Below are positions 1 to 64,000 of a stretch of DNA of 64,000 bases, piece by piece. The translations under genes and the position numbers were made by a program. How positions within the stretch are numbered: the first letter of the stretch is position 1; the number at the start of each line of letters is the position of its first letter. The notes beneath the pieces are model-generated. The model searched no databases. It saw only the letters and a list, made by a program, of their open reading frames with translations, and was not told the origin of the DNA. The DNA comes from Eledone cirrhosa (taxonomy: Eukaryota): the NCBI GenBank assembly GCA_964016885.1, contig CAXHJY010000329.1, positions 95,869 to 159,868 on the forward strand, written 5' to 3'.

Positions 1-3000
1 GTCAGACACCAGAGTTATGGTTTATACGCCCTGTTATTAGACTATAATATTGGCAGAATGGGTGGAGCGTCAGACAACAGAGTTATGGTTTATACGCCCT
101 GTTATTAGACAATAATATTGGCAGAATGGGTGGAGCGTCACACAACAGAGTTATGGTTTATACGCCCTGTTATTAGACTATAGTATTGGCAGAATGGGTG
201 GAGCGTCAGACAACAGAGTTATGGTTTATACGCCCTGTTATTAGACTATAATATCGGCAGAATGGGTGGAGCGTCAGACACCAGAGTTATGGTTTATACG
301 CCCTGTTATTAGACTATAATATTGGCAGAATGGGTGGAGCGTCAGACAACAGAGTTATGGTTTATACGCCCTGTTATTAGACTATAATATTGGCAGAATG
401 GGTGGAGCATCAGACACCAGAGTTATGGTTTATACGCCCTGTTGTTAGACTATAATATTGGCAGAATGGGTGGAGCGTCAGACACCAGAGTTATGGTTTA
501 TACGCCCTGTTATTAGACTATAATATTGGCAGAATGGGTGGAGCGTCAGACAACAGAGTTATGGTTTATACGCCCTGTTATTAGACTATAATATTGGCAG
601 AATGGGTGGAGCGTCAGACAACAGAGTTATGGTTTATACGCCCTGTTATTAGACTATAATATTGGCAGCATGGGTGGAGCGTCAGACACCAGAGTTATGG
701 TTTATACGCCCTGTTATTAGACTATAATATTGGCAGAATGGGTGGAGCGTCAGACAACAGAGTTATGGTTTATACGCCCTGTTATTAGACTATAATATTG
801 GCAGAATGGGTGGAGCATCAGACACCAGAGTTATGGTTTATACGCCCTGTTATTAGACTATAATATTGGCAGAATGGGTGGAGCATCAGACACCAGAGTT
901 ATGGTTTATACGCCCTGTTGTTAGACTATAATATTGGCAGAATGGGTGGAGCATCAGACACCAGAGTTATGGTTTATACGCCCTGTTATTAGACTATAAT
1001 ATTGGCAGAATGGGTGGAGCATCAGACACCAGAGTTATGGTTTATACGCCCTGTTGTTAGACTATAATATTGGCAGAATGGGTGGAGCGTCAGACACCAG
1101 AGTTATGGTTTATACGCCCTGTTATTAGACTATAATATTGGCAGAATGGGTGGAGCGTCAGACAACAGAGTTATGGTTTATACGCCCTGTTATTAGACTA
1201 TAATATTGGCAGAATGGGTGGAGCATCAGACACCAGAGTTATGGTTTATACGCCCTGTTGTTAGACTATAATATTGGCAGAATGGGTGGAGCGTCAGACA
1301 CCAGAGTTATGGTTTATACGCCCTGTTATTAGACTATAATATTGGCAGAATGGGTGGAGCATCAGACACCAGAGTTATGGTTTATACGCCCTGTTGTTAG
1401 ACTATAATATTGGCAGAATGGGTGGAGCATCAGACACCAGAGTTATGGTTTATACGCCCTGTTGTTAGACTATAATATTGGCAGAATGGGTGGAGCGTCA
1501 GACACCAGAGTTATGGTTTATACGCCCTGTTATTAGACTATAATATTGGCAGAATGGGTGGAGCATCAGACACCAGAGTTATGGTTTATACGCCCTGTTG
1601 TTAGACTATAATATTGGTAGAATGGGTGGAGCGTCAGACACCAGAGTTATGGTTTATACGCCCTGTTATTAGACTATAATATTGGCAGAATGGGTGGAGC
1701 GTCAGACAACAGAGTTATGGTTTATACGCCCTGTTATTAGACTATAATATTGGCAGAATGGGTGGAGCGTCAGACAACAGAGTTATGGTTTATACGCCCT
1801 GTTATTAGACTATAATATTGGCAGAATGGGTGGGGCGTCAGACAACAGAGTTATAGTTTAAACGCCCTGTTATTAGACTATAATATTGGCAGAATGGGTG
1901 GAGCGTCTGACAACAGAGTTATGGTTTATACGCCCTGTTATTAGACTATAATATTGGCAGAATAGGTGGAGCGTCAGACAACAGAGTTATGGTTTATACG
2001 CCCTGTTATTAGACTATAATATTGGCAGAATGGGTGGAGCGTCAGACAACAGACTTATGTTTTATACGCCCTGTTATTAGACTATAATATTGGCAGAATG
2101 GGTGGAGCGGCAGACAACAGAGATATGGTTTATACGCCCTGTTATTAGACTATAATATTGGCAGAATCTGTGGAGCGTCAGACAATAGAGTTATGGTTTA
2201 TACGCCCTGTTATTAGACTATAATATTGGCAGAATGGGTGGAGCGTCAGACACCAGAGTTATGGTTTATACGCCCTGTTATTAGACTATAATATTGGCAG
2301 AATGGGTGGAGCGTCAGACAACAGGTTTATGATTTATACGCCCTGTTATTAGACTATAATATTGGCAGAATGGGTGGAGCGTCAGACAACAGAGTTATGG
2401 TTTATACGCCCTGCTATTAGACAATAATATTGGCAGAATGGGTGGAGCGTCACACAACAGAGTTATGGTTTATACGCCCTGTTATTAGACTATAGTATTG
2501 GCAGAATGGGTGGAGCGTCAGACAACAGAGTTATGGTTTATACGCCCTGTTATTAGACTATAATATCGGCAGAATGGGTGGAGCGTCAGACACCAGAGTT
2601 ATGGTTTATACGCCCTGTTATTAGACTATAATATTGGCAGAATGGGTGGAGCGTCAGACAACAGAGTTATGGTTTATACGCCCTGTTATTAGACTATAAT
2701 ATTGGCAGAATGGGTGGAGCATCAGACACCAGAGTTATGGTTTATACGCCCTGTTGTTAGACTATAATATTGGCAGAATGGGTGGAGCGTCAGACACCAG
2801 AGTTATGGTTTATACGCCCTGTTATTAGACTATAATATTGGCAGAATGGGTGGAGCGTCAGACAACAGAGTTATGGTTTATACGCCCTGTTATTAGACTA
2901 TAATATTGGCAGAATGGGTGGAGCGTCAGACAACAGAGTTATGGTTTATACGCCCTGTTATTAGACTATAATATTGGCAGCATGGGTGGAGCGTCAGACA

Positions 3001-4169
3001 CCAGAGTTATGGTTTATACGCCCTGTTATTAGACTATAATATTGGCAGAATGGGTGGAGCGTCAGACAACAGAGTTATGGTTTATACGCCCTGTTATTAG
3101 ACTATAATATTGGCAGAATGGGTGGAGCATCAGACACCAGAGTTATGGTTTATACGCCCTGTTATTAGACTATAATATTGGCAGAATGGGTGGAGCATCA
3201 GACACCAGAGTTATGGTTTATACGCCCTGTTGTTAGACTATAATATTGGCAGAATGGGTGGAGCATCAGTCACCAGAGTTATGGTTTATACGCCCTGTTA
3301 TTAGACTATAATATTGGCAGAATGGGTGGAGCATCAGACACCAGAGTTATGGTTTATACGCCCTGTTGTTAGACTATAATATTGGCAGAATGGGTGGAGC
3401 GTCAGACACCAGAGTTATGGTTTATACGCCCTGTTATTAGACTATAATATTGGCAGAATGGGTGGAGCATCAGACACCAGAGTTATGGTTTATACGCCCT
3501 GTTATTAGACTATAATATTGGCAGAATGGGTGGAGCATCAGACACCAGAGTTATGGTTTATACGCCCTGTTGTTAGACTATAATATTGGCAGAATGGGTG
3601 GAGCATCAGACACCAGAGTTATGGTTTATACGCCCTGTTGTTAGACTATAATATTGGCAGAATGGGTGGAGCGTCAGACACCAGAGTTATGGTTTATACG
3701 CCCTGTTATTAGACTATAATATTGGCAGAATGGGTGGAGCATCAGACACCAGAGTTATGGTTTATACGCCCTGTTGTTAGACTATAATATTGGTAGAATG
3801 GGTGGAGCGTCAGACACCAGAGTTATGGTTTATACGCCCTGTTATTAGACTATAATATTGGCAGAATGGGTGGAGCGTCAGACAACAGAGTTATGGTTTA
3901 TACGCCCTGTTATTAGACTATAATATTGGCAGAATGGGTGGAGCGTCAGACAACAGAGTTATGGTTTATACGCCCTGTTATTAGACTATAATATTGGCAG
4001 AATGGGTGGGGCGTCAGACAACAGAGTTATAGTTTAAACGCCCTGTTATTAGACTATAATATTGGCAGAATGGGTGGAGCGTCTGACAACAGAGTTATGG
4101 TTTATACGCCCTGTTATTAGACTATAATATTGGCAGAATAGGTGGAGCGTCAGACAACAGAGTTATGGT

Positions 4170-7100
4170 TTATACGCCCTGTTATTAGACTATAATATTG
4201 GCAGAATGGGTGGAGCGTCAGACAACAGACTTATGTTTTATACGCCCTGTTATTAGACTATAATATTGGCAGAATGGGTGGAGCGGCAGACAACAGAGAT
4301 ATGGTTTATACGCCCTGTTATTAGACTATAATATTGGCAGAATCTGTGGAGCGTCAGACAATAGAGTTATGGTTTATACGCCCTGTTATTAGACTATAAT
4401 ATTGGCAGAATGGGTGGAGCGTCAGACACCAGAGTTATGGTTTATACGCCCTGTTATTAGACTATAATATTGGCAGAATGGGTGGAGCGTCAGACAACAG
4501 GTTTATGATTTATACGCCCTGTTATTAGACTATAATATTGGCAGCATGGGTGGAGCGTCAGACAACAGAGTTATGGTTTATACGCCCTGTTATTAGACTA
4601 TAATATTGGCAGAATGGGTGGAGCGTCAGACAACAGAGTTATGGTTTATACGCCCTGTTATTAGACTATAATATTGGCAGAATGGGTGGAGCGTCAGACA
4701 ACAGAGTTATGTTTTATACGCCCTGTTATTAGACTATAATATTGGCAGAATGGGTGGAGTGTCAGACAACAGTGTTATGGTTTATACGCCCTGTTATTAG
4801 ACTATAATATTAGCAGAATGGGTGGAGTGTCAGACAACAGTGTTATGGTTTATACGCCCTGTTATTAGACTATAATATTGGCAGAATGGGTGGAGCGTCA
4901 GGCACCAGAGTTATGGTTTATACGCCCTGTTATTAGACTATAATATTGGCAGAATGGGTGGAGCGTCAGACACCAGAGTTCTGGTTTATGCGCCCTGTTA
5001 TTAGACTATATTATTGGCAGAATGTGTGGAGCGTCAGACAACAGAGTTATGGTTTATACGCACTGTTATTAGACTATAATATTGGCAGAATGGGTGGAGC
5101 GTCAGACACCAGAGTTATGGTTTATACGCCCTGTTATTAGACTATAATATTGGCAGAATGGGTGGAGCGTCAGACAACAGAGTTATGGTTTATACGCCCT
5201 GTTATTAGACTATAATATTAGCAGAATGGGTGGAGCATCAGACACCAGAGTTATGGTTTATACGCCCTGTTATTAGACTATAATATTGGCAGAATGGGTG
5301 GAGCGTCAGACACCAGAGTTATAGTTTATACGCCCTGTTATTAGACTATAATATTGGCAGAATGGGTGGAGCATCAGACACCAGAGTTATGGTTTATACG
5401 CCCTGTTATTAGACTATAATATTGGCAGAATGGGTGGAGCATCAGACAGCAGAGTTATGGTTTATACGCCCTGTTATTAGACTATAATATTGGCAGAATG
5501 GGTGGAGCGTCAGACAACAGAGTTTTGGTTTATACGCCCTGTTATTAGACTATAATATTGGCAGAATGGGTGGAGCGTCAGACAACAGAGTTATGGTTTA
5601 TACGCCCTGTTATTAGACTATCATATTGGCAGAATGGGTGGAGCGTCAGACAACAGAGTTATGGTTTATACGCCCTGTTATTAGACTATAATATTGGCAG
5701 AATGGGTGGAGCGTCAGACACCAGAGTTATGGTTTATACGCCCTGTTATTAGACTATAATATTGGCAGAATGGGTGGAGCGTCAGACAACAGAGTTATGG
5801 TTTATACGCCCTGTTATTAGACTATAATATTCGCAGAATGGGTGGAGCGTCAGACAACAGAGTTATGGTTTATACGCCCTGTTATTAGACTATAATATTG
5901 GCAGAATGGGTGGAGCGTCAGACAACAGAGTTATGGTTTATACGCTCTGTTATCAGACTATAATATTGGCAGAATGGGTGGAGCGTCAGACACCAGAGTT
6001 ATGGTTTATACGCCCTGTTATTAGACTATAATATTGGCAGAATGGGTGGAGCGTCAGACAACAGAGTTATGGTTTATACGCCCTGCTATTAGACAATAAT
6101 ATTGGCAGAATGGGTGGAGCGTCACACAACAGAGTTATGGTTTATACGCCCTGTTATTAGACTATAGTATTGGCAGAATGGGTGGAGCGTCAGACAACAG
6201 AGTTATGGTTTATACGCCCTGTTATTAGACTATAATATCGGCAGAATGGGTGGAGCGTCAGACACCAGAGTTATGGTTTATACGCCCTGTTATTAGACTA
6301 TAATATTGGCAGAATGGGTGGAGCGTCAGACAACAGAGTTATGGTTTATACGCCCTGTTATTAGACTATAATATTGGCAGAATGGGTGGAGCATCAGACA
6401 CCAGAGTTATGGTTTATACGCCCTGTTGTTAGACTATAATATTGGCAGAATGGGTGGAGCGTCAGACACCAGAGTTATGGTTTATACGCCCTGTTATTAG
6501 ACTATAATATTGGCAGAATGGGTGGAGCGTCAGACAACAGAGTTATGGTTTATACGCCCTGTTATTAGACTATAATATTGGCAGCATGGGTGGAGCGTCA
6601 GACACCAGAGTTATGGTTTATACGCCCTGTTATTAGACAATAATATTGGCAGAATGGGTGGAGCGTCAGACACCAGAGTTATGGTTTATACGCCCTGTTA
6701 TTAGACAATAATATTGGCAGAATGGGTGGAGTGTCAGACAACAGTGTTATGGTTTATACGCCCTGTTATTAGACAATAATATTGGCAGAATGGGTGGAGC
6801 GTCAGACACCAGAGTTATGGTTTATACGCCCTGTTATTAGACTATAATATTGGCAGAATGGCTGGAGTGTCAGACACCAGATTTATGGTTTATACGCCCT
6901 GTTATTAGACTATAATATTGGCAGAATGGGTGGAGCGTCAGACACCAGAGTTATGGTTTATACGCCCTGTTATTAGACTATAATATTGGCAGAATGGGTG
7001 GAGTGTCAGACAACAGTGTTATGGTTTATACGCCCTGTTATTAGACTATAATATTGGCAGAATGGGTGGAGCGTCAGACACCAGAGTTATGGTTTATACG

Positions 7101-10100
7101 CCCTGTTATTAGACAATAATATTGGCAGAATGGGTGGAGCGTCAGACAACAGAGTCATAGTTTATACGCCCTGTTATTAGGCTATAACATTGGCAGAATG
7201 GGTGGAGCGTCAGACACCAGATTTATGGTTTATACGCCCAGTTATTAGACTATAATATTGGCAGAATGGGTGGAGCGTCAGACAACAGAGTTATAGTTTA
7301 TACGCCCTGTTATTAGACTATAATATTGGCAGAATGTGTGGAGCGTCAGACAACAGAGTTATGGTTTATACGCCCTGTTATTAGACTATAATATTGGTAG
7401 AATCTGTGGAGCGTCAGACAAAAGAGTTATGGTTTATACGCCCTGTTATTAGACTATAATATTGGCAGAATGGGTGGAGCGTCAGACACCAGAGTTATGG
7501 TTTATACGCCCTGTTATTAGACTATAATATTGGCAGAATGGGTGGAGCGTCAGACACCAGAGCTATGGTTTATACGCCCTGTTATTAGACTATAATATTG
7601 GCAGAATGGGTGGAGCGTCAGACAACAGAGTTATGGTTAATACGCCCTGTTATTAGCCTATACTATTGGCAGAATGGGTGGAGTGTCAGACAACAGTGTT
7701 ATGGTTTATACGCCCTGTTATTAGACTATAATATTGGCAGAATGGGTAGAGCGTCAGACAACAGAATTATGGTTTATACGCCCTGTTATTAGACTATAAT
7801 ATTGGCAGAATTGGTGGAGCGGCAGACAACAGAGATATGGTTTATACGCCCTGTTATTAGACTATAATATTGGCAGAATCTGTGGAGCGTCAGACAATAG
7901 AGTTATGGTTTATACGCCCTGTTATTATACTATAATATTGGCAGAATGGGTGGAGCGTCAGACACCAGAGTTATGGTTTATACGCCCTGTTATTAGACTA
8001 TAATATTGGCAGAATGGGTGGAGCGTCAGACACCAGAGTCATGGTTTATACGCCCAGTTATTAGACTATCATATTGGCAGAAAGGGTGGAGCGTCAGACA
8101 ACAGAGTCATGGTTTATGCGCCCTGTTATTAGACTATAATATTGGCAGAATGGGTGGAGCGTCAGACACCAGAGATATGGTTTATAAGCCCTGTTATTAG
8201 ACTATAATATTGGCAGAATCAGTGGAGCGTCAGACACCAGAGTTATGGTTTATACGCCCTGTTATTAGACTATAATATTGGCAGAATCTGTGGAGCGTCA
8301 GACAACAGAGTTATGGTTTATACGCCCTGTTATTAGACTATAATATTGGCAGAATGGGTGGAGCGTCAGACACCAGAGTTATGGTTTATACGCCCTGTTA
8401 TTAGACTATAATATTGGCAGAATGGGTGGAGCGTTAGACACCAGAGTTATGGTTTATACGCCCTGTTATTAGACTATAATATTGGCAGAATGGGTGGAGC
8501 GTCAGACAACAGAGTTTTGGTTTATACGCCCTGTTATTAGACTATAATATTGGCAGAATGGGTGGAGCGTCAGACAACAGAGTTATGGTTTATACGCCCT
8601 GTTATTAGACTATCATATTGGCAGAATGGGTGGAGCGTCAGACAACAGAGTTATGGTTTATACGCCCTGTTATTAGACTATAATATTGGCAGAATGGGTG
8701 GAGCGTCAGACACCAGAGTTATGGTTTATACGCCCTGTTATTAGACTATAATATTGGCAGAATGGGTGGAGCGTCAGACAACAGAGTTATGGTTTATACG
8801 CCCTGTTATTAGACTATAATATTGGCAGAATGGGTGGAGCGTCAGACAACAGAGTTTTGGTTTATACGCCCTGTTATTAGACTATAATATTGGCAGAATG
8901 GGTGGAGCGTCAGACAACAGAGTTATGGTTTATACACCCTGTTATTAGACTATCATATTGGCAGAATGGGTGGAGCGTCAGACAACAGAGTTATGGTTTA
9001 TACGCCCTGTTATTAGACTATAATATTGGCAGAATGGGTGCAGCGTCAGACAACAGAGTTATGGTTTATACGCCCTGTTATTAGACTATAATATTGGCAG
9101 AATGGGTGGAGCGTCAGACAACAGAGTTATGGTTTATACGCCCTGTTATTAGACTATAATATTGGCAGAATGGGTGGAGCGTCAGACAACAGAGTTATGG
9201 TTTATACGCCCTGTTATTAGACTATAATATTGGCAGAATGGGTGGAGCGTCAGACAACAGAGTTATGGTTTATACGCTCTGTTATCAGACTATAATATTG
9301 GCAGAATGGGTGGAGCGTCAGACACCAGAGTTATGGTTTATACGCCCTGTTATTAGACTATAATATTGGCAGAATGGGTGGAGCGTCAGACAACAGAGTT
9401 ATGGTTTATACGCCCTGCTATTAGACAATAATATTGGCAGAATGGGTGGAGCGTCACACAACAGAGTTATGGTTTATACGCCCTGATATTAGACTATAGT
9501 ATTGGCAGAATGGGTGGAGCGTCAGACAACAGAGTTATGGTTTATACGCCCTGTTATTAGACTATAATATCGGCAGAATGGGTGGAGCGTCAGACACCAG
9601 AGTTATGGTTTATACGCCCTGTTATTAGACTATAATATTGGCAGAATGGGTGGAGCGTCAGACAACAGAGTTATGGTTTATACGCCCTGTTATTAGACTA
9701 TAATATTGGCAGAATGGGTGGAGCATCAGACACCAGAGTTTTGGTTTATACGCCCTGTTGTTAGACTATAATATTGGCAGAATGGGTGGAGCGTCAGACA
9801 CCAGAGTTATGGTTTATACGCCCTGTTATTAGACTATAATATTGGCAGAATGGGTGGAGCGTCAGACAACAGAGTTATGGTTTATACGCCCTGTTATTAG
9901 ACTATAATATTGGCAGAATGGGTGGAGCGTCAGACAACAGAGTTATGGTTTATACGCCCTGTTATTAGACTATAATATTGGCAGCATGGGTGGAGCGTCA
10001 GACAACAGAGTTATGGTTTATACGCCCTGTTATTAGACTATAATATTGGCAGAATGGGTGGAGCGTCAGACAACAGAGTTATGGTTTATACGCCCTGTTA

Positions 10101-13100
10101 TTAGACTATAATATTGGCAGAATGGGTGGAGCGTCAGACAACAGAGTTATGGTTTATACGCCCTGTTATTAGACAATAATATTGGCAGAATGGGTGGAGC
10201 GTCAGACAACAGAGTTATGGTTTATACGCCCTGTTATTAGACTATAATATTGGCAGAATGGGTGGAGCGTCAGACAACAGAGTTATGGTTTATACGCCCT
10301 GTTATTAGACTATAATATTGGCAGAATGGGTGGGGCGTCTGACAACAGAGTTATGGTTTATACGCCCTGTTATTAGACAATAATATTGGCAGAATGGGTG
10401 GGGCGTCTGACAACAGAGTTATGGTTTATACGCCCTGTTATTAGACAATAATATTGGCAGAATGGGTGGAGCGTCAGACAACAGGTTTATGATTTATACG
10501 CCCTGTTATTAGACTATAATATTGGCAGAATGGGTGGAGCGTCAGACAACAGATTTATGGTTTATACGCAGTTATTAGACTATAATATTGGCAGAATGGG
10601 TGGAGCGTCAGACAACAGACTTATGTTTTATACGCCCTGTTATTAGACTATAATATTGGCAGAATGGGTGGAGCGGCAGACAACAGAGATATGGTTTATA
10701 CGCCCTGTTATTAGACTATAATATTGGCAGAATCTGTGGAGCGTCAGACAATAGAGTTATGGTTTATACGCCCTGTTATTAGACTATAATATTGGCAGAA
10801 TGGGTGGAGCGTCAGACACCAGAGTTATGGTTTATACGCCCTGTTATTAGACTATAATATTGGCAGAATGGGTGGAGCGTCAGACAACAGGTTTATGATT
10901 TATACGCCCTGTTATTAGACTATAATATTGGCAGCATGGGTGGAGCGTCAGACAACAGAGTTATGGTTTATACGCCCTGTTATTAGACTATAATATTGGC
11001 AGAATGGGTGGAGCGTCAGACAACAGAGTTATGGTTTATACGCCCTGTTATTAGACTATAATATTGGCAGAATGGGTGGAGCGTCAGACAACAGAGTTAT
11101 GTTTTATACGCCCTGTTATTAGACTATAATATTGGCAGAATGGGTGGAGTGTCAGACAACAGTGTTATGGTTTATACGCCCTGTTATTAGACTATAATAT
11201 TAGCAGAATGGGTGGAGTGTCAGACAACAGTGTTATGGTTTATACGCCCTGTTATTAGACTATAATATTGGCAGAATGGGTGGAGCGTCAGGCACCAGAG
11301 TTATGGTTTATACGCCCTGTTATTAGACTATAATATTGGCAGAATGGGTGGAGCGTCAGACACCAGAGTTCTGGTTTATGCGCCCTGTTATTAGACTATA
11401 TTATTGGCAGAATGTGTGGAGCGTCAGACAACAGAGTTATGGTTTATACGCACTGTTATTAGACTATAATATTGGCAGAATGGGTGGAGCGTCAGACACC
11501 AGAGTTATGGTTTATACGCCCTGTTATTAGACTATAATATTGGCAGAATGGGTGGAGCGTCAGACAACAGAGTTATGGTTTATACGCCCTGTTATTAGAC
11601 TATAATATTAGCAGAATGGGTGGAGCATCAGACACCAGAGTTATGGTTTATACGCCCTGTTATTAGACTATAATATTGGCAGAATGGGTGGAGCGTCAGA
11701 CACCAGAGTTATAGTTTATACGCCCTGTTATTAGACTATAATATTGGCAGAATGGGTGGAGCATCAGACACCAGAGTTATGGTTTATACGCCCTGTTATT
11801 AGACTATAATATTGGCAGAATGGGTGGAGCATCAGACAGCAGAGTTATGGTTTATACGCCCTGTTATTAGACTATAATATTGGCAGAATGGGTGGAGCGT
11901 CAGACAACAGAGTTTTGGTTTATACGCCCTGTTATTAGACTATAATATTGGCAGAATGGGTGGAGCGTCAGACAACAGAGTTATGGTTTATACGCCCTGT
12001 TATTAGACTATCATATTGGCAGAATGGGTGGAGCGTCAGACAACAGAGTTATGGTTTATACGCCCTGTTATTAGACTATAATATTGGCAGAATGGGTGGA
12101 GCGTCAGACACCAGAGTTATGGTTTATACGCCCTGTTATTAGACTATAATATTGGCAGAATGGGTGGAGCGTCAGACAACAGAGTTATGGTTTATACGCC
12201 CTGTTATTAGACTATAATATTCGCAGAATGGGTGGAGCGTCAGACAACAGAGTTATGGTTTATACGCCCTGTTATTAGACTATAATATTGGCAGAATGGG
12301 TGGAGCGTCAGACAACAGAGTTATGGTTTATACACTCTGTTATCAGACTATAATATTGGCAGAATGGGTGGAGCGTCAGACACCAGAGTTATGGTTTATA
12401 CGCCCTGTTATTAGACTATAATATTGGCAGAATGGGTGGAGCGTCAGACAACAGAGTTATGGTTTATACGCCCTGCTATTAGACAATAATATTGGCAGAA
12501 TGGGTGGAGCGTCACACAACAGAGTTATGGTTTATACGCCCTGTTATTAGACTATAGTATTGGCAGAATGGGTGGAGCGTCAGACAACAGAGTTATGGTT
12601 TATACGCCCTGTTATTAGACTATAATATCGGCAGAATGGGTGGAGCGTCAGACACCAGAGTTATGGTTTATACGCCCTGTTATTAGACTATAATATTGGC
12701 AGAATGGGTGGAGCGTCAGACAACAGAGTTATGGTTTATACGCCCTGTTATTAGACTATAATATTGGCAGAATGGGTGGAGCATCAGACACCAGAGTTAT
12801 GGTTTATACGCCCTGTTGTTAGACTATAATATTGGCAGAATGGGTGGAGCGTCAGACACCAGAGTTATGGTTTATACGCCCTGTTATTAGACTATAATAT
12901 TGGCAGAATGGGTGGAGCGTCAGACAACAGAGTTATGGTTTATACGCCCTGTTATTAGACTATAATATTGGCAGCATGGGTGGAGCGTCAGACACCAGAG
13001 TTATGGTTTATACGCCCTGTTATTAGACAATAATATTGGCAGAATGGGTGGAGCGTCAGACACCAGAGTTATGGTTTATACGCCCTGTTATTAGACAATA

Positions 13101-16100
13101 ATATTGGCAGAATGGGTGGAGTGTCAGACAACAGTGTTATGGTTTATACGCCCTGTTATTAGACAATAATATTGGCAGAATGGGTGGAGCGTCAGACACC
13201 AGAGTTATGGTTTATACGCCCTGTTATTAGACTATAATATTGGCAGAATGGCTGGAGTGTCAGACACCAGATTTATGGTTTATACGCCCTGTTATTAGAC
13301 TATAATATTGGCAGAATGGGTGGAGCGTCAGACACCAGAGTTATGGTTTATACGCCCTGTTATTAGACTATAATATTGGCAGAATGGGTGGAGTGTCAGA
13401 CAACAGTGTTATGGTTTATACGCCCTGTTATTAGACTATAATATTGGCAGAATGGGTGGAGCGTCAGACACCAGAGTTATGGTTTATACGCCCTGTTATT
13501 AGACAATAATATTGGCAGAATGGGTGGAGCGTCAGACAACAGAGTCATAGTTTATACGCCCTGTTATTAGGCTATAACATTGGCAGAATGGGTGGAGCGT
13601 CAGACACCAGATTTATGGTTTATACGCCCAGTTATTAGACTATAATATTGGCAGAATGGGTGGAGCGTCAGACAACAGAGTTATAGTTTATACGCCCTGT
13701 TATTAGACTATAATATTGGCAGAATGTGTGGAGCGTCAGACAACAGAGTTATGGTTTATACGCCCTGTTATTAGACTATAATATTGGCAGAATCTGTGGA
13801 GCGTCAGACAAAAGAGTTATGGTTTATACGCCCTGTTATTAGACTATAATATTGGCAGAATGGGTGGAGCGTCAGACACCAGAGTTATGGTTTATACGCC
13901 CTGTTATTAGACTATAATATTGGCAGAATGGGTGGAGCGTCAGACACCAGAGTTATGGTTTATACGCCCTGTTATTAGACTATAATATTGGCAGAATGGG
14001 TGGAGCGTCAGACAACAGAGTTATGGTTAATACGCCCTGTTATTAGCCTATACTATTGGCAGAATGGGTGGAGTGTCAGACAACAGTGTTATGGTTTATA
14101 CGCCCTGTTATTAGACTATAATATTGGCAGAATGGGTAGAGCGTCAGACAACAGAATTATGGTTTATACGCCCTGTTATTAGACTATAATATTGGCAGAA
14201 TTGGTGGAGCGGCAGACAACAGAGATATGGTTTATACGCCCTGTTATTAGACTATAATATTGGCAGAATCTGTGGAGCGTCAGACAATAGAGTTATGGTT
14301 TATACGCCCTGTTATTATACTATAATATTGGCAGAATGGGTGGAGCGTCAGACACCAGAGTTATGGTTTATACGCCCTGTTATTAGACTATAATATTGGC
14401 AGAATGGGTGGAGCGTCAGACACCAGAGTCATGGTTTATACGCCCAGTTATTAGACTATCATATTGGCAGAAAGGGTGGAGCGTCAGACAACAGAGTCAT
14501 GGTTTATGCGCCCTGTTATTAGACTATAATATTGGCAGAATGGGTGGAGCGTCAGACACCAGAGATATGGTTTATAAGCCCTGTTATTAGACTATAATAT
14601 TGGCAGAATCAGTGGAGCGTCAGACACCAGAGTTATGGTTTATACGCCCTGTTATTAGACTATAATATTGGCAGAATCTGTGGAGCGTCAGACAACAGAG
14701 TTATGGTTTATACGCCCTGTTATTAGACTATAATATTGGCAGAATGGGTGGAGCGTCAGACACCAGAGTTATGGTTTATACGCCCTGTTATTAGACTATA
14801 ATATTGGCAGAATGGGTGGAGCGTTAGACACCAGAGTTATGGTTTATACGCCCTGTTATTAGACTATAATATTGGCAGAATGGGTGGAGCGTCAGACAAC
14901 AGAGTTTTGGTTTATACGCCCTGTTATTAGACTATAATATTGGCAGAATGGGTGGAGCGTCAGACAACAGAGTTATGGTTTATACGCCCTGTTATTAGAC
15001 TATCATATTGGCAGAATGGGTGGAGCGTCAGACAACAGAGTTATGGTTTATACGCCCTGTTATTAGACTATAATATTGGCAGAATGGGTGGAGCGTCAGA
15101 CACCAGAGTTATGGTTTATACGCCCTGTTATTAGACTATAATATTGGCAGAATGGGTGGAGCGTCAGACAACAGAGTTATGGTTTATACGCCCTGTTATT
15201 AGACTATAATATTGGCAGAATGGGTGGAGCGTCAGACAACAGAGTTTTGGTTTATACGCCCTGTTATTAGACTATAATATTGGCAGAATGGGTGGAGCGT
15301 CAGACAACAGAGTTATGGTTTATACGCCCTGTTATTAGACTATCATATTGGCAGAATGGGTGGAGCGTCAGACAACAGAGTTATGGTTTATACGCCCTGT
15401 TATTAGACTATAATATTGGCAGAATGGGTGGAGCGTCAGACAACAGAGTTATGGTTTATACGCCCTGTTATTAGACTATAATATTGGCAGAATGGGTGGA
15501 GCGTCAGACAACAGAGTTATGGTTTATACGCCCTGTTATTAGACTATAATATTGGCAGAATGGGTGGAGCGTCAGACAACAGAGTTATGGTTTATACGCC
15601 CTGTTATTAGACTATAATATTGGCAGAATGGGTGGAGCGTCAGACAACAGAGTTATGGTTTATACGCTCTGTTATCAGACTATAATATTGGCAGAATGGG
15701 TGGAGCGTCAGACACCAGAGTTATGGTTTATACGCCCTGTTATTAGACTATAATATTGGCAGAATGGGTGGAGCGTCAGACAACAGAGTTATGGTTTATA
15801 CGCCCTGCTATTAGACAATAATATTGGCAGAATGGGTGGAGCGTCACACAACAGAGTTATGGTTTATACGCCCTGTTATTAGACTATAGTATTGGCAGAA
15901 TGGGTGGAGCGTCAGACAACAGAGTTATGGTTTATACGCCCTGTTATTAGACTATAATATCGGCAGAATGGGTGGAGCGTCAGACACCAGAGTTATGGTT
16001 TATACGCCCTGTTATTAGACTATAATATTGGCAGAATGGGTGGAGCGTCAGACAACAGAGTTATGGTTTATACGCCCTGTTATTAGACTATAATATTGGC

Positions 16101-16960
16101 AGAATGGGTGGAGCATCAGACACCAGAGTTATGGTTTATACGCCCTGTTGTTAGACTATAATATTGGCAGAATGGGTGGAGCGTCAGACACCAGAGTTAT
16201 GGTTTATACGCCCTGTTATTAGACTATAATATTGGCAGAATGGGTGGAGCGTCAGACAACAGAGTTATGGTTTATACGCCCTGTTATTAGACTATAATAT
16301 TGGCAGAATGGGTGGAGCGTCAGACAACAGAGTTATGGTTTATACGCCCTGTTATTAGACTATAATATTGGCAGCATGGGTGGAGCGTCAGACAACAGAG
16401 TTATGGTTTATACGCCCTGTTATTAGACTATAATATTGGCAGAATGGGTGGAGCGTCAGACAACAGAGTTATGGTTTATACGCCCTGTTATTAGACTATA
16501 ATATTGGCAGAATGGGTGGAGCGTCAGACAACAGAGTTATGGTTTATACGCCCTGTTATTAGACAATAATATTGGCAGAATGGGTGGAGCGTCAGACAAC
16601 AGAGTTATGGTTTATACGCCCTGTTATTAGACTATAATATTGGCAGAATGGGTGGAGCGTCAGACAACAGAGTTATGGTTTATACGCCCTGTTATTAGAC
16701 TATAATATTGGCAGAATGGGTGGGGTGTCTGACAACAGAGTTATGGTTTATACGCCCTGTTATTAGACAATAATATTGGCAGAATGGGTGGGGCGTCTGA
16801 CAACAGAGTTATGGTTTATACGCCCTGTTATTAGACAATAATATTGGCAGAATGGGTGGAGCGTCAGACAACAGGTTTATGATTTATACGCCCTGTTATT
16901 AGACTATAATATTGGCAGAATGGGTGGAGCGTCAGACAACAGATTTATGGTTTATACGCA
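4170..16960 (+). repeat. 6390-bp higher-order tandem duplication within the satellite (94 monomers minus 2 bp)
   Basis: Variant-marked ORFs recur at exactly +6390 (4946/11336, 5558/11948, 7598/13988, 8006/14396, 8550/14940, 8890/15280). The 2-bp deletion variant TACGCAGTT recurs at ~10570 and ~16960. Boundaries are approximate. Confidence 0.9.
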
Positions 16961-19900
16961 GTTATTAGACTATAATATTGGCAGAATGGGTGGAGCGTCA
17001 GACACCAGAGTTATGGTTTATACGCCCTGTTATTAGACAATAATATTGGCAAAATGGGTGGAGCGTCAGACACCAGAGTTATGTTTTACACGCCCTGTTA
17101 TTAGACTATAATATTGGCAGAATGGGTGGAGTGTCAGACAACAGTGTTATGGTTTATACGCCCTGTTATTAGACAATAATATTGGCAGAATGGGTGGAGC
17201 GTCAGACACCAGAGTTATGGTTTATACGCCCTGTTATTAGACAATAATATTGGCAGAATGGGTGGACTGTCAGACAACAGTGTTATGGTTTATACGCCCT
17301 GTTATTAGACAATAATATTGGCAGAATGGGTGGAGCGTCAGACACCAGAGTTATGGTTTATACGCCCTGTTATTAGACTATAATATTGGCAGAATGGGTG
17401 GAGTGTCAGACAACAGTGTTATGGTTTATACGCCCTGTTATTAGACTATAATATTGGCAGAATGGGTGGAGCGTCAGACACCAGAGTTATGGTTTATACG
17501 CCCTGTTATTAGACAATAATATTGGCAGAATGGGTGGAGCGTCAGACAACAGAGTCATAGTTTATACGCCCTGTTATTAGGCTATAACATTGGCAGAATG
17601 GGTGGAGCGTCAGACACCAGATTTATGGTTTATACGCCCAGTTATTAGACTATAATATTGGCAGAATGGGTGGAGCGTCAGACAACAGAGTTATAGTTTA
17701 TACGCCCTGTTATTAGACTATAATATTGGCAGAATGGGTGGAGCGTCAGACACCAGAGTTATGGTTTATACGCCCTGTTATTAGACTATAATATTGGCAG
17801 AATGGGTGGAGCGTCAGACAACAGAGTTATGGTTAATACGCCCTGTTATTAGCCTATACTATTGGCAGAATGGGTGGAGTGTCAGACAACAGTGTTATGG
17901 TTTATACGCCCTGTTATTAGACTATAATATTGGCAGAATGGGTAGAGCGTCAGACAACAGAATTATGGTTTATACGCCCTGTTATTAGACTATAATATTG
18001 GCAGAATTGGTGGAGCGGCAGACAACAGAGATATGGTTTATACGCCCTGTTATTAGACTATAATATTGGCAGAATCTGTGGAGCGTCAGACAATAGAGTT
18101 ATGGTTTATACGCCCTGTTATTATACTATAATATTGGCAGAATGGGTGGAGCGTCAGACACCAGAGTTATGGTTTATACGCCCTGTTATTAGACTATAAT
18201 ATTGGCAGAATGGGTGGAGCGTCAGACACCAGAGTCATGGTTTATACGCCCAGTTATTAGACTATCATATTGGCAGAAAGGGTGGAGCGTCAGACAACAG
18301 AGTCATGGTTTATGCGCCCTGTTATTAGACTATAATATTGGCAGAATGGGTGGAGCGTCAGACACCAGAGATATGGTTTATAAGCCCTGTTATTAGACTA
18401 TAATATTGGCAGAATCAGTGGAGCGTCAGACACCAGAGTTATGGTTTATACGCCCTGTTATTAGACTATAATATTGGCAGAATCTGTGGAGCGTCAGACA
18501 ACAGAGTTATGGTTTATACGCCCTGTTATTAGACTATAATATTGGCAGAATGGGTGGAGCGTCAGACACCAGAGTTATGGTTTATACGCCCTGTTATTAG
18601 ACTATAATATTGGCAGAATGGGTGGAGCGTTAGACACCAGAGTTATGGTTTATACGCCCTGTTATTAGACTATAATATTGGCAAAATGGGTGGAGCGTCA
18701 GACAACAGAGTCATGGTTTATACGCCCTGTTATTAGACTATAATATTGGCAGAATGGGTGGAGCATCAGACACCAGAGTTATGGTTTATACGCCCTGTTA
18801 TTAGACTATAATATTGGCAGAATGGGTGGAGCGTCAGACAACAGAGTTATGGTTTATGCGCCCTGTTATTAGACTATAATATTGGCAGAATGGGTGGAGC
18901 GTCAGACACCAGAGTTATGGTTTATACGCCCTATTATTAGACTATAATATTGGCAGAATGGGTGGAGCGTCAGACAAAAGAGTTATGGTTTATACGCCCT
19001 GTTATTAGACTATAATATTGGCAGAATGGGTGGAGCGTCAGACAACAGAGTTATGGTTTATACGCCCTGTTATTAGACTATAATATTGGCAGAATGGGTG
19101 GGGCGTCAGACAAAAGAGTTATGGGTTATACGCCCTGTTATTAGACTATAATATTGGCAGAATGGGTGGAGCGTCTGACAACAGAGTTATGGTTTATACG
19201 CCCTGTTATTAGACTATAATATTGGCAGAATGGGTGGAGCGTCAGACAACAGACTTATGGTTTATACGCCCTGTTATTAGACTATAATATTGGCAGAATG
19301 GGTGGAGCGGCAGACAACAGAGATATGGTTTATACGCCCTGTTATTAGACTGTAATATTGGCAGAATCTGTGGAGCGTCAGACCAGAGAGTTATGGTTTA
19401 TACGCCCTGTTATTAGACTATAATATTGGCAGAATGGGTGGAGCGTCAGACACCAGAGTTATGGTTTATACGCCCTGTTATTAGACTATAATATTGGCAG
19501 AATGGGTGGAGCGTCAGACAACAGAGTTATGGTTTATACTCCCTGTTATTAGACTATAATATTGGCAGAATGGGTGGAGCGTCAGACAACAGAGTTATGG
19601 TTTATACGCCCTGTTATTAGACAATAATATTGGCAGAATGGGTGGAGCGTCAGACAACAGAGTTATGGTTTATACGCCCTGTTATTAGACTATAATATTG
19701 GCAGAATGGGTGGAGCGTCAGACAACAGAGTTATGGTTTATACTCCCTGTTATTAGACTATAATATTGGCAGAATGGGTGGAGCGTCAGACAACAGACTT
19801 ATGGTTTATACGCCCTGTTATTAGACTATAATATTGGCAGAATGGGTGGAGCAGCAGACAACAGAGATATGGTTTATACGCCCTGTTATTAGACTATAAT

Positions 19901-22900
19901 ATTGGCAGAATCTGTGGAGCGTCAGACAATAGAGTTATGATTTATACGCCCTGTTATTAGACTATAATATTGGCAGACTGGGTGGAGCGTCAGACACCAG
20001 AGTTATGGTTTATACGCCCTGTTATTAGACTATAATATTGGCAGAATGGGTGGAGCGTCAGACAACAGGTTTATGATTTATACGCCCTGTTATTAGACTA
20101 TAATATTGGCAGAATGGGTGGAGCGTCAGACAACAGAGTTATGGTTTATACGCAGTTATTAGACTATAATATTGGCAGAATGGGTGGAGCATCAGACACC
20201 AGAGTTATGGTTTATACGCCCTGTTATTAGACTATAATATTGGCAGAATGTGTGGAGCGTCAGACAACAGAGTTATGGTTTATACGCACTGTTATTAGAC
20301 TATAATATTGGCAGAATGGGTGGAGCGTCAGACACCAGAGTTATGGTTTATACGCCCTGTTATTAGACTATAATATTGGCAGAATGGGTGGAGCATCAGA
20401 CAACAGAGTTATGGTTTATACGCCCTGTTATTAGACTATAATATTGGCAGAATGGGTGGAGCATCAGGCACCAGAGTTATGATTTATACGCCCTGGTATT
20501 AGACTATAATATTGGCAGAATTGGTGGAGCGTCAGACAACAGAGTTATGGTTTATACGTCCGGTTATTAGACTATAATATTGGCAGAATGGGTGGAGCGT
20601 CAGACACCAGAGTTATGGTTTATACGCCCTGTTATTAGACTATAATATTGGCAGAATGGGTGGAGCGTCAGACACCAGAGTTATGGTTTTTACGCCCTGT
20701 TATTAGACTATAATATTGACAGAATGGGTGGAGCATCAGACACCAGAGTTATGGTTTATACGCCCTGTTATTAGACTATAATATTGGCAGAATGGGTGGA
20801 GCATCAGACACCAGAGTTATGGTTTATACACCCTGTTATTAGACTATAATATTGGCAGAAAGGGTGAAGCGTCAGACAACAGAGTTATGGTTTATACGCC
20901 CTGTTATTAGACTATAATATTGGCAGAATGGGTGGAGCATCAGACACCAGAGTTATGGTTTATACGCCCTGTTATTAGACTATAATATTGGCAGAATGGG
21001 TGGAGCGTCAGACACCAGAGTTATGGTTTATACGCCCTGTTATTAGACTATAATATTGGCAGAATGGGTGGAGCATCAGACACCAGAGTTATGGTTTATA
21101 CGCCCTGTTATTAGACTATAATATTGGCAGAATGGGTGGAGCATCAGACACCAGAGTTATGGTTATTACGCCCTGTTATTAGACTATAATATTGGCAGAA
21201 TGGGTGGAGCGTCAGACAACAGAGTTATGGTTTATACGCCCTGTTATTAGACTATAATATTGGCAGAATGGGTGGAGCGTCAGACAACAGAGTTATGGTT
21301 TATACGCCCTGTTATTAGACTATCATATTGGCAGAATGGGTGGAGCGTCAGACAACAGAGTTATGGTTTATACGCCCTGTTATTAGACTATAATATTGGC
21401 AGAATGGGTGGAGCGTCAGACACCAGAGTTATGGTTTATACGCCCTGTTATTAGACTATAATATTGGCAGAATGGGTGGAGCGTCAGACAACAGAGTTAT
21501 GGTTTATACGCCCTGTTATTAGACTATAATATTGGCAGAATGGGTGGAGCGTCAGACAACAGAGTTTTGGTTTATACGCTCTGTTATCAGACTATAATAT
21601 TGGCAGAATGGGTGGAGCGTCAGACACCAGAGTTATGGGTCATACGCCCTGTTATTAGACTATAATATTGGCAGAATGGGTGGAGCGTCAGACAACAGAG
21701 TTATGGTTTATACGCCCTGTTATTAGACTATAATATTGGCAGAACGGGTGGAGCGTCAGACAACAGAGTTATGGTTTATACGCCCTGTTATTAGACTATA
21801 ATATTGGCAGCATGGGTGGAGCGTCAGACGACAGAGTTATGGTTTATACGCCTTGTTATTAGACTATAATATTGGCAGAATGTGTGGAGCGTCAGACAAC
21901 AGAGTTATGGTTTATACGCCCTGTTATTAGACTATAATATTGGCAGAATGGGTGGAGCGTCAGACAAGAGAGTTATGGTTTATACAACCTGCTATTAGAC
22001 AATAATATTGGCAGAATTGGTGGAGCGTCAGACAACAGAGTTATGGTTTATACGCCCTGTTATTAGACTATAGTATTGGCAGAATGGGTGGAGCGTCAGA
22101 CAACAGAGTTATGGTTTATACGCCCTGTTATTAGACTATAATATCGGCAGAATGGGTGGAGCGTCAGACACCAGAGTTATGGTTTATACGCCCTGTTATT
22201 AGACTATAATATTGGCAGAATGGGTGGAGCGTCAGACAACAGAGTTATGGTTTATACGCCCTGTTATTAGACTATAATATTGGCAGAATGGGTGGAGCAT
22301 CAGACACCAGAGTTATGGTTTATACGCCCTGTTGTTAGACTATAATATTGGCAGAATGGGTGGAGCGTCAGACACCAGAGTTATGGTTTATACGCCCTGT
22401 TATTAGACTATAATATTGGCAGAATGGGTGGAGCGTCAGACAACAGAGTTATGGTTTATACGCCCTGTTATTAGACTATAATATTGGCAGAATGGGTGGA
22501 GCGTCAGACAACAGAGTTATGGTTTATACGCCCTGTTATTAGACTATAATATTGGCAGAATGGTAGGGGCGTCAGACAACAGAGTTATAGTTTAAACGCC
22601 CTGTTATTAGACTATAATATTGGGAGAATGGGTGGAGCGTCTGACAACAGAGTTATGGTTTATACGCCCTGTTATTAGACTATAATATTGGCAGAATGGG
22701 TGGAGCGTCAGACAACAGACTTATGTTTTATACGCCCTGTTATTAGACTATAATATTGGCAGAATGGGTGGAGCGGCAGACAACAGAGATATGGTTTATA
22801 CGCCCTGTTATTAGACTATAATATTGGCAGAATCTGTGGAGCGTCAGACAATAGAGTTATGGTTTATACGCCCTGTTATTAGACTATAATATTGGCAGAA

Positions 22901-25900
22901 TGGGTGGAGCGTCAGACAACAGAGTTATGGTTTATACGCCCTGTTATTAGACTATAATATTGGCAAAATGGGTGGAGCGTCAGACACCAGAGTTATGTTT
23001 TATACGCCCTGTTATTAGACTATAATATTGGCAGAATGGGTGGAGTGTCAGACAACAGTGTTATGGTTTATACGCCCTGTTATTAGACTATAATATTGGC
23101 AGAATAGGTGGAGCGTCAGACAACAGAGTTATGGTTTATACGCCCTGTTATTAGACTATAATATTGGCAGAATGGGTGGAGCGTCAGACAACAGACTTAT
23201 GTTTTATACGCCCTGTTATTAGACTATAATATTGGCAGAATGGGTGGAGCGGCAGACAACAGAGATATGGTTTATACGCCCTGTTATTAGACTATAATAT
23301 TGGCAGAATCTGTGGAGCGTCAGACAATAGAGTTATGGTTTATACGCCCTGTTATTAGACTATAATATTGGCAGAATGGGTGGAGCGTCAGACAACAGAG
23401 TTATGGTTTATACGCCCTGTTATTAGACTATAATATTGGCAAAATGGGTGGAGCGTCAGACACCAGAGTTATGTTTTATACGCCCTGTTATTAGACTATA
23501 ATATTGGCAGAATGGGTGGAGTGTCAGACAACAGTGTTATGGTTTATACGCCCTGTTATCAGACTATAATATTGGCAGAATGGGTGGAGCGTCAGGCACC
23601 AGAGTTATGGTTTATACGCCCTGTTATTAGACTATAATATTGGCAGAATGGGTGGAGCGTCAGACACCAGAGTTCTGGTTTATGCGCCCTGTTATTAGAC
23701 TATATTATTGGCAGAATGTGTGGAGCGTCAGACAACAGAGTTATGGTTTATACGCACTGTTATTAGACTATAATATTGGCAGAATGGGTGGAGCGTCAGA
23801 CACCAGAGTTATGGTTTATACGCCCTGTTATTAGACTATAATATTGGCAGAATGGGTGGAGCGTCAGACAACAGAGTTATGGTTTATACGCCCTGTTATT
23901 AGACTATAATATTGGCAGAATGGGTGGAGCATCAGACACAGAGTTATGGTTTATACGCCCTGTTATTAGACTATAATATTGGCAGAATGGGTGGAGCGTC
24001 AGACACCAGAGTTATAGTTTATACGCCCTGTTATTAGACTATAATATTGGCAGAATGGGTGGAGCATCAGACACCAGAGTTATGGTTTATACGCCCTGTT
24101 ATTAGACTATAATATTGGCAGAATGGGTGGAGCATCAGACAGCAGAGTTATGGTTTATACGCCCTGTTATTAGACTATAATATTGGCAGAATGGGTGGAG
24201 CGTCAGACAACAGAGTTTTGGTTTATACGCCCTGTTATTAGACTATAATATTGGCAGAATGGGTGGAGCGTCAGACAACAGAGTTATGGTTTATACGCCC
24301 TGTTATTAGACTATCATATTGGCAGAATGGGTGGAGCGTCAGACAACAGAGTTATGGTTTATACGCCCTGTTATTAGACTATAATATTGGCAGAATGGGT
24401 GGAGCGTCAGACACCAGAGTTATGGTTTATACGCCCTGTTATTAGACTATAATATTGGCAGAATGGGTGGAGCGTCAGACAACAGAGTTATGGTTTATAC
24501 GCCCTCTTATTAGACTATAATATTGGCAGAATGGGTGGAGCGTCAGACAACAGAGTTATGGTTTATACGCCCTGTTATTAGACTATAATATTGGCAGAAT
24601 GGGTGGAGCGTCAGACAACAGAGTTATGGTTTATACGCTCTGTTATCAGACTATAATATTGGCAGAATGGGTGGAGCGTCAGACACCAGAGTTATGGTTT
24701 ATACGCCCTGTTATTAGACTATAATATTGGCAGAATGGGTGGAGCGTCAGACAACAGAGTTATGGTTTATACGCCCTGCTATTAGACAATAATATTGGCA
24801 GAATGGGTGGAGCGTCACACAACAGAGTTATGGTTTATACGCCCTGTTATTAGACTATAGTATTGGCAGAATGGGTGGAGCGTCAGACAACAGAGTTATG
24901 GTTTATACGCCCTGTTATTAGACTATAATATCGGCAGAATGGGTGGAGCGTCAGACACCAGAGTTATGGTTTATACGCCCTGTTATTAGACTATAATATT
25001 GGCAGAATGGGTGGAGCGTCAGACAACAGAGTTATGGTTTATACGCCCTGTTATTAGACTATAATATTGGCAGAATGGGTGGAGCATCAGACACCAGAGT
25101 TATGGTTTATACGCCCTGTTGTTAGACTATAATATTGGCAGAATGGGTGGAGCGTCAGACACCAGAGTTATGGTTTATACGCCCTGTTATTAGACTATAA
25201 TATTGGCAGAATGGGTGGAGCGTCAGACAACAGAGTTATGGTTTATACGCCCTGTTATTAGACTATAATATTGGCAGAATGGGTGGAGCGTCAGACAACA
25301 GAGTTATGGTTTATACGCCCTGTTATTAGACTATAATATTGGCAGCATGGGTGGAGCGTCAGACACCAGAGTTATGGTTTATACGCCCTGTTATTAGACT
25401 ATAATATTGGCAGAATGGGTGGAGCGTCAGACAACAGAGTTATGGTTTATACGCCCTGTTATTAGACTATAATATTGGCAGAATGGGTGGAGCATCAGAC
25501 ACCAGAGTTATGGCTAATACGCCCTGTTATTAGACTATAATATTGGCAGAATGGGTGGAGCATCAGACACCAGAGTTATGGTTTATACGCCCTGTTGTTA
25601 GACTATAATATTGGCAGAATGGGTGGAGCATCAGACACCAGAGTTATGGTTTATACGCCCTGTTATTAGACTATAATATTGGCAGAATGGGTGGAGCATC
25701 AGACACCAGAGTTATGGTTTATACGCCCTGTTGTTAGACTATAATATTGGCAGAATGGGTGGAGCGTCAGACACCAGAGTTATGGTTTATACGCCCTGTT
25801 ATTAGACTATAATATTGGCAGAATGAGTGGAGCGTCAGACAACAGAGTTATGGTTTATACGCCCTGTTATTAGACTATAATATTGGCAGAATGGGTGGAG

Positions 25901-28900
25901 CATCAGACACCAGAGTTATGGTTTATACGCCCTGTTGTTAGACTATAATATTGGCAGAATGGGTGGAGCGTCAGACACCAGAGTTATGGTTTATACGCCC
26001 TGTTATTAGACTATAATATTGGCAGAATGGGTGGAGCATCAGACACCAGAGTTATGGTTTATACGCCCTGTTATCAGACTATAATATTGGCAGAATGGGT
26101 GGAGCGTCAGACACCAGAGTTATGGTTTATACGCCCTGTTATTAGACTATAATATCGGCAGAATGGGTGGAGCGTCAGACACCAGAGTTATGGTTTATAC
26201 GCCCTGTTATTAGACTATAATATTGGCAGAATGGGTGGAGCGTCAGACAACAGAGTTATGGTTTATACGCCCTGCTATTAGACAATAATATTGGCAGAAT
26301 GGGTGGAGCGTCACACAACAGAGTTATGGTTTATACGCCCTGTTATTAGACTATAGTATTGGCAGAATGGGTGGAGCGTCAGACAACAGAGTTATGGTTT
26401 ATACGCCCTGTTATTAGACTATAATATCGGCAGAATGGGTGGAGCGTCAGACACCAGAGTTATGGTTTATACGCCCTGTTATTAGACTATAATATTGGCA
26501 GAATGGGTGGAGCGTCAGACAACAGAGTTATGGTTTATACGCCCTGTTATTAGACTATAATATTGGCAGAATGGGTGGAGCATCAGACACCAGAGTTATG
26601 GTTTATACGCCCTGTTGTTAGACTATAATATTGGCAGAATGGGTGGAGCGTCAGACACCAGAGTTATGGTTTATACGCCCTGTTATTAGACTATAATATT
26701 GGCAGAATGGGTGGAGCGTCAGACAACAGAGTTATGGTTTATACGCCCTGTTATTAGACTATAATATTGGCAGAATGGGTGGAGCGTCAGACAACAGAGT
26801 TATGGTTTATACGCCCTGTTATTAGACTATAATATTGGCAGCATGGGTGGAGCGTCAGACACCAGAGTTATGGTTTATACGCCCTGTTATTAGACTATAA
26901 TATTGGCAGAATGGGTGGAGCGTCAGACAACAGAGTTATGGTTTATACGCCCTGTTATTAGACTATAATATTGGCAGAATGGGTGGAGCATCAGACACCA
27001 GAGTTATGGCTAATACGCCCTGTTATTAGACTATAATATTGGCAGAATGGGTGGAGCATCAGACACCAGAGTTATGGTTTATACGCCCTGTTGTTAGACT
27101 ATAAATTTTGGCAGAATGGGTGGAGCATCAGACACCAGAGTTATGGTTTATACGCCCTGTTATTAGACTATAATATTGGCAGAATGGGTGGAGCATCAGA
27201 CACCAGAGTTATGGTTTATACGCCCTGTTGTTAGACTATAATATTGGCAGAATGGGTGGAGCGTCAGACACCAGAGTTATGGTTTATACGCCCTGTTATT
27301 AGACTATAATATTGGCAGAATGGGTGGAGCGTCAGACAACAGAGTTATGGTTTATACGCCCTGTTATTAGACTATAATATTGGCAGAATGGGTGGAGCAT
27401 CAGACACCAGAGTTATGGTTTATACGCCCTGTTGTTAGACTATAATATTGGCAGAATGGGTGGAGCGTCAGACACCAGAGTTATGGTTTATACGCCCTGT
27501 TATTAGACTATAATATTGGCAGAATGGGTGGAGCATCAGACACCAGAGTTATGGTTTATACGCCCTGTTGTTAGACTATAATATTGGCAGAATGGGTGGA
27601 GCATCAGACACCAGAGTTATGGTTTATACGCCCTGTTGTTAGACTATAATATTGGCAGAATGGGTGGAGCGTCAGACACCAGAGTTATGGTTTATACGCC
27701 CTGTTATTAGACTATAATATTGGCAGAATGGGTGGAGCATCAGACACCAGAGTTATGGTTTATACGCCCTGTTGTTAGACTATAATATTGGTAGAATGGG
27801 TGGAGCGTCAGACACCAGAGTTATGGTTTATACGCCCTGTTATTAGACTATAATATTGGCAGAATGGGTGGAGCGTCAGACAACAGAGTTATGGTTTATA
27901 CGCCCTGTTATTAGACTATAATATTGGCAGAATGGGTGGAGCGTCAGACAACAGAGTTATGGTTTATACGCCCTGTTATTAGACTATAATATTGGCAGAA
28001 TGGGTGGGGCGTCAGACAACAGAGTTATAGTTTAAACGCCCTGTTATTAGACTATAATATTGGCAGAATGGGTGGAGCGTCTGACAACAGAGTTATGGTT
28101 TATACGCCCTGTTATTAGACTATAATATTGGCAGAATAGGTGGAGCGTCAGACAACAGAGTTATGGTTTATACGCCCTGTTATTAGACTATAATATTGGC
28201 AGAATGGGTGGAGCGTCAGACAACAGACTTATGTTTTATACGCCCTGTTATTAGACTATAATATTGGCAGAATGGGTGGAGCGGCAGACAACAGAGATAT
28301 GGTTTATACGCCCTGTTATTGGACTATAATATTGGCAGAATCTGTGGAGCGTCAGACAATAGAGTTATGGTTTATACGCCCTGTTATTAGACTATAATAT
28401 TGGCAGAATGGGTGGAGCGTCAGACACCAGAGTTATGGTTTATACGCCCTGTTATTAGACTATAATATTGGCAGAATGGGTGGAGCGTCAGACAACAGGT
28501 TTATGATTTATACGCCCTGTTATTAGACTATAATATTGGCAGAATGGGTGGAGCGTCAGACAACAGAGTTATGGTTTATACGCCCTGTTATTAGACTATA
28601 ATATTGGCAGAATGGGTGGAGCGTCAGACAACAGAGTTATGGTTTATACGCCCTGTTATTAGACTATAATATTGGCAGAATGGGTGGAGCGTCAGACAAC
28701 AGAGTTATGTTTTATACGCCCTGTTATTAGACTATAATATTGGCAGAATGGGTGGAGTGTCAGACAACAGTGTTATGGTTTATACGCCCTGTTATTAGAC
28801 TATAATATTGGCAGAATGGGTGGAGCGTCAGGCACCAGAGTTATGGTTTATACGCCCTGTTATTAGACTATAATATTGGCAGAATGGGTGGAGCGTCAGA

Positions 28901-31599
28901 CACCAGAGTTCTGGTTTATGCGCCCTGTTATTAGACTATATTATTGGCAGAATGTGTGGAGCGTCAGACAACAGAGTTATGGTTTATACGCACTGTTATT
29001 AGACTATAATATTGGCAGAATGGGTGGAGCGTCAGACACCAGAGTTATGGTTTATACGCCCTGTTATTAGACTATAATATTGGCAGAATGGGTGGAGCGT
29101 CAGACAACAGAGTTATGGTTTATACGCCCTGTTATTAGACTATAATATTAGCAGAATGGGTGGAGCATCAGACACCAGAGTTATGGTTTATACGCCCTGT
29201 TATTAGACTATAATATTGGCAGAATGGGTGGAGCGTCAGACACCAGAGTTATAGTTTATACGCCCTGTTATTAGACTATAATATTGGCAGAATGGGTGGA
29301 GCATCAGACACCAGAGTTATGGTTTATACGCCCTGTTATTAGACTATAATATTGGCAGAATGGGTGGAGCATCAGACAGCAGAGTTATGGTTTATACGCC
29401 CTGTTATTAGACTATAATATTGGCAGAATGGGTGGAGCGTCAGACAACAGAGTTTTGGTTTATACGCCCTGTTATTAGACTATAATATTGGCAGAATGGG
29501 TGGAGCGTCAGACAACAGAGTTATGGTTTATACGCCCTGTTATTAGACTATCATATTGGCAGAATGGGTGGAGCGTCAGACAACAGAGTTATGGTTTATA
29601 CGCCCTGTTATTAGACTATAATATTGGCAGAATGGGTGGAGCGTCAGACACCAGAGTTATGGTTTATACGCCCTGTTATTAGACTATAATATTGGCAGAA
29701 TGGGTGGAGCGTCAGACAACAGAGTTATGGTTTATACGCCCTGTTATTAGACTATAATATTCGCAGAATGGGTGGAGCGTCAGACAACAGAGTTATGGTT
29801 TATACGCCCTGTTATTAGACTATAATATTGGCAGAATGGGTGGAGCGTCAGACAACAGAGTTATGGTTTATACGCTCTGTTATCAGACTATAATATTGGC
29901 AGAATGGGTGGAGCGTCAGACACCAGAGTTATGGTTTATACGCCCTGTTATTAGACTATAATATTGGCAGAATGGGTGGAGCGTCAGACAACAGAGTTAT
30001 GGTTTATACGCCCTGCTATTAGACAATAATATTGGCAGAATGGGTGGAGCGTCACACAACAGAGTTATGGTTTATACGCCCTGTTATTAGACTATAGTAT
30101 TGGCAGAATGGGTGGAGCGTCAGACAACAGAGTTATGGTTTATACGCCCTGTTATTAGACTATAATATCGGCAGAATGGGTGGAGCGTCAGACACCAGAG
30201 TTATGGTTTATACGCCCTGTTATTAGACTATAATATTGGCAGAATGTGTGGAGCGTCAGACAACAGAGTTATGGTTTATACGCCCTGTTATTAGACTATA
30301 ATATTGGCAGAATCTGTGGAGCGTCAGACAAAAGAGTTATGGTTTATACGCCCTGTTATTAGACTATAATATTGGCAGAATGGGTGGAGCGTCAGACACC
30401 AGAGTTATGGTTTATACGCCCTGTTATTAGACTATAATATTGGCAGAATGGGTGGAGCGTCAGACACCAGAGTTATGGTTTATACGCCCTGTTATTAGAC
30501 TATAATATTGGCAGAATGGGTGGAGCGTCAGACAACAGAGTTATGGTTAATACGCCCTGTTATTAGCCTATACTATTGGCAGAATGGGTGGAGTGTCAGA
30601 CAACAGTGTTATGGTTTATACGCCCTGTTATTAGACTATAATATTGGCAGAATGGGTAGAGCGTCAGACAACAGAATTATGGTTTATACGCCCTGTTATT
30701 AGACTATAATATTGGCAGAATTGGTGGAGCGGCAGACAACAGAGATATGGTTTATACGCCCTGTTATTAGACTATAATATTGGCAGAATCTGTGGAGCGT
30801 CAGACAATAGAGTTATGGTTTATACGCCCTGTTATTATACTATAATATTGGCAGAATGGGTGGAGCGTCAGACACCAGAGTTATGGTTTATACGCCCTGT
30901 TATTAGACTATAATATTGGCAGAATGGGTGGAGCGTCAGACACCAGAGTCATGGTTTATACGCCCAGTTATTAGACTATCATATTGGCAGAAAGGGTGGA
31001 GCGTCAGACAACAGAGTCATGGTTTATGCGCCCTGTTATTAGACTATAATATTGGCAGAATGGGTGGAGCGTCAGACACCAGAGATATGGTTTATAAGCC
31101 CTGTTATTAGACTATAATATTGGCAGAATCAGTGGAGCGTCAGACACCAGAGTTATGGTTTATACGCCCTGTTATTAGACTATAATATTGGCAGAATCTG
31201 TGGAGCGTCAGACAACAGAGTTATGGTTTATACGCCCTGTTATTAGACTATAATATTGGCAGAATGGGTGGAGCGTCAGACACCAGAGTTATGGTTTATA
31301 CGCCCTGTTATTAGACTATAATATTGGCAGAATGGGTGGAGCGTTAGACACCAGAGTTATGGTTTATACGCCCTGTTATTAGACTATAATATTGGCAGAA
31401 TGGGTGGAGCGTCAGACAACAGAGTTTTGGTTTATACGCCCTGTTATTAGACTATCATATTGGCAGAATGGGTGGAGCGTCAGACAACAGAGTTATGGTT
31501 TATACGCCCTGTTATTAGACTATAATATTGGCAGAATGGGTGGAGCGTCAGACACCAGAGTTATGGTTTATACGCCCTGTTATTAGACTATAATATTGG

Positions 31600-34500
31600 C
31601 AGAATGGGTGGAGCGTCAGACAACAGAGTTATGGTTTATACGCCCTGTTATTAGACTATAATATTGGCAGAATGGGTGGAGCGTCAGACAACAGAGTTTT
31701 GGTTTATACGCCCTGTTATTAGACTATAATATTGGCAGAATGGGTGGAGCGTCAGACAACAGAGTTATGGTTTATACGCCCTGTTATTAGACTATCATAT
31801 TGGCAGAATGGGTGGAGCGTCAGACAACAGAGTTATGGTTTATACGCCCTGTTATTAGACTATAATATTGGCAGAATGGGTGGAGCGTCAGACACCAGAG
31901 TTATGGTTTATACGCCCTGTTATTAGACTATAATATTGGCAGAATGGGTGGAGCGTCAGACAACAGAGTTATGGTTTATACGCCCTGTTATTAGACTATA
32001 ATATTGGCAGAATGGGTGGAGCGTCAGACAACAGAGTTATGGTTTATACGCCCTGTTATTAGACTATAATATTGGCAGAATGGGTGGAGCGTCAGACAAC
32101 AGAGTTATGGTTTATACGCTCTGTTATCAGACTATAATATTGGCAGAATGGGTGGAGCGTCAGACACCAGAGTTATGGTTTATACGCCCTGTTATTAGAC
32201 TATAATATTGGCAGAATGGGTGGAGCGTCAGACAACAGAGTTATGGTTTATACGCCCTGCTATTAGACAATAATATTGGCAGAATGGGTGGAGCGTCACA
32301 CAACAGAGTTATGGTTTATACGCCCTGTTATTAGACTATAGTATTGGCAGAATGGGTGGAGCGTCAGACAACAGAGTTATGGTTTATACGCCCTGTTATT
32401 AGACTATAATATCGGCAGAATGGGTGGAGCGTCAGACACCAGAGTTATGGTTTATACGCCCTGTTATTAGACTATAATATTGGCAGAATGGGTGGAGCGT
32501 CAGACACCAGAGTTATGGTTTATACGCCCTGTTATTAGACTATAATATTGGCAGAATGGGTGGAGCATCAGACACCAGAGTTATGGTTTATACGCCCTGT
32601 TGTTAGACTATAATATTGGCAGAATGGGTGGAGCGTCAGACACCAGAGTTATGGTTTATACGCCCTGTTATTAGACTATAATATTGGCAGAATGGGTGGA
32701 GCGTCAGACAACAGAGTTATGGTTTATACGCCCTGTTATTAGACTATAATATTGGCAGAATGGGTGGAGCGTCAGACAACAGAGTTATGGTTTATACGCC
32801 CTGTTATTAGACTATAATATTGGCAGCATGGGTGGAGCGTCAGACAACAGAGTTATGGTTTATACGCCCTGTTATTAGACTATAATATTGGCAGAATGGG
32901 TGGAGCGTCAGACAACAGAGTTATGGTTTATACGCCCTGTTATTAGACTATAATATTGGCAGAATGGGTGGAGCGTCAGACAACAGAGTTATGGTTTATA
33001 CGCCCTGTTATTAGACAATAATATTGGCAGAATGGGTGGAGCGTCAGACAACAGAGTTATGGTTTATACGCCCTGTTATTAGACTATAATATTGGCAGAA
33101 TGGGTGGAGCGTCAGACAACAGAGTTATGGTTTATACGCCCTGTTATTAGACTATAATATTGGCAGAATGGGTGGGGCGTCAGACAACAGAGTTATAGTT
33201 TAAACGCCCTGTTATTAGACTATAATATTGGCAGAATGGGTGGGGCGTCTGACAACAGAGTTATGGTTTATACGCCCTGTTATTAGACAATAATATTGGC
33301 AGAATGGGTGGGGCGTCTGACAACAGAGTTATGGTTTATACGCCCTGTTATTAGACAATAATATTGGCAGAATGGGTGGAGCGTCAGACAACAGGTTTAT
33401 GATTTATACGCCCTGTTATTAGACTATAATATTAGCAGAATGGGTGGAGCGTCAGACAACAGATTTATGGTTTATACGCAGTTATTAGACTATAATATTG
33501 GCAGAATGGGTGGAGCGTCAGACACCAGAGTTATGGTTTATACGCCCTGTTATTAGACAATAATATTGGCAAAATGGGTGGAGCGTCAGACACCAGAGTT
33601 ATGTTTTACACGCCCTGTTATTAGACTATAATATTGGCAGAATGGGTGGAGTGTCAGACAACAGTGTTATGGTTTATACGCCCTGTTATTAGACAATAAT
33701 ATTGGCAGAATGGGTGGAGCGTCAGACACCAGAGTTATGGTTTATACGCCCTGTTATTAGACAATAATATTGGCAGAATGGGTGGAGTGTCAGACAACAG
33801 TGTTATGGTTTATACGCCCTGTTATTAGACAATAATATTGGCAGAATGGGTGGAGTGTCAGACACCAGAGTTATGGTTTATACGCCCTGTTATTAGACTA
33901 TAATATTGGCAGAATGGGTGGAGTGTCAGACAACAGTGTTATGGTTTATACGCCCTGTTATTAGACTATAATATTGGCAGAATGGGTGGAGCGTCAGACA
34001 CCAGAGTTATGGTTTATACGCCCTGTTATTAGACAATAATATTGGCAGAATGGGTGGAGCGTCAGACAACAGAGTCATAGTTTATACGCCCTGTTATTAG
34101 GCTATAACATTGGCAGAATGGGTGGAGCGTCAGACACCAGATTTATGGTTTATACGCCCAGTTATTAGACTATAATATTGGCAGAATGGGTGGAGCGTCA
34201 GACAACAGAGTTATAGTTTATACACCCTGTTATTAGACTATAATATTGGCAGAATGTGTGGAGCGTCAGACAACAGAGTTATGGTTTATACGCCCTGTTA
34301 TTAGACTATAATATTGGCAGAATCTGTGGAGCGTCAGACAAAAGAGTTATGGTTTATACGCCCTGTTATTAGACTATAATATTGGCAGAATGGGTGGAGC
34401 GTCAGACAACAGAGTTATGGTTTATACGCCCTGTTATTAGACTATAATATTGGCAGAATGGGTGGAGCGTCAGACAACAGAGTTATGGTTTATACGCCCT

Positions 34501-37500
34501 GTTATTAGACAATAATATTGGCAGAATGGGTGGAGCGTCAGACAACAGAGTTATGGTTTATACGCCCTGTTATTAGACTATAATATTGGCAGAATGGGTG
34601 GAGCGTCAGACAACAGAGTTATGGTTTATACGCCCTGTTATTAGACTATAATATTGGCAGAATGGGTGGGGCGTCAGACAACAGAGTTATAGTTTAAACG
34701 CCCTGTTATTAGACTATAATATTGGCAGAATGGGTGGGGCGTCTGACAACAGAGTTATGGTTTATACGCCCTGTTATTAGACAATAATATTGGCAGAATG
34801 GGTGGGGCGTCTGACAACAGAGTTATGGTTTATACGCCCTGTTATTAGACAATAATATTGGCAGAATGGGTGGAGCGTCAGACAACAGGTTTATGATTTA
34901 TACGCCCTGTTATTAGACTATAATATTAGCAGAATGGGTGGAGCGTCAGACAACAGATTTATGGTTTATACGCAGTTATTAGACTATAATATTGGCAGAA
35001 TGGGTGGAGCGTCAGACACCAGAGTTATGGTTTATACGCCCTGTTATTAGACAATAATATTGGCAAAATGGGTGGAGCGTCAGACACCAGAGTTATGTTT
35101 TACACGCCCTGTTATTAGACTATAATATTGGCAGAATGGGTGGAGTGTCAGACAACAGTGTTATGGTTTATACGCCCTGTTATTAGACAATAATATTGGC
35201 AGAATGGGTGGAGCGTCAGACACCAGAGTTATGGTTTATACGCCCTGTTATTAGACAATAATATTGGCAGAATGGGTGGAGTGTCAGACAACAGTGTTAT
35301 GGTTTATACGCCCTGTTATTAGACAATAATATTGGCAGAATGGGTGGAGTGTCAGACACCAGAGTTATGGTTTATACGCCCTGTTATTAGACTATAATAT
35401 TGGCAGAATGGGTGGAGTGTCAGACAACAGTGTTATGGTTTATACGCCCTGTTATTAGACTATAATATTGGCAGAATGGGTGGAGCGTCAGACACCAGAG
35501 TTATGGTTTATACGCCCTGTTATTAGACAATAATATTGGCAGAATGGGTGGAGCGTCAGACAACAGAGTCATAGTTTATACGCCCTGTTATTAGGCTATA
35601 ACATTGGCAGAATGGGTGGAGCGTCAGACACCAGATTTATGGTTTATACGCCCAGTTATTAGACTATAATATTGGCAGAATGGGTGGAGCGTCAGACAAC
35701 AGAGTTATAGTTTATACGCCCTGTTATTAGACTATAATATTGGCAGAATGTGTGGAGCGTCAGACAACAGAGTTATGGTTTATACGCCCTGTTATTAGAC
35801 TATAATATTGGCAGAATCTGTGGAGCGTCAGACAAAAGAGTTATGGTTTATACGCCCTGTTATTAGACTATAATATTGGCAGAATGGGTGGAGCGTCAGA
35901 CACCAGAGTTATGGTTTATACGCCCTGTTATTAGACTATAATATTGGCAGAATGGGTGGAGCGTCAGACACCAGAGTTATGGTTTATACGCCCTGTTATT
36001 AGACTATAATATTGGCAGAATGGGTGGAGCGTCAGACAACAGAGTTATGGTTAATACGCCCTGTTATTAGCCTATACTATTGGCAGAATGGGTGGAGTGT
36101 CAGACAACAGTGTTATGGTTTATACGCCCTGTTATTAGACTATAATATTGGCAGAATGGGTAGAGCGTCAGACAACAGAATTATGGTTTATACGCCCTGT
36201 TATTAGACTATAATATTGGCAGAATTGGTGGAGCGGCAGACAACAGAGATATGGTTTATACGCCCTGTTATTAGACTATAATATTGGCAGAATCTGTGGA
36301 GCGTCAGACAATAGAGTTATGGTTTATACGCCCTGTTATTATACTATAATATTGGCAGAATGGGTGGAGCGTCAGACACCAGAGTTATGGTTTATACGCC
36401 CTGTTATTAGACTATAATATTGGCAGAATGGGTGGAGCGTCAGACACCAGAGTCATGGTTTATACGCCCAGTTATTAGACTATCATATTGGCAGAAAGGG
36501 TGGAGCGTCAGACAACAGAGTCATGGTTTATGCGCCCTGTTATTAGACTATAATATTGGCAGAATGGGTGGAGCGTCAGACACCAGAGATATGGTTTATA
36601 AGCCCTGTTATTAGACTATAATATTGGCAGAATCAGTGGAGCGTCAGACACCAGAGTTATGGTTTATACGCCCTGTTATTAGACTATAATATTGGCAGAA
36701 TCTGTGGAGCGTCAGACAACAGAGTTATGGTTTATACGCCCTGTTATTAGACTATAATATTGGCAGAATGGGTGGAGCGTCAGACACCAGAGTTATGGTT
36801 TATACGCCCTGTTATTAGACTATAATATTGGCAGAATGGGTGGAGCGTTAGACACCAGAGTTATGGTTTATACGCCCTGTTATTAGACTATAATATTGGC
36901 AAAATGGGTGGAGCGTCAGACAACAGAGTCATGGTTTATACGCCCTGTTATTAGACTATAATATTGGCAGAATGGGTGGAGCATCAGACACCAGAGTTAT
37001 GGTTTATACGCCCTGTTATTAGACTATAATATTGGCAGAATGGGTGGAGCGTCAGACAACAGAGTTATGGTTTATGCGCCCTGTTATTAGACTATAATAT
37101 TGGCAGAATGGGTGGAGCGTCAGACACCAGAGTTATGGTTTATACGCCCTATTATTAGACTATAATATTGGCAGAATGGGTGGAGCGTCAGACAAAAGAG
37201 TTATGGTTTATACGCCCTGTTATTAGACTATAATATTGGCAGAATGGGTGGAGCGTCAGACAACAGAGTTATGGTTTATACGCCCTGTTATTAGACTATA
37301 ATATTGGCAGAATGGGTGGGGCGTCAGACAAAAGAGTTATGGGTTATACGCCCTGTTATTAGACTATAATATTGGCAGAATGGGTGGAGCGTCTGACAAC
37401 AGAGTTATGGTTTATACGCCCTGTTATTAGACTATAATATTGGCAGAATGGGTGGAGCGTCATACAACAGACTTATGGTTTATACGCCCTGTTATTAGAC

Positions 37501-40500
37501 TATAATATTGGCAGAATGGGTGGAGCGGCAGACAACAGAGATATGGTTTATACGCCCTGTTATTAGACTGTAATATTGGCAGAATCTGTGGAGCGTCAGA
37601 CCAGAGAGTTATGGTTTATACGCCCTGTTATTAGACTATAATATTGGCAGAATGGGTGGAGCGTCAGACACCAGAGTTATGGTTTATACGCCCTGTTATT
37701 AGACTATAATATTGGCAGAATGGGTGGAATGTCTGGCAACAGTGTTATGGTTTATACGCCCTGTTATTAGACTATAATATTGGCAGAATGGGTGGAGCGT
37801 CAGACAACAGAGTTATGGTTTATACGCCCTGTTATTAGACTATAATATTGGCAGAATCTGTGGAGCGTCAGACAATAGAGTTATGGTTTATACGCCCTGT
37901 TATTATACTATAATATTGGCAGAATGGGTGGAGCGTCAGACACCAGAGTTATGGTTTATACGCCCTGTTATTAGACTATAATATTGGCAGAATGGGTGGA
38001 GCGTCAGACACCAGAGTTATGGTTTATACGCCCTATTATTAGACTATAATATTGGCAGAATGGGTGGAGCGTCAGACAAAAGAGTTATGGTTTATACGCC
38101 CTGTTATTAGACTATAATATTGGCAGAATGGGTGGAGCGTCAGACACCAGAGTTATGGTTTATACGCCCTGTTATTAGACTATAATATTGGCGGAATGGG
38201 TGGAGCGTCAGACACCAGAGTTATGGTTTATACGCCCTGTTATTAGACTATAATATTGGCAGAATGGGTGGAGCGTCAGACACCAGAGTTATGGTTTATA
38301 CGCCCTGTTATTAGACTATAATATTGGCGGAATGGGTGGAGCGTCAGACAAAAGAGTTATGGTTTATACGCCCTGTTATTAGACTATAATATTGGCAGAA
38401 TGGGTGGAGCGTCAGACACCAGAGTTATGGTTTATACGCCCTGTTATTAGACTATAATATTGGCGGAATGGGTGGAGCGTCAGACAAAAGAGTTATGGTT
38501 TATACGCCCTGTTATTAGACTATAATATTGGCAGAATGGGTGGAGCGTCAGACACCAGAGTTATGGTTTATACGCCCTGTTATTAGACTATAATATTGGC
38601 GGAATGGGTGGAGCGTCAGACAAAAGAGTTATGGTTTATACGCACTGTTATTAGACTATAATATTGGCAGAATGGGTGGAGCGTCAGACAAAAGAGTTAT
38701 GGTTTATACGCACTGTTATTAGACTATAATATTGGCAGAATGGGTGGAGCGTCAGACACCAGAGTTATGGTTTATACGCCCTGTTATTAGACTATAATAT
38801 TGGCGGAATGGGTGGAGCGGCTGACAACAGAGATATGGTTTATACGCCCTGTTATTAGACTATAATATTGGCAGAATCTGTGGAGCGTCAGACAACAGGT
38901 TTATGGTTTATACGCCCTGTTATTAGACTATAATATTGACAGAATGGGTGGAGCGTCAGACAATAGAGTTATGGTTTATACGCCCTGTTATTAGACTATA
39001 ATATTGGCAGAATGTGTGGAGCGTCAGACAACAGGTTTATGATTTATACGCCCTGTTATTAGACTATAATATTGGCAGAATGGGTGGAGCGTCAGACAAC
39101 AGAGTTATGGTTTATACGCAGTTATTAGACTATAACATTGGCAAAATGGGTGGAGCATCAGACACCAGAGTTATGTTTTATACGCCCTGTTATTAGACTA
39201 TAATATTGGCAGAATGGGTGGAGCGTCAGGCACCAGAGTTATGGTTTATACGCCCTGTTATTAGACTATAATATTGGCATAATGGGTGGAGCGTCAGGCA
39301 CCAGAGTTATGGTTTATACGCCCTATTATTAGACTATAATATTGGCAGAATGGGTGGAGCGTCAGACAACAGAGTTATGGTTTATACGCCCTGTTATTAG
39401 ACTATAATATTGGCAGAATGGGTGGAGCGTCAGACAACAGAGTTATGGTTTATTCGCCCTGTTATTAGACTATAATATTGGCAGAATGGGTGGAGCATCA
39501 GACAACAGAGTTATGGTTTATACGCCCTGTTATTAGACTATAATATTGGCAGAATGGGTGGAGCGTCAGACAACAGAGTTATGGTTTATACGCCCTGTTA
39601 TTAGACTATAATATTGGCAGAATGGGTGGAGCGTCAGACACCAGAGTTATGGTTTATACGCCTTGTTATTAGACAATGATATTGGCAGAATCTGTGGAGC
39701 GTCAGACAACAGAGATATGGTTTATACGCCCTGTTATTAGACTATAATATTGGCAGAATGGGTGGAGCGTCAGACAACAGAGTTATGGTTTATACACCCT
39801 GTTATTAGACTATAATATTGGCAGAATGGGTGGAGCGTCAGACAACAGGGTTATGGTTTATACGCCCTGTTATTAGACTATCATATTGGCAGAATGGGTG
39901 GAGCGTCAGACAACAGAGTTATGGTTTATACGCACTGTTATTAGACTATAATATTGGCAGAATGGGTGGAGCGTCAGACAACAAAGTTATGGTTTATACG
40001 CCCTGTTATTAGACTATAATATTGGCATAATGGGTGGAGCGTCAGACAACAGAGTTATGGTTTATACGCACTGTTATTAGACTATAATATTGGCAGAATC
40101 AGTGGAGCGTCAGACACCAGAGTTATGGTTTATACGCCCTGTTATTAGACTATAATATTGGCCGAAAGGGTGGAGCGTCAGACAACAGTGTTATGGTTTA
40201 TAGGCCCTGTTATTAGACTATAATATTGGCAGAATGGGTGGAGCGTCAGACAACAGAGTTATGGTTTATACGCCCTGTTATTAGACTATAATATTGGCAG
40301 AATGGGTGGAGCGTCAGACACCAGAGTTATGGTTTATACGCCCTGTTATTAGACTATAATATTGGCAGAATGGGTGGAGCGTCAGACAACAGAGTTATGG
40401 TTTATACGCCCTGTTATTAGACTATAATATTGGCAGAATGGGTGGAGCGTCAGACACCAGAGTTATGGTTTATACGCCCTGTTATTAGACTATAATATTG

Positions 40501-43500
40501 GCAGAATGGGTGGAGCGTCAGACAACAGAGTTATGGTTTATACGCCCTGTTATTAGACTATAATATTGGCAGAATGGGTGGAGCGTCAGACAACAGAGTT
40601 TTGGTTTATACGCCCTGTTATTAGACTATAATATTGGTAGAATGGGTGGAGCGTCAGACAACAGAGTTACGGTTTATACGCCCTGTTATTAGACTATAAT
40701 ATTGGCAGAATGGGTGGAGCGTCAGACACCAGAGTTATGGTTTATACGCCCTGTTATTAGACTATAATATTGGCAGAATGGGTGGAGCGTCAGACAACAG
40801 AGTTATGGTTTATACGCCCTGTTATTAGACTATAATATTGGCAGAATGGGTGGAGCGTCAGACAACAGAGTTTTGGTTTATACGCCCTGTTATTAGACTA
40901 TAATATTGGCAGAATGGGTGGAGCGTCAGACAACAGAGTTATGGTTTATACGCCCTGTTATTAGACTATCATATTGGCAGAATGGGTGGAGCGTCAGACA
41001 ACAGAGTTATGGTTTATACGCCCTGTTATTAGACTATAATATTGGCAGAATGGGTGGAGCGTCAGACACCAGAGTTATGGTTTATACGCCCTGTTATTAG
41101 ACTATAATATTGGCAGAATGGGTGGAGCGTCAGACAACAGAGTTATGGTTTATACGCCCTGTTATTAGACTATAATATTGGCAGAATGGGTGGAGCGTCA
41201 GACAACAGAGTTATGGTTTATACGCCCTGTTATTAGACTATAATATTGGCAGAATGGGTGGAGCGTCAGACAACAGAGTTATGGTTTATACGCTCTGTTA
41301 TCAGACTATAATATTGGCAGAATGGGTGGAGCGTCAGACACCAGAGTTATGGTTTATACGCCCTGTTATTAGACTATAATATTGGCAGAATGGGTGGAGC
41401 GTCAGACAACAGAGTTATGGTTTATACGCCCTGCTATTAGACAATAATATTGGCAGAATGGGTGGAGCGTCACACAACAGAGTTATGGTTTATACGCCCT
41501 GTTATTAGACTATAGTATTGGCAGAATGGGTGGAGCGTCAGACAACAGAGTTATGGTTTATACGCCCTGTTATTAGACTATAATATCGGCAGAATGGGTG
41601 GAGCGTCAGACACCAGAGTTATGGTTTATACGCCCTGTTATTAGACTATAATATTGGCAGAATGGGTGGAGCGTCAGACACCAGAGTTATGGTTTATACG
41701 CCCTGTTATTAGACTATAATATTGGCAGAATGGGTGGAGCATCAGACACCAGAGTTATGGTTTATACGCCCTGTTGTTAGACTATAATATTGGCAGAATG
41801 GGTGGAGCGTCAGACACCAGAGTTATGGTTTATACGCCCTGTTATTAGACTATAATATTGGCAGAATGGGTGGAGCGTCAGACAACAGAGTTATGGTTTA
41901 TACGCCCTGTTATTAGACTATAATATTGGCAGAATGGGTGGAGCGTCAGACAACAGAGTTATGGTTTATACGCCCTGTTATTAGACTATAATATTGGCAG
42001 CATGGGTGGAGCGTCAGACAACAGAGTTATGGTTTATACGCCCTGTTATTAGACTATAATATTGGCAGAATGGGTGGAGCGTCAGACAACAGAGTTATGG
42101 TTTATACGCCCTGTTATTAGACTATAATATTGGCAGAATGGGTGGAGCGTCAGACAACAGAGTTATGGTTTATACGCCCTGTTATTAGACAATAATATTG
42201 GCAGAATGGGTGGAGCGTCAGACAACAGAGTTATGGTTTATACGCCCTGTTATTAGACTATAATATTGGCAGAATGGGTGGAGCGTCAGACAACAGAGTT
42301 ATGGTTTATACGCCCTGTTATTAGACTATAATATTGGCAGAATGGGTGGGGCGTCAGACAACAGAGTTATAGTTTAAACGCCCTGTTATTAGACTATAAT
42401 ATTGGCAGAATGGGTGGGGCGTCTGACAACAGAGTTATGGTTTATACGCCCTGTTATTAGACAATAATATTGGCAGAATGGGTGGGGCGTCTGACAACAG
42501 AGTTATGGTTTATACGCCCTGTTATTAGACAATAATATTGGCAGAATGGGTGGAGCGTCAGACAACAGGTTTATGATTTATACGCCCTGTTATTAGACTA
42601 TAATATTAGCAGAATGGGTGGAGCGTCAGACAACAGATTTATGGTTTATACGCAGTTATTAGACTATAATATTGGCAGAATGGGTGGAGCGTCAGACACC
42701 AGAGTTATGGTTTATACGCCCTGTTATTAGACAATAATATTGGCAAAATGGGTGGAGCGTCAGACACCAGAGTTATGTTTTACACGCCCTGTTATTAGAC
42801 TATAATATTGGCAGAATGGGTGGAGTGTCAGACAACAGTGTTATGGTTTATACGCCCTGTTATTAGACAATAATATTGGCAGAATGGGTGGAGCGTCAGA
42901 CACCAGAGTTATGGTTTATACGCCCTGTTATTAGACAATAATATTGGCAGAATGGGTGGAGTGTCAGACAACAGTGTTATGGTTTATACGCCCTGTTATT
43001 AGACAATAATATTGGCAGAATGGGTGGAGTGTCAGACACCAGAGTTATGGTTTATACGCCCTGTTATTAGACTATAATATTGGCAGAATGGGTGGAGTGT
43101 CAGACAACAGTGTTATGGTTTATACGCCCTGTTATTAGACTATAATATTGGCAGAATGGGTGGAGCGTCAGACACCAGAGTTATGGTTTATACGCCCTGT
43201 TATTAGACAATAATATTGGCAGAATGGGTGGAGCGTCAGACAACAGAGTCATAGTTTATACGCCCTGTTATTAGGCTATAACATTGGCAGAATGGGTGGA
43301 GCGTCAGACACCAGATTTATGGTTTATACGCCCAGTTATTAGACTATAATATTGGCAGAATGGGTGGAGCGTCAGACAACAGAGTTATAGTTTATACGCC
43401 CTGTTATTAGACTATAATATTGGCAGAATGTGTGGAGCGTCAGACAACAGAGTTATGGTTTATACGCCCTGTTATTAGACTATAATATTGGCAGAATCTG

Positions 43501-46500
43501 TGGAGCGTCAGACAAAAGAGTTATGGTTTATACGCCCTGTTATTAGACTATAATATTGGCAGAATGGGTGGAGCGTCAGACAACAGAGTTATGGTTTATA
43601 CGCCCTGTTATTAGACTATAATATTGGCAGAATGGGTGGAGCGTCAGACAACAGAGTTATGGTTTATACGCCCTGTTATTAGACAATAATATTGGCAGAA
43701 TGGGTGGAGCGTCAGACAACAGAGTTATGGTTTATACGCCCTGTTATTAGACTATAATATTGGCAGAATGGGTGGAGCGTCAGACAACAGAGTTATGGTT
43801 TATACGCCCTGTTATTAGACTATAATATTGGCAGAATGGGTGGGGCGTCAGACAACAGAGTTATAGTTTAAACGCCCTGTTATTAGACTATAATATTGGC
43901 AGAATGGGTGGGGCGTCTGACAACAGAGTTATGGTTTATACGCCCTGTTATTATACAATAATATTGGCAGAATGGGTGGGGCGTCTGACAACAGAGTTAT
44001 GGTTTATACGCCCTGTTATTAGACAATAATATTGGCAGAATGGGTGGAGCGTCAGACAACAGGTTTATGATTTATACGCCCTGTTATTAGACTATAATAT
44101 TAGCAGAATGGGTGGAGCGTCAGACAACAGATTTATGGTTTATACGCAGTTATTAGACTATAATATTGGCAGAATGGGTGGAGCGTCAGACACCAGAGTT
44201 ATGGTTTATACGCCCTGTTATTAGACAATAATATTGGCAAAATGGGTGGAGCGTCAGACACCAGAGTTATGTTTTACACGCCCTGTTATTAGACTATAAT
44301 ATTGGCAGAATGGGTGGAGTGTCAGACAACAGTGTTATGGTTTATACGCCCTGTTATTAGACAATAATATTGGCAGAATGGGTGGAGCGTCAGACACCAG
44401 AGTTATGGTTTATACGCCCTGTTATTAGACAATAATATTGGCAGAATGGGTGGAGTGTCAGACAACAGTGTTATGGTTTATACGCCCTGTTATTAGACAA
44501 TAATATTGGCAGAATGGGTGGAGTGTCAGACACCAGAGTTATGGTTTATACGCCCTGTTATTAGACTATAATATTGGCAGAATGGGTGGAGTGTCAGACA
44601 ACAGTGTTATGGTTTATACGCCCTGTTATTAGACTATAATATTGGCAGAATGGGTGGAGCGTCAGACACCAGAGTTATGGTTTATACGCCCTGTTATTAG
44701 ACAATAATATTGGCAGAATGGGTGGAGCGTCAGACAACAGAGTCATAGTTTATACGCCCTGTTATTAGGCTATAACATTGGCAGAATGGGTGGAGCGTCA
44801 GACACCAGATTTATGGTTTATACGCCCAGTTATTAGACTATAATATTGGCAGAATGGGTGGAGCGTCAGACAACAGAGTTATAGTTTATACGCCCTGTTA
44901 TTAGACTATAATATTGGCAGAATGTGTGGAGCGTCAGACAACAGAGTTATGGTTTATACGCCCTGTTATTAGACTATAATATTGGCAGAATCTGTGGAGC
45001 GTCAGACAAAAGAGTTATGGTTTATACGCCCTGTTATTAGACTATAATATTGGCAGAATGGGTGGAGCGTCAGACACCAGAGTTATGGTTTATACGCCCT
45101 GTTATTAGACTATAATATTGGCAGAATGGGTGGAGCGTCAGACACCAGAGTTATGGTTTATACGCCCTGTTATTAGACTATAATATTGGCAGAATGGGTG
45201 GAGCGTCAGACAACAGAGTTATGGTTAATACGCCCTGTTATTAGCCTATACTATTGGCAGAATGGGTGGAGTGTCAGACAACAGTGTTATGGTTTATACG
45301 CCCTGTTATTAGACTATAATATTGGCAGAATGGGTAGAGCGTCAGACAACAGAATTATGGTTTATACGCCCTGTTATTAGACTATAATATTGGCAGAATT
45401 GGTGGAGCGGCAGACAACAGAGATATGGTTTATACGCCCTGTTATTAGACTATAATATTGGCAGAATCTGTGGAGCGTCAGACAATAGAGTTATGGTTTA
45501 TACGCCCTGTTATTATACTATAATATTGGCAGAATGGGTGGAGCGTCAGACACCAGAGTTATGGTTTATACGCCCTGTTATTAGACTATAATATTGGCAG
45601 AATGGGTGGAGCGTCAGACACCAGAGTCATGGTTTATACGCCTAGTTATTAGACTATCATATTGGCAGAAAGGGTGGAGCGTCAGACAACAGAGTCATGG
45701 TTTATGCGCCCTGTTATTAGACTATAATATTGGCAGAATGGGTGGAGCGTCAGACACCAGAGATATGGTTTATAAGCCCTGTTATTAGACTATAATATTG
45801 GCAGAATCAGTGGAGCGTCAGACACCAGAGTTATGGTTTATACGCCCTGTTATTAGACTATAATATTGGCAGAATCTGTGGAGCGTCAGACAACAGAGTT
45901 ATGGTTTATACGCCCTGTTATTAGACTATAATATTGGCAGAATGGGTGGAGCGTCAGACACCAGAGTTATGGTTTATACGCCCTGTTATTAGACTATAAT
46001 ATTGGCAGAATGGGTGGAGCGTTAGACACCAGAGTTATGGTTTATACGCCCTGTTATTAGACTATAATATTGGCAAAATGGGTGGAGCGTCAGACAACAG
46101 AGTCATGGTTTATACGCCCTGTTATTAGACTATAATATTGGCAGAATGGGTGGAGCATCAGACACCAGAGTTATGGTTTATACGCCCTGTTATTAGACTA
46201 TAATATTGGCAGAATGGGTGGAGCGTCAGACAACAGAGTTATGGTTTATGCGCCCTGTTATTAGACTATAATATTGGCAGAATGGGTGGAGCGTCAGACA
46301 CCAGAGTTATGGTTTATACGCCCTATTATTAGACTATAATATTGGCAGAATGGGTGGAGCGTCAGACAAAAGAGTTATGGTTTATACGCCCTGTTATTAG
46401 ACTATAATATTGGCAGAATGGGTGGAGCGTCAGACAACAGAGTTATGGTTTATACGCCCTGTTATTAGACTATAATATTGGCAGAATGGGTGGGGCGTCA

Positions 46501-49500
46501 GACAAAAGAGTTATGGGTTATACGCCCTGTTATTAGACTATAATATTGGCAGAATGGGTGGAGCGTCTGACAACAGAGTTATGGTTTATACGCCCTGTTA
46601 TTAGACTATAATATTGGCAGAATGGGTGGAGCGTCAGACAACAGACTTATGGTTTATACGCCCTGTTATTAGACTATAATATTGGCAGAATGGGTGGAGC
46701 GGCAGACAACAGAGATATGGTTTATACGCCCTGTTATTAGACTGTAATATTGGCAGAATCTGTGGAGCGTCAGACCAGAGAGTTATGGTTTATACGCCCT
46801 GTTATTAGACTATAATATTGGCAGAATGGGTGGAGCGTCAGACACCAGAGTTATGGTTTATACGCCCTGTTATTAGACTATAATATTGGCAGAATGGGTG
46901 GAGTGTCTGGCAACAGTGTTATGGTTTATACGCCCTGTTATTAGACTATAATATTGGCAGATTGGGTGGAGCGTCAGACAACAGAGTTATGGTTTATACG
47001 CCCTGTTATTAGACTATAATATTGGCAGAATCTGTGGAGCGTCAGACAATAGAGTTATGGTTTATACGCCCTGTTATTATACTATAATATTGGCAGAATG
47101 GGTGGAGCGTCAGACACCAGAGTTATGGTTTATACGCCCTGTTATTAGACTATAATATTGGCAGAATGGGTGGAGCGTCAGACACCAGAGTTATGGTTTA
47201 TACGCCCTATTATTAGACTATAATATTGGCAGAATGGGTGGAGCGTCAGACAAAAGAGTTATGGTTTATACGCCCTGTTATTAGACTATAATATTGGCGG
47301 AATGGGTGGAGCGTCAGACAAAAGAGTTATGGTTTATACGCCCTGTTATTAGACTATAATATTGGCAGAATGGGTGGAGCGTCAGACACCAGAGTTATGG
47401 TTTATACGCCCTGTTATTAGACTATAATATTGGCGGAATGGGTGGAGCGTCAGACAAAAGAGTTATGGTTTATACGCCCTGTTATTAGACTATAATATTG
47501 GCAGAATGGGTGGAGCGTCAGACACCAGAGTTATGGTTTATACGCCCTGTTATTAGACTATAATATTGGCGGAATGGGTGGAGCGTCAGACAAAAGAGTT
47601 ATGGTTTATACGCACTGTTATTAGACTATAATATTGGCAGAATGGGTGGAGCGTCAGACAAAAGAGTTATGGTTTATACGCACTGTTATTAGACTATAAT
47701 ATTGGCAGAATGGGTGGAGCGTCAGACACCAGAGTTATGGTTTATACGCCCTGTTATTAGACTATAATATTGGCGGAATGGGTGGAGCGTCAGACAAAAG
47801 AGTTATGGTTTATACGCCCTGTTATTAGACTATAATATTGGCGGAATGGGTGGAGCGTCAGACAAAAGAGTTATGGTTTATACGCACTGTTATTAGACTA
47901 TAATATTGGCAGAATGGGTGGAGCGTCAGACACCAGAGTTATGGTTTATACGCCCTGTTATTAGACTATAATATTGGCGGAATGGGTGGAGCGTCAGACA
48001 AAAGAGTTATGGTTTATACGCCCTGTTATTAGACTATAATATTGGCAGAATGGGTGGAGCGTCAGACACCAGAGTTATGGTTTATACGCCCTGTTATTAG
48101 ACTATAATATTGGCGGAATGGGTGGAGCGTCAGACAAAAGAGTTATGGTTTATACGCACTGTTATTAGACTATAATATTGGCAGAATGGGTGGAGCGTCA
48201 GACACCAGAGTTATGGTTTATACGCCCTGTTATTAGACTATAATATTGGCGGAATGGGTGGAGCGTCAGACAAAAGAGTTATGGTTTATACGCCCTGTTA
48301 TTAGACTATAATATTGGCAGAATGGGTGGAGCGTCAGACACCAGAGTTATGGTTTATACGCCCTGTTATTAGACTATAATATTGGCAGAATGGGTGGAGC
48401 GTCAGACACCAGAGTTATGGTTTATACGCCCTGTTATTAGACTATAATATTGGCGGAATGGGTGGAGCGTCAGACAACAGAGTTATGGTTTATACGCCCT
48501 GTTATTAGACTATAATATTGGCAGAATGGGTGGAGCATCTGACAACAGAGTTATGGTTTATACGCCCTGTTATTAGACTATAATATTGGCAGAATGGGTG
48601 GAGCGTCAGACAACAGACTTATGGTTTATACGCCCTGTTATTAGACTATAATATTGGCAGAATGGGTGGAGCGGCTGACAACAGAGATATGGTTTATACG
48701 CCCTGTTATTAGACTATAATATTGGCAGAATCTGTGGAGCGTCAGACAACAGGTTTATGGTTTATACGCCCTGTTATTAGACTATAATATTGACAGAATG
48801 GGTGGAGCGTCAGACAATAGAGTTATGGTTTATACGCCCTGTTATTAGACTATAATATTGGCAGAATGTGTGGAGCGTCAGACAACAGGTTTATGATTTA
48901 TACGCCCTGTTATTAGACTATAATATTGGCAGAATGGGTGGAGCGTCAGACAACAGAGTTATGGTTTATACGCAGTTATTAGACTATAACATTGGCAAAA
49001 TGGGTGGAGCATCAGACACCAGAGTTATGTTTTATACGCCCTGTTATTAGACTATAATATTGGCAGAATGGGTGGAGCGTCAGGCACCAGAGTTATGGTT
49101 TATACGCCCTGTTATTAGACTATAATATTGGCATAATGGGTGGAGCGTCAGGCACCAGAGTTATGGTTTATACGCCCTATTATTAGACTATAATATTGGC
49201 AGAATGGGTGGAGCGTCAGACAACAGAGTTATGGTTTATACGCCCTGTTATTAGACTATAATATTGGCAGAATGGGTGGAGCGTCAGACAACAGAGTTAT
49301 GGTTTATTCGCCCTGTTATTAGACTATAATATTGGCAGAATGGGTGGAGCATCAGACAACAGAGTTATGGTTTATACGCCCTGTTATTAGACTATAATAT
49401 TGGCAGAATGGGTGGAGCGTCAGACAACAGAGTTATGGTTTATACGCCCTGTTATTAGACTATAATATTGGCAGAATGGGTGGAGCGTCAGACACCAGAG

Positions 49501-50250
49501 TTATGGTTTATACGCCTTGTTATTAGACTATGATATTGGCAGAATCTGTGGAGCGTCAGACAACAGAGATATGGTTTATACGCCCTGTTATTAGACTATA
49601 ATATTGGCAGAATGGGTGGAGCGTCAGACAACAGAGTTATGGTTTATACACCCTGTTATTAGACTATAATATTGGCAGAATGGGTGGAGCGTCAGACAAC
49701 AGGGTTATGGTTTATACGCCCTGTTATTAGACTATCATATTGGCAGAATGGGTGGAGCGTCAGACAACAGAGTTATGGTTTATACGCACTGTTATTAGAC
49801 TATAATATTGGCAGAATGGGTGGAGCGTCAGACAACAAAGTTATGGTTTATACGCCCTGTTATTAGACTATAATATTGGCATAATGGGTGGAGCGTCAGA
49901 CAACAGAGTTATGGTTTATACGCACTGTTATTAGACTATAATATTGGCAGAATCAGTGGAGCGTCAGACACCAGAGTTATGGTTTATACGCCCTGTTATT
50001 AGACTATAATATTGGCCGAATGGGTGGAGCGTCAGACAACAGTGTTATGGTTTATAGGCCCTGTTATTAGACTATAATATTGGCAGAATGGGTGGAGCGT
50101 CAGACAACAGAGTTATGGTTTATACGCCCTGTTATTAGACTATAATATTGGCAGAATGGGTGGAGCGTCAGACACCAGAGTTATGGTTTATACGCCCTGT
50201 TATTAGACTATAATATTGGCAGAATGGGTGGAGCGTCAGACAACAGAGTT
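31600..50250 (+). repeat. ~9.2-9.9 kb higher-order tandem duplication with a nested 1494-bp duplication
   Basis: Offsets are 9174 (31732/40906, 36012/45186, 36420/45594) and 9854 = 9174+680 (39014/48868, 39818/49672). A nested 1494-bp (22-mer minus 2 bp) repeat is marked by deletion variants at 33480/34974 and 42654/44148. Boundaries are approximate. Confidence 0.88.
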
Positions 50251-51372
50251 ATGGTTTATACGACCTGTTATTAGACTATATTATTGGCAGAATGGGTGGA
50301 GCGTCAGACACCAGAGTTATGGTTTATACGCCCTGTTATTAGACTATAATATTGGCAGAATGGGTGGAGCGGCAGACAACAGAGTTATGGTTTATACGCC
50401 CTGTTATTAGACTATAATATTGGCAGAATGGGTGGAGCGTCAGACAACAGTGTTATGGTTTATACGCCCTGTTATTAGACTATAATATTGGTAGAATGGG
50501 TGGAGCGTCAGACAACAGAGTTACGGTTTATACGCCCTGTTATTAGACTATAATATTGGCAGAATGGGTGGAGCGTCAGACAACAGAGTTATGGTTTATA
50601 CGCCCTGTTATTAGACTATAATATTGGCAGAATGGGTGGAGCGTCAGACAACAGAGTTATGGTTTATACGCCCTGTTATTAGACTATCATATTGGCAGAA
50701 TGGGTGGAGCGTCAGACAACAGAGTTATGGTTTATACGCACTGTTATTAGACTATAATATTGGCATAATGGGTGGAGCGTCAGACAACAGAGTTATGGTT
50801 TATACGCACTGTTATTAGACTATAATATTGGCAGAATCAGTGGAGCGTCAGACACCAGAGTTATGGTTTATACGCCCTGTTATTAGACTATAATATTGGC
50901 CGAATGGGTGGAGCGTCAGACAACAGTGTTATGGTTTATACGCCCTGTTATTAGACTATAATATTGGCAGAATGGGTGGAGCGTCAGACACCAGAGTTAT
51001 GGTTTATACGCCCTGTTATTAGACTATAATATTGGCCGAATGGGTGGAGCGTCAGACAACAGTGTTATGGTTTATACGCCCTGTTATTAGACTATAATAT
51101 TGGCAAAATGGGTGGAGCGTCAGACAACAGAGTTATGGTTTATACGCCCTGTTATTAGACTATAATATTGGCAGAATGGGTGGAGCGTCAGACACCAGAG
51201 TTATGGTTTATACGCCCTGTTATTAGACTATAATATGGGCAGAATGGGTGGAGCGGCAGACAACAGTGTTATGGTTTATACGCCCTGTTATTAGACTATA
51301 ATATTGGCAAAATGGGTGGAGCGTCAGACACCAGAGTTATGGTTTATACGCCCTGTTATTAGACTATAATAT

Positions 51373-51556
51373 TGGCAGAATGGGTGGAGCGTCAGACACC
51401 ATGCCTTGCAGCATAGGAGTTATGGTCCTTTATGTTCTGAGTTCAAATCCCGCCAAGGTTAACTTTGCCTTTCATCCTTACGGGGTCGATAAAATAAAGT
51501 ACCAGTACATTACTGGTACTTTGCACGAATTGTGCCAAAAGTAGATACAATTATTA
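51373..51556 (+). mobile_element. tRNA-derived SINE (family A) forming the right terminus of the satellite
   Basis: A box TGGCAGAATGG at 51373-51383 and B box GTTCAAATCC at 51441-51450. The body AACTTTGCCTTTCATCCTTACGGGGTCGATAAAATAAAGTACCAG is shared with copies at 52796, 60806 and 62208(-). The ATT-rich tail grades into (GTT)n. Confidence 0.9.
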
Positions 51557-51819
51557 TGATTATTGTTGTTGCTGTTATTGTTGTCGTTACTGTTGTTGTT
51601 GTCGTTCTTTTTGTTGCTGTTGTTGTCGATGTTGTTGTTGTTGTTGTCGATGTTACTGTAGTTGCTGTTGTGTCATTGTTGTTGTTGCTGTGCTGTTGTT
51701 GTCGTTGTTGTTGTTGCTGTGCTGCTGATGTTGTTGTCTTTGTTGTTGTTGCTATGCTGTTGTTGTTGTTGTTGTCGTTGTTGTTGTTGTTGTCGTTGTT
51801 GTTGTTGCTGTGCTCTTGT

Positions 51820-51853
<34 letters not shown>

Positions 51854-51980
51854 GTCGTTGTCGCTGTTGTTGTCGTTGTTGTTGTTGCTGTGCTGTTGTT
51901 GTTGTTGTTGTTGTCATTGTTGTTGTTGTTATTGTCGTTGTTGTTGCTGTGCTGTTGTTGTTATTGTTGTTATTGTTGTT

Positions 51981-52013
<33 letters not shown>

Positions 52014-52041
52014 ATTGTTGTCGTTGCTGGTGTTGCTGTGC

Positions 52042-52080
<39 letters not shown>

Positions 52081-52085
52081 GCTGC

Positions 52086-52124
<39 letters not shown>

Positions 52125-52141
52125 CTTTGTTATCGCAGTGC

Positions 52142-52190
<49 letters not shown>

Positions 52191-52580
52191 GCTGTTGTTG
52201 TTGTTTTCATTGTCGTCGATGTTGTCGTTGTTGTTGTTGTTGATTTTTTGTCGTTGTTGTTGCTGTTGTTGTTGTTGTTGTTGTTGTGGTGGTGGTGGTG
52301 GTGGTGGTGTTGTTGGCGAGTACGGGAAGATGGTGGTTATAGTGGTGGTCGTTGTTGTCGTTCTTGTTGCTGTTGTTGTTGTTATTGTGGTGGTGGTACA
52401 GGAGTGTGTGGGGGCGTATGGTCGTCGTCGTCGTCGTCATTGTCATCGTTGTTGTTTGTGTTGTGGTAGTGGTGGTGATGATGATGTTTTGTTGTTTTTG
52501 CTGTCGTTGTTGTTGTTGGTGGTGGTAGAGGAGGTGTGTTGGGACGTATGGTCGTCGTCATCGTCATCGTTGTTGTTGTT
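51557..52580. repeat. Compound (GTT)n/(GCT)/(GTC)/(GGT) trinucleotide microsatellite, ~1 kb
   Basis: Seen directly. It explains the poly-V/L/C/T/Q ORFs at 51510-52721. Confidence 0.97.
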
Positions 52581-52795
52581 TTCCTGTTTTACTTTGTTTC
52601 AATTCAACGAAAAAGTCAGTGCCAGATATCTTCCAACCATTTTCTCTTCTTCAATTCAACCAGAGAATTGATTACTGGAGCCAAACAAAAAAATAAATCC
52701 TCAAAGAATTCAATTCAATGATAACATTGTATATTATGGCACAACCTTGCAGGCTACTCCACTTCTTCTACTTCTAATAGACTTTCATTATCTTT

Positions 52796-52979
52796 CGGTG
52801 AATTGGCAGTATCGGTAGAGGGTCGGACGCCATGGTTTCACGCAAAGAGTTACGGCCCTTTATGATATGATTTCAAATCCCGCCGAGGTTAAATTTGCCT
52901 TTCATCCATACGGGGTTGATAAAATAAAGTACCAGTAATGTGCTGGATAATTGCTGGCCTTGTGCCAAACGTAGAAATA
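52796..52979 (+). mobile_element. tRNA-derived SINE (family A), near full length, with 9-bp TSD
   Basis: TGGCAGTATCGG A box, TTTCAAATCC degenerate B box and the shared central body. Flanked by the direct repeat ATTATCTTT at 52787-52795 and 52980-52988. Confidence 0.88.
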
Positions 52980-53094
52980 ATTATCTTTATTATGCTTGTC
53001 TTTGTCAACTAATACGCATCATGTAGCTCTGTCTGTATATTTTATTTTTCTTGCTTTATTTTACTGGGAGATACTTGCAAGGTATTGCTCAACT

Positions 53095-53196
53095 CGAGGT
53101 GTGGTAAAGGACACTCATCCAAGTTATCCAACAGCAGTACTGAACCGAGAAACACGTGGTTGAGTAGTGAATTCTTTAACCACACAGCCATGCCTT
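53095..53196 (-). mobile_element. Degenerate second tRNA-derived SINE head (family B)
   Basis: Minus strand reads GGCATGGCTGTGTGGTTAAAGAA...CAACCACGTGTTTCTCGGTTCAGTACTG...CTTGGATGAGTGTC, with A-box and B-box-like motifs. Resembles, from memory, an abundant octopus SINE. Confidence 0.6.
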
Positions 53197-53225
53197 CACC
53201 TATACACACACACACACGCACACAT

Positions 53226-53257
<32 letters not shown>

Positions 53258-53365
53258 TTATTATAAGTACAGATTAAAGTTTAAGCAAAGAAGCGCTTTT
53301 TCACCCTTTTACGGGATCTTCTGAAATTCGAGCCATCCTCGGATTTTAGTCTTCACATTTGTTAT

Positions 53366-53368
<3 letters not shown>

Positions 53369-53422
<54 letters not shown>
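53369..53422. repeat. (TA)n microsatellite
   Basis: Pure TA run seen directly. Confidence 0.97.
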
Positions 53423-53424
<2 letters not shown>

Positions 53425-53783
53425 AATATAAATTAGCGAGAATCGTATTTCCGCTTTGGAATTCGCGAAAAACGACTTCCGAGATGTGTGGCAAGCGCTC
53501 AATAATTCTGAGGAACCAGAGCTACAACATACGTTAAAGGCCAAACATACAGAGACGATGGTTAAACCGTCATCCGCAAAGCCATAGAAACGACCAAGTA
53601 ATTCGGGTCAAACAAATAAAAAAATATGTGATTGAAAAAATTAACCCGGACCCCTGGATGGTTGGTAAAATCCAGCATTTGGGTTTCTGCGACTCCTAAA
53701 TCAAGTACTGTCCGCTTAGACAAATAATGTTAGGCTTCTGGTAAGATGATTGAACAAGGAGGTCACTTTCTCAACAGCTTTTA

Positions 53784-53784
<1 letters not shown>

Positions 53785-53841
<57 letters not shown>
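53785..53841. repeat. (TA)n microsatellite
   Basis: Pure TA run seen directly. Confidence 0.97.
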
Positions 53842-53845
<4 letters not shown>

Positions 53846-54236
53846 TCAGTATTTTGAATCTGTCTGCAGAATTCTCTAGACCTTTGTCACTTAGTAGAAC
53901 CTTAATGACTTTAGCTTTTAAAGAATCTCCCTTTTCTTTAATTCTATCGACCATGACTGATCCCCCACTGACTTTATAGACATCTGTTAGCTTAAGAGAA
54001 ACTTATTGACAAGGAATGGTATGCCATCCGGAACCTGTTTATAGAATTCTGTCTGCCTTTGTTACTCTAAAAACATAAATAAATATAAATAAAAATAAAA
54101 ATAAACTATAGCTTTGTAGAATTAGCTTTTAATGAATTCCCTTTTCTATCAACCAATGACCTGCACCCATCCCACTCCCCACCCTCTCCTACCACTTGTA
54201 GAGACCTATAAATACCATATTTATTTTTTGATACCC

Positions 54237-54287
54237 AGATTCCTGATGATTTCTAATGAATGAAACAGTTCTAGTCCTGTAGAATCT
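54237..54287 (+). ncRNA. Type I hammerhead ribozyme motif
   Basis: Stem I AGATTC/GAATCT. Core CTGATGA at 54243-54249. Stem II TTC-taat-GAA with U.U at its base. GAAA at 54262-54265. Stem III ACAG/CTGT. GUA cleavage triplet ending at 54281. Confidence 0.8.
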
Positions 54288-54299
54288 CTTCTATATTAA

Positions 54300-54459
<160 letters not shown>

Positions 54460-55579
54460 CGAAGGAATCGTGGTAAGAAACCAGATTGACATAAGCACCA
54501 AAGTACTCAATACTTAGGGTAGTAGAGTGGGTAATAGGAACAAGTATGACCCGGACGGCAGAGCTCGACGGCTATTTCTGGACTAAATAAGAATTTTTAG
54601 CCTGGTAAATAAATAACCGAACTTCTCAGGGGGTATTACTTTATATGGGAAAATAGTAATTGTCGAGAGGATTCGTCAAAAATTTGTTGTAAAGACAGAT
54701 CATGGCATTTGGTGGGAGGTAGGGTGGCTGAATTTGCCTGTAGAACAAAGAGGGAGTGGGGAAAACCCAGTGAAGCGTAGAAATTGAAATCTATACAGCA
54801 GATTCTAAGGATAGTGAATAAAAGGTCGAAAAAAGTGTACTGGAGAAGAGGGGGGGGGGGAGTTGGAAGAATTGGTAAATCGAAATGGAGTAAAAAAAAA
54901 ACAAAAACATTATAAAAATAAAGAAAGAAATATATAAAAACAATTTCTGGTTACTACATTTCTACAATCACCAAATCTCTCATTGGTATTGCTAAGCTAT
55001 AGAAAAGTTTAATAGGTGGAGAATGGGAAAAATACTAAATACAAGATTGTAGTGAAAGAATTTTATAAAGCCGGCTTTACAGGGAGTTTAACACCGCTGC
55101 TATAGATAGTTAGTAATCAGCCAATGCTATCTTACAATGACAGGTTAATAAGTTGAGAACAAAAATAGTAAAATACTATTACAAAAATATTAATACTAAT
55201 ACAAAAATACTAATACAAAAATACCACTAAGAAATTTAGAAACCATAGAAATGGAGCAGCAACCAAAAGGAAAAAAATTAGTGGGGTCTAACACATCTGC
55301 TATAAAAAGCGTAATCGGCCAATTCTATCTTAAAATTAGGGGGGAGGGAGTACTGAGGCTACAGAGGACCGCTGGGCTGCATGGGGATAGGCGAAAGGTG
55401 AAAAAAAGAGACGAGGAAGGAGATCTGGGGTGGAAGGACTAGGAAGAGATGGGGGAAGAAGGAAACATAGAGGAAAAGATAAAAAAGTTACGTCTACCTT
55501 TGTAAGCAGGGTTTACCCCTTACAAAATCGGCAAGTGGGGTATCAGCCCTTGTCTACCCCCCCCCCCCCCCGCCGGGGT

Positions 55580-56997
55580 CATTAAGGGGTTTGAGGGCGA
55601 GGTAAGTCCTACGCAATCTGTGTTTGCATGCGGTTACCAGTTCGTCTTTCTTATTTATGAGTTGGTCCTTCGAAAACAGCATTTGTAATGTTTCCTACCA
55701 GCATAAGTTACACGGACGGCGTCCTCACGTGTAAGAGTTAGCTCTGGACAGTAAGCTCCAAGTGAGATTGTAGGTTATGTTATTATCTTTGACGTCCCAG
55801 ATCTGGCCCGAAAGTGTAGTGGCATATCGCCGGGCCGGGTTTCGGAAAGTGTGTCGGTGTTGGTAGAGCCGGGTCTTGAAGTCACAAGCGGTTAATCCTA
55901 TATAAGCTTTGTTGGAGGTGTCCGTCCTCACGTTGCACTGGTAGATCACATTACGATCTCGGCATCTCTTGTTGAGGGGGCACATGGATCTATCAGGACA
56001 GTTACACCTCCTGGTCGGCTCTCCACTGGTGTCTAGATTATTTCTTCCATAGTGGTTAAGTTTTTTGTTGTTAGAGGAGACGATGTTTTGTGCGAAGTTA
56101 GGGGTGGTGCTGTAGGAGAGTTTGATTGTGTTTTTGTTGATTATATTGGGGTTGCGGTGTTGTAGTGAGAAGTGTTTTTCGAGGAGCCTAAAGAAGATTT
56201 TCCCGATAGGTGTTGTCGCCTAGGCATTGTGGGGAGGATTGAACCACGTTACGTTGCGTGAGCGGCGGTGTCGCCTGCTGGTTCCGCTAATGGAAGCTGG
56301 ATAATAGGATATTTCCTCCCTGAAGCCACTCCGCCTGAGGGCCTGGTTGTAATAAGGCTCATGTTCGTCGAATATCTGCTCATTAGCGGACAAACGAGAT
56401 ATGCGGGCGGAGATGTTTTTAACCAGGTTATTTGTGATGTTTCTAGGATCGTTCTATCGGCGGTGGATGTAATGCAGGTTGTCGTTTGGTGTCTTGTATG
56501 GGTAGTACAGATCATTTTCGAGGTTAACGGTGACGTCCAGGAAGTTTACTCGGGTTAGCGACGTTTGTAGGATTATTCTAAATTCCCAGTCCCTGAAGAA
56601 GCTGATTAGTTGTTTACGGACACGGTCTGTACTACTGGGGTTGTACCCTCTGAGGGTGAGGAGCCCATCATCGCGGTACAATCCACCGCCGAATGCAGGA
56701 AACATTTCGGTGAGTTTAAATAGTAGGAACAATCCTATAAGATCTGTGACCTCAGCCGAATCCGTTGCGCGCATACTGACGTCGAAGGAGGAGTCAGGAG
56801 CTCTCTTTATCCATTTGGAGTTGTCGAAAAGTAGGACTGTTTTCCTGGCGTGGATGATGATATTTCTTTCCTGGTCGGTGATGGGCGTGAGTGTTTCGGC
56901 AAAGTCCAAGGCGGCCGTAAGGAGCGGTAAGGTAATTGATGCATAGTAACTCTCTATGTCAAACTGGATGAATTTTGTGTCTCGTTTGTCCTCCATA
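55580..56997 (-). pseudogene. Disrupted PLE ORF: reverse transcriptase + GIY-YIG endonuclease
   Basis: RT motifs FDIESYYASI, GLYRDDGL and VNFLDVTVNL (ORF 56454-57062). Cys-rich linker and GIY-YIG NVIYQC...AYIGLTACDFKTRLYQH (ORF 55725-55985). C-terminal LINKKDELVTACKH near 55620-55665. Broken by frameshifts and stops. The first ~22 aa of the ORF-track protein come from the inverted repeat. Confidence 0.9.
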
Positions 56998-57356
56998 TTA
57001 GCAATACCAATGAGACATTTGGTGATTGTAGAAATGGAGTAGTAACCAGAAATTGTTTTCATATAATTATTACGTTATTTTTATAATGGTTTTTTTTTCT
57101 CCCTTTCGATTTACCTATACTTCCAACTCCCCCACCCTCCTCTTCTCCAGTACACCTTTTTCGACCTTTTATACTCTATTCTTAGAATCTGCTGTATAGA
57201 TTTCAATTTCAACGCTTCACTGGGTTTCCCCCACTCCCTCTTTGTTCTACCGGCAAGTTCGGCCATTCCTACCCCCCACCAAATGCCATAATCTGTCTTT
57301 ACAACAAATTTTTGACCAATCCTCTCGACAATAACTATCTTTCCATATAAGGTAAT

Positions 57357-57452
57357 ACCTCCTGAGAAGTTCGGCTATTTATTTACCAGGCTAAAAATCC
57401 TTATTTAGTCCAGAAATAGCCGTCGAAACGGCTTCAGCTCTGCCGTCGGGGT
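57357..57452 (+). ncRNA. Hammerhead-like motif with variant core (CUGAGAA) in the inverted terminal copy of PLE1
   Basis: Stem I ACCTC/GGGGT. CTGAGAA at 57362-57368. Long stem II CGGCTATTT/AAATAGCCG. GAAA at 57425-57428. Stem III ACGGC/GCCGT. GUC triplet ending at 57447. G8 of the consensus core is A. Confidence 0.55.
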
Positions 57453-57462
57453 GATAGTTGTT

Positions 57463-57497
<35 letters not shown>

Positions 57498-57684
57498 ATA
57501 CTTGGGGAGGGTCATATTTGTGTAATATTGCCAGAATTAATAACAGAACACACTCACTGTTTGGTTGGTTTTGGCTTTTCGCTTCTGTGTCCTTTATATC
57601 GGTAATCTAATTTATTCGGTCCTCAATGTTGCCATTGACTGACCAACGGTCAAAAATAATACAGATACAATATAGACACAAACA

Positions 57685-57742
57685 CATATATATAGTTTAT
57701 CAAACTTCTTTCGTTGCACATCTGCAACATCGTCAGTGGTGC
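57685..57742 (-). ncRNA. Degenerate hammerhead in the PLE2 3' UTR
   Basis: Minus strand: CTGACGA, then t-GTTGCA-gatg-TGCAAC, GAAA, gaa, GTTT-gat-AAAC, TA. Core and stem II are intact, there are 3 extra nt before stem III, and the 3' strand of stem I is not recognisable. Confidence 0.45.
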
Positions 57743-58001
57743 TATTGTTTCCTCCCGTTGCATTGTATTTTCTACGCCATCTTTATTTAGTCTGTTTATA
57801 TATTTATTTATTTGTTTATTTTATTTTGTCTTCTTTGCGCATGCGTTTGCGTGTGTGTATAGTGTTCTGTTTGATGTGTGTTTGTGATTGGGTGAGTGTG
57901 TATTGGTTAATGTATTCTATCTTTACTAGTGTGTGTTTATATGTGTTTGTCGTTATTGTGCTTGTGTATGTATTTATTTATTTATTTATCTATTTATTTA
58001 T

Positions 58002-60205
58002 TTATACTTCTCTTAGGTCAGTGTTGCTTGTTTGGGTGTTGTTGTTATTCCATTCATTCTTTCTGTTTAGCCTTGGCCTTCTAAGTTCTATTTCGCTGGC
58101 CTCTCTGATTTGCCTATCTGCTGGGTCATTTCTATCTTTAGATATTATTCTAACTTCTATGTTGTCTATGTTACCGTTGTGTTGTCTGGCATGTTCGTAT
58201 AGTACTGAACCGTTTTTTCGTCCTTTTATTTCCCCCCAGTGTTGGTCTATCCTTTCAACTATGCTACGAGCCGTCTCGCCTATGTATGTTATTGTCATGT
58301 TTCTGCAAGTATCCTTCGTACATCTTATGCTATAGACTACGTTTCTCGTTTTACAGTTTATTCGGGGGTTTACTCTACATATGATGCATTTCCTATTAGC
58401 ATAATGGGTTTTCTTAAAAGGGTAGGTTTTGCATATCAGGGATTTTATGGTGGTTCCTGGCTTTTCTACCACCTTAATCTTTAAGTGGGTCTTTCTCAGG
58501 GCCTTTCTACACTGGTTAGCTAATTTCCCTCCAGGAGTAGCGTCCACAAACATGACATTCTGGTATCTCTGTTTGTCGTACCATGAGGTGGCTTTCCCTA
58601 TCTTATGTCTAGCCCTTTCTAAGCTATTCCATTGGTTGTAGCCAGAGAACTGCATGCGGTTGATGAAGTGTTGGATGTGTCTTTCCATTTCTGTTGGGTC
58701 GCACATGCGGGACACGTTCTTCATCACTCGTACCAAATCTGCGATCAGAATATTAAACTTAGCACCACTGGACATTGCTGAGTTTTTGAGTATCAGGTAT
58801 TTGGAGGCGATGGGTTTAGCATAGTGTGAGTTGAGAATTTGGGCTCTCTCGTCTATAGTGTTAATCCAGAGTTCCGTGTCTAATACAGGTAGTCTATTGT
58901 TAGGGTGTTTGGAAGGGTAGTCGATAGTTACAGTTATACTCTGGTGTATGGAATTAGCTATCTGCTGGATGCTTTCCATTGTGCTACGTTCTAAATCAAA
59001 CTTGTTAGTGCTCTCTAGTCGGGATGTTCTTATAGCTATATTGATATCGTCTACGTAACGAGAGTACACGATGAGGTCTATGGAGCTCTCATTAAGGAGA
59101 TCTTTAAGTCTCCTTTCCCACCATACCATAAAAAGGTTGGCAACATCACCAGCTATGCTGACGCCAATGGCTGGTCCCTCATTTTGGGTGTAGATCTTCT
59201 CGTTGAACTTGAATATGTGGCCCTTTAGGGTAGTTTTGATACTAGCCCCTGTTGCATGTGCGACCATTTTTCTTACATGATCATTGTTTTTGGGGGTCCG
59301 TATAGCTTTGGTCCACCCAATCCACCTTCCCATGGGAGTCTTTTTAGCCATTGAGGTTATGGTGGGGCGTCTACCTCTTATGGGTCTACTGGGGCAGAAA
59401 CGTCAAAGGTCATGGCTGTCTAGGTAGTCAGTGTCGTAGATAAGTCTAAGTAGGAGGCCCAGTTCGTCTGTGTCGACGTCGCAGAACTCTACCTCACTCT
59501 CAATGATCATCTCCACACATTTTTCCACAGCAAAATCAATGTTAATGGATGGGTACAGTGATACCACATCCATGCTGCCTATTATGCAGTTGGATAGGTT
59601 TCTGTTTTTGTTGCACTCACTGATTCTGCTGAGGACGTCCTCTGTACTGTCTCATACATCTGGGGACATCTTGATTATGGGGCGTATAACCATTGAGAGG
59701 AAGTAGGAGATCCTGTACTTGCTAGCTATATTTGCTCCGCATACGGGTCTTGTTGGTGGTCCTGTTGTCGGGTCGGCGATTGTCTTGTGGTCTTTGCGGA
59801 GCCCATACAAGCGTGGTATGCCATTTTTATTAGACGCCTGGAAGTTGTTGGCAGTGCGTCTGCTTGGCCTTAGGATGGCGGTCCACATCATCATGTGAGC
59901 GTTGAGGATTTTCCCTCTCCCATCATGTGTTTGCTGTGCAATTTCGCTCGTGTTGGTGATGTGGGGTTGCATAGCCTTGATGTAGCTCGGCATGCTATCT
60001 TTTGACATCCTACCGGACTTATCCGTGTGTAGACATACTACCTCACCATCCCTTGTGCACTGCTTGAGGCTAACCAAGCCTTCTACACGTTTCCTCCCAA
60101 GTTGTTGGGCCTCTGGTCTGCTCTGTCCCTTAGTGTACCTGTCTACTATTTGTCTAATCTTATTTCTAGCTATGGTGAACTGTGCCTCTGTCTCGTCATC
60201 TATTT
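58002..60205 (-). pseudogene. Disrupted PLE ORF: reverse transcriptase + GIY-YIG endonuclease
   Basis: PRLYGLRKDHK and RPVCGA (ORF 59652-60077). GSMDVVSLYPSI near 59545-59580. QNEGPAIG, YSRYVDD, LPVLD and NVVYSIRC...YIGETARSIVERIDQH...LNRKNE (ORF 58002-59351). Split by frameshifts and 5' truncated. Confidence 0.92.
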
Positions 60206-60470
60206 GTTGTGTCTATTTTGTATCTGTATTATTTTTGACCGTTGGTCAGTCAATGGCAACATTGAGGACCGAATAAATTAGATTACCGATATAAAGGACA
60301 CATAAAGCGAAAAGCGAAAACCAACCAAACACTGAGTGTGTTCTGTTATTAATTCTGGCAATATTACACAAATATGACCCCCCCCCCCCCCCCCCCAAGT
60401 ATAACAATATTTGTTTCGACACACAATTTCATATCAAAAACCTCGCAAAACTATATATATATATATATAT

Positions 60471-60527
60471 GAGTCCAGAAATAGCCGTCTAAACGGCTTG
60501 AGCTCTGCCGTCGGGGTCATACTTTTT

Positions 60528-60530
<3 letters not shown>
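60471..60530 (+). mobile_element. 60-bp terminal fragment of the PLE1 family embedded in (TA)n
   Basis: AGTCCAGAAATAGCCGTC.AAACGGCTT.AGCTCTGCCGTCGGGGT.ATA...TTCCT matches 57407-57465 and ends at the same base before (AT)n. Confidence 0.85.
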
Positions 60531-60596
<66 letters not shown>

Positions 60597-60773
60597 ATAC
60601 ATACATACATAATGTATGGAAAGCGAGGAGTGCAGTTTGAAAATTAAAATACAAATAGATGGCTTCGCCGTAAGATTTGACAAAGTAGGGTAGTCGATAA
60701 AAAACCCACTGAACGGGAAACCAATGTATATTAATCACAGATGTGTGCTGATACCCATTGTTTTCATTCAGTG

Positions 60774-60954
60774 GGTTTATACGCCCTGTTATTAGACTAT
60801 ATTATTGGCAGTATCGGTGGAGCGTCAGACACCATGCTTTGCAGCATGGAGTTATGGCTTTTTACGTTCTGAGTGCAAATCCCACCGAGGTTAACTTTGC
60901 CTTTCATCCTTACGGGGACGATAAAATCAAGTACCAGTAAAGCACTTGGGTATT
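60774..60954 (+). mobile_element. Single unamplified satellite-precursor copy: 5' flank + family A SINE (3' truncated)
   Basis: GGTTTATACGCCCTGTTATTAGACTATATTATTGGCAGTATCGGTGGAGCGTCAGACACCA (60774-60834) matches the monomer. It is followed by the same SINE body as at 51401 and preceded by non-satellite sequence. Confidence 0.92.
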
Positions 60955-60957
60955 TGC

Positions 60958-61003
60958 TAAGCTCTGATGATCACCAACAGTGTGAAACAGATTTGTCAGT
61001 TTA
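60958..61003 (+). ncRNA. Type I minimal hammerhead ribozyme (retrozyme A copy 1)
   Basis: TAAGCT-CTGATGA-tCACcaacaGTGt-GAAA-CAgattT-GTC-AGTTTA. Predicted cleavage after 60997. Confidence 0.8.
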
Positions 61004-61269
61004 TCCCCTTTGTTTGTTGAAAAAAGAAGTGACACAGTCACTGCTTTAAAACAATAGCGGAAGGTCTTCAAAATGCTTTTAATTAAGCATACAGTGTATT
61101 GCCAAATACACTATATATACATTCATATATATATCGCTATTTCAGAGCACCAATCCTAATTTTCAATTTTTGCTGGACCGGCAATTGCTCTGTATAATCA
61201 GTTCCTGAATATTACTGGCATTCTATCAGAATCCAGCATCTATAATTTTCAACAAACATCGGCGAGTGC

Positions 61270-61315
61270 TAAGCTCTGATGATCACCAACGGTGTGAAAC
61301 AGATCTGTCAGCTTA
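61270..61315 (+). ncRNA. Type I minimal hammerhead ribozyme (retrozyme A copy 2)
   Basis: TAAGCT-CTGATGA-tCACCaacGGTGt-GAAA-CAGATCT-GTC-AGCTTA. Perfect 6-bp stem I and palindromic stem III ACAGATCTGT. Predicted cleavage after 61309. Confidence 0.88.
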
Positions 61316-61595
61316 TCTCCCTTTGTTTGTTGAAAAAAGAAGTAAGTGACATAGTTACTACTTTAAATTAATAGCGCAAGGTCTTCAAAATGTTTTTAAT
61401 TAAGCATACAGTATACTGCCAAATATACTGTACATATATTCATGTATACATCTCTATTTCAGAGCACCAATCCTAATATATATATATATGAAAAGAGTGA
61501 GGTCCCCCACCGGCTGAGCTCCGGCCGTTTCGACAGCTAGATTGAATATTCTGGTGCGTTATGGTGCACTTGGTATCTCACCACACTCTCTTTGT

Positions 61596-61627
<32 letters not shown>

Positions 61628-62092
61628 AATACAAATGTTTCTGTAGAAAACGGATTGATCTGTCAGGGATTTCAATACTAGTAACTTGTAGCGATGTAAC
61701 CACTACCAGGCTAGTCGATATATCGATCTCTCACGATCAATCCGCTGAAACGATCGTAAAACCATGGACTAATTACCTACCTGACTATTTGTATATATAT
61801 ATATATATATATATATACCCCACTTTCAATAAGCAAGAACCTAATACCTTTCGTAACTTTTAATCATCTGGTGCTGTTATTTACTTTCCTATATATGTAT
61901 ATTATATACATATATATAAACGAAAAAAGAAAATTTCGCTCTACATGGCTCAATACAATAAATGTAATCTGAGTTTTTCGAATATTAATAATAAGATTCG
62001 ATTCGTTTGCAATTATGCAAACAAGCCTCAATTTTATAGCCATGTCAGTAGAATAAATCCTTCATTATTGCTCTTGTGTTGCCATGTGAACA

Positions 62093-62142
62093 GAACTGCA
62101 GACACTAATGTTTCTGTGTATCACCCTTCATCAGTACAGCTC
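62093..62142 (-). ncRNA. Type I hammerhead ribozyme (retrozyme B, inverted copy)
   Basis: Minus strand: GAGCTGTA-CTGATGA-aGGGTgatACACa-GAAA-CAttagT-GTC-TGCAGTTC. One mismatch in stem II. Confidence 0.78.
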
Positions 62143-62207
62143 ACTTGTGATTCCCAGAAACATCAGTGTCTGCACTTCTGTTCACATGCCAACACAAGAG
62201 CAATAAT

Positions 62208-62381
62208 TGTTTCTACGTTAGGCACAAGGCCAGCAATTACCCAGTGTATTACTGGTACGTCAGGATGAAAGGCAAAGTTAACCTCGGCGGGATTTGAACT
62301 CAAAATGGCAAGGGCCGTAACTCTATGCGTCAAAACATGGCATCCGACACTCTACCAATACTGCCAATCCACCGCCAGATT
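62208..62381 (-). mobile_element. Family A SINE inserted in retrozyme B, 14-bp TSD
   Basis: Minus strand has A box TGGCAGTATTGG, B box GTTCAAATCC and the shared body with an internal deletion. TSD ACAAGAGCAATAAT at 62194-62207 and 62382-62395. The empty site is visible in the sister copies (~62065-62078 inverted, ~62822-62835). Confidence 0.93.
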
Positions 62382-62591
62382 ACAAGAGCAATAATGAAGG
62401 GTTTATTCTACTGACATGGCTATAAAATTGAGGCTTGTTTGCATAATTGCAAACGAATCGAATGTTATTATTAATATTCGAAAAACTCAGATTACATTTA
62501 CTGTATTCAGCCATGTAGAGCGAAATTTTCTTTTTTATTTGAATTTGGCAAAGCCGGCTATTTATCGCTCGTATACAGGAAACTGAGACTG

Positions 62592-62690
62592 GCCAGTCTG
62601 CTGATATGCAAATCTGGCTGATCACTGGATCTGTTAATATGCAGATCTGACTGATCAGCCAGTGTGCTAATATGCAAATCAGGCCGATCA
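62592..62690 (+). repeat. 3 x 33-bp tandem repeat containing ATGCAAAT octamers
   Basis: Units at 62592-62624, 62625-62657 and 62658-62690, each ending GATCA. ATGCAAAT at 62606 and 62672, ATGCAGAT at 62639. Confidence 0.8.
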
Positions 62691-62756
62691 GTCACTGTGG
62701 ATTTTTGAAAATAGCATATATTTTCACTAGCTCTGACAGTTTGGCAGGTGAACAGT

Positions 62757-62806
62757 GAGCTGTACTGACGAAGGGTGATACCCAGAAACATTAGTGTCTG
62801 CAGTTC
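62757..62806 (+). ncRNA. Type I hammerhead ribozyme (retrozyme B, downstream copy)
   Basis: GAGCTGTA-CTGACGA-aGGGTgatACCCa-GAAA-CAttagT-GTC-TGCAGTTC. 8-bp stem I with two G.U pairs and a 4-bp stem II. Predicted cleavage after 62798. Confidence 0.87.
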
Positions 62807-62938
62807 TGTTCACATGCCAACACAAGAGCAAGAATGAAGGGTTCATTCTACTGACATGGCTATAAAATTGAGGGTTGTTTGCATAATTGCAAACGAATCG
62901 AATGTTAGAACTAATATTCGAAAAACTCAGATTACATT

Positions 62939-63020
<82 letters not shown>
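62939..63020. repeat. (TA)n/(TG)n compound microsatellite
   Basis: Seen directly. Confidence 0.95.
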
Positions 63021-63659
63021 CTATTACCAAAATAATTATTCAGAAAAAATAATTACACCATATGTAGCTCAAGGATACGGTGTCTGTGCTGTCATTTCAG
63101 TAAATGACCAAATAAATATAAATAATTTTGATTGGTTGATAACATTGGGGCTAGTAGTTACAGCAGTACTAATTAATAACAAAAACAACAACAACATTTA
63201 TTTATTACTAAACTCAATGTAGTAATTAATAAATTGTCATCACTGATGCCTCAACGTTGAACGCCCCAGCAAAATGACTAATTTCCGATACCACTTTACG
63301 ATAAAATAAAGTTAAAGAAAAACAAAACAAAAAAAAAAACACCTGTGGCTCAACTAATCACGCGAAGATGGCCTCTAACTATCACTAGGATTCAAGATCC
63401 ATACACCAATTATTTTTATGCTCACCGCAAGAAACATAAAATCAGAAAATTACCGGATATATATCTGTAGAAATTCTGTAAAGATTCTTATCACTGGTAT
63501 TTATAAAACATTTCTATTTATCGGTATGCATTGTGCATATAGATGACTTTAACATATGCGAATCATTAAAAAACTTTGATGACACGGGTTCACTTGTAAC
63601 ATATTAAATATGGAAAGAATCTTGAATGGTGCTCTATTGGTTTAGACGATGAGTGTTCA

Positions 63660-63802
63660 GTTGTTAAGTCAATGGAACAGCCTGCTTATGAAATTAATTT
63701 GTAAATAGCTGAGCATTTCATAGATACGTCAAATGTACTTCTCAGGGAGATTCGGCGTGACATAATGTATGACAGGTCGTTTTTTTTCGATTACGGGTAC
63801 AG
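63660..63802. mobile_element. Possible decayed interspersed repeat (SINE-like) fragment
   Basis: GGAACAGCCTGCT...GAAATTAA...GCTGAGCA...CTCAGGGAGATTCGGCGTGACA resembles, from memory only, a common octopus repeat. No second copy in the window. Confidence 0.35.
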
Positions 63803-64000
63803 TACAAGCTAGAGCGTTCCATGAGGAATCTGTGAATCTAAGTTCACTCATAAGGCCAAGAGTGACCTCAGAGGAATGGCACTGAGGAACGAACCTAACC
63901 ACAGCATGCACAGTAGTAGGCTGACGAACGCAGCTTGTGACGTGTTCTTTCCATTGGCCGATTGGTTAATACTTGATGTATGGTGCAGTAAGACTAGCTA

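Follow-up and report, generated by a model that had tools for sequence, protein, structure and literature searches.

A 68-bp satellite array probably derived from the head of a tRNA-type SINE and a short piece of neighbouring DNA

The window analysed here, a stretch of 64,000 nucleotides, is occupied over most of its length by a tandem array of 68-bp units that ends at a SINE. The locus raises the question of how such a unit came into being and whether the SINE at the array end is its parent. The array is a SINE-derived satellite, in whose unit 30 bp of DNA foreign to the SINE precede the head of that element, which is of tRNA type; it probably arose in place, grew by unequal exchange and kept the parent body at its right end.

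Extent and internal order of the array

The array occupies positions 1–51401 (forward strand), with its left end beyond the window edge, and contains at least 755 full units. TRF, run on the window, gave a period of 68, 756.1 copies and 95% matches over 1–51398. Anchors placed in the array (n = 756) are 68 bp apart in 744 of the 755 intervals and 66–69 bp apart in the remaining 11, so the array is uninterrupted, and the satellite of more than 51 kb described in the initial annotation is borne out. The motif of the non-SINE part of the unit has 747 matches, against 0 in 100 shuffles. All units share one orientation, head to tail, and are 4.6% apart. The 145 distinct unit types are arranged in ordered blocks with few indels; blocks are duplicated at lags of 22 units (21/22 units identical), 94 units (86/99) and 135 units (95/111). 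The most ancestral units are not those adjacent to the SINE (rho +0.12 with position, the units not being independent of one another). A size of thousands of units, calculated from summed depth, was rejected because summed contig depth overcounts.

The sequence is contained in three of the six public runs listed, at a share of 0.10–0.12 and from one sample; none of the runs listed that contain it is an RNA run. Public contigs of X1 and X2, two runs from one sample, contain the unit-to-unit joint, and those that cross it carry the window's own variants C60T, C60A, G64C and G64T. The two RAD runs gave 0 unit joints, a result not read as a true lack of the joint, since none of the 19 patterns tested has a site in the consensus dimer.

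An A-box motif occurs 635 times in 1–51401 and a B-box motif 0 times on either strand of the same interval. The units, having an A-box-like motif and no B box, are therefore not regarded as tRNA-type Pol III promoters, and they do not contain the complete internal promoter that characterises the PolIII/TAN type, as this type is presented in the portions of PMC10702118 covered here. No special folding of the unit was found (z +1.15, and +0.56 for the dimer), nor is there a telomere tract within the window. The array most likely has no specific function.

Composition of the unit and the SINE attached to it

In each unit, 30 bp of non-SINE sequence are followed by 31 bp of the SINE head and 7–9 bp of the SINE interior, the SINE share being 38/68 bp. 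In the last unit, the non-SINE part, or flank (F), lies at 51341–51370 (+) and the head at 51371–51401 (+); the head contains an A-box-like motif and the array's derived letters A39 and G42. The window holds four copies of the SINE within 11 kb, with 81–90% identity over segment D (see below) and the body. Two of them are unrelated to the array, have other flanks and serve as controls: one at 52796–52979 (+) with a 9-bp target duplication (74/2000 shuffles reach its score) and one at 62208–62381 (−) with a 14-bp target duplication (0/2000). When the head of the unit was compared with these two copies, which lack the shared flank, the score was reached by 0/5000 shuffles in each case, confirming the earlier assignment of this segment to the SINE. 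The 30-bp flank part does not match the same two copies (1930/5000 and 4424/5000 shuffles reach the score).

A-box-like motifs are found in the family at 51373, 52804 and 60806, and B-box motifs at 51441 and 62299 (−). The head with A and B boxes is that of a tRNA-derived SINE as described in the portions of SINEBase (PMC3531059) covered here, and the family is also short, dispersed, of high copy number and provided with a simple-repeat tail and target duplications, although the array-end copy yielded no target duplication, its best 8-nt match not adjoining the SINE start (52/2000 shuffles). ARAGORN predicted 0 tRNA genes, and the 14 Rfam matches on 51200–64000 are all below the gathering score, with none on the SINE head. 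The one viral match of the motif scans (L001) was dismissed as chance; of the other scans, four gave 0 matches, and two metagenome contigs (L002, L003) share the central motif only.

At the array end, the last unit (51341–51401) runs on into TGCCTTGCAGCATAG and then into the SINE body, just as had been claimed. The limits first given need correction, the last array base being 51401 and the SINE extending to about 51549. The segment that follows the last unit, D (51402–51416, +), is absent in every array unit; it occurs once in the window (51402), its sister form occurs once (60835), and inside the array there are 0 copies. It is an imperfect form of a hairpin and has one base more than the family. 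It is followed by the piece of SINE interior that ends each unit, including the GG(T) that overlaps the first bases of F (51417–51426, +), by the remainder of the body with a B-box-like motif at 51441, a central domain and a complete 3′ end (51427–51549, +), and by a simple-repeat tail (51550–52287, +) in which (ATT)n grades into a (GTT)n tract of 725 bp. The body had been called full; this is correct for the 3′ end, but at the 5′ end the family's first ~9–10 nt are missing.

The unit differs from the SINE by an internal deletion of 15 nt when compared with the array-end copy, and of 14 nt when compared with the 60805 copy and the family majority. Measured against the SINE family, the deletion is thus 14 nt and takes out a hairpin, which at 60834–60847 (+) has a perfect 5-bp stem and a 4-nt loop, the stem being 7 bp in the sister copy described below. 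Excision of 60834–60847, with the family's A at 60848, produces the C59 joint of the unit. The composition put forward at the outset, about 30 bp of flank, the A-box head and an interior with a deletion, therefore stands, while its 15-bp deletion does not agree with the family. The pairing of GGTTTAT with GGTCCTTTAT, proposed as a microhomology, is not exact; at the unit joint only GG is shared exactly, or GGT if the array-end copy is used, which makes 2–3 nt and not 7.

The location of the joint at 51401 also bears on whether it could be an assembly error, in which a collapsed satellite was joined to a SINE via the common head. The public-run comparison covered four of the six runs listed and the sister locus only, so that 51401 is outside its scope and leaves room for such an error. 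However, the ordered blocks of unit types and the scarcity of indels are what accurate long reads would give, the joint lies at the very position expected from the sister copy, and the attached D and body, which differ from the sister copy at 10 sites and by 1 gap, were not borrowed from it. An assembly error is thus very improbable.

The unamplified sister copy and the proposed birth of the satellite

A further SINE copy (60804–60955, +) has the same flank and 5′ truncation as the array-end copy and is not amplified; its 3′ end is cut by another repeat. Flank and SINE together span 60774–60955, 9.4 kb from the array end. The array end and this copy are identical at 30/31 positions in the flank (60774–60804), 28/30 in the head and 13/14 in segment D. 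The sister copy carries the older head letters T39 and C42–G43: T39 is found in it and in both controls, and C42 in it and in the 52796 copy, whereas T39 or C42–G43 occurs in 0 of 744 array units. For this reason the sister copy is treated as an outgroup, and its escape from the array was rejected. Since the split, the array-end and sister copies have accumulated about seven private changes each, about evenly. No other duplicated DNA was found between the two loci.

The flank belongs to a piece of a second, unnamed dispersed repeat at 60740–60803 (+), composed of U (60740–60773) and F (60774–60803), and it is F that supplied the unit with its non-SINE part. An origin of U (60735–60775) as an older, decayed SINE unit was rejected, with 1714/3000 shuffles scoring as well. 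Between 60,537 and 174,620 records per run were placed on the sister locus. U is multi-copy in public contigs, with a depth of 190–600 over 60740–60767; no depth was found over 60684–60739 in any of the four runs. The F variants T60787C or G60788A are present in 75–84 contigs (X1, X2), T60787C in 84 and 75. The match of the SINE family starts at 60804, where reads of the family clip, with 33,845 (X4) and 33,429 (X5) loose ends before it.

The abundance of U and F would suit a SINE that sits inside another repeat and moves with it as one composite element, dispersed in many copies, with the array formed from one of them and the 60774 copy merely another. Independent copies of one master would be expected to have head letters in common and no later body changes in common. 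Against this, the SINE reads clip at 60804 and have another 5′ end, the F-variant copies apparently stop, for the most part, at about 60807–60808 and do not enter the SINE (this being a reading of the data, one X1 value allowing 60823), and these copies carry C14 and A15, which are seen in 0 and 7 of 744 units. Such a composite is improbable.

The body attached to the array end is likely to be the true parent, as the initial annotation had it, although 3′ of the joint it is identical at 82/91 positions to the sister copy and at 82/91 to the unrelated 52796 copy, and it shares 0/6 non-majority letters with the sister copy. From head to interior, the array end and the sister copy have five such letters in common (5/52 vs 0/84 in the body; Fisher p 0.007 under even rates). 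One more letter common to the two, at 60941, lies in a doubtful alignment.

The contrast between head and body, and the equal identity of the body to related and unrelated copies, are what would be seen if the 60774 copy were the donor and its 68-bp product, formed through a small circle or template switch, had integrated into a nearby member of the SINE family via the 30-bp head homology and grown there, the attached body being only a host. This would also require no separate duplication of flank and SINE, and no wider duplication joins the two loci. However, for four of the five shared letters the non-majority state is frequent in the family (~20–45% of RAD depth and 49–69% of contig depth), with only G60819 below 10%; the shared head letters may thus be subfamily marks, which weakens the contrast. 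Segment D is identical to the sister copy at 13/14 positions, compared with 7/14 and 9/14 for the controls, and it is the array-end copy that has a tail, like an original insertion, while the 60805 copy is truncated 3′. An origin by donation is considered unlikely.

The favoured origin, in place and from the attached SINE, would comprise four steps. A 5′-truncated SINE first came to lie beside a piece of another repeat, as the same joint in two copies shows, and flank and SINE would then have been duplicated in the vicinity to yield the 60774 copy. In one of the copies, a replication slip or template switch may next have skipped the 14-nt hairpin, read about nine bases further and jumped back to the flank start at the 2–3-nt overlap, leaving one shortened unit before the intact element. 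The joints themselves are visible, and the event may have been two. Finally, misaligned exchange between the 61-bp direct repeats would have multiplied the shortened unit alone, which would explain why segment D is present in the last unit and in no other; the duplicated blocks of 22, 94 and 135 units are found in the array. Duplication at a short overlap followed by amplification is supported in that it fits all the data, with slippage and a circle equally compatible with this window. More tentatively, the locus may hold a full record of satellite birth outside vertebrates, in which a single accident combined the hairpin skip and the jump back; the array would then be bordered on one side by its intact parent, and a twin from before the event would lie 9 kb away.

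Relation to known satellites

The formation of the first unit of a satellite is usually wiped out by later homogenisation. Here both unit joints, the older letters and the source of the non-SINE part are all readable, and a slip, a circle and unequal exchange therefore make differing predictions for the left end of the array. If birth in place, the predicted 60740–60773 sequence at the left end and an unamplified locus in relatives hold true, every step from single copy to satellite becomes readable and datable, and the centromeric use of so young an array becomes testable. The array is a further SINE-derived satellite and a clear case of an already described kind of event; it does not indicate a new mechanism or function. 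What is less usual is that a sister copy has stayed unamplified, so that the non-SINE 30 bp of the unit can be identified.

The SINE may resemble octopus OR1 and OR2; the tRNA-type head with A and B boxes, a very high copy number and a central motif also present in unrelated contigs (L002, L003) would be common to both. OR1 and OR2 are tRNA-derived and named CORE SINEs in PMC4824008 and PMC4758252. No octopus satellite of this kind was found reported in the freely accessible literature covered.

The closest described systems are the SINE-derived satellites (sSat) of squamate reptiles (Vassetzky, Kosushkin and Ryskov 2023, PMC10702118; cited here for the portions covered). In all their major cases one terminal unit is longer and follows the SINE up to the end, so the initial statement that a base-resolved origin is rarely visible was exaggerated. 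Their arrays reach 950–1200 units, and the longest cobra locus is 94% homogeneous; central deletions occur in variants of sSat1Aca, and the snake unit is 67 nt. The present array likewise runs head to tail and has four or more middle units (755 full intervals), and its unit, which does not reach the length of the SINE, shows homology to one part of that element. It has hundreds of units of ~95% homogeneity, more alike (4.6% apart) than the SINE copies (81–90% identity), and a longer terminal unit extends to the SINE end at 51341–51549, the right end. The nearest counterpart is sSat3Gja2 of Gekko japonicus, composed of the SINE 5′ part and ~30 nt of unknown origin. In contrast to the squamate satellites, the array derives from another SINE family, probably in another phylum, its unit has an A box without a B box, and its non-SINE 30 bp is traced to the sister locus and a second repeat. 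Here the joints can be followed base by base, while the word 'microhomology' is absent from the main text of PMC10702118, the supplements of which may show such joints. The existence of such satellites beyond squamates was left open in that paper, and the present case, from another SINE family and probably in an octopod, bears on this question.

TE-derived satellites have been reviewed more widely (PMC9659126, PMC12692304), with microhomology joining, unequal exchange and rolling circles named as mechanisms in the portions of PMC9659126 covered, and minisatellites derived from Alu are described in PMC3389668. As in these satellites and minisatellites generally, part of a mobile element has been amplified in tandem; unlike them, the array has an unamplified outgroup copy 9.4 kb away, which fixes the direction of change.

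The 68-bp array and its right-hand end

The satellite array (1–51401) is already under way at the window start, and its last base, 51401, lies within the window. Tandem Repeats Finder, run on the window, gave a period of 68 with 95% matches and 756.1 copies. By script, the spacing is 68 bp in 744 of the 755 intervals between 756 anchors and 66–69 bp in the rest (nine of 66, one of 67, one of 69), so nothing interrupts the array. Units deviate from the majority unit by a mean of 1.76 letters and from one another by 4.6%; 145 distinct types occur among the 744 units. The later growth of the array was by blocks, with 86/99 units identical at lag 94 (3827–10558 versus 10219–16948), 95/111 at lag 135 and 21/22 at lag 22. 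The A-box motif has 635 matches in the units and the B box none; the units would therefore not be expected to act as tRNA-type promoters, and by default the array is read as passive heterochromatin.

The final unit occupies 51341–51401, and no further unit begins after it. It is followed by a 15-nt segment, D (51402–51416), by the nine letters that close every unit and by the body of a SINE, which has its B-box motif at 51441 and closes with a simple-repeat tail. The initial annotation described the array and the passage of its last unit into this body accurately. In a window search, D was found a single time in this form and a single time, at 60835, in a sister form; the array has none. The array-end SINE has satellite to its left and a long microsatellite to its right, a 725-bp (GTT)n tract (51563–52287) grown from its tail. 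It also contains a perfect 12-bp inverted repeat with a 3-nt loop (51496–51522), imperfect in other copies and possibly the product of template-switch correction.

Composition of the unit and its two joints

Four copies of one SINE family lie in the window: at the array end and at 52796–52979, 60804–60955 and 62208–62381 (minus strand). The family presumably resembles the octopus OR1/OR2 CORE type. The copies at 52796 and 62208, used as controls, each have their own flank and a target duplication, of 9 bp (74/2000 shuffles as good) and 14 bp (0/2000), respectively. The last 38 bp of the unit match both controls (0/5000 shuffles for each); the first 30 bp match neither (1930/5000 and 4424/5000 shuffles as good). 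Unlike the controls, the 60804 copy (the sister copy) is preceded by the same 30-bp flank as the unit. Against the array end it is identical at 30/31 flank positions, 28/30 head positions and 13/14 positions of D. It has T39, as do both controls, and C42-G43, as does the 52796 copy; since neither occurs in any of the 744 units, the sister is an outgroup to the array, and its origin as a unit escaped from the array is ruled out. Its CpG at unit positions 42–43 is kept in 0/744 units, GG standing there in 672, CT in 35, GT in 15 and CA in 9.

With A at 60848, the letter of the family majority, deleting 60834–60847 from the sister reproduces the C59 unit joint exactly, with a 1-nt overlap. The internal deletion proposed in the initial annotation is upheld, its length of 15 nt having counted a base that is additional in the array-end copy. 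The deleted 14-mer forms a hairpin (perfect 5-bp stem, 4-nt loop). The sister's version has a 7-bp stem, which is the centroid fold of either strand (z −1.2 and −2.0). Judging by established slippage models, the deletion was likely caused by hairpin skipping in replication. At the joint between units, the interior ends ...GAGTTAT-GG and the flank begins GG-TTTATACG; GG stands at both sides and is the whole of the exact overlap (GGT when the array-end copy is used), and the 7-nt microhomology suggested previously is interrupted.

Public reads and neighbouring repeats

A run search gave six public runs under one species label: three contig sets of one sample (share 0.10–0.12) and three RAD runs. 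Four of the six were compared with 60600–61000 at 80% likeness. The sample behind the contig sets X1 and X2 may itself be the source of the window, and its independence is not assured. The SINE family is very abundant (60,537 to 174,620 records matched per run). Family reads are clipped at 60804, and the flank is therefore not SINE; the loose-end consensus ends GGGCGGTGG, so that array and sister both lack about 9–10 nt of the family 5′ end. Contigs of X1 and X2 contain a joint that returns from 60831 to 60774 across 10 intervening letters; this is the 68-bp unit. Their variants C60T, C60A, G64C and G64T all occur in the window array (17, 28, 10 and 30 of 744 units). The main joint contig has a depth of 2542 in X2, long single-locus contigs having 2–9 (medians 7.4 and 5.1), and its words occur about 214 times in the window. 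By this measure the array would be of the same order, perhaps 1.5–3 times the part seen, depth being no copy number; the C60A variant points to a lower size. The unit joint was absent from the two RAD runs compared, which says little, the unit having no common cut sites. RAD reads contain several further joints back to 60804, with 33, 35, 71 and 114 letters, a hint of more short tandem duplications of the SINE head elsewhere in the genome.

Upstream of the flank the depth is 190–600, and T60787C occurs in 84 and 75 contigs and in 0/744 units; 60740–60803 is therefore repeated elsewhere, and the flank belongs to a second, unnamed repeat. The second repeat is dispersed, and the depth changes sharply at about 60740; in most of its other copies C and A occupy 60787–60788, where T and G stand here. 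The depth of about 7000 at 60960–61000 marks a third repeat, which truncates the sister SINE at the 3′ end. A direct repeat (60955–61160 and 61267–61477, 88.6% identical), multi-copy in public contigs, starts at this exact cut point. Depth is zero at 60684–60739 in all four runs, although long single-locus contigs reach 2–9; such a gap proves nothing and may stem from a polymorphism, from filtering or from a strain difference.

The neighbours of the array are in keeping with a repeat-dense region. At 55725–57074 and 58002–60212 (both minus strand) lie two broken retroelements with likeness to reverse transcriptase and GIY-YIG; they are Penelope-like by Atlas features (0.94–0.96), Pfam being weak (E 0.005). 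They are framed by inverted repeats at 54534–54995/56998–57467 (88%) and 57490–57691/60198–60410 (91%), respectively. The SINE at 62208–62381 is inserted into a foldback-like element (61890–63006) with long inverted arms (61923–62077/62382–62536, 97%). Three 33-bp tandem units lie at 62592–62691, two of them with ATGCAAAT, which we take to be the octamer motif. The 30-nt central motif of the SINE recurs in metagenome contigs L002 (75–104, minus strand) and L003 (501–530, minus strand), the remaining sequence of which is unrelated, as expected of a central domain common to different SINE families.

Origin of the array and comparison with known satellites

One shortened unit set before an intact flank and SINE would create direct repeats of 61 bp at a spacing of 68 bp. 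If these exchanged out of register, only the shortened unit would be multiplied, and D and the body would always remain on the right, as observed at the array end. A small circle re-entering its own locus would give the same picture, slip and circle not being separable. Birth in place, with the attached SINE as parent, is the probable origin, and the earlier claim that the parent is still attached is likely to be right. Array end and sister share five non-majority letters from head to interior and 0/6 in the body past the joint (Fisher p 0.007, even rates assumed); the body has 82/91 identity with the sister and likewise 82/91 with the unrelated 52796 copy. Neither a wider duplication linking the two loci nor a target duplication of the array-end copy was found. 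These points would suit entry of the unit into a SINE that is its host and not its parent, which is nevertheless rather unlikely: of the five shared letters, four are widespread in the family and may be subfamily marks; D is much closer to the sister (13/14) than to either control (7/14 and 9/14); and, unlike the sister, the SINE at the array end has a full 3′ end and tail. A composite mobile unit of flank and SINE is improbable as the origin, and an assembly error at the 51401 joint very improbable. The derivation of the unit from a SINE holds whether the array was born in place, entered a host, came from a composite element or was misassembled at 51401.

SINEs are among the satellite sources listed in two reviews (PMC9659126 and PMC12692304), and are the main repeat class of octopus genomes according to PMC8967140. 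Searches of the open-access literature found no paper on a SINE-derived satellite of this kind in octopods. Such satellites were described in 56 squamate genomes by Vassetzky, Kosushkin and Ryskov (PMC10702118). According to that study, arrays reach 950–1200 units, in most of the satellites the terminal unit is longer and matches the SINE as far as its end, deletion variants occur in sSat1Aca, and sSat3Gja2 consists of a SINE 5′ part and about 30 nt of unknown origin; occurrence outside squamates was left open there. The present array agrees with the squamate satellites in all sequence features tested; it is real and explained by a known process. Compared with the squamate cases, the SINE family is a different one, and the phylum probably is as well. 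New, too, are the unamplified twin, which shows what the 'unknown' portion of the unit is and in which direction the letters changed, and the mapping of the deletion onto a hairpin.

Follow-up and report, generated by a model that had tools for sequence, protein, structure and literature searches.

A single SINE-bearing copy near a 68-bp satellite array of Eledone cirrhosa very probably shows the pre-satellite layout

Introduction

The early steps of satellite birth are usually lost. The closest described systems are the SINE-derived satellites (sSat) of squamates, reported by Vassetzky et al. in 2023 (PMC10702118). As characterised in the main text of that paper, the unit corresponds to part of a SINE, a longer terminal unit reaches the SINE end, and the arrays are long and homogeneous. 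The gecko satellite sSat3Gja2 is composed of the 5' part of a SINE and approximately 30 nt of unknown origin. No unamplified sister copy is described for the squamate satellites in the available part of PMC10702118. A molluscan satellite with a SINE segment has likewise been reported, namely the Nin-SINE-linked PcH-sat of the limpet Patella (PMC11121367). According to the available part of that report, PcH-sat differs from the repeat studied here in its 179-bp unit, in containing the 3' part of the SINE, in having no A/B boxes, and in that the SINE was matched from another species; no array edge or precursor locus is described in that part. No SINE-derived satellite of a cephalopod was found in the literature searched. 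For Octopus vulgaris, the available part of the source gives 80 annotated satellite families, and the present repeat may already be catalogued among them.

In this study, a stretch of 64,000 nt of Eledone cirrhosa (GCA_964016885.1, contig CAXHJY010000329.1, positions 95,869 to 159,868 of the forward strand; hereafter the window) was analysed. It contains a 68-bp satellite with the same anatomy as the gecko sSat3Gja2. As in the squamate sSat, the unit comes from part of a SINE and is shorter than it, there are at least four middle monomers (the array has 756 copies), a longer terminal unit reaches the SINE end (51341-51560, at the right end), and the parent SINE is dispersed, with 2 free copies in 12.6 kb. 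Compared with the squamate sSat as presented in the main text of PMC10702118, the SINE and the phylum are different, the present monomer is internally deleted, and a separate single copy places the extra 30 nt in the arm of a predicted upstream hairpin. The present array bears on the question, raised in the same text, of whether such arrays are confined to squamates, the limpet case being already known from the available part of PMC11121367.

Results

The array, its last unit, and the free SINE copies used as outgroups were located as follows.

1..51398, + strand: satellite array, period 68, 756 copies, left edge beyond the window
51341..51560, + strand: terminal unit of the array, composed of flank, SINE head, undeleted segment (51402-51416), body, and 3' tail
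51563..52580, + strand: (TTG)n-rich microsatellite abutting the SINE tail; the tandem-repeat call covers 51563-52287
52796..52979, + strand: free SINE (outgroup) with a 9-bp target-site duplication (52787-52795, 52980-52988)
62208..62381, - strand: free SINE (outgroup); target-site duplication of 14 bp, internal gap of 17 nt

The array has 755 copy intervals, 744 of which are 68 bp, with a mean of 1.76 differences from the majority sequence. The column counts given below refer to the 744 full-length monomers; the 11 intervals of other length were excluded. The monomer consists of 30 nt of flank (positions 1-30), 31 nt of SINE head (31-61), and 7 nt (62-68). The head is without its first 8-9 nt, and the last 7 nt are SINE sequence from past an internal deletion, which measures 14 nt by the state at 60774 and 15 nt by the state at the array end. 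In total, 38 of the 68 nt align to the head of the free SINE copies. A 24-nt flank probe gave 748 matches in the window and none in 100 shuffles. The ends of the deletion share a microhomology of 1 nt at most, and no remnant of the deleted segment was found in 1-51390 with 2 edits allowed. Where the monomer closes, the GG of the SINE body joins the GG that opens the flank, an overlap that extends to GGT at the array end.

The 744 monomers comprise 145 distinct haplotypes, and their pairwise divergence is 4.4% (mean 2.7 differences over 61 nt), a value that dates the last homogenisation only and not the birth of the array. Large, recent block duplications were detected at lags of 94, 135, 145, and 385 monomers. 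These multi-kilobase duplications are direct evidence for amplification by unequal exchange.

Two further observations were made within the array. The lag-135 block extends from about 31.3-38.1 kb onto 40.5-47.3 kb and includes 40 consecutive identical monomers. A 2-nt flank deletion, usable as a lineage marker, is common to nine 66-bp monomers (10559, 16949, 20143, 33469, 34963, 39109, 42643, 44137, and 48963).

The array's own last unit retains an intact SINE with its full tail, a fact absent from the initial annotation of this DNA. The window contains the undeleted junction GACACCATG at just two places, 51395 and 60828. The (TTG)n microsatellite at 51563-52580 probably grew out of the SINE tail of the terminal unit.

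The target-site duplications of the two free copies indicate that the repeat is a retroposed SINE-like family. In the 12.6 kb of non-array DNA, nhmmer detected no further SINE copy. ARAGORN and Rfam gave no tRNA match, and the other matches were microsatellite-driven or sub-threshold, so that no tRNA or Rfam family was assigned. With general Pol III box patterns, the array end matches for both the A-box and the B-box, 62208-62381 for the B-box only, and 60774 and 52796 strictly for neither. The Pol III A-box pattern is matched by 642 of the 744 monomers; a B-box-like motif is added by the terminal unit only (51440-51451). Judged from these motifs, the array edge could be transcribable, whereas the copy at 60774 carries a B-box substitution. 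The SINE family presumably resembles octopus SINEs.

The region of the single copy contains the following features.

60612..60773, + strand: upstream sequence U, a candidate counterpart of what precedes the first unit of the array
60687..60787, no strand: predicted imperfect fold-back hairpin, whose right arm extends 14 nt into the monomer flank
60774..60803, + strand: flank, 29/30 identical to the monomer majority
60804..60834, + strand: 5'-truncated SINE head, without the first 8-9 nt present in free copies
60835..60848, + strand: 14-nt segment, without a match (2 edits allowed) in the array upstream of its last unit
60849..60958, + strand: SINE body with a substituted B-box-like motif, ending in a 4-nt overlap (60955-60958) with the next feature
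60955..61477, + strand: hammerhead-type tandem repeat, 1.7 units of 312 bp, 35% GC, 89% alike, ending at (AT)n

The initial annotation had reported a lone flank, SINE head, and undeleted SINE body at 60774. This structure was recovered as described, and it is the only monomer match outside the array. All motifs and positions quoted there were correct. GGCAGTATCGG, given as the state of the free SINE, occurs exactly twice (52805 and 60807), and GGCAGAATGGG, given as the state of the satellite, occurs 600 times. ACTATATTATT, attributed to a minority of monomers, was found at 5005, 11395, 23699, 28935, and 50275, and also at 60796. The distance from the array end (51398) to the single copy (60774) is 9.4 kb. 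BLAST aligned 51341-51524 of the array end with 60774-60957 at 89% over 186 bp. The single copy tracks the SINE to about 60958 only, and the SINE tail is missing, which the annotation had not mentioned. In its first 61 nt, it has 4 differences from the monomer majority (positions 29, 39, 42, and 59); at positions 39, 42, and 59, all within 60804-60834, its bases are those of the free SINE at 52796.

The similarity between the single copy and the array breaks off exactly at the SINE/flank junction of the monomer, and the preceding 8 nt all mismatch. A fragment broken off the array would be expected to end in this phase in about 3 of 68 cases. The features of a sister locus are present at 60774: homology starts from the monomer junction, the DNA upstream is not array DNA, and the deleted segment is kept.

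Sequence U was aligned with the hammerhead unit, the spacer, the right side, and the first 700 bp of the array, and all eight alignments were non-significant. As coding DNA, U has stops in the single translated frame and no tblastn match with 118 proteins. The hairpin at 60687-60787 has a z score of -4.43, and 1 of 200 shuffles was equally stable. Folding across the junction gave -18.9 kcal/mol, compared with -10.2 for the left part alone. The true phase of pairing was the best of 68, and shuffled flanks were equally good in 2 of 500 cases. These phase results suggest that U and the flank likely formed one piece before the array existed.

The ends of the hairpin (60686-60788) look like hAT-type transposon termini. 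The hairpin was also considered as a MITE with target duplication, and this was rejected, as a target-site duplication (5 nt or more) was not found on its two sides.

The segment 60835-60848 lies inside a perfect 7-bp hairpin (60832-60849) predicted in the single copy only (z -2.88; 2 of 200 shuffles); the z scores for the array end and the free SINE were 0.14 and 0.08. This hairpin was noticed post hoc, and its relevance to the deletion is suggestive.

Over 60804-60940, the single copy and the array end differ at 14 columns, of which 6 are derived at the array end, 6 are derived at 60774, and 2 are unpolarised. Polarity was taken from the two outgroup SINE copies; two of the six private changes of 60774 were judged on one outgroup. 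The identity of the single copy was 124/137 (90.5%) with the array end, and 113/137 and 100/120 with the free SINEs. Seven columns are common to the single copy and the array end against both free SINEs. The tree of SINE bodies that the initial annotation had proposed agrees with this: 60774 groups with the array end against the two free SINEs (support 98/97), and the branches of the pair are 0.063 and 0.051. If the octopus rate of 0.0036 per million years in the available part of PMC13282606 applies, the split of the pair would be about 14 million years old (7-24).

The initial annotation had also called the single copy a 'fossil' of the satellite. The data do not agree with this term: private changes are equal on the two sides, the tail of 60774 is lost, and the SINE at the array end is whole. 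Going by these base states, the copy at 60774 is a separately mutated sister, and its reading as an unchanged ancestor is rejected.

The state ACTATATTATT (T29) had been offered as support for a precursor. It occurs in 5 of the 744 monomers, which is ordinary background: 57 of the 204 possible substitutions are found in at least 5 monomers, and for A/T transversions the figure is 10 of 40. As a retained ancestral state T29 was rejected; it is present in 2 of the 145 haplotypes, and of the three variants at this position T is the least frequent. Block duplication of a single haplotype accounts for four of the five T29 monomers, and the remaining one is independent. T29 gives the junction a likeness to the target duplications of the free SINEs, which start with ATTAT, a weak hint over only 5-6 AT-rich bases.

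Among the 744 monomers, none has two of T29, T39, and C42, and 49 have one. C59 is found in 273 of the 744 and is common to the single copy, the array end, and both free SINEs, a credible case of the ancestral state surviving as a minority. C42 is found in 44 of the 744 and never with G43 (35 CT, 9 CA, 0 CG); for C42 as a relic, parsimony is about equal either way. CpG sites elsewhere in the monomer are mostly kept, unlike 42-43. The array base at position 39 is the usual base of the tRNA A-box, and because of this fit the polarity of position 39 is insecure.

The DNA between the two loci is dominated by the following features.

53201..60611, no strand: nest of (TA)n-bounded modules holding two Penelope-like elements with inverted terminal repeats
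54534..57467, no strand: Penelope-like element, about 2.9 kb, more decayed, with inverted 477-bp repeats (88%)
57490..60410, - strand: Penelope-like element, about 2.9 kb, with inverted 214-bp repeats

The spacer is 9,052 bp and contains 7,411 bp of the (TA)n nest, 1,021 bp of microsatellite, and 196 bp of free SINE (about 8.6 of 9.05 kb). Since the spacer largely consists of these components, the two loci may have started much closer. Only about 5.8 kb of the nest is recognised as Penelope-like, and not all of its modules need be mobile. The nearest named homologue of the reverse transcriptase in the spacer is from O. vulgaris (59% identical), the first of 118 matches. In 57490-60410, the reverse transcriptase/endonuclease frame has 2 stops and shows 63% identity over 682 aa with a protein of O. 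vulgaris. The match of this element to Pfam RVT_1 (E=0.005) falls short of the model cut-off and no GIY-YIG model matched; 1 of the 118 homologues is labelled GIY-YIG domain-containing, and a GIY-YIG motif was seen by eye. The more decayed element has a GIY-YIG-like frame at 55725-56219 (E 1.6e-4) and, by eye only, a reverse transcriptase-like frame at 56454-57074. An 87-bp direct repeat (94%, partly TA tract; 57407-57493 and 60472-60558) flanks the element at 57490-60410, as a target duplication of unusual length would.

A type I hammerhead-like motif was found in each unit of the repeat at 60955-61477 (60958-61003 and 61270-61315). The search used our own descriptor of the type I core with three helices. 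Both tandem units match it, and 4 loci in 51400-64000 were found, compared with 0 of 500 full-length Markov controls. Of the modelled pairs, 13/14 and 14/14 are standard, and where the two units differ in helices I and III, a G-C pair stands against a G-U pair. No Rfam hammerhead was found in 60955-61477 at E<=1 or E<=10. The hammerhead is not the minimum-energy structure; the predicted folds differ (z 0.5-0.7). In sequence, the repeat appears retrozyme-like or Penelope-repeat-like. Its overlap of 4 nt with the SINE body is compatible with loss of the SINE tail to a 5'-truncated insertion and also with a template switch.

Discussion

According to the initial annotation, the copy at 60774 keeps the layout that preceded tandemisation. 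This claim was upheld by the junction-sharp similarity, the hairpin that continues into the flank, and the tree pairing with the array end, and we believe that the copy very probably shows the pre-satellite layout. The 14-nt segment kept at 60774 and its free-SINE bases at positions 39 and 42 point the same way. It is also reasonably probable, though less certain, that 60774-60958 is a sister paralogue of the satellite's seed, formed by a short local duplication that was followed by tandemisation and amplification in one of the copies.

The course of events below builds on the observed anatomy, identities, junction positions, and block duplications; its order, mechanism, and locality are what we infer from them. 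A SINE without its first 8-9 nt would have come to lie beside the right arm of a fold-back of about 100 bp. This hairpin and SINE unit would have been duplicated nearby, about 10% divergence ago. In one copy, the GG(T) of the SINE body would have been joined to the GG(T) of the hairpin arm through slippage or microhomology repair, and the hairpin-forming piece of 14-15 nt may have been skipped in the joining, giving the 68-bp unit. Repeated unequal exchange would then have expanded this unit, with the intact SINE remaining as the last one. The other copy would have stayed single and kept mutating, and its tail may have been lost at the 4-nt microhomology with the hammerhead-type repeat. Later insertions and microsatellite growth would have separated the two copies. 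Because the sister copy and the array's last unit both survive, both breakpoints of the 68-bp monomer are readable within 2-3 bases, each beside a predicted hairpin. The flank of an insertion site is a possible origin for extra sequence of the type of the approximately 30 nt in gecko SINE satellites. No function is implied for the satellite or the single copy.

The proximity of the two loci would be partly chance if the hairpin, flank, and SINE were a dispersed composite, either mobilised by Penelope or retrozyme machinery or itself a fold-back DNA element. In that case the array would derive from one member and 60774 would be another, and the pre-satellite layout would still be shown. The module 60612-61477 fits such a mobile composite, as it is bordered on both sides by dinucleotide tracts, like the neighbouring mobile modules, and ends in two hammerhead-type units. 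In the available part of PMC8557442, Penelope-like elements make partial tandems and some clades prefer (TA)n; in that of PMC13282606, SINEs account for 11.6% of the O. vulgaris genome. Moreover, the two loci share no homology beyond flank and SINE within the window, including downstream of both SINEs, and this absence of common flanking DNA speaks for a dispersed element. However, the ends are unlike, a full SINE tail at one locus and a hammerhead repeat at the other, so that the two are not one uniform element, and the hairpin is without a target-site duplication (5 nt or more). A Pol III SINE transcript would not include a flank that lies well upstream of the A-box, which also counts against a composite. 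Chance proximity would require a family of the order of 10,000 copies or more: in a 2.8 Gb genome, the probability of a dispersed copy within 10 kb is 0.7% for 1,000 copies, 7% for 10,000, and 51% for 100,000. Prokaryotic genomes gave 0 matches, which is uninformative for an animal repeat. Overall, we consider a dispersed composite unlikely, though far from negligible.

Local duplication could also have taken place after tandemisation had begun, with 60774 losing its internal units through recombination between the first and last unit. The outcome would be the same anatomy, U with flank and undeleted SINE, and the intra-array divergence does not speak against an old array, given what it dates. 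Such a collapse requires an extra event, no deleted-type unit is left at 60774, and, as 60774 is without the array bases at positions 39 and 42, the collapse would have to predate their spread; we regard it as improbable. Copying of the array's terminal unit to 60774 after amplification would account for the proximity and for a head that is nearer to the array end (58/61) than the body is (95/106). Yet 6 changes of the array end would have to revert to the free-SINE state, and a breakpoint exactly at the monomer junction together with a chance continuation of the hairpin (2/500) would be required. The nearest monomer is 3/61 away and the mean is 4.6, against 2.7 among monomers. An escaped terminal unit is therefore hardly credible. 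The preferred reading thus remains that of a sister of the seed, duplicated before tandemisation.

The repeat at 60955-61477 resembles retrozymes and the pseudo-LTRs of Penelope elements in its low-GC tandem units of about 300 bp with type I hammerhead-like cores, as far as the available parts of PMC7229834, bioRxiv 10.64898/2026.07.22.740005, and PMC8557442 describe them. At the base of helix II there is a U-U mismatch, a further likeness, as described for axolotl HHR_Amex2 in the part of the source available. In contrast to non-LTR retrozymes, it has 1.7 units, its 5' end is fused to a SINE body, and it has no Rfam hammerhead match. The module 60612-61477 could be a capture product, in which Penelope reverse transcriptase acting on hammerhead retrozyme RNA would have switched template at 60955-60958 onto the hairpin and SINE, the product being pasted into a (TA)n tract. 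We hold this to be doubtful. If true, retrozyme machinery would copy and spread satellite seeds, and 60774 would be the frozen pre-amplification layout of the seed.

Other hammerhead-like cores are located at 54243, 62134 (- strand), and 62765 (+ strand). Downstream of the module, a 33-bp minisatellite has three copies at 62592-62691. The cores at 62134 and 62765 lie within an inverted pair of 258-bp repeats (61890-62145 and 62754-63006), whose arms enclose a free SINE.

Follow-up and report, generated by a model that had tools for sequence, protein, structure and literature searches.

The insertion and its surroundings

The window analysed here (64,000 nucleotides of Eledone cirrhosa DNA) consists of a satellite of 51 kb and, after it, TA tracts densely filled with repeats. 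The satellite (1-51398, 756 copies of a 68-bp unit with 95% matches) runs directly into a SINE-like copy and has 61 bp in common with 60774-60834; it likely arose from the head of the SINE-like repeat plus flanking sequence. Two broken coding Penelope-like elements (PLEs) are located further on, both with 5'-truncated bodies on the minus strand and an inverted copy of the 3' end. PLE1 (54459-57467; Hydra-like, with a CxCX5C linker) has its inverted 3'-end pair at 54534-54995/56998-57467, its long end with a tail of about 80 nt on the left and its short end on the right. PLE2 (57490-60451; Neptune-like) has the corresponding pair at 57490-57691/60198-60410, its short end on the left, a tail of about 43 nt on the right and a hammerhead-like core at 57736-57709. 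Both clade labels were assigned by comparison with motifs given in PMC8557442 and not from a tree; a Pfam search with the six PLE frames of the window yielded only a weak RVT_1 match (E 0.005). An isolated CUGAUGA...GAAA motif was observed at 54243-54265, outside the PLE1 arm.

The region 61923-62940 represents a single insertion of a hammerhead unit that is 440 nt long and has no ORF. Both of its outer ends enter TA tracts, a TA-rich tract at the left (61890-61922) and a TA/TG tract at the right (62941-63020), which are likely target sites. Positions within the unit are numbered from the first base after GTC (u1 = 62799). The inverted arm (61923-62145, minus strand by alignment, u396-u178) ends at the long end; its outermost 36 nt (61923-61958, minus strand, u143-178) form a tail present at this outer end only, in agreement with the family rule described below, and the plus arm is without a tail. 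A single extra T (62146) marks the head-to-head junction, after which the direct arm of 1.4 units begins at 62147 inside helix II, without CUGAnGA; its 5' part (62147-62207, plus strand, u417-u37) contains GUC at 62168-62170. It is interrupted by a later SINE-like insertion on the minus strand (62208-62381, 78% like 52790-52984) flanked by a perfect 14-bp target site duplication (TSD), ACAAGAGCAATAAT, at 62194-62207 and 62382-62395. This insert is presumably a SINE, judging from its anatomy; no tRNA was detected in it by ARAGORN. One complete natural unit follows (62382-62821, plus strand, 38.9% GC, longest sense ATG frame 56 codons), which includes three 33-bp internal repeats with a long predicted hairpin (62592-62691, plus strand) and a complete type I hammerhead motif (62748-62813, plus strand, with CUGACGA at 62765-71, GAAA at 62785-88 and a predicted cut after 62798). 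The remainder of the direct arm (62822-62940, plus strand) extends to the short end at u142. The minus arm is 94% identical to the plus copy at 62754-62941 and 97% to 62382-62536.

The GTC triplets of the plus strand (62168-70 and 62796-98) are 628 bp apart, and because this spacing includes the insert and one TSD (188 bp in total), the unit is 440 nt long; it folds at a z of -6.4 relative to shuffles. An earlier note on this DNA had given the same spacing and unit length, and the triplet positions and TSD copies agree with it. Its description of an inverted copy joined to a plus copy truncated in stem II at 62147 is confirmed by the arm alignments and the junction T, and that of a second plus copy with a complete hammerhead by the presence of the core and all three helices. 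Regarding the hammerhead assigned to the minus strand (62087-62145), the core (CUGAUGA 62134-62128, GUC 62103-62101) is present, whereas helix II has one mismatch (about 62117) and the distal extension of helix I is absent. The architecture had also been called the same as that of the two coding PLEs; the inverted 3' copy and the 5' truncation are indeed shared, but the tail at one end had been overlooked.

The hammerhead family in the genome

The hammerhead at 62748-62813 has a type I core (CUGAnGA, GAAA, GUC), an interrupted helix I of 15 bp, a helix II of 4 bp that includes a G-C base pair and has one additional A on either side, and a helix III of 3 bp; ten helix III bases (62788-62797) are self-complementary (-8.8 kcal/mol as a duplex). 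PLE-type hammerheads acting as dimers have been described with a palindromic helix III and an additional base following A9 (PMC4209133). The active fold lies 3.2 kcal/mol above the predicted minimum, and the base of helix II is atypical. No Rfam hammerhead family was found at the gathering score in the whole window or at E<=10 in 60700-63100, so the ribozyme call draws on motif and fold; the Rfam miRNA hits at 60700-63100 were rejected as hairpin or TA artefacts. Among 140 copies the core columns were 93-99% conserved, and the four common variants preserve pairing or fall in loop II. The cores are thus not degenerate, in line with the earlier note, and the 440-nt unit is predicted to carry a self-cutting hammerhead.

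A diagnostic 23-mer near the 3' end of the unit yielded 4,942 exact matches in the genome (G000), and its reversed control yielded none. The first 100 matches along contig C1 corresponded to 78 loci, reduced to 77 by removal of one near-identical duplicate; this position sample comprised 46 head-to-head loci, no tail-to-tail loci, 29 loci of a single orientation and two others. Arms ranged from about 30 to 820 nt (the longest 823 nt) with variable inner junctions, which showed overlaps in 34 of the 46 head-to-head loci (raw count). TA tracts were present at both ends in 33 and at one end at least in 42 of these 46 loci (raw counts), and TSDs, which in non-LTR retrozymes exceed 4 bp when present, are unreadable in the family, its ends lying in TA tracts.

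Two exact cores one unit apart were found at 35 places genome-wide. Arrays of three or more units were not found, the 35 core pairs never overlapping into trimers, and most copies are shorter than a two-hammerhead tandem. In a tblastn comparison with the six PLE frames of the window, none of 106 loci had an RT/EN frame colinear upstream of the unit; PLE fragments were located within about 1.5 kb in 18 of them, in mixed orientation. These results bear out the view that the unit occurs as ORF-less tandems and is not always joined to an RT ORF.

Several peculiarities were observed among the copies. At one locus (L002:1-2060) the long end of the element abuts a Hydra-like PLE fragment without a TA spacer, a single case which is possibly a template switch between element RNA and PLE RNA. 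Four loci (L031, L032, L086, L110) belong to a subfamily that has diverged further and whose sequence past u165 differs. A SINE-like repeat was secondarily inserted at u108-126 in 16 of the 77 loci, a hot spot coinciding with an AATAAT/ATTATT stretch. A candidate master array at G000:C3:17.748-17.755 Mb proved to be a duplicated 2-kb block.

Ends, junctions and templates of the insertions

The outer ends of the family cluster in two zones, u134-150 (mostly u142) and u160-190, the tail being about 36 nt long. One short and one long end were observed in 39 of the 41 classifiable head-to-head loci (binomial p 4e-10 versus independent choice), the other five of the 46 having one end outside both zones. 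Three further samples, selected for top score, for long arms or for a start at the cut site, yielded 16/17, 9/9 and 12/12, which brings the total of the four samples to 76/79 (loci L106 and L107 in the tail count are probably one duplicated event). The same rule is obeyed by the insertion at 61923-62940, by both coding PLEs of the window and, in the Neptune-like family of PLE2, by six of the seven inverted pairs among 30 loci.

A tail of 30-40 bp at one end, an inverted 5'-truncated copy and a bias towards (TA)n are described as hallmarks of PLEs (PMC8557442, PMC3846280). Purified PLE protein is reported to cut and extend both target strands in vitro and to begin synthesis at two positions inside the RNA, both located downstream of the hammerhead and delimiting the tail (PMC11167929). 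The scar in the ORF-less copies is best read as this PLE-specific tail. Since the insertion scars match those of the neighbouring PLEs, PLE enzymes likely copy the 440-nt unit. Mobilisation by a Penelope-type RT/endonuclease, proposed in the earlier note, is supported by the tail rule (76/79), the head-to-head arrangement (46/77) and the TA ends, and the one-end tail rule makes the PLE link stronger than that note knew.

It is unlikely that the unit is the pseudo-LTR of an unseen autonomous PLE, with the copies as 5'-truncated cis products. The unit has all PLE end signatures, L002 adjoins a PLE fragment and the comparison covered only three PLE families, all of which would suit such an origin. 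However, long arms continue from u181-440 directly into u180 of the lap before, no ORF intervening, two exact cores stand one unit apart at 35 places, and the 106 loci gave no colinear upstream RT/EN frame, the PLE fragments near 18 of them lying in mixed orientation.

LINEs, too, show truncated 5' ends, overlaps at junctions and AT-rich targets, and to that extent the unit could pass for a SINE-like element spread by a LINE, its inversion being a product of twin priming. Twin priming inverts a 5' segment from the interior of the element and makes no second copy of the 3' end, whereas in the 440-nt family the two outer ends are both 3' ends and fall in two fixed zones in 76 of 79 cases; moreover, they are positioned 142-180 nt beyond the cut site and carry no poly(A) or repeat tail, which makes a LINE origin very improbable.

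Regarding the inner ends, 17 of 90 arms terminate at u-2..+9, that is 0.027 per base versus 0.0026 in the flanking stretches, or about ten times as many (the edges of this bin were set after seeing the data, the site itself beforehand). Exact starts genome-wide, defined as copies whose two upstream bases both mismatch, numbered 3 at u436, 8 at u439, 43 at u1, 24 at u4 and 19 at u49 (raw counts). The peak at u1 is only about 2-fold above the downstream controls u4/u49, and many u1 starts use one recurrent CATG microhomology, which partly favours the peak. The sharp drop in starts immediately before u1 is more in keeping with run-off from a 5' end cut by the ribozyme than with stalling near u15, where helix I has its base. 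Of 66 arms reaching the cut-site bin, 46 continue past it, and a circle or uncut multimer is therefore needed as template for these; the two laps within 26 long arms differ by 6.2%, versus 7.5% between loci, with which a circle and a tandem source are both compatible.

The two arms of the same insertion differ by 7.4%, versus 10.5% between insertions (29 pairs; none of 2000 permutations as low), and rare variants are common to both arms eight times where 1.2 are expected (48 pairs). Subfamily-diagnostic columns conflict between the arms in 27 of 187 comparisons, so that one RNA per insertion is not certain, and gene conversion could be an alternative source of the likeness. The untailed arm exceeds the tailed arm in length in 11 of 39 insertions; since the longer arm has no tail, the tailed arm is not a foldback copy of it. 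Shared variants, arm differences and tails are best explained by two coupled priming events.

These observations also bear on the proposal that only the first strand is made by a PLE and that the inverted arm results from foldback (self-priming) of the cDNA or from later DNA repair. Self-priming has been proposed for inverted PLE junctions (PMC3846280), and the variants common to both arms and the short palindromes at u1/u15 in some junctions would fit it. As a general explanation it has very little probability, given the 11 of 39 tailed arms that cannot derive from the longer untailed arm and given that generic repair would not fix the second end at a set RNA site, although foldback or repair may account for a subset of insertions. 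The least probable origin, a MITE of a TA-targeting DNA transposon with a chance hammerhead-like motif, is suggested by the long inverted arms and flanking TA at 61923-62940 and is refuted, as the earlier note had expected, by the variable architecture of the family, with arms of about 30 to 820 nt, variable junctions, a single orientation in 29 of 77 loci, ends that differ by the tail, direct partial tandems, and neither fixed terminal inverted repeats nor a uniform length.

Mobilisation and relation to known elements

The preferred reading, to which a probability of roughly 0.85 is given, is that of a 440-nt retrozyme mobilised in trans by an endonuclease-positive (EN+) PLE. Rare copies with two intact hammerheads would be transcribed and cut to linear 440-nt monomers, and ligation would turn part of these into circles. 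The PLE protein would bind the unit RNA and cut both strands of a (TA)n tract, and the broken ends would prime reverse transcription at two points of the RNA, about 142 nt and about 165-180 nt 3' of the cut site. With each end using one of these points, the observed pattern of one short and one tailed end would result. On cut linear RNA, synthesis would run off at the ribozyme cut site, and on a circle or uncut multimer it would read through, matching the observed stops and the arms of up to 1.9 units. The two cDNA 3' ends would then anneal by short homology and be filled in, resulting in a head-to-head palindrome that mimics a MITE. The specific detail that the ends of a TA break prime at two internal RNA sites is somewhat favoured rather than established.

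Non-LTR retrozymes of animals were defined by Cervera and de la Pena 2020 (PMC7229834), with examples of 350-390 bp in mussel and 330/350 bp in axolotl, and PLEs are named there as candidate mobilisers. Like these, the 440-nt family has a type I hammerhead in a low-GC non-coding repeat within the range of 150-450 bp (GC below 45-50%; here 440 nt and 38.9%), a short self-complementary helix III and coexisting PLEs. The hammerhead core and helices are present, sense frames do not exceed 56 codons, and head-to-tail tandems with at least two hammerheads occur at the 35 places mentioned. The family is thus best read as a non-LTR retrozyme, a kind of element already known. The animal retrozymes differ in forming arrays, whereas the 440-nt family consists mostly of dispersed partial tandems (longest arm 823 nt), and in that cleavage and circles have been demonstrated for them and are predicted for the 440-nt unit. 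Neither head-to-head inverted copies nor a one-end tail are described in the main text of PMC7229834, in which the word 'inverted' does not occur.

Vertebrate retrozymes have been argued to be non-autonomous PLE derivatives (bioRxiv 10.64898/2026.07.22.740005), and the conclusion that PLE machinery is used is common to both cases. The vertebrate case is built on co-occurrence and pLTR homology in Xenopus, with no junction or tail analysis in the methods, results and discussion of that preprint; the 440-nt unit, in contrast, has no detectable pLTR homology but strong junction evidence. Partial tandems, an inverted 5'-truncated copy, a 30-40 bp tail at one end, a (TA)n target and a hammerhead upstream of two internal start sites are shared with EN+ PLEs such as Neptune, Hydra, Poseidon and Naiad, as described in PMC8557442, PMC3846280 and PMC11167929. 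Unlike the autonomous EN+ PLEs, the unit has no RT or GIY-YIG ORF, and many copies stop at the cut site; for the anole PLE, hammerhead cleavage is reported as dispensable in vitro and uncut RNA is used (PMC11167929). Non-autonomous Chlamys PLEs such as MRC1 are likewise ORF-less and tandem in structure, with a PLE-type pseudo-LTR. According to PMC8557442 they generally resemble autonomous 3' ends and most are without canonical hammerheads, whereas the 440-nt unit has a hammerhead motif and matches no PLE end examined.

Full-text searches of the open literature yielded no paper with a title or abstract on tails, inverted junctions or cut-site stops in an ORF-less hammerhead family, and the word ribozyme is absent from the main text of the Octopus vulgaris repeat annotation (PMC13282606); elements like the 440-nt unit are easily mis-annotated as MITEs. 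PLE mobilisation of retrozymes has already been proposed in print, and the added value here is junction-level evidence in ORF-less copies. The spreading enzyme of animal retrozymes has so far been argued mainly from co-occurrence and pLTR homology or kinship, and thousands of ORF-less copies bearing a PLE-specific scar constitute evidence at the level of the junctions. The tail rule, the shared arm variants and the cut-site stops bear on the origin of PLE inverted copies and tails, and the stops also on whether the hammerhead cuts in vivo. The family offers a testable model of the PLE insertion step; its 440-nt RNA with mapped start sites and the intact candidate PLE proteins of the genome suit the existing in vitro assay.

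Uninterrupted PLE frames were found in the genome, with lengths of 784, 832 and up to 1217 codons. The unit showed no DNA similarity to 61 loci of three PLE families, among which a homologous 3' end of an autonomous partner was not found either, and terminal alignments with PLE1, PLE2, a third Hydra-like group and the 312-nt family described below remained at shuffle level. The 5' flanks of 40 single-orientation loci had no recurrent junction sequence, and in a set of 54 such loci the flanks showed no more than sporadic matches to PLE loci. In the Neptune-like family a hammerhead-like core precedes the short end by about 220 nt and the tail measures about 43 nt; by geometry this family is closer to the 440-nt unit than the Hydra-like family of the window is, which is given as a lead only.

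The Hydra-like family (54459-57467; G000:C1:437.20-437.21 Mb, L176, L177) has intact 784-codon frames in 3.5-kb tandems; its tail of 80 nt is double the length described, and downstream of the ORF no canonical hammerhead core was seen. The terminal 24-mer of the Neptune-like PLE2 occurs five times with a spacing of about 313 bp at G000:C1:34853600-34854883, a possible ORF-less tandem of the PLE2 pseudo-LTR.

A tentative extension of the retrozyme reading, somewhat more doubtful than probable, is that a single PLE dimer primes both ends of the TA break on one RNA, each subunit at its own start site, which would explain the inverted copy together with the tail; ribozyme-cut linear RNA and circles would both be germ-line templates, and the partner would read RNA shape over shared sequence. 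The recognition of shape is proposed within that extension because an unrelated hammerhead family appears to share the geometry. This second repeat (60955-61477) has a 312-nt unit with a palindromic helix III and 3,128 first-look candidates, and forms arrays of several units elsewhere; at several of 20 loci viewed by eye, its inverted arms end beyond the cut site, at distances of about 137 and 163-170 nt.
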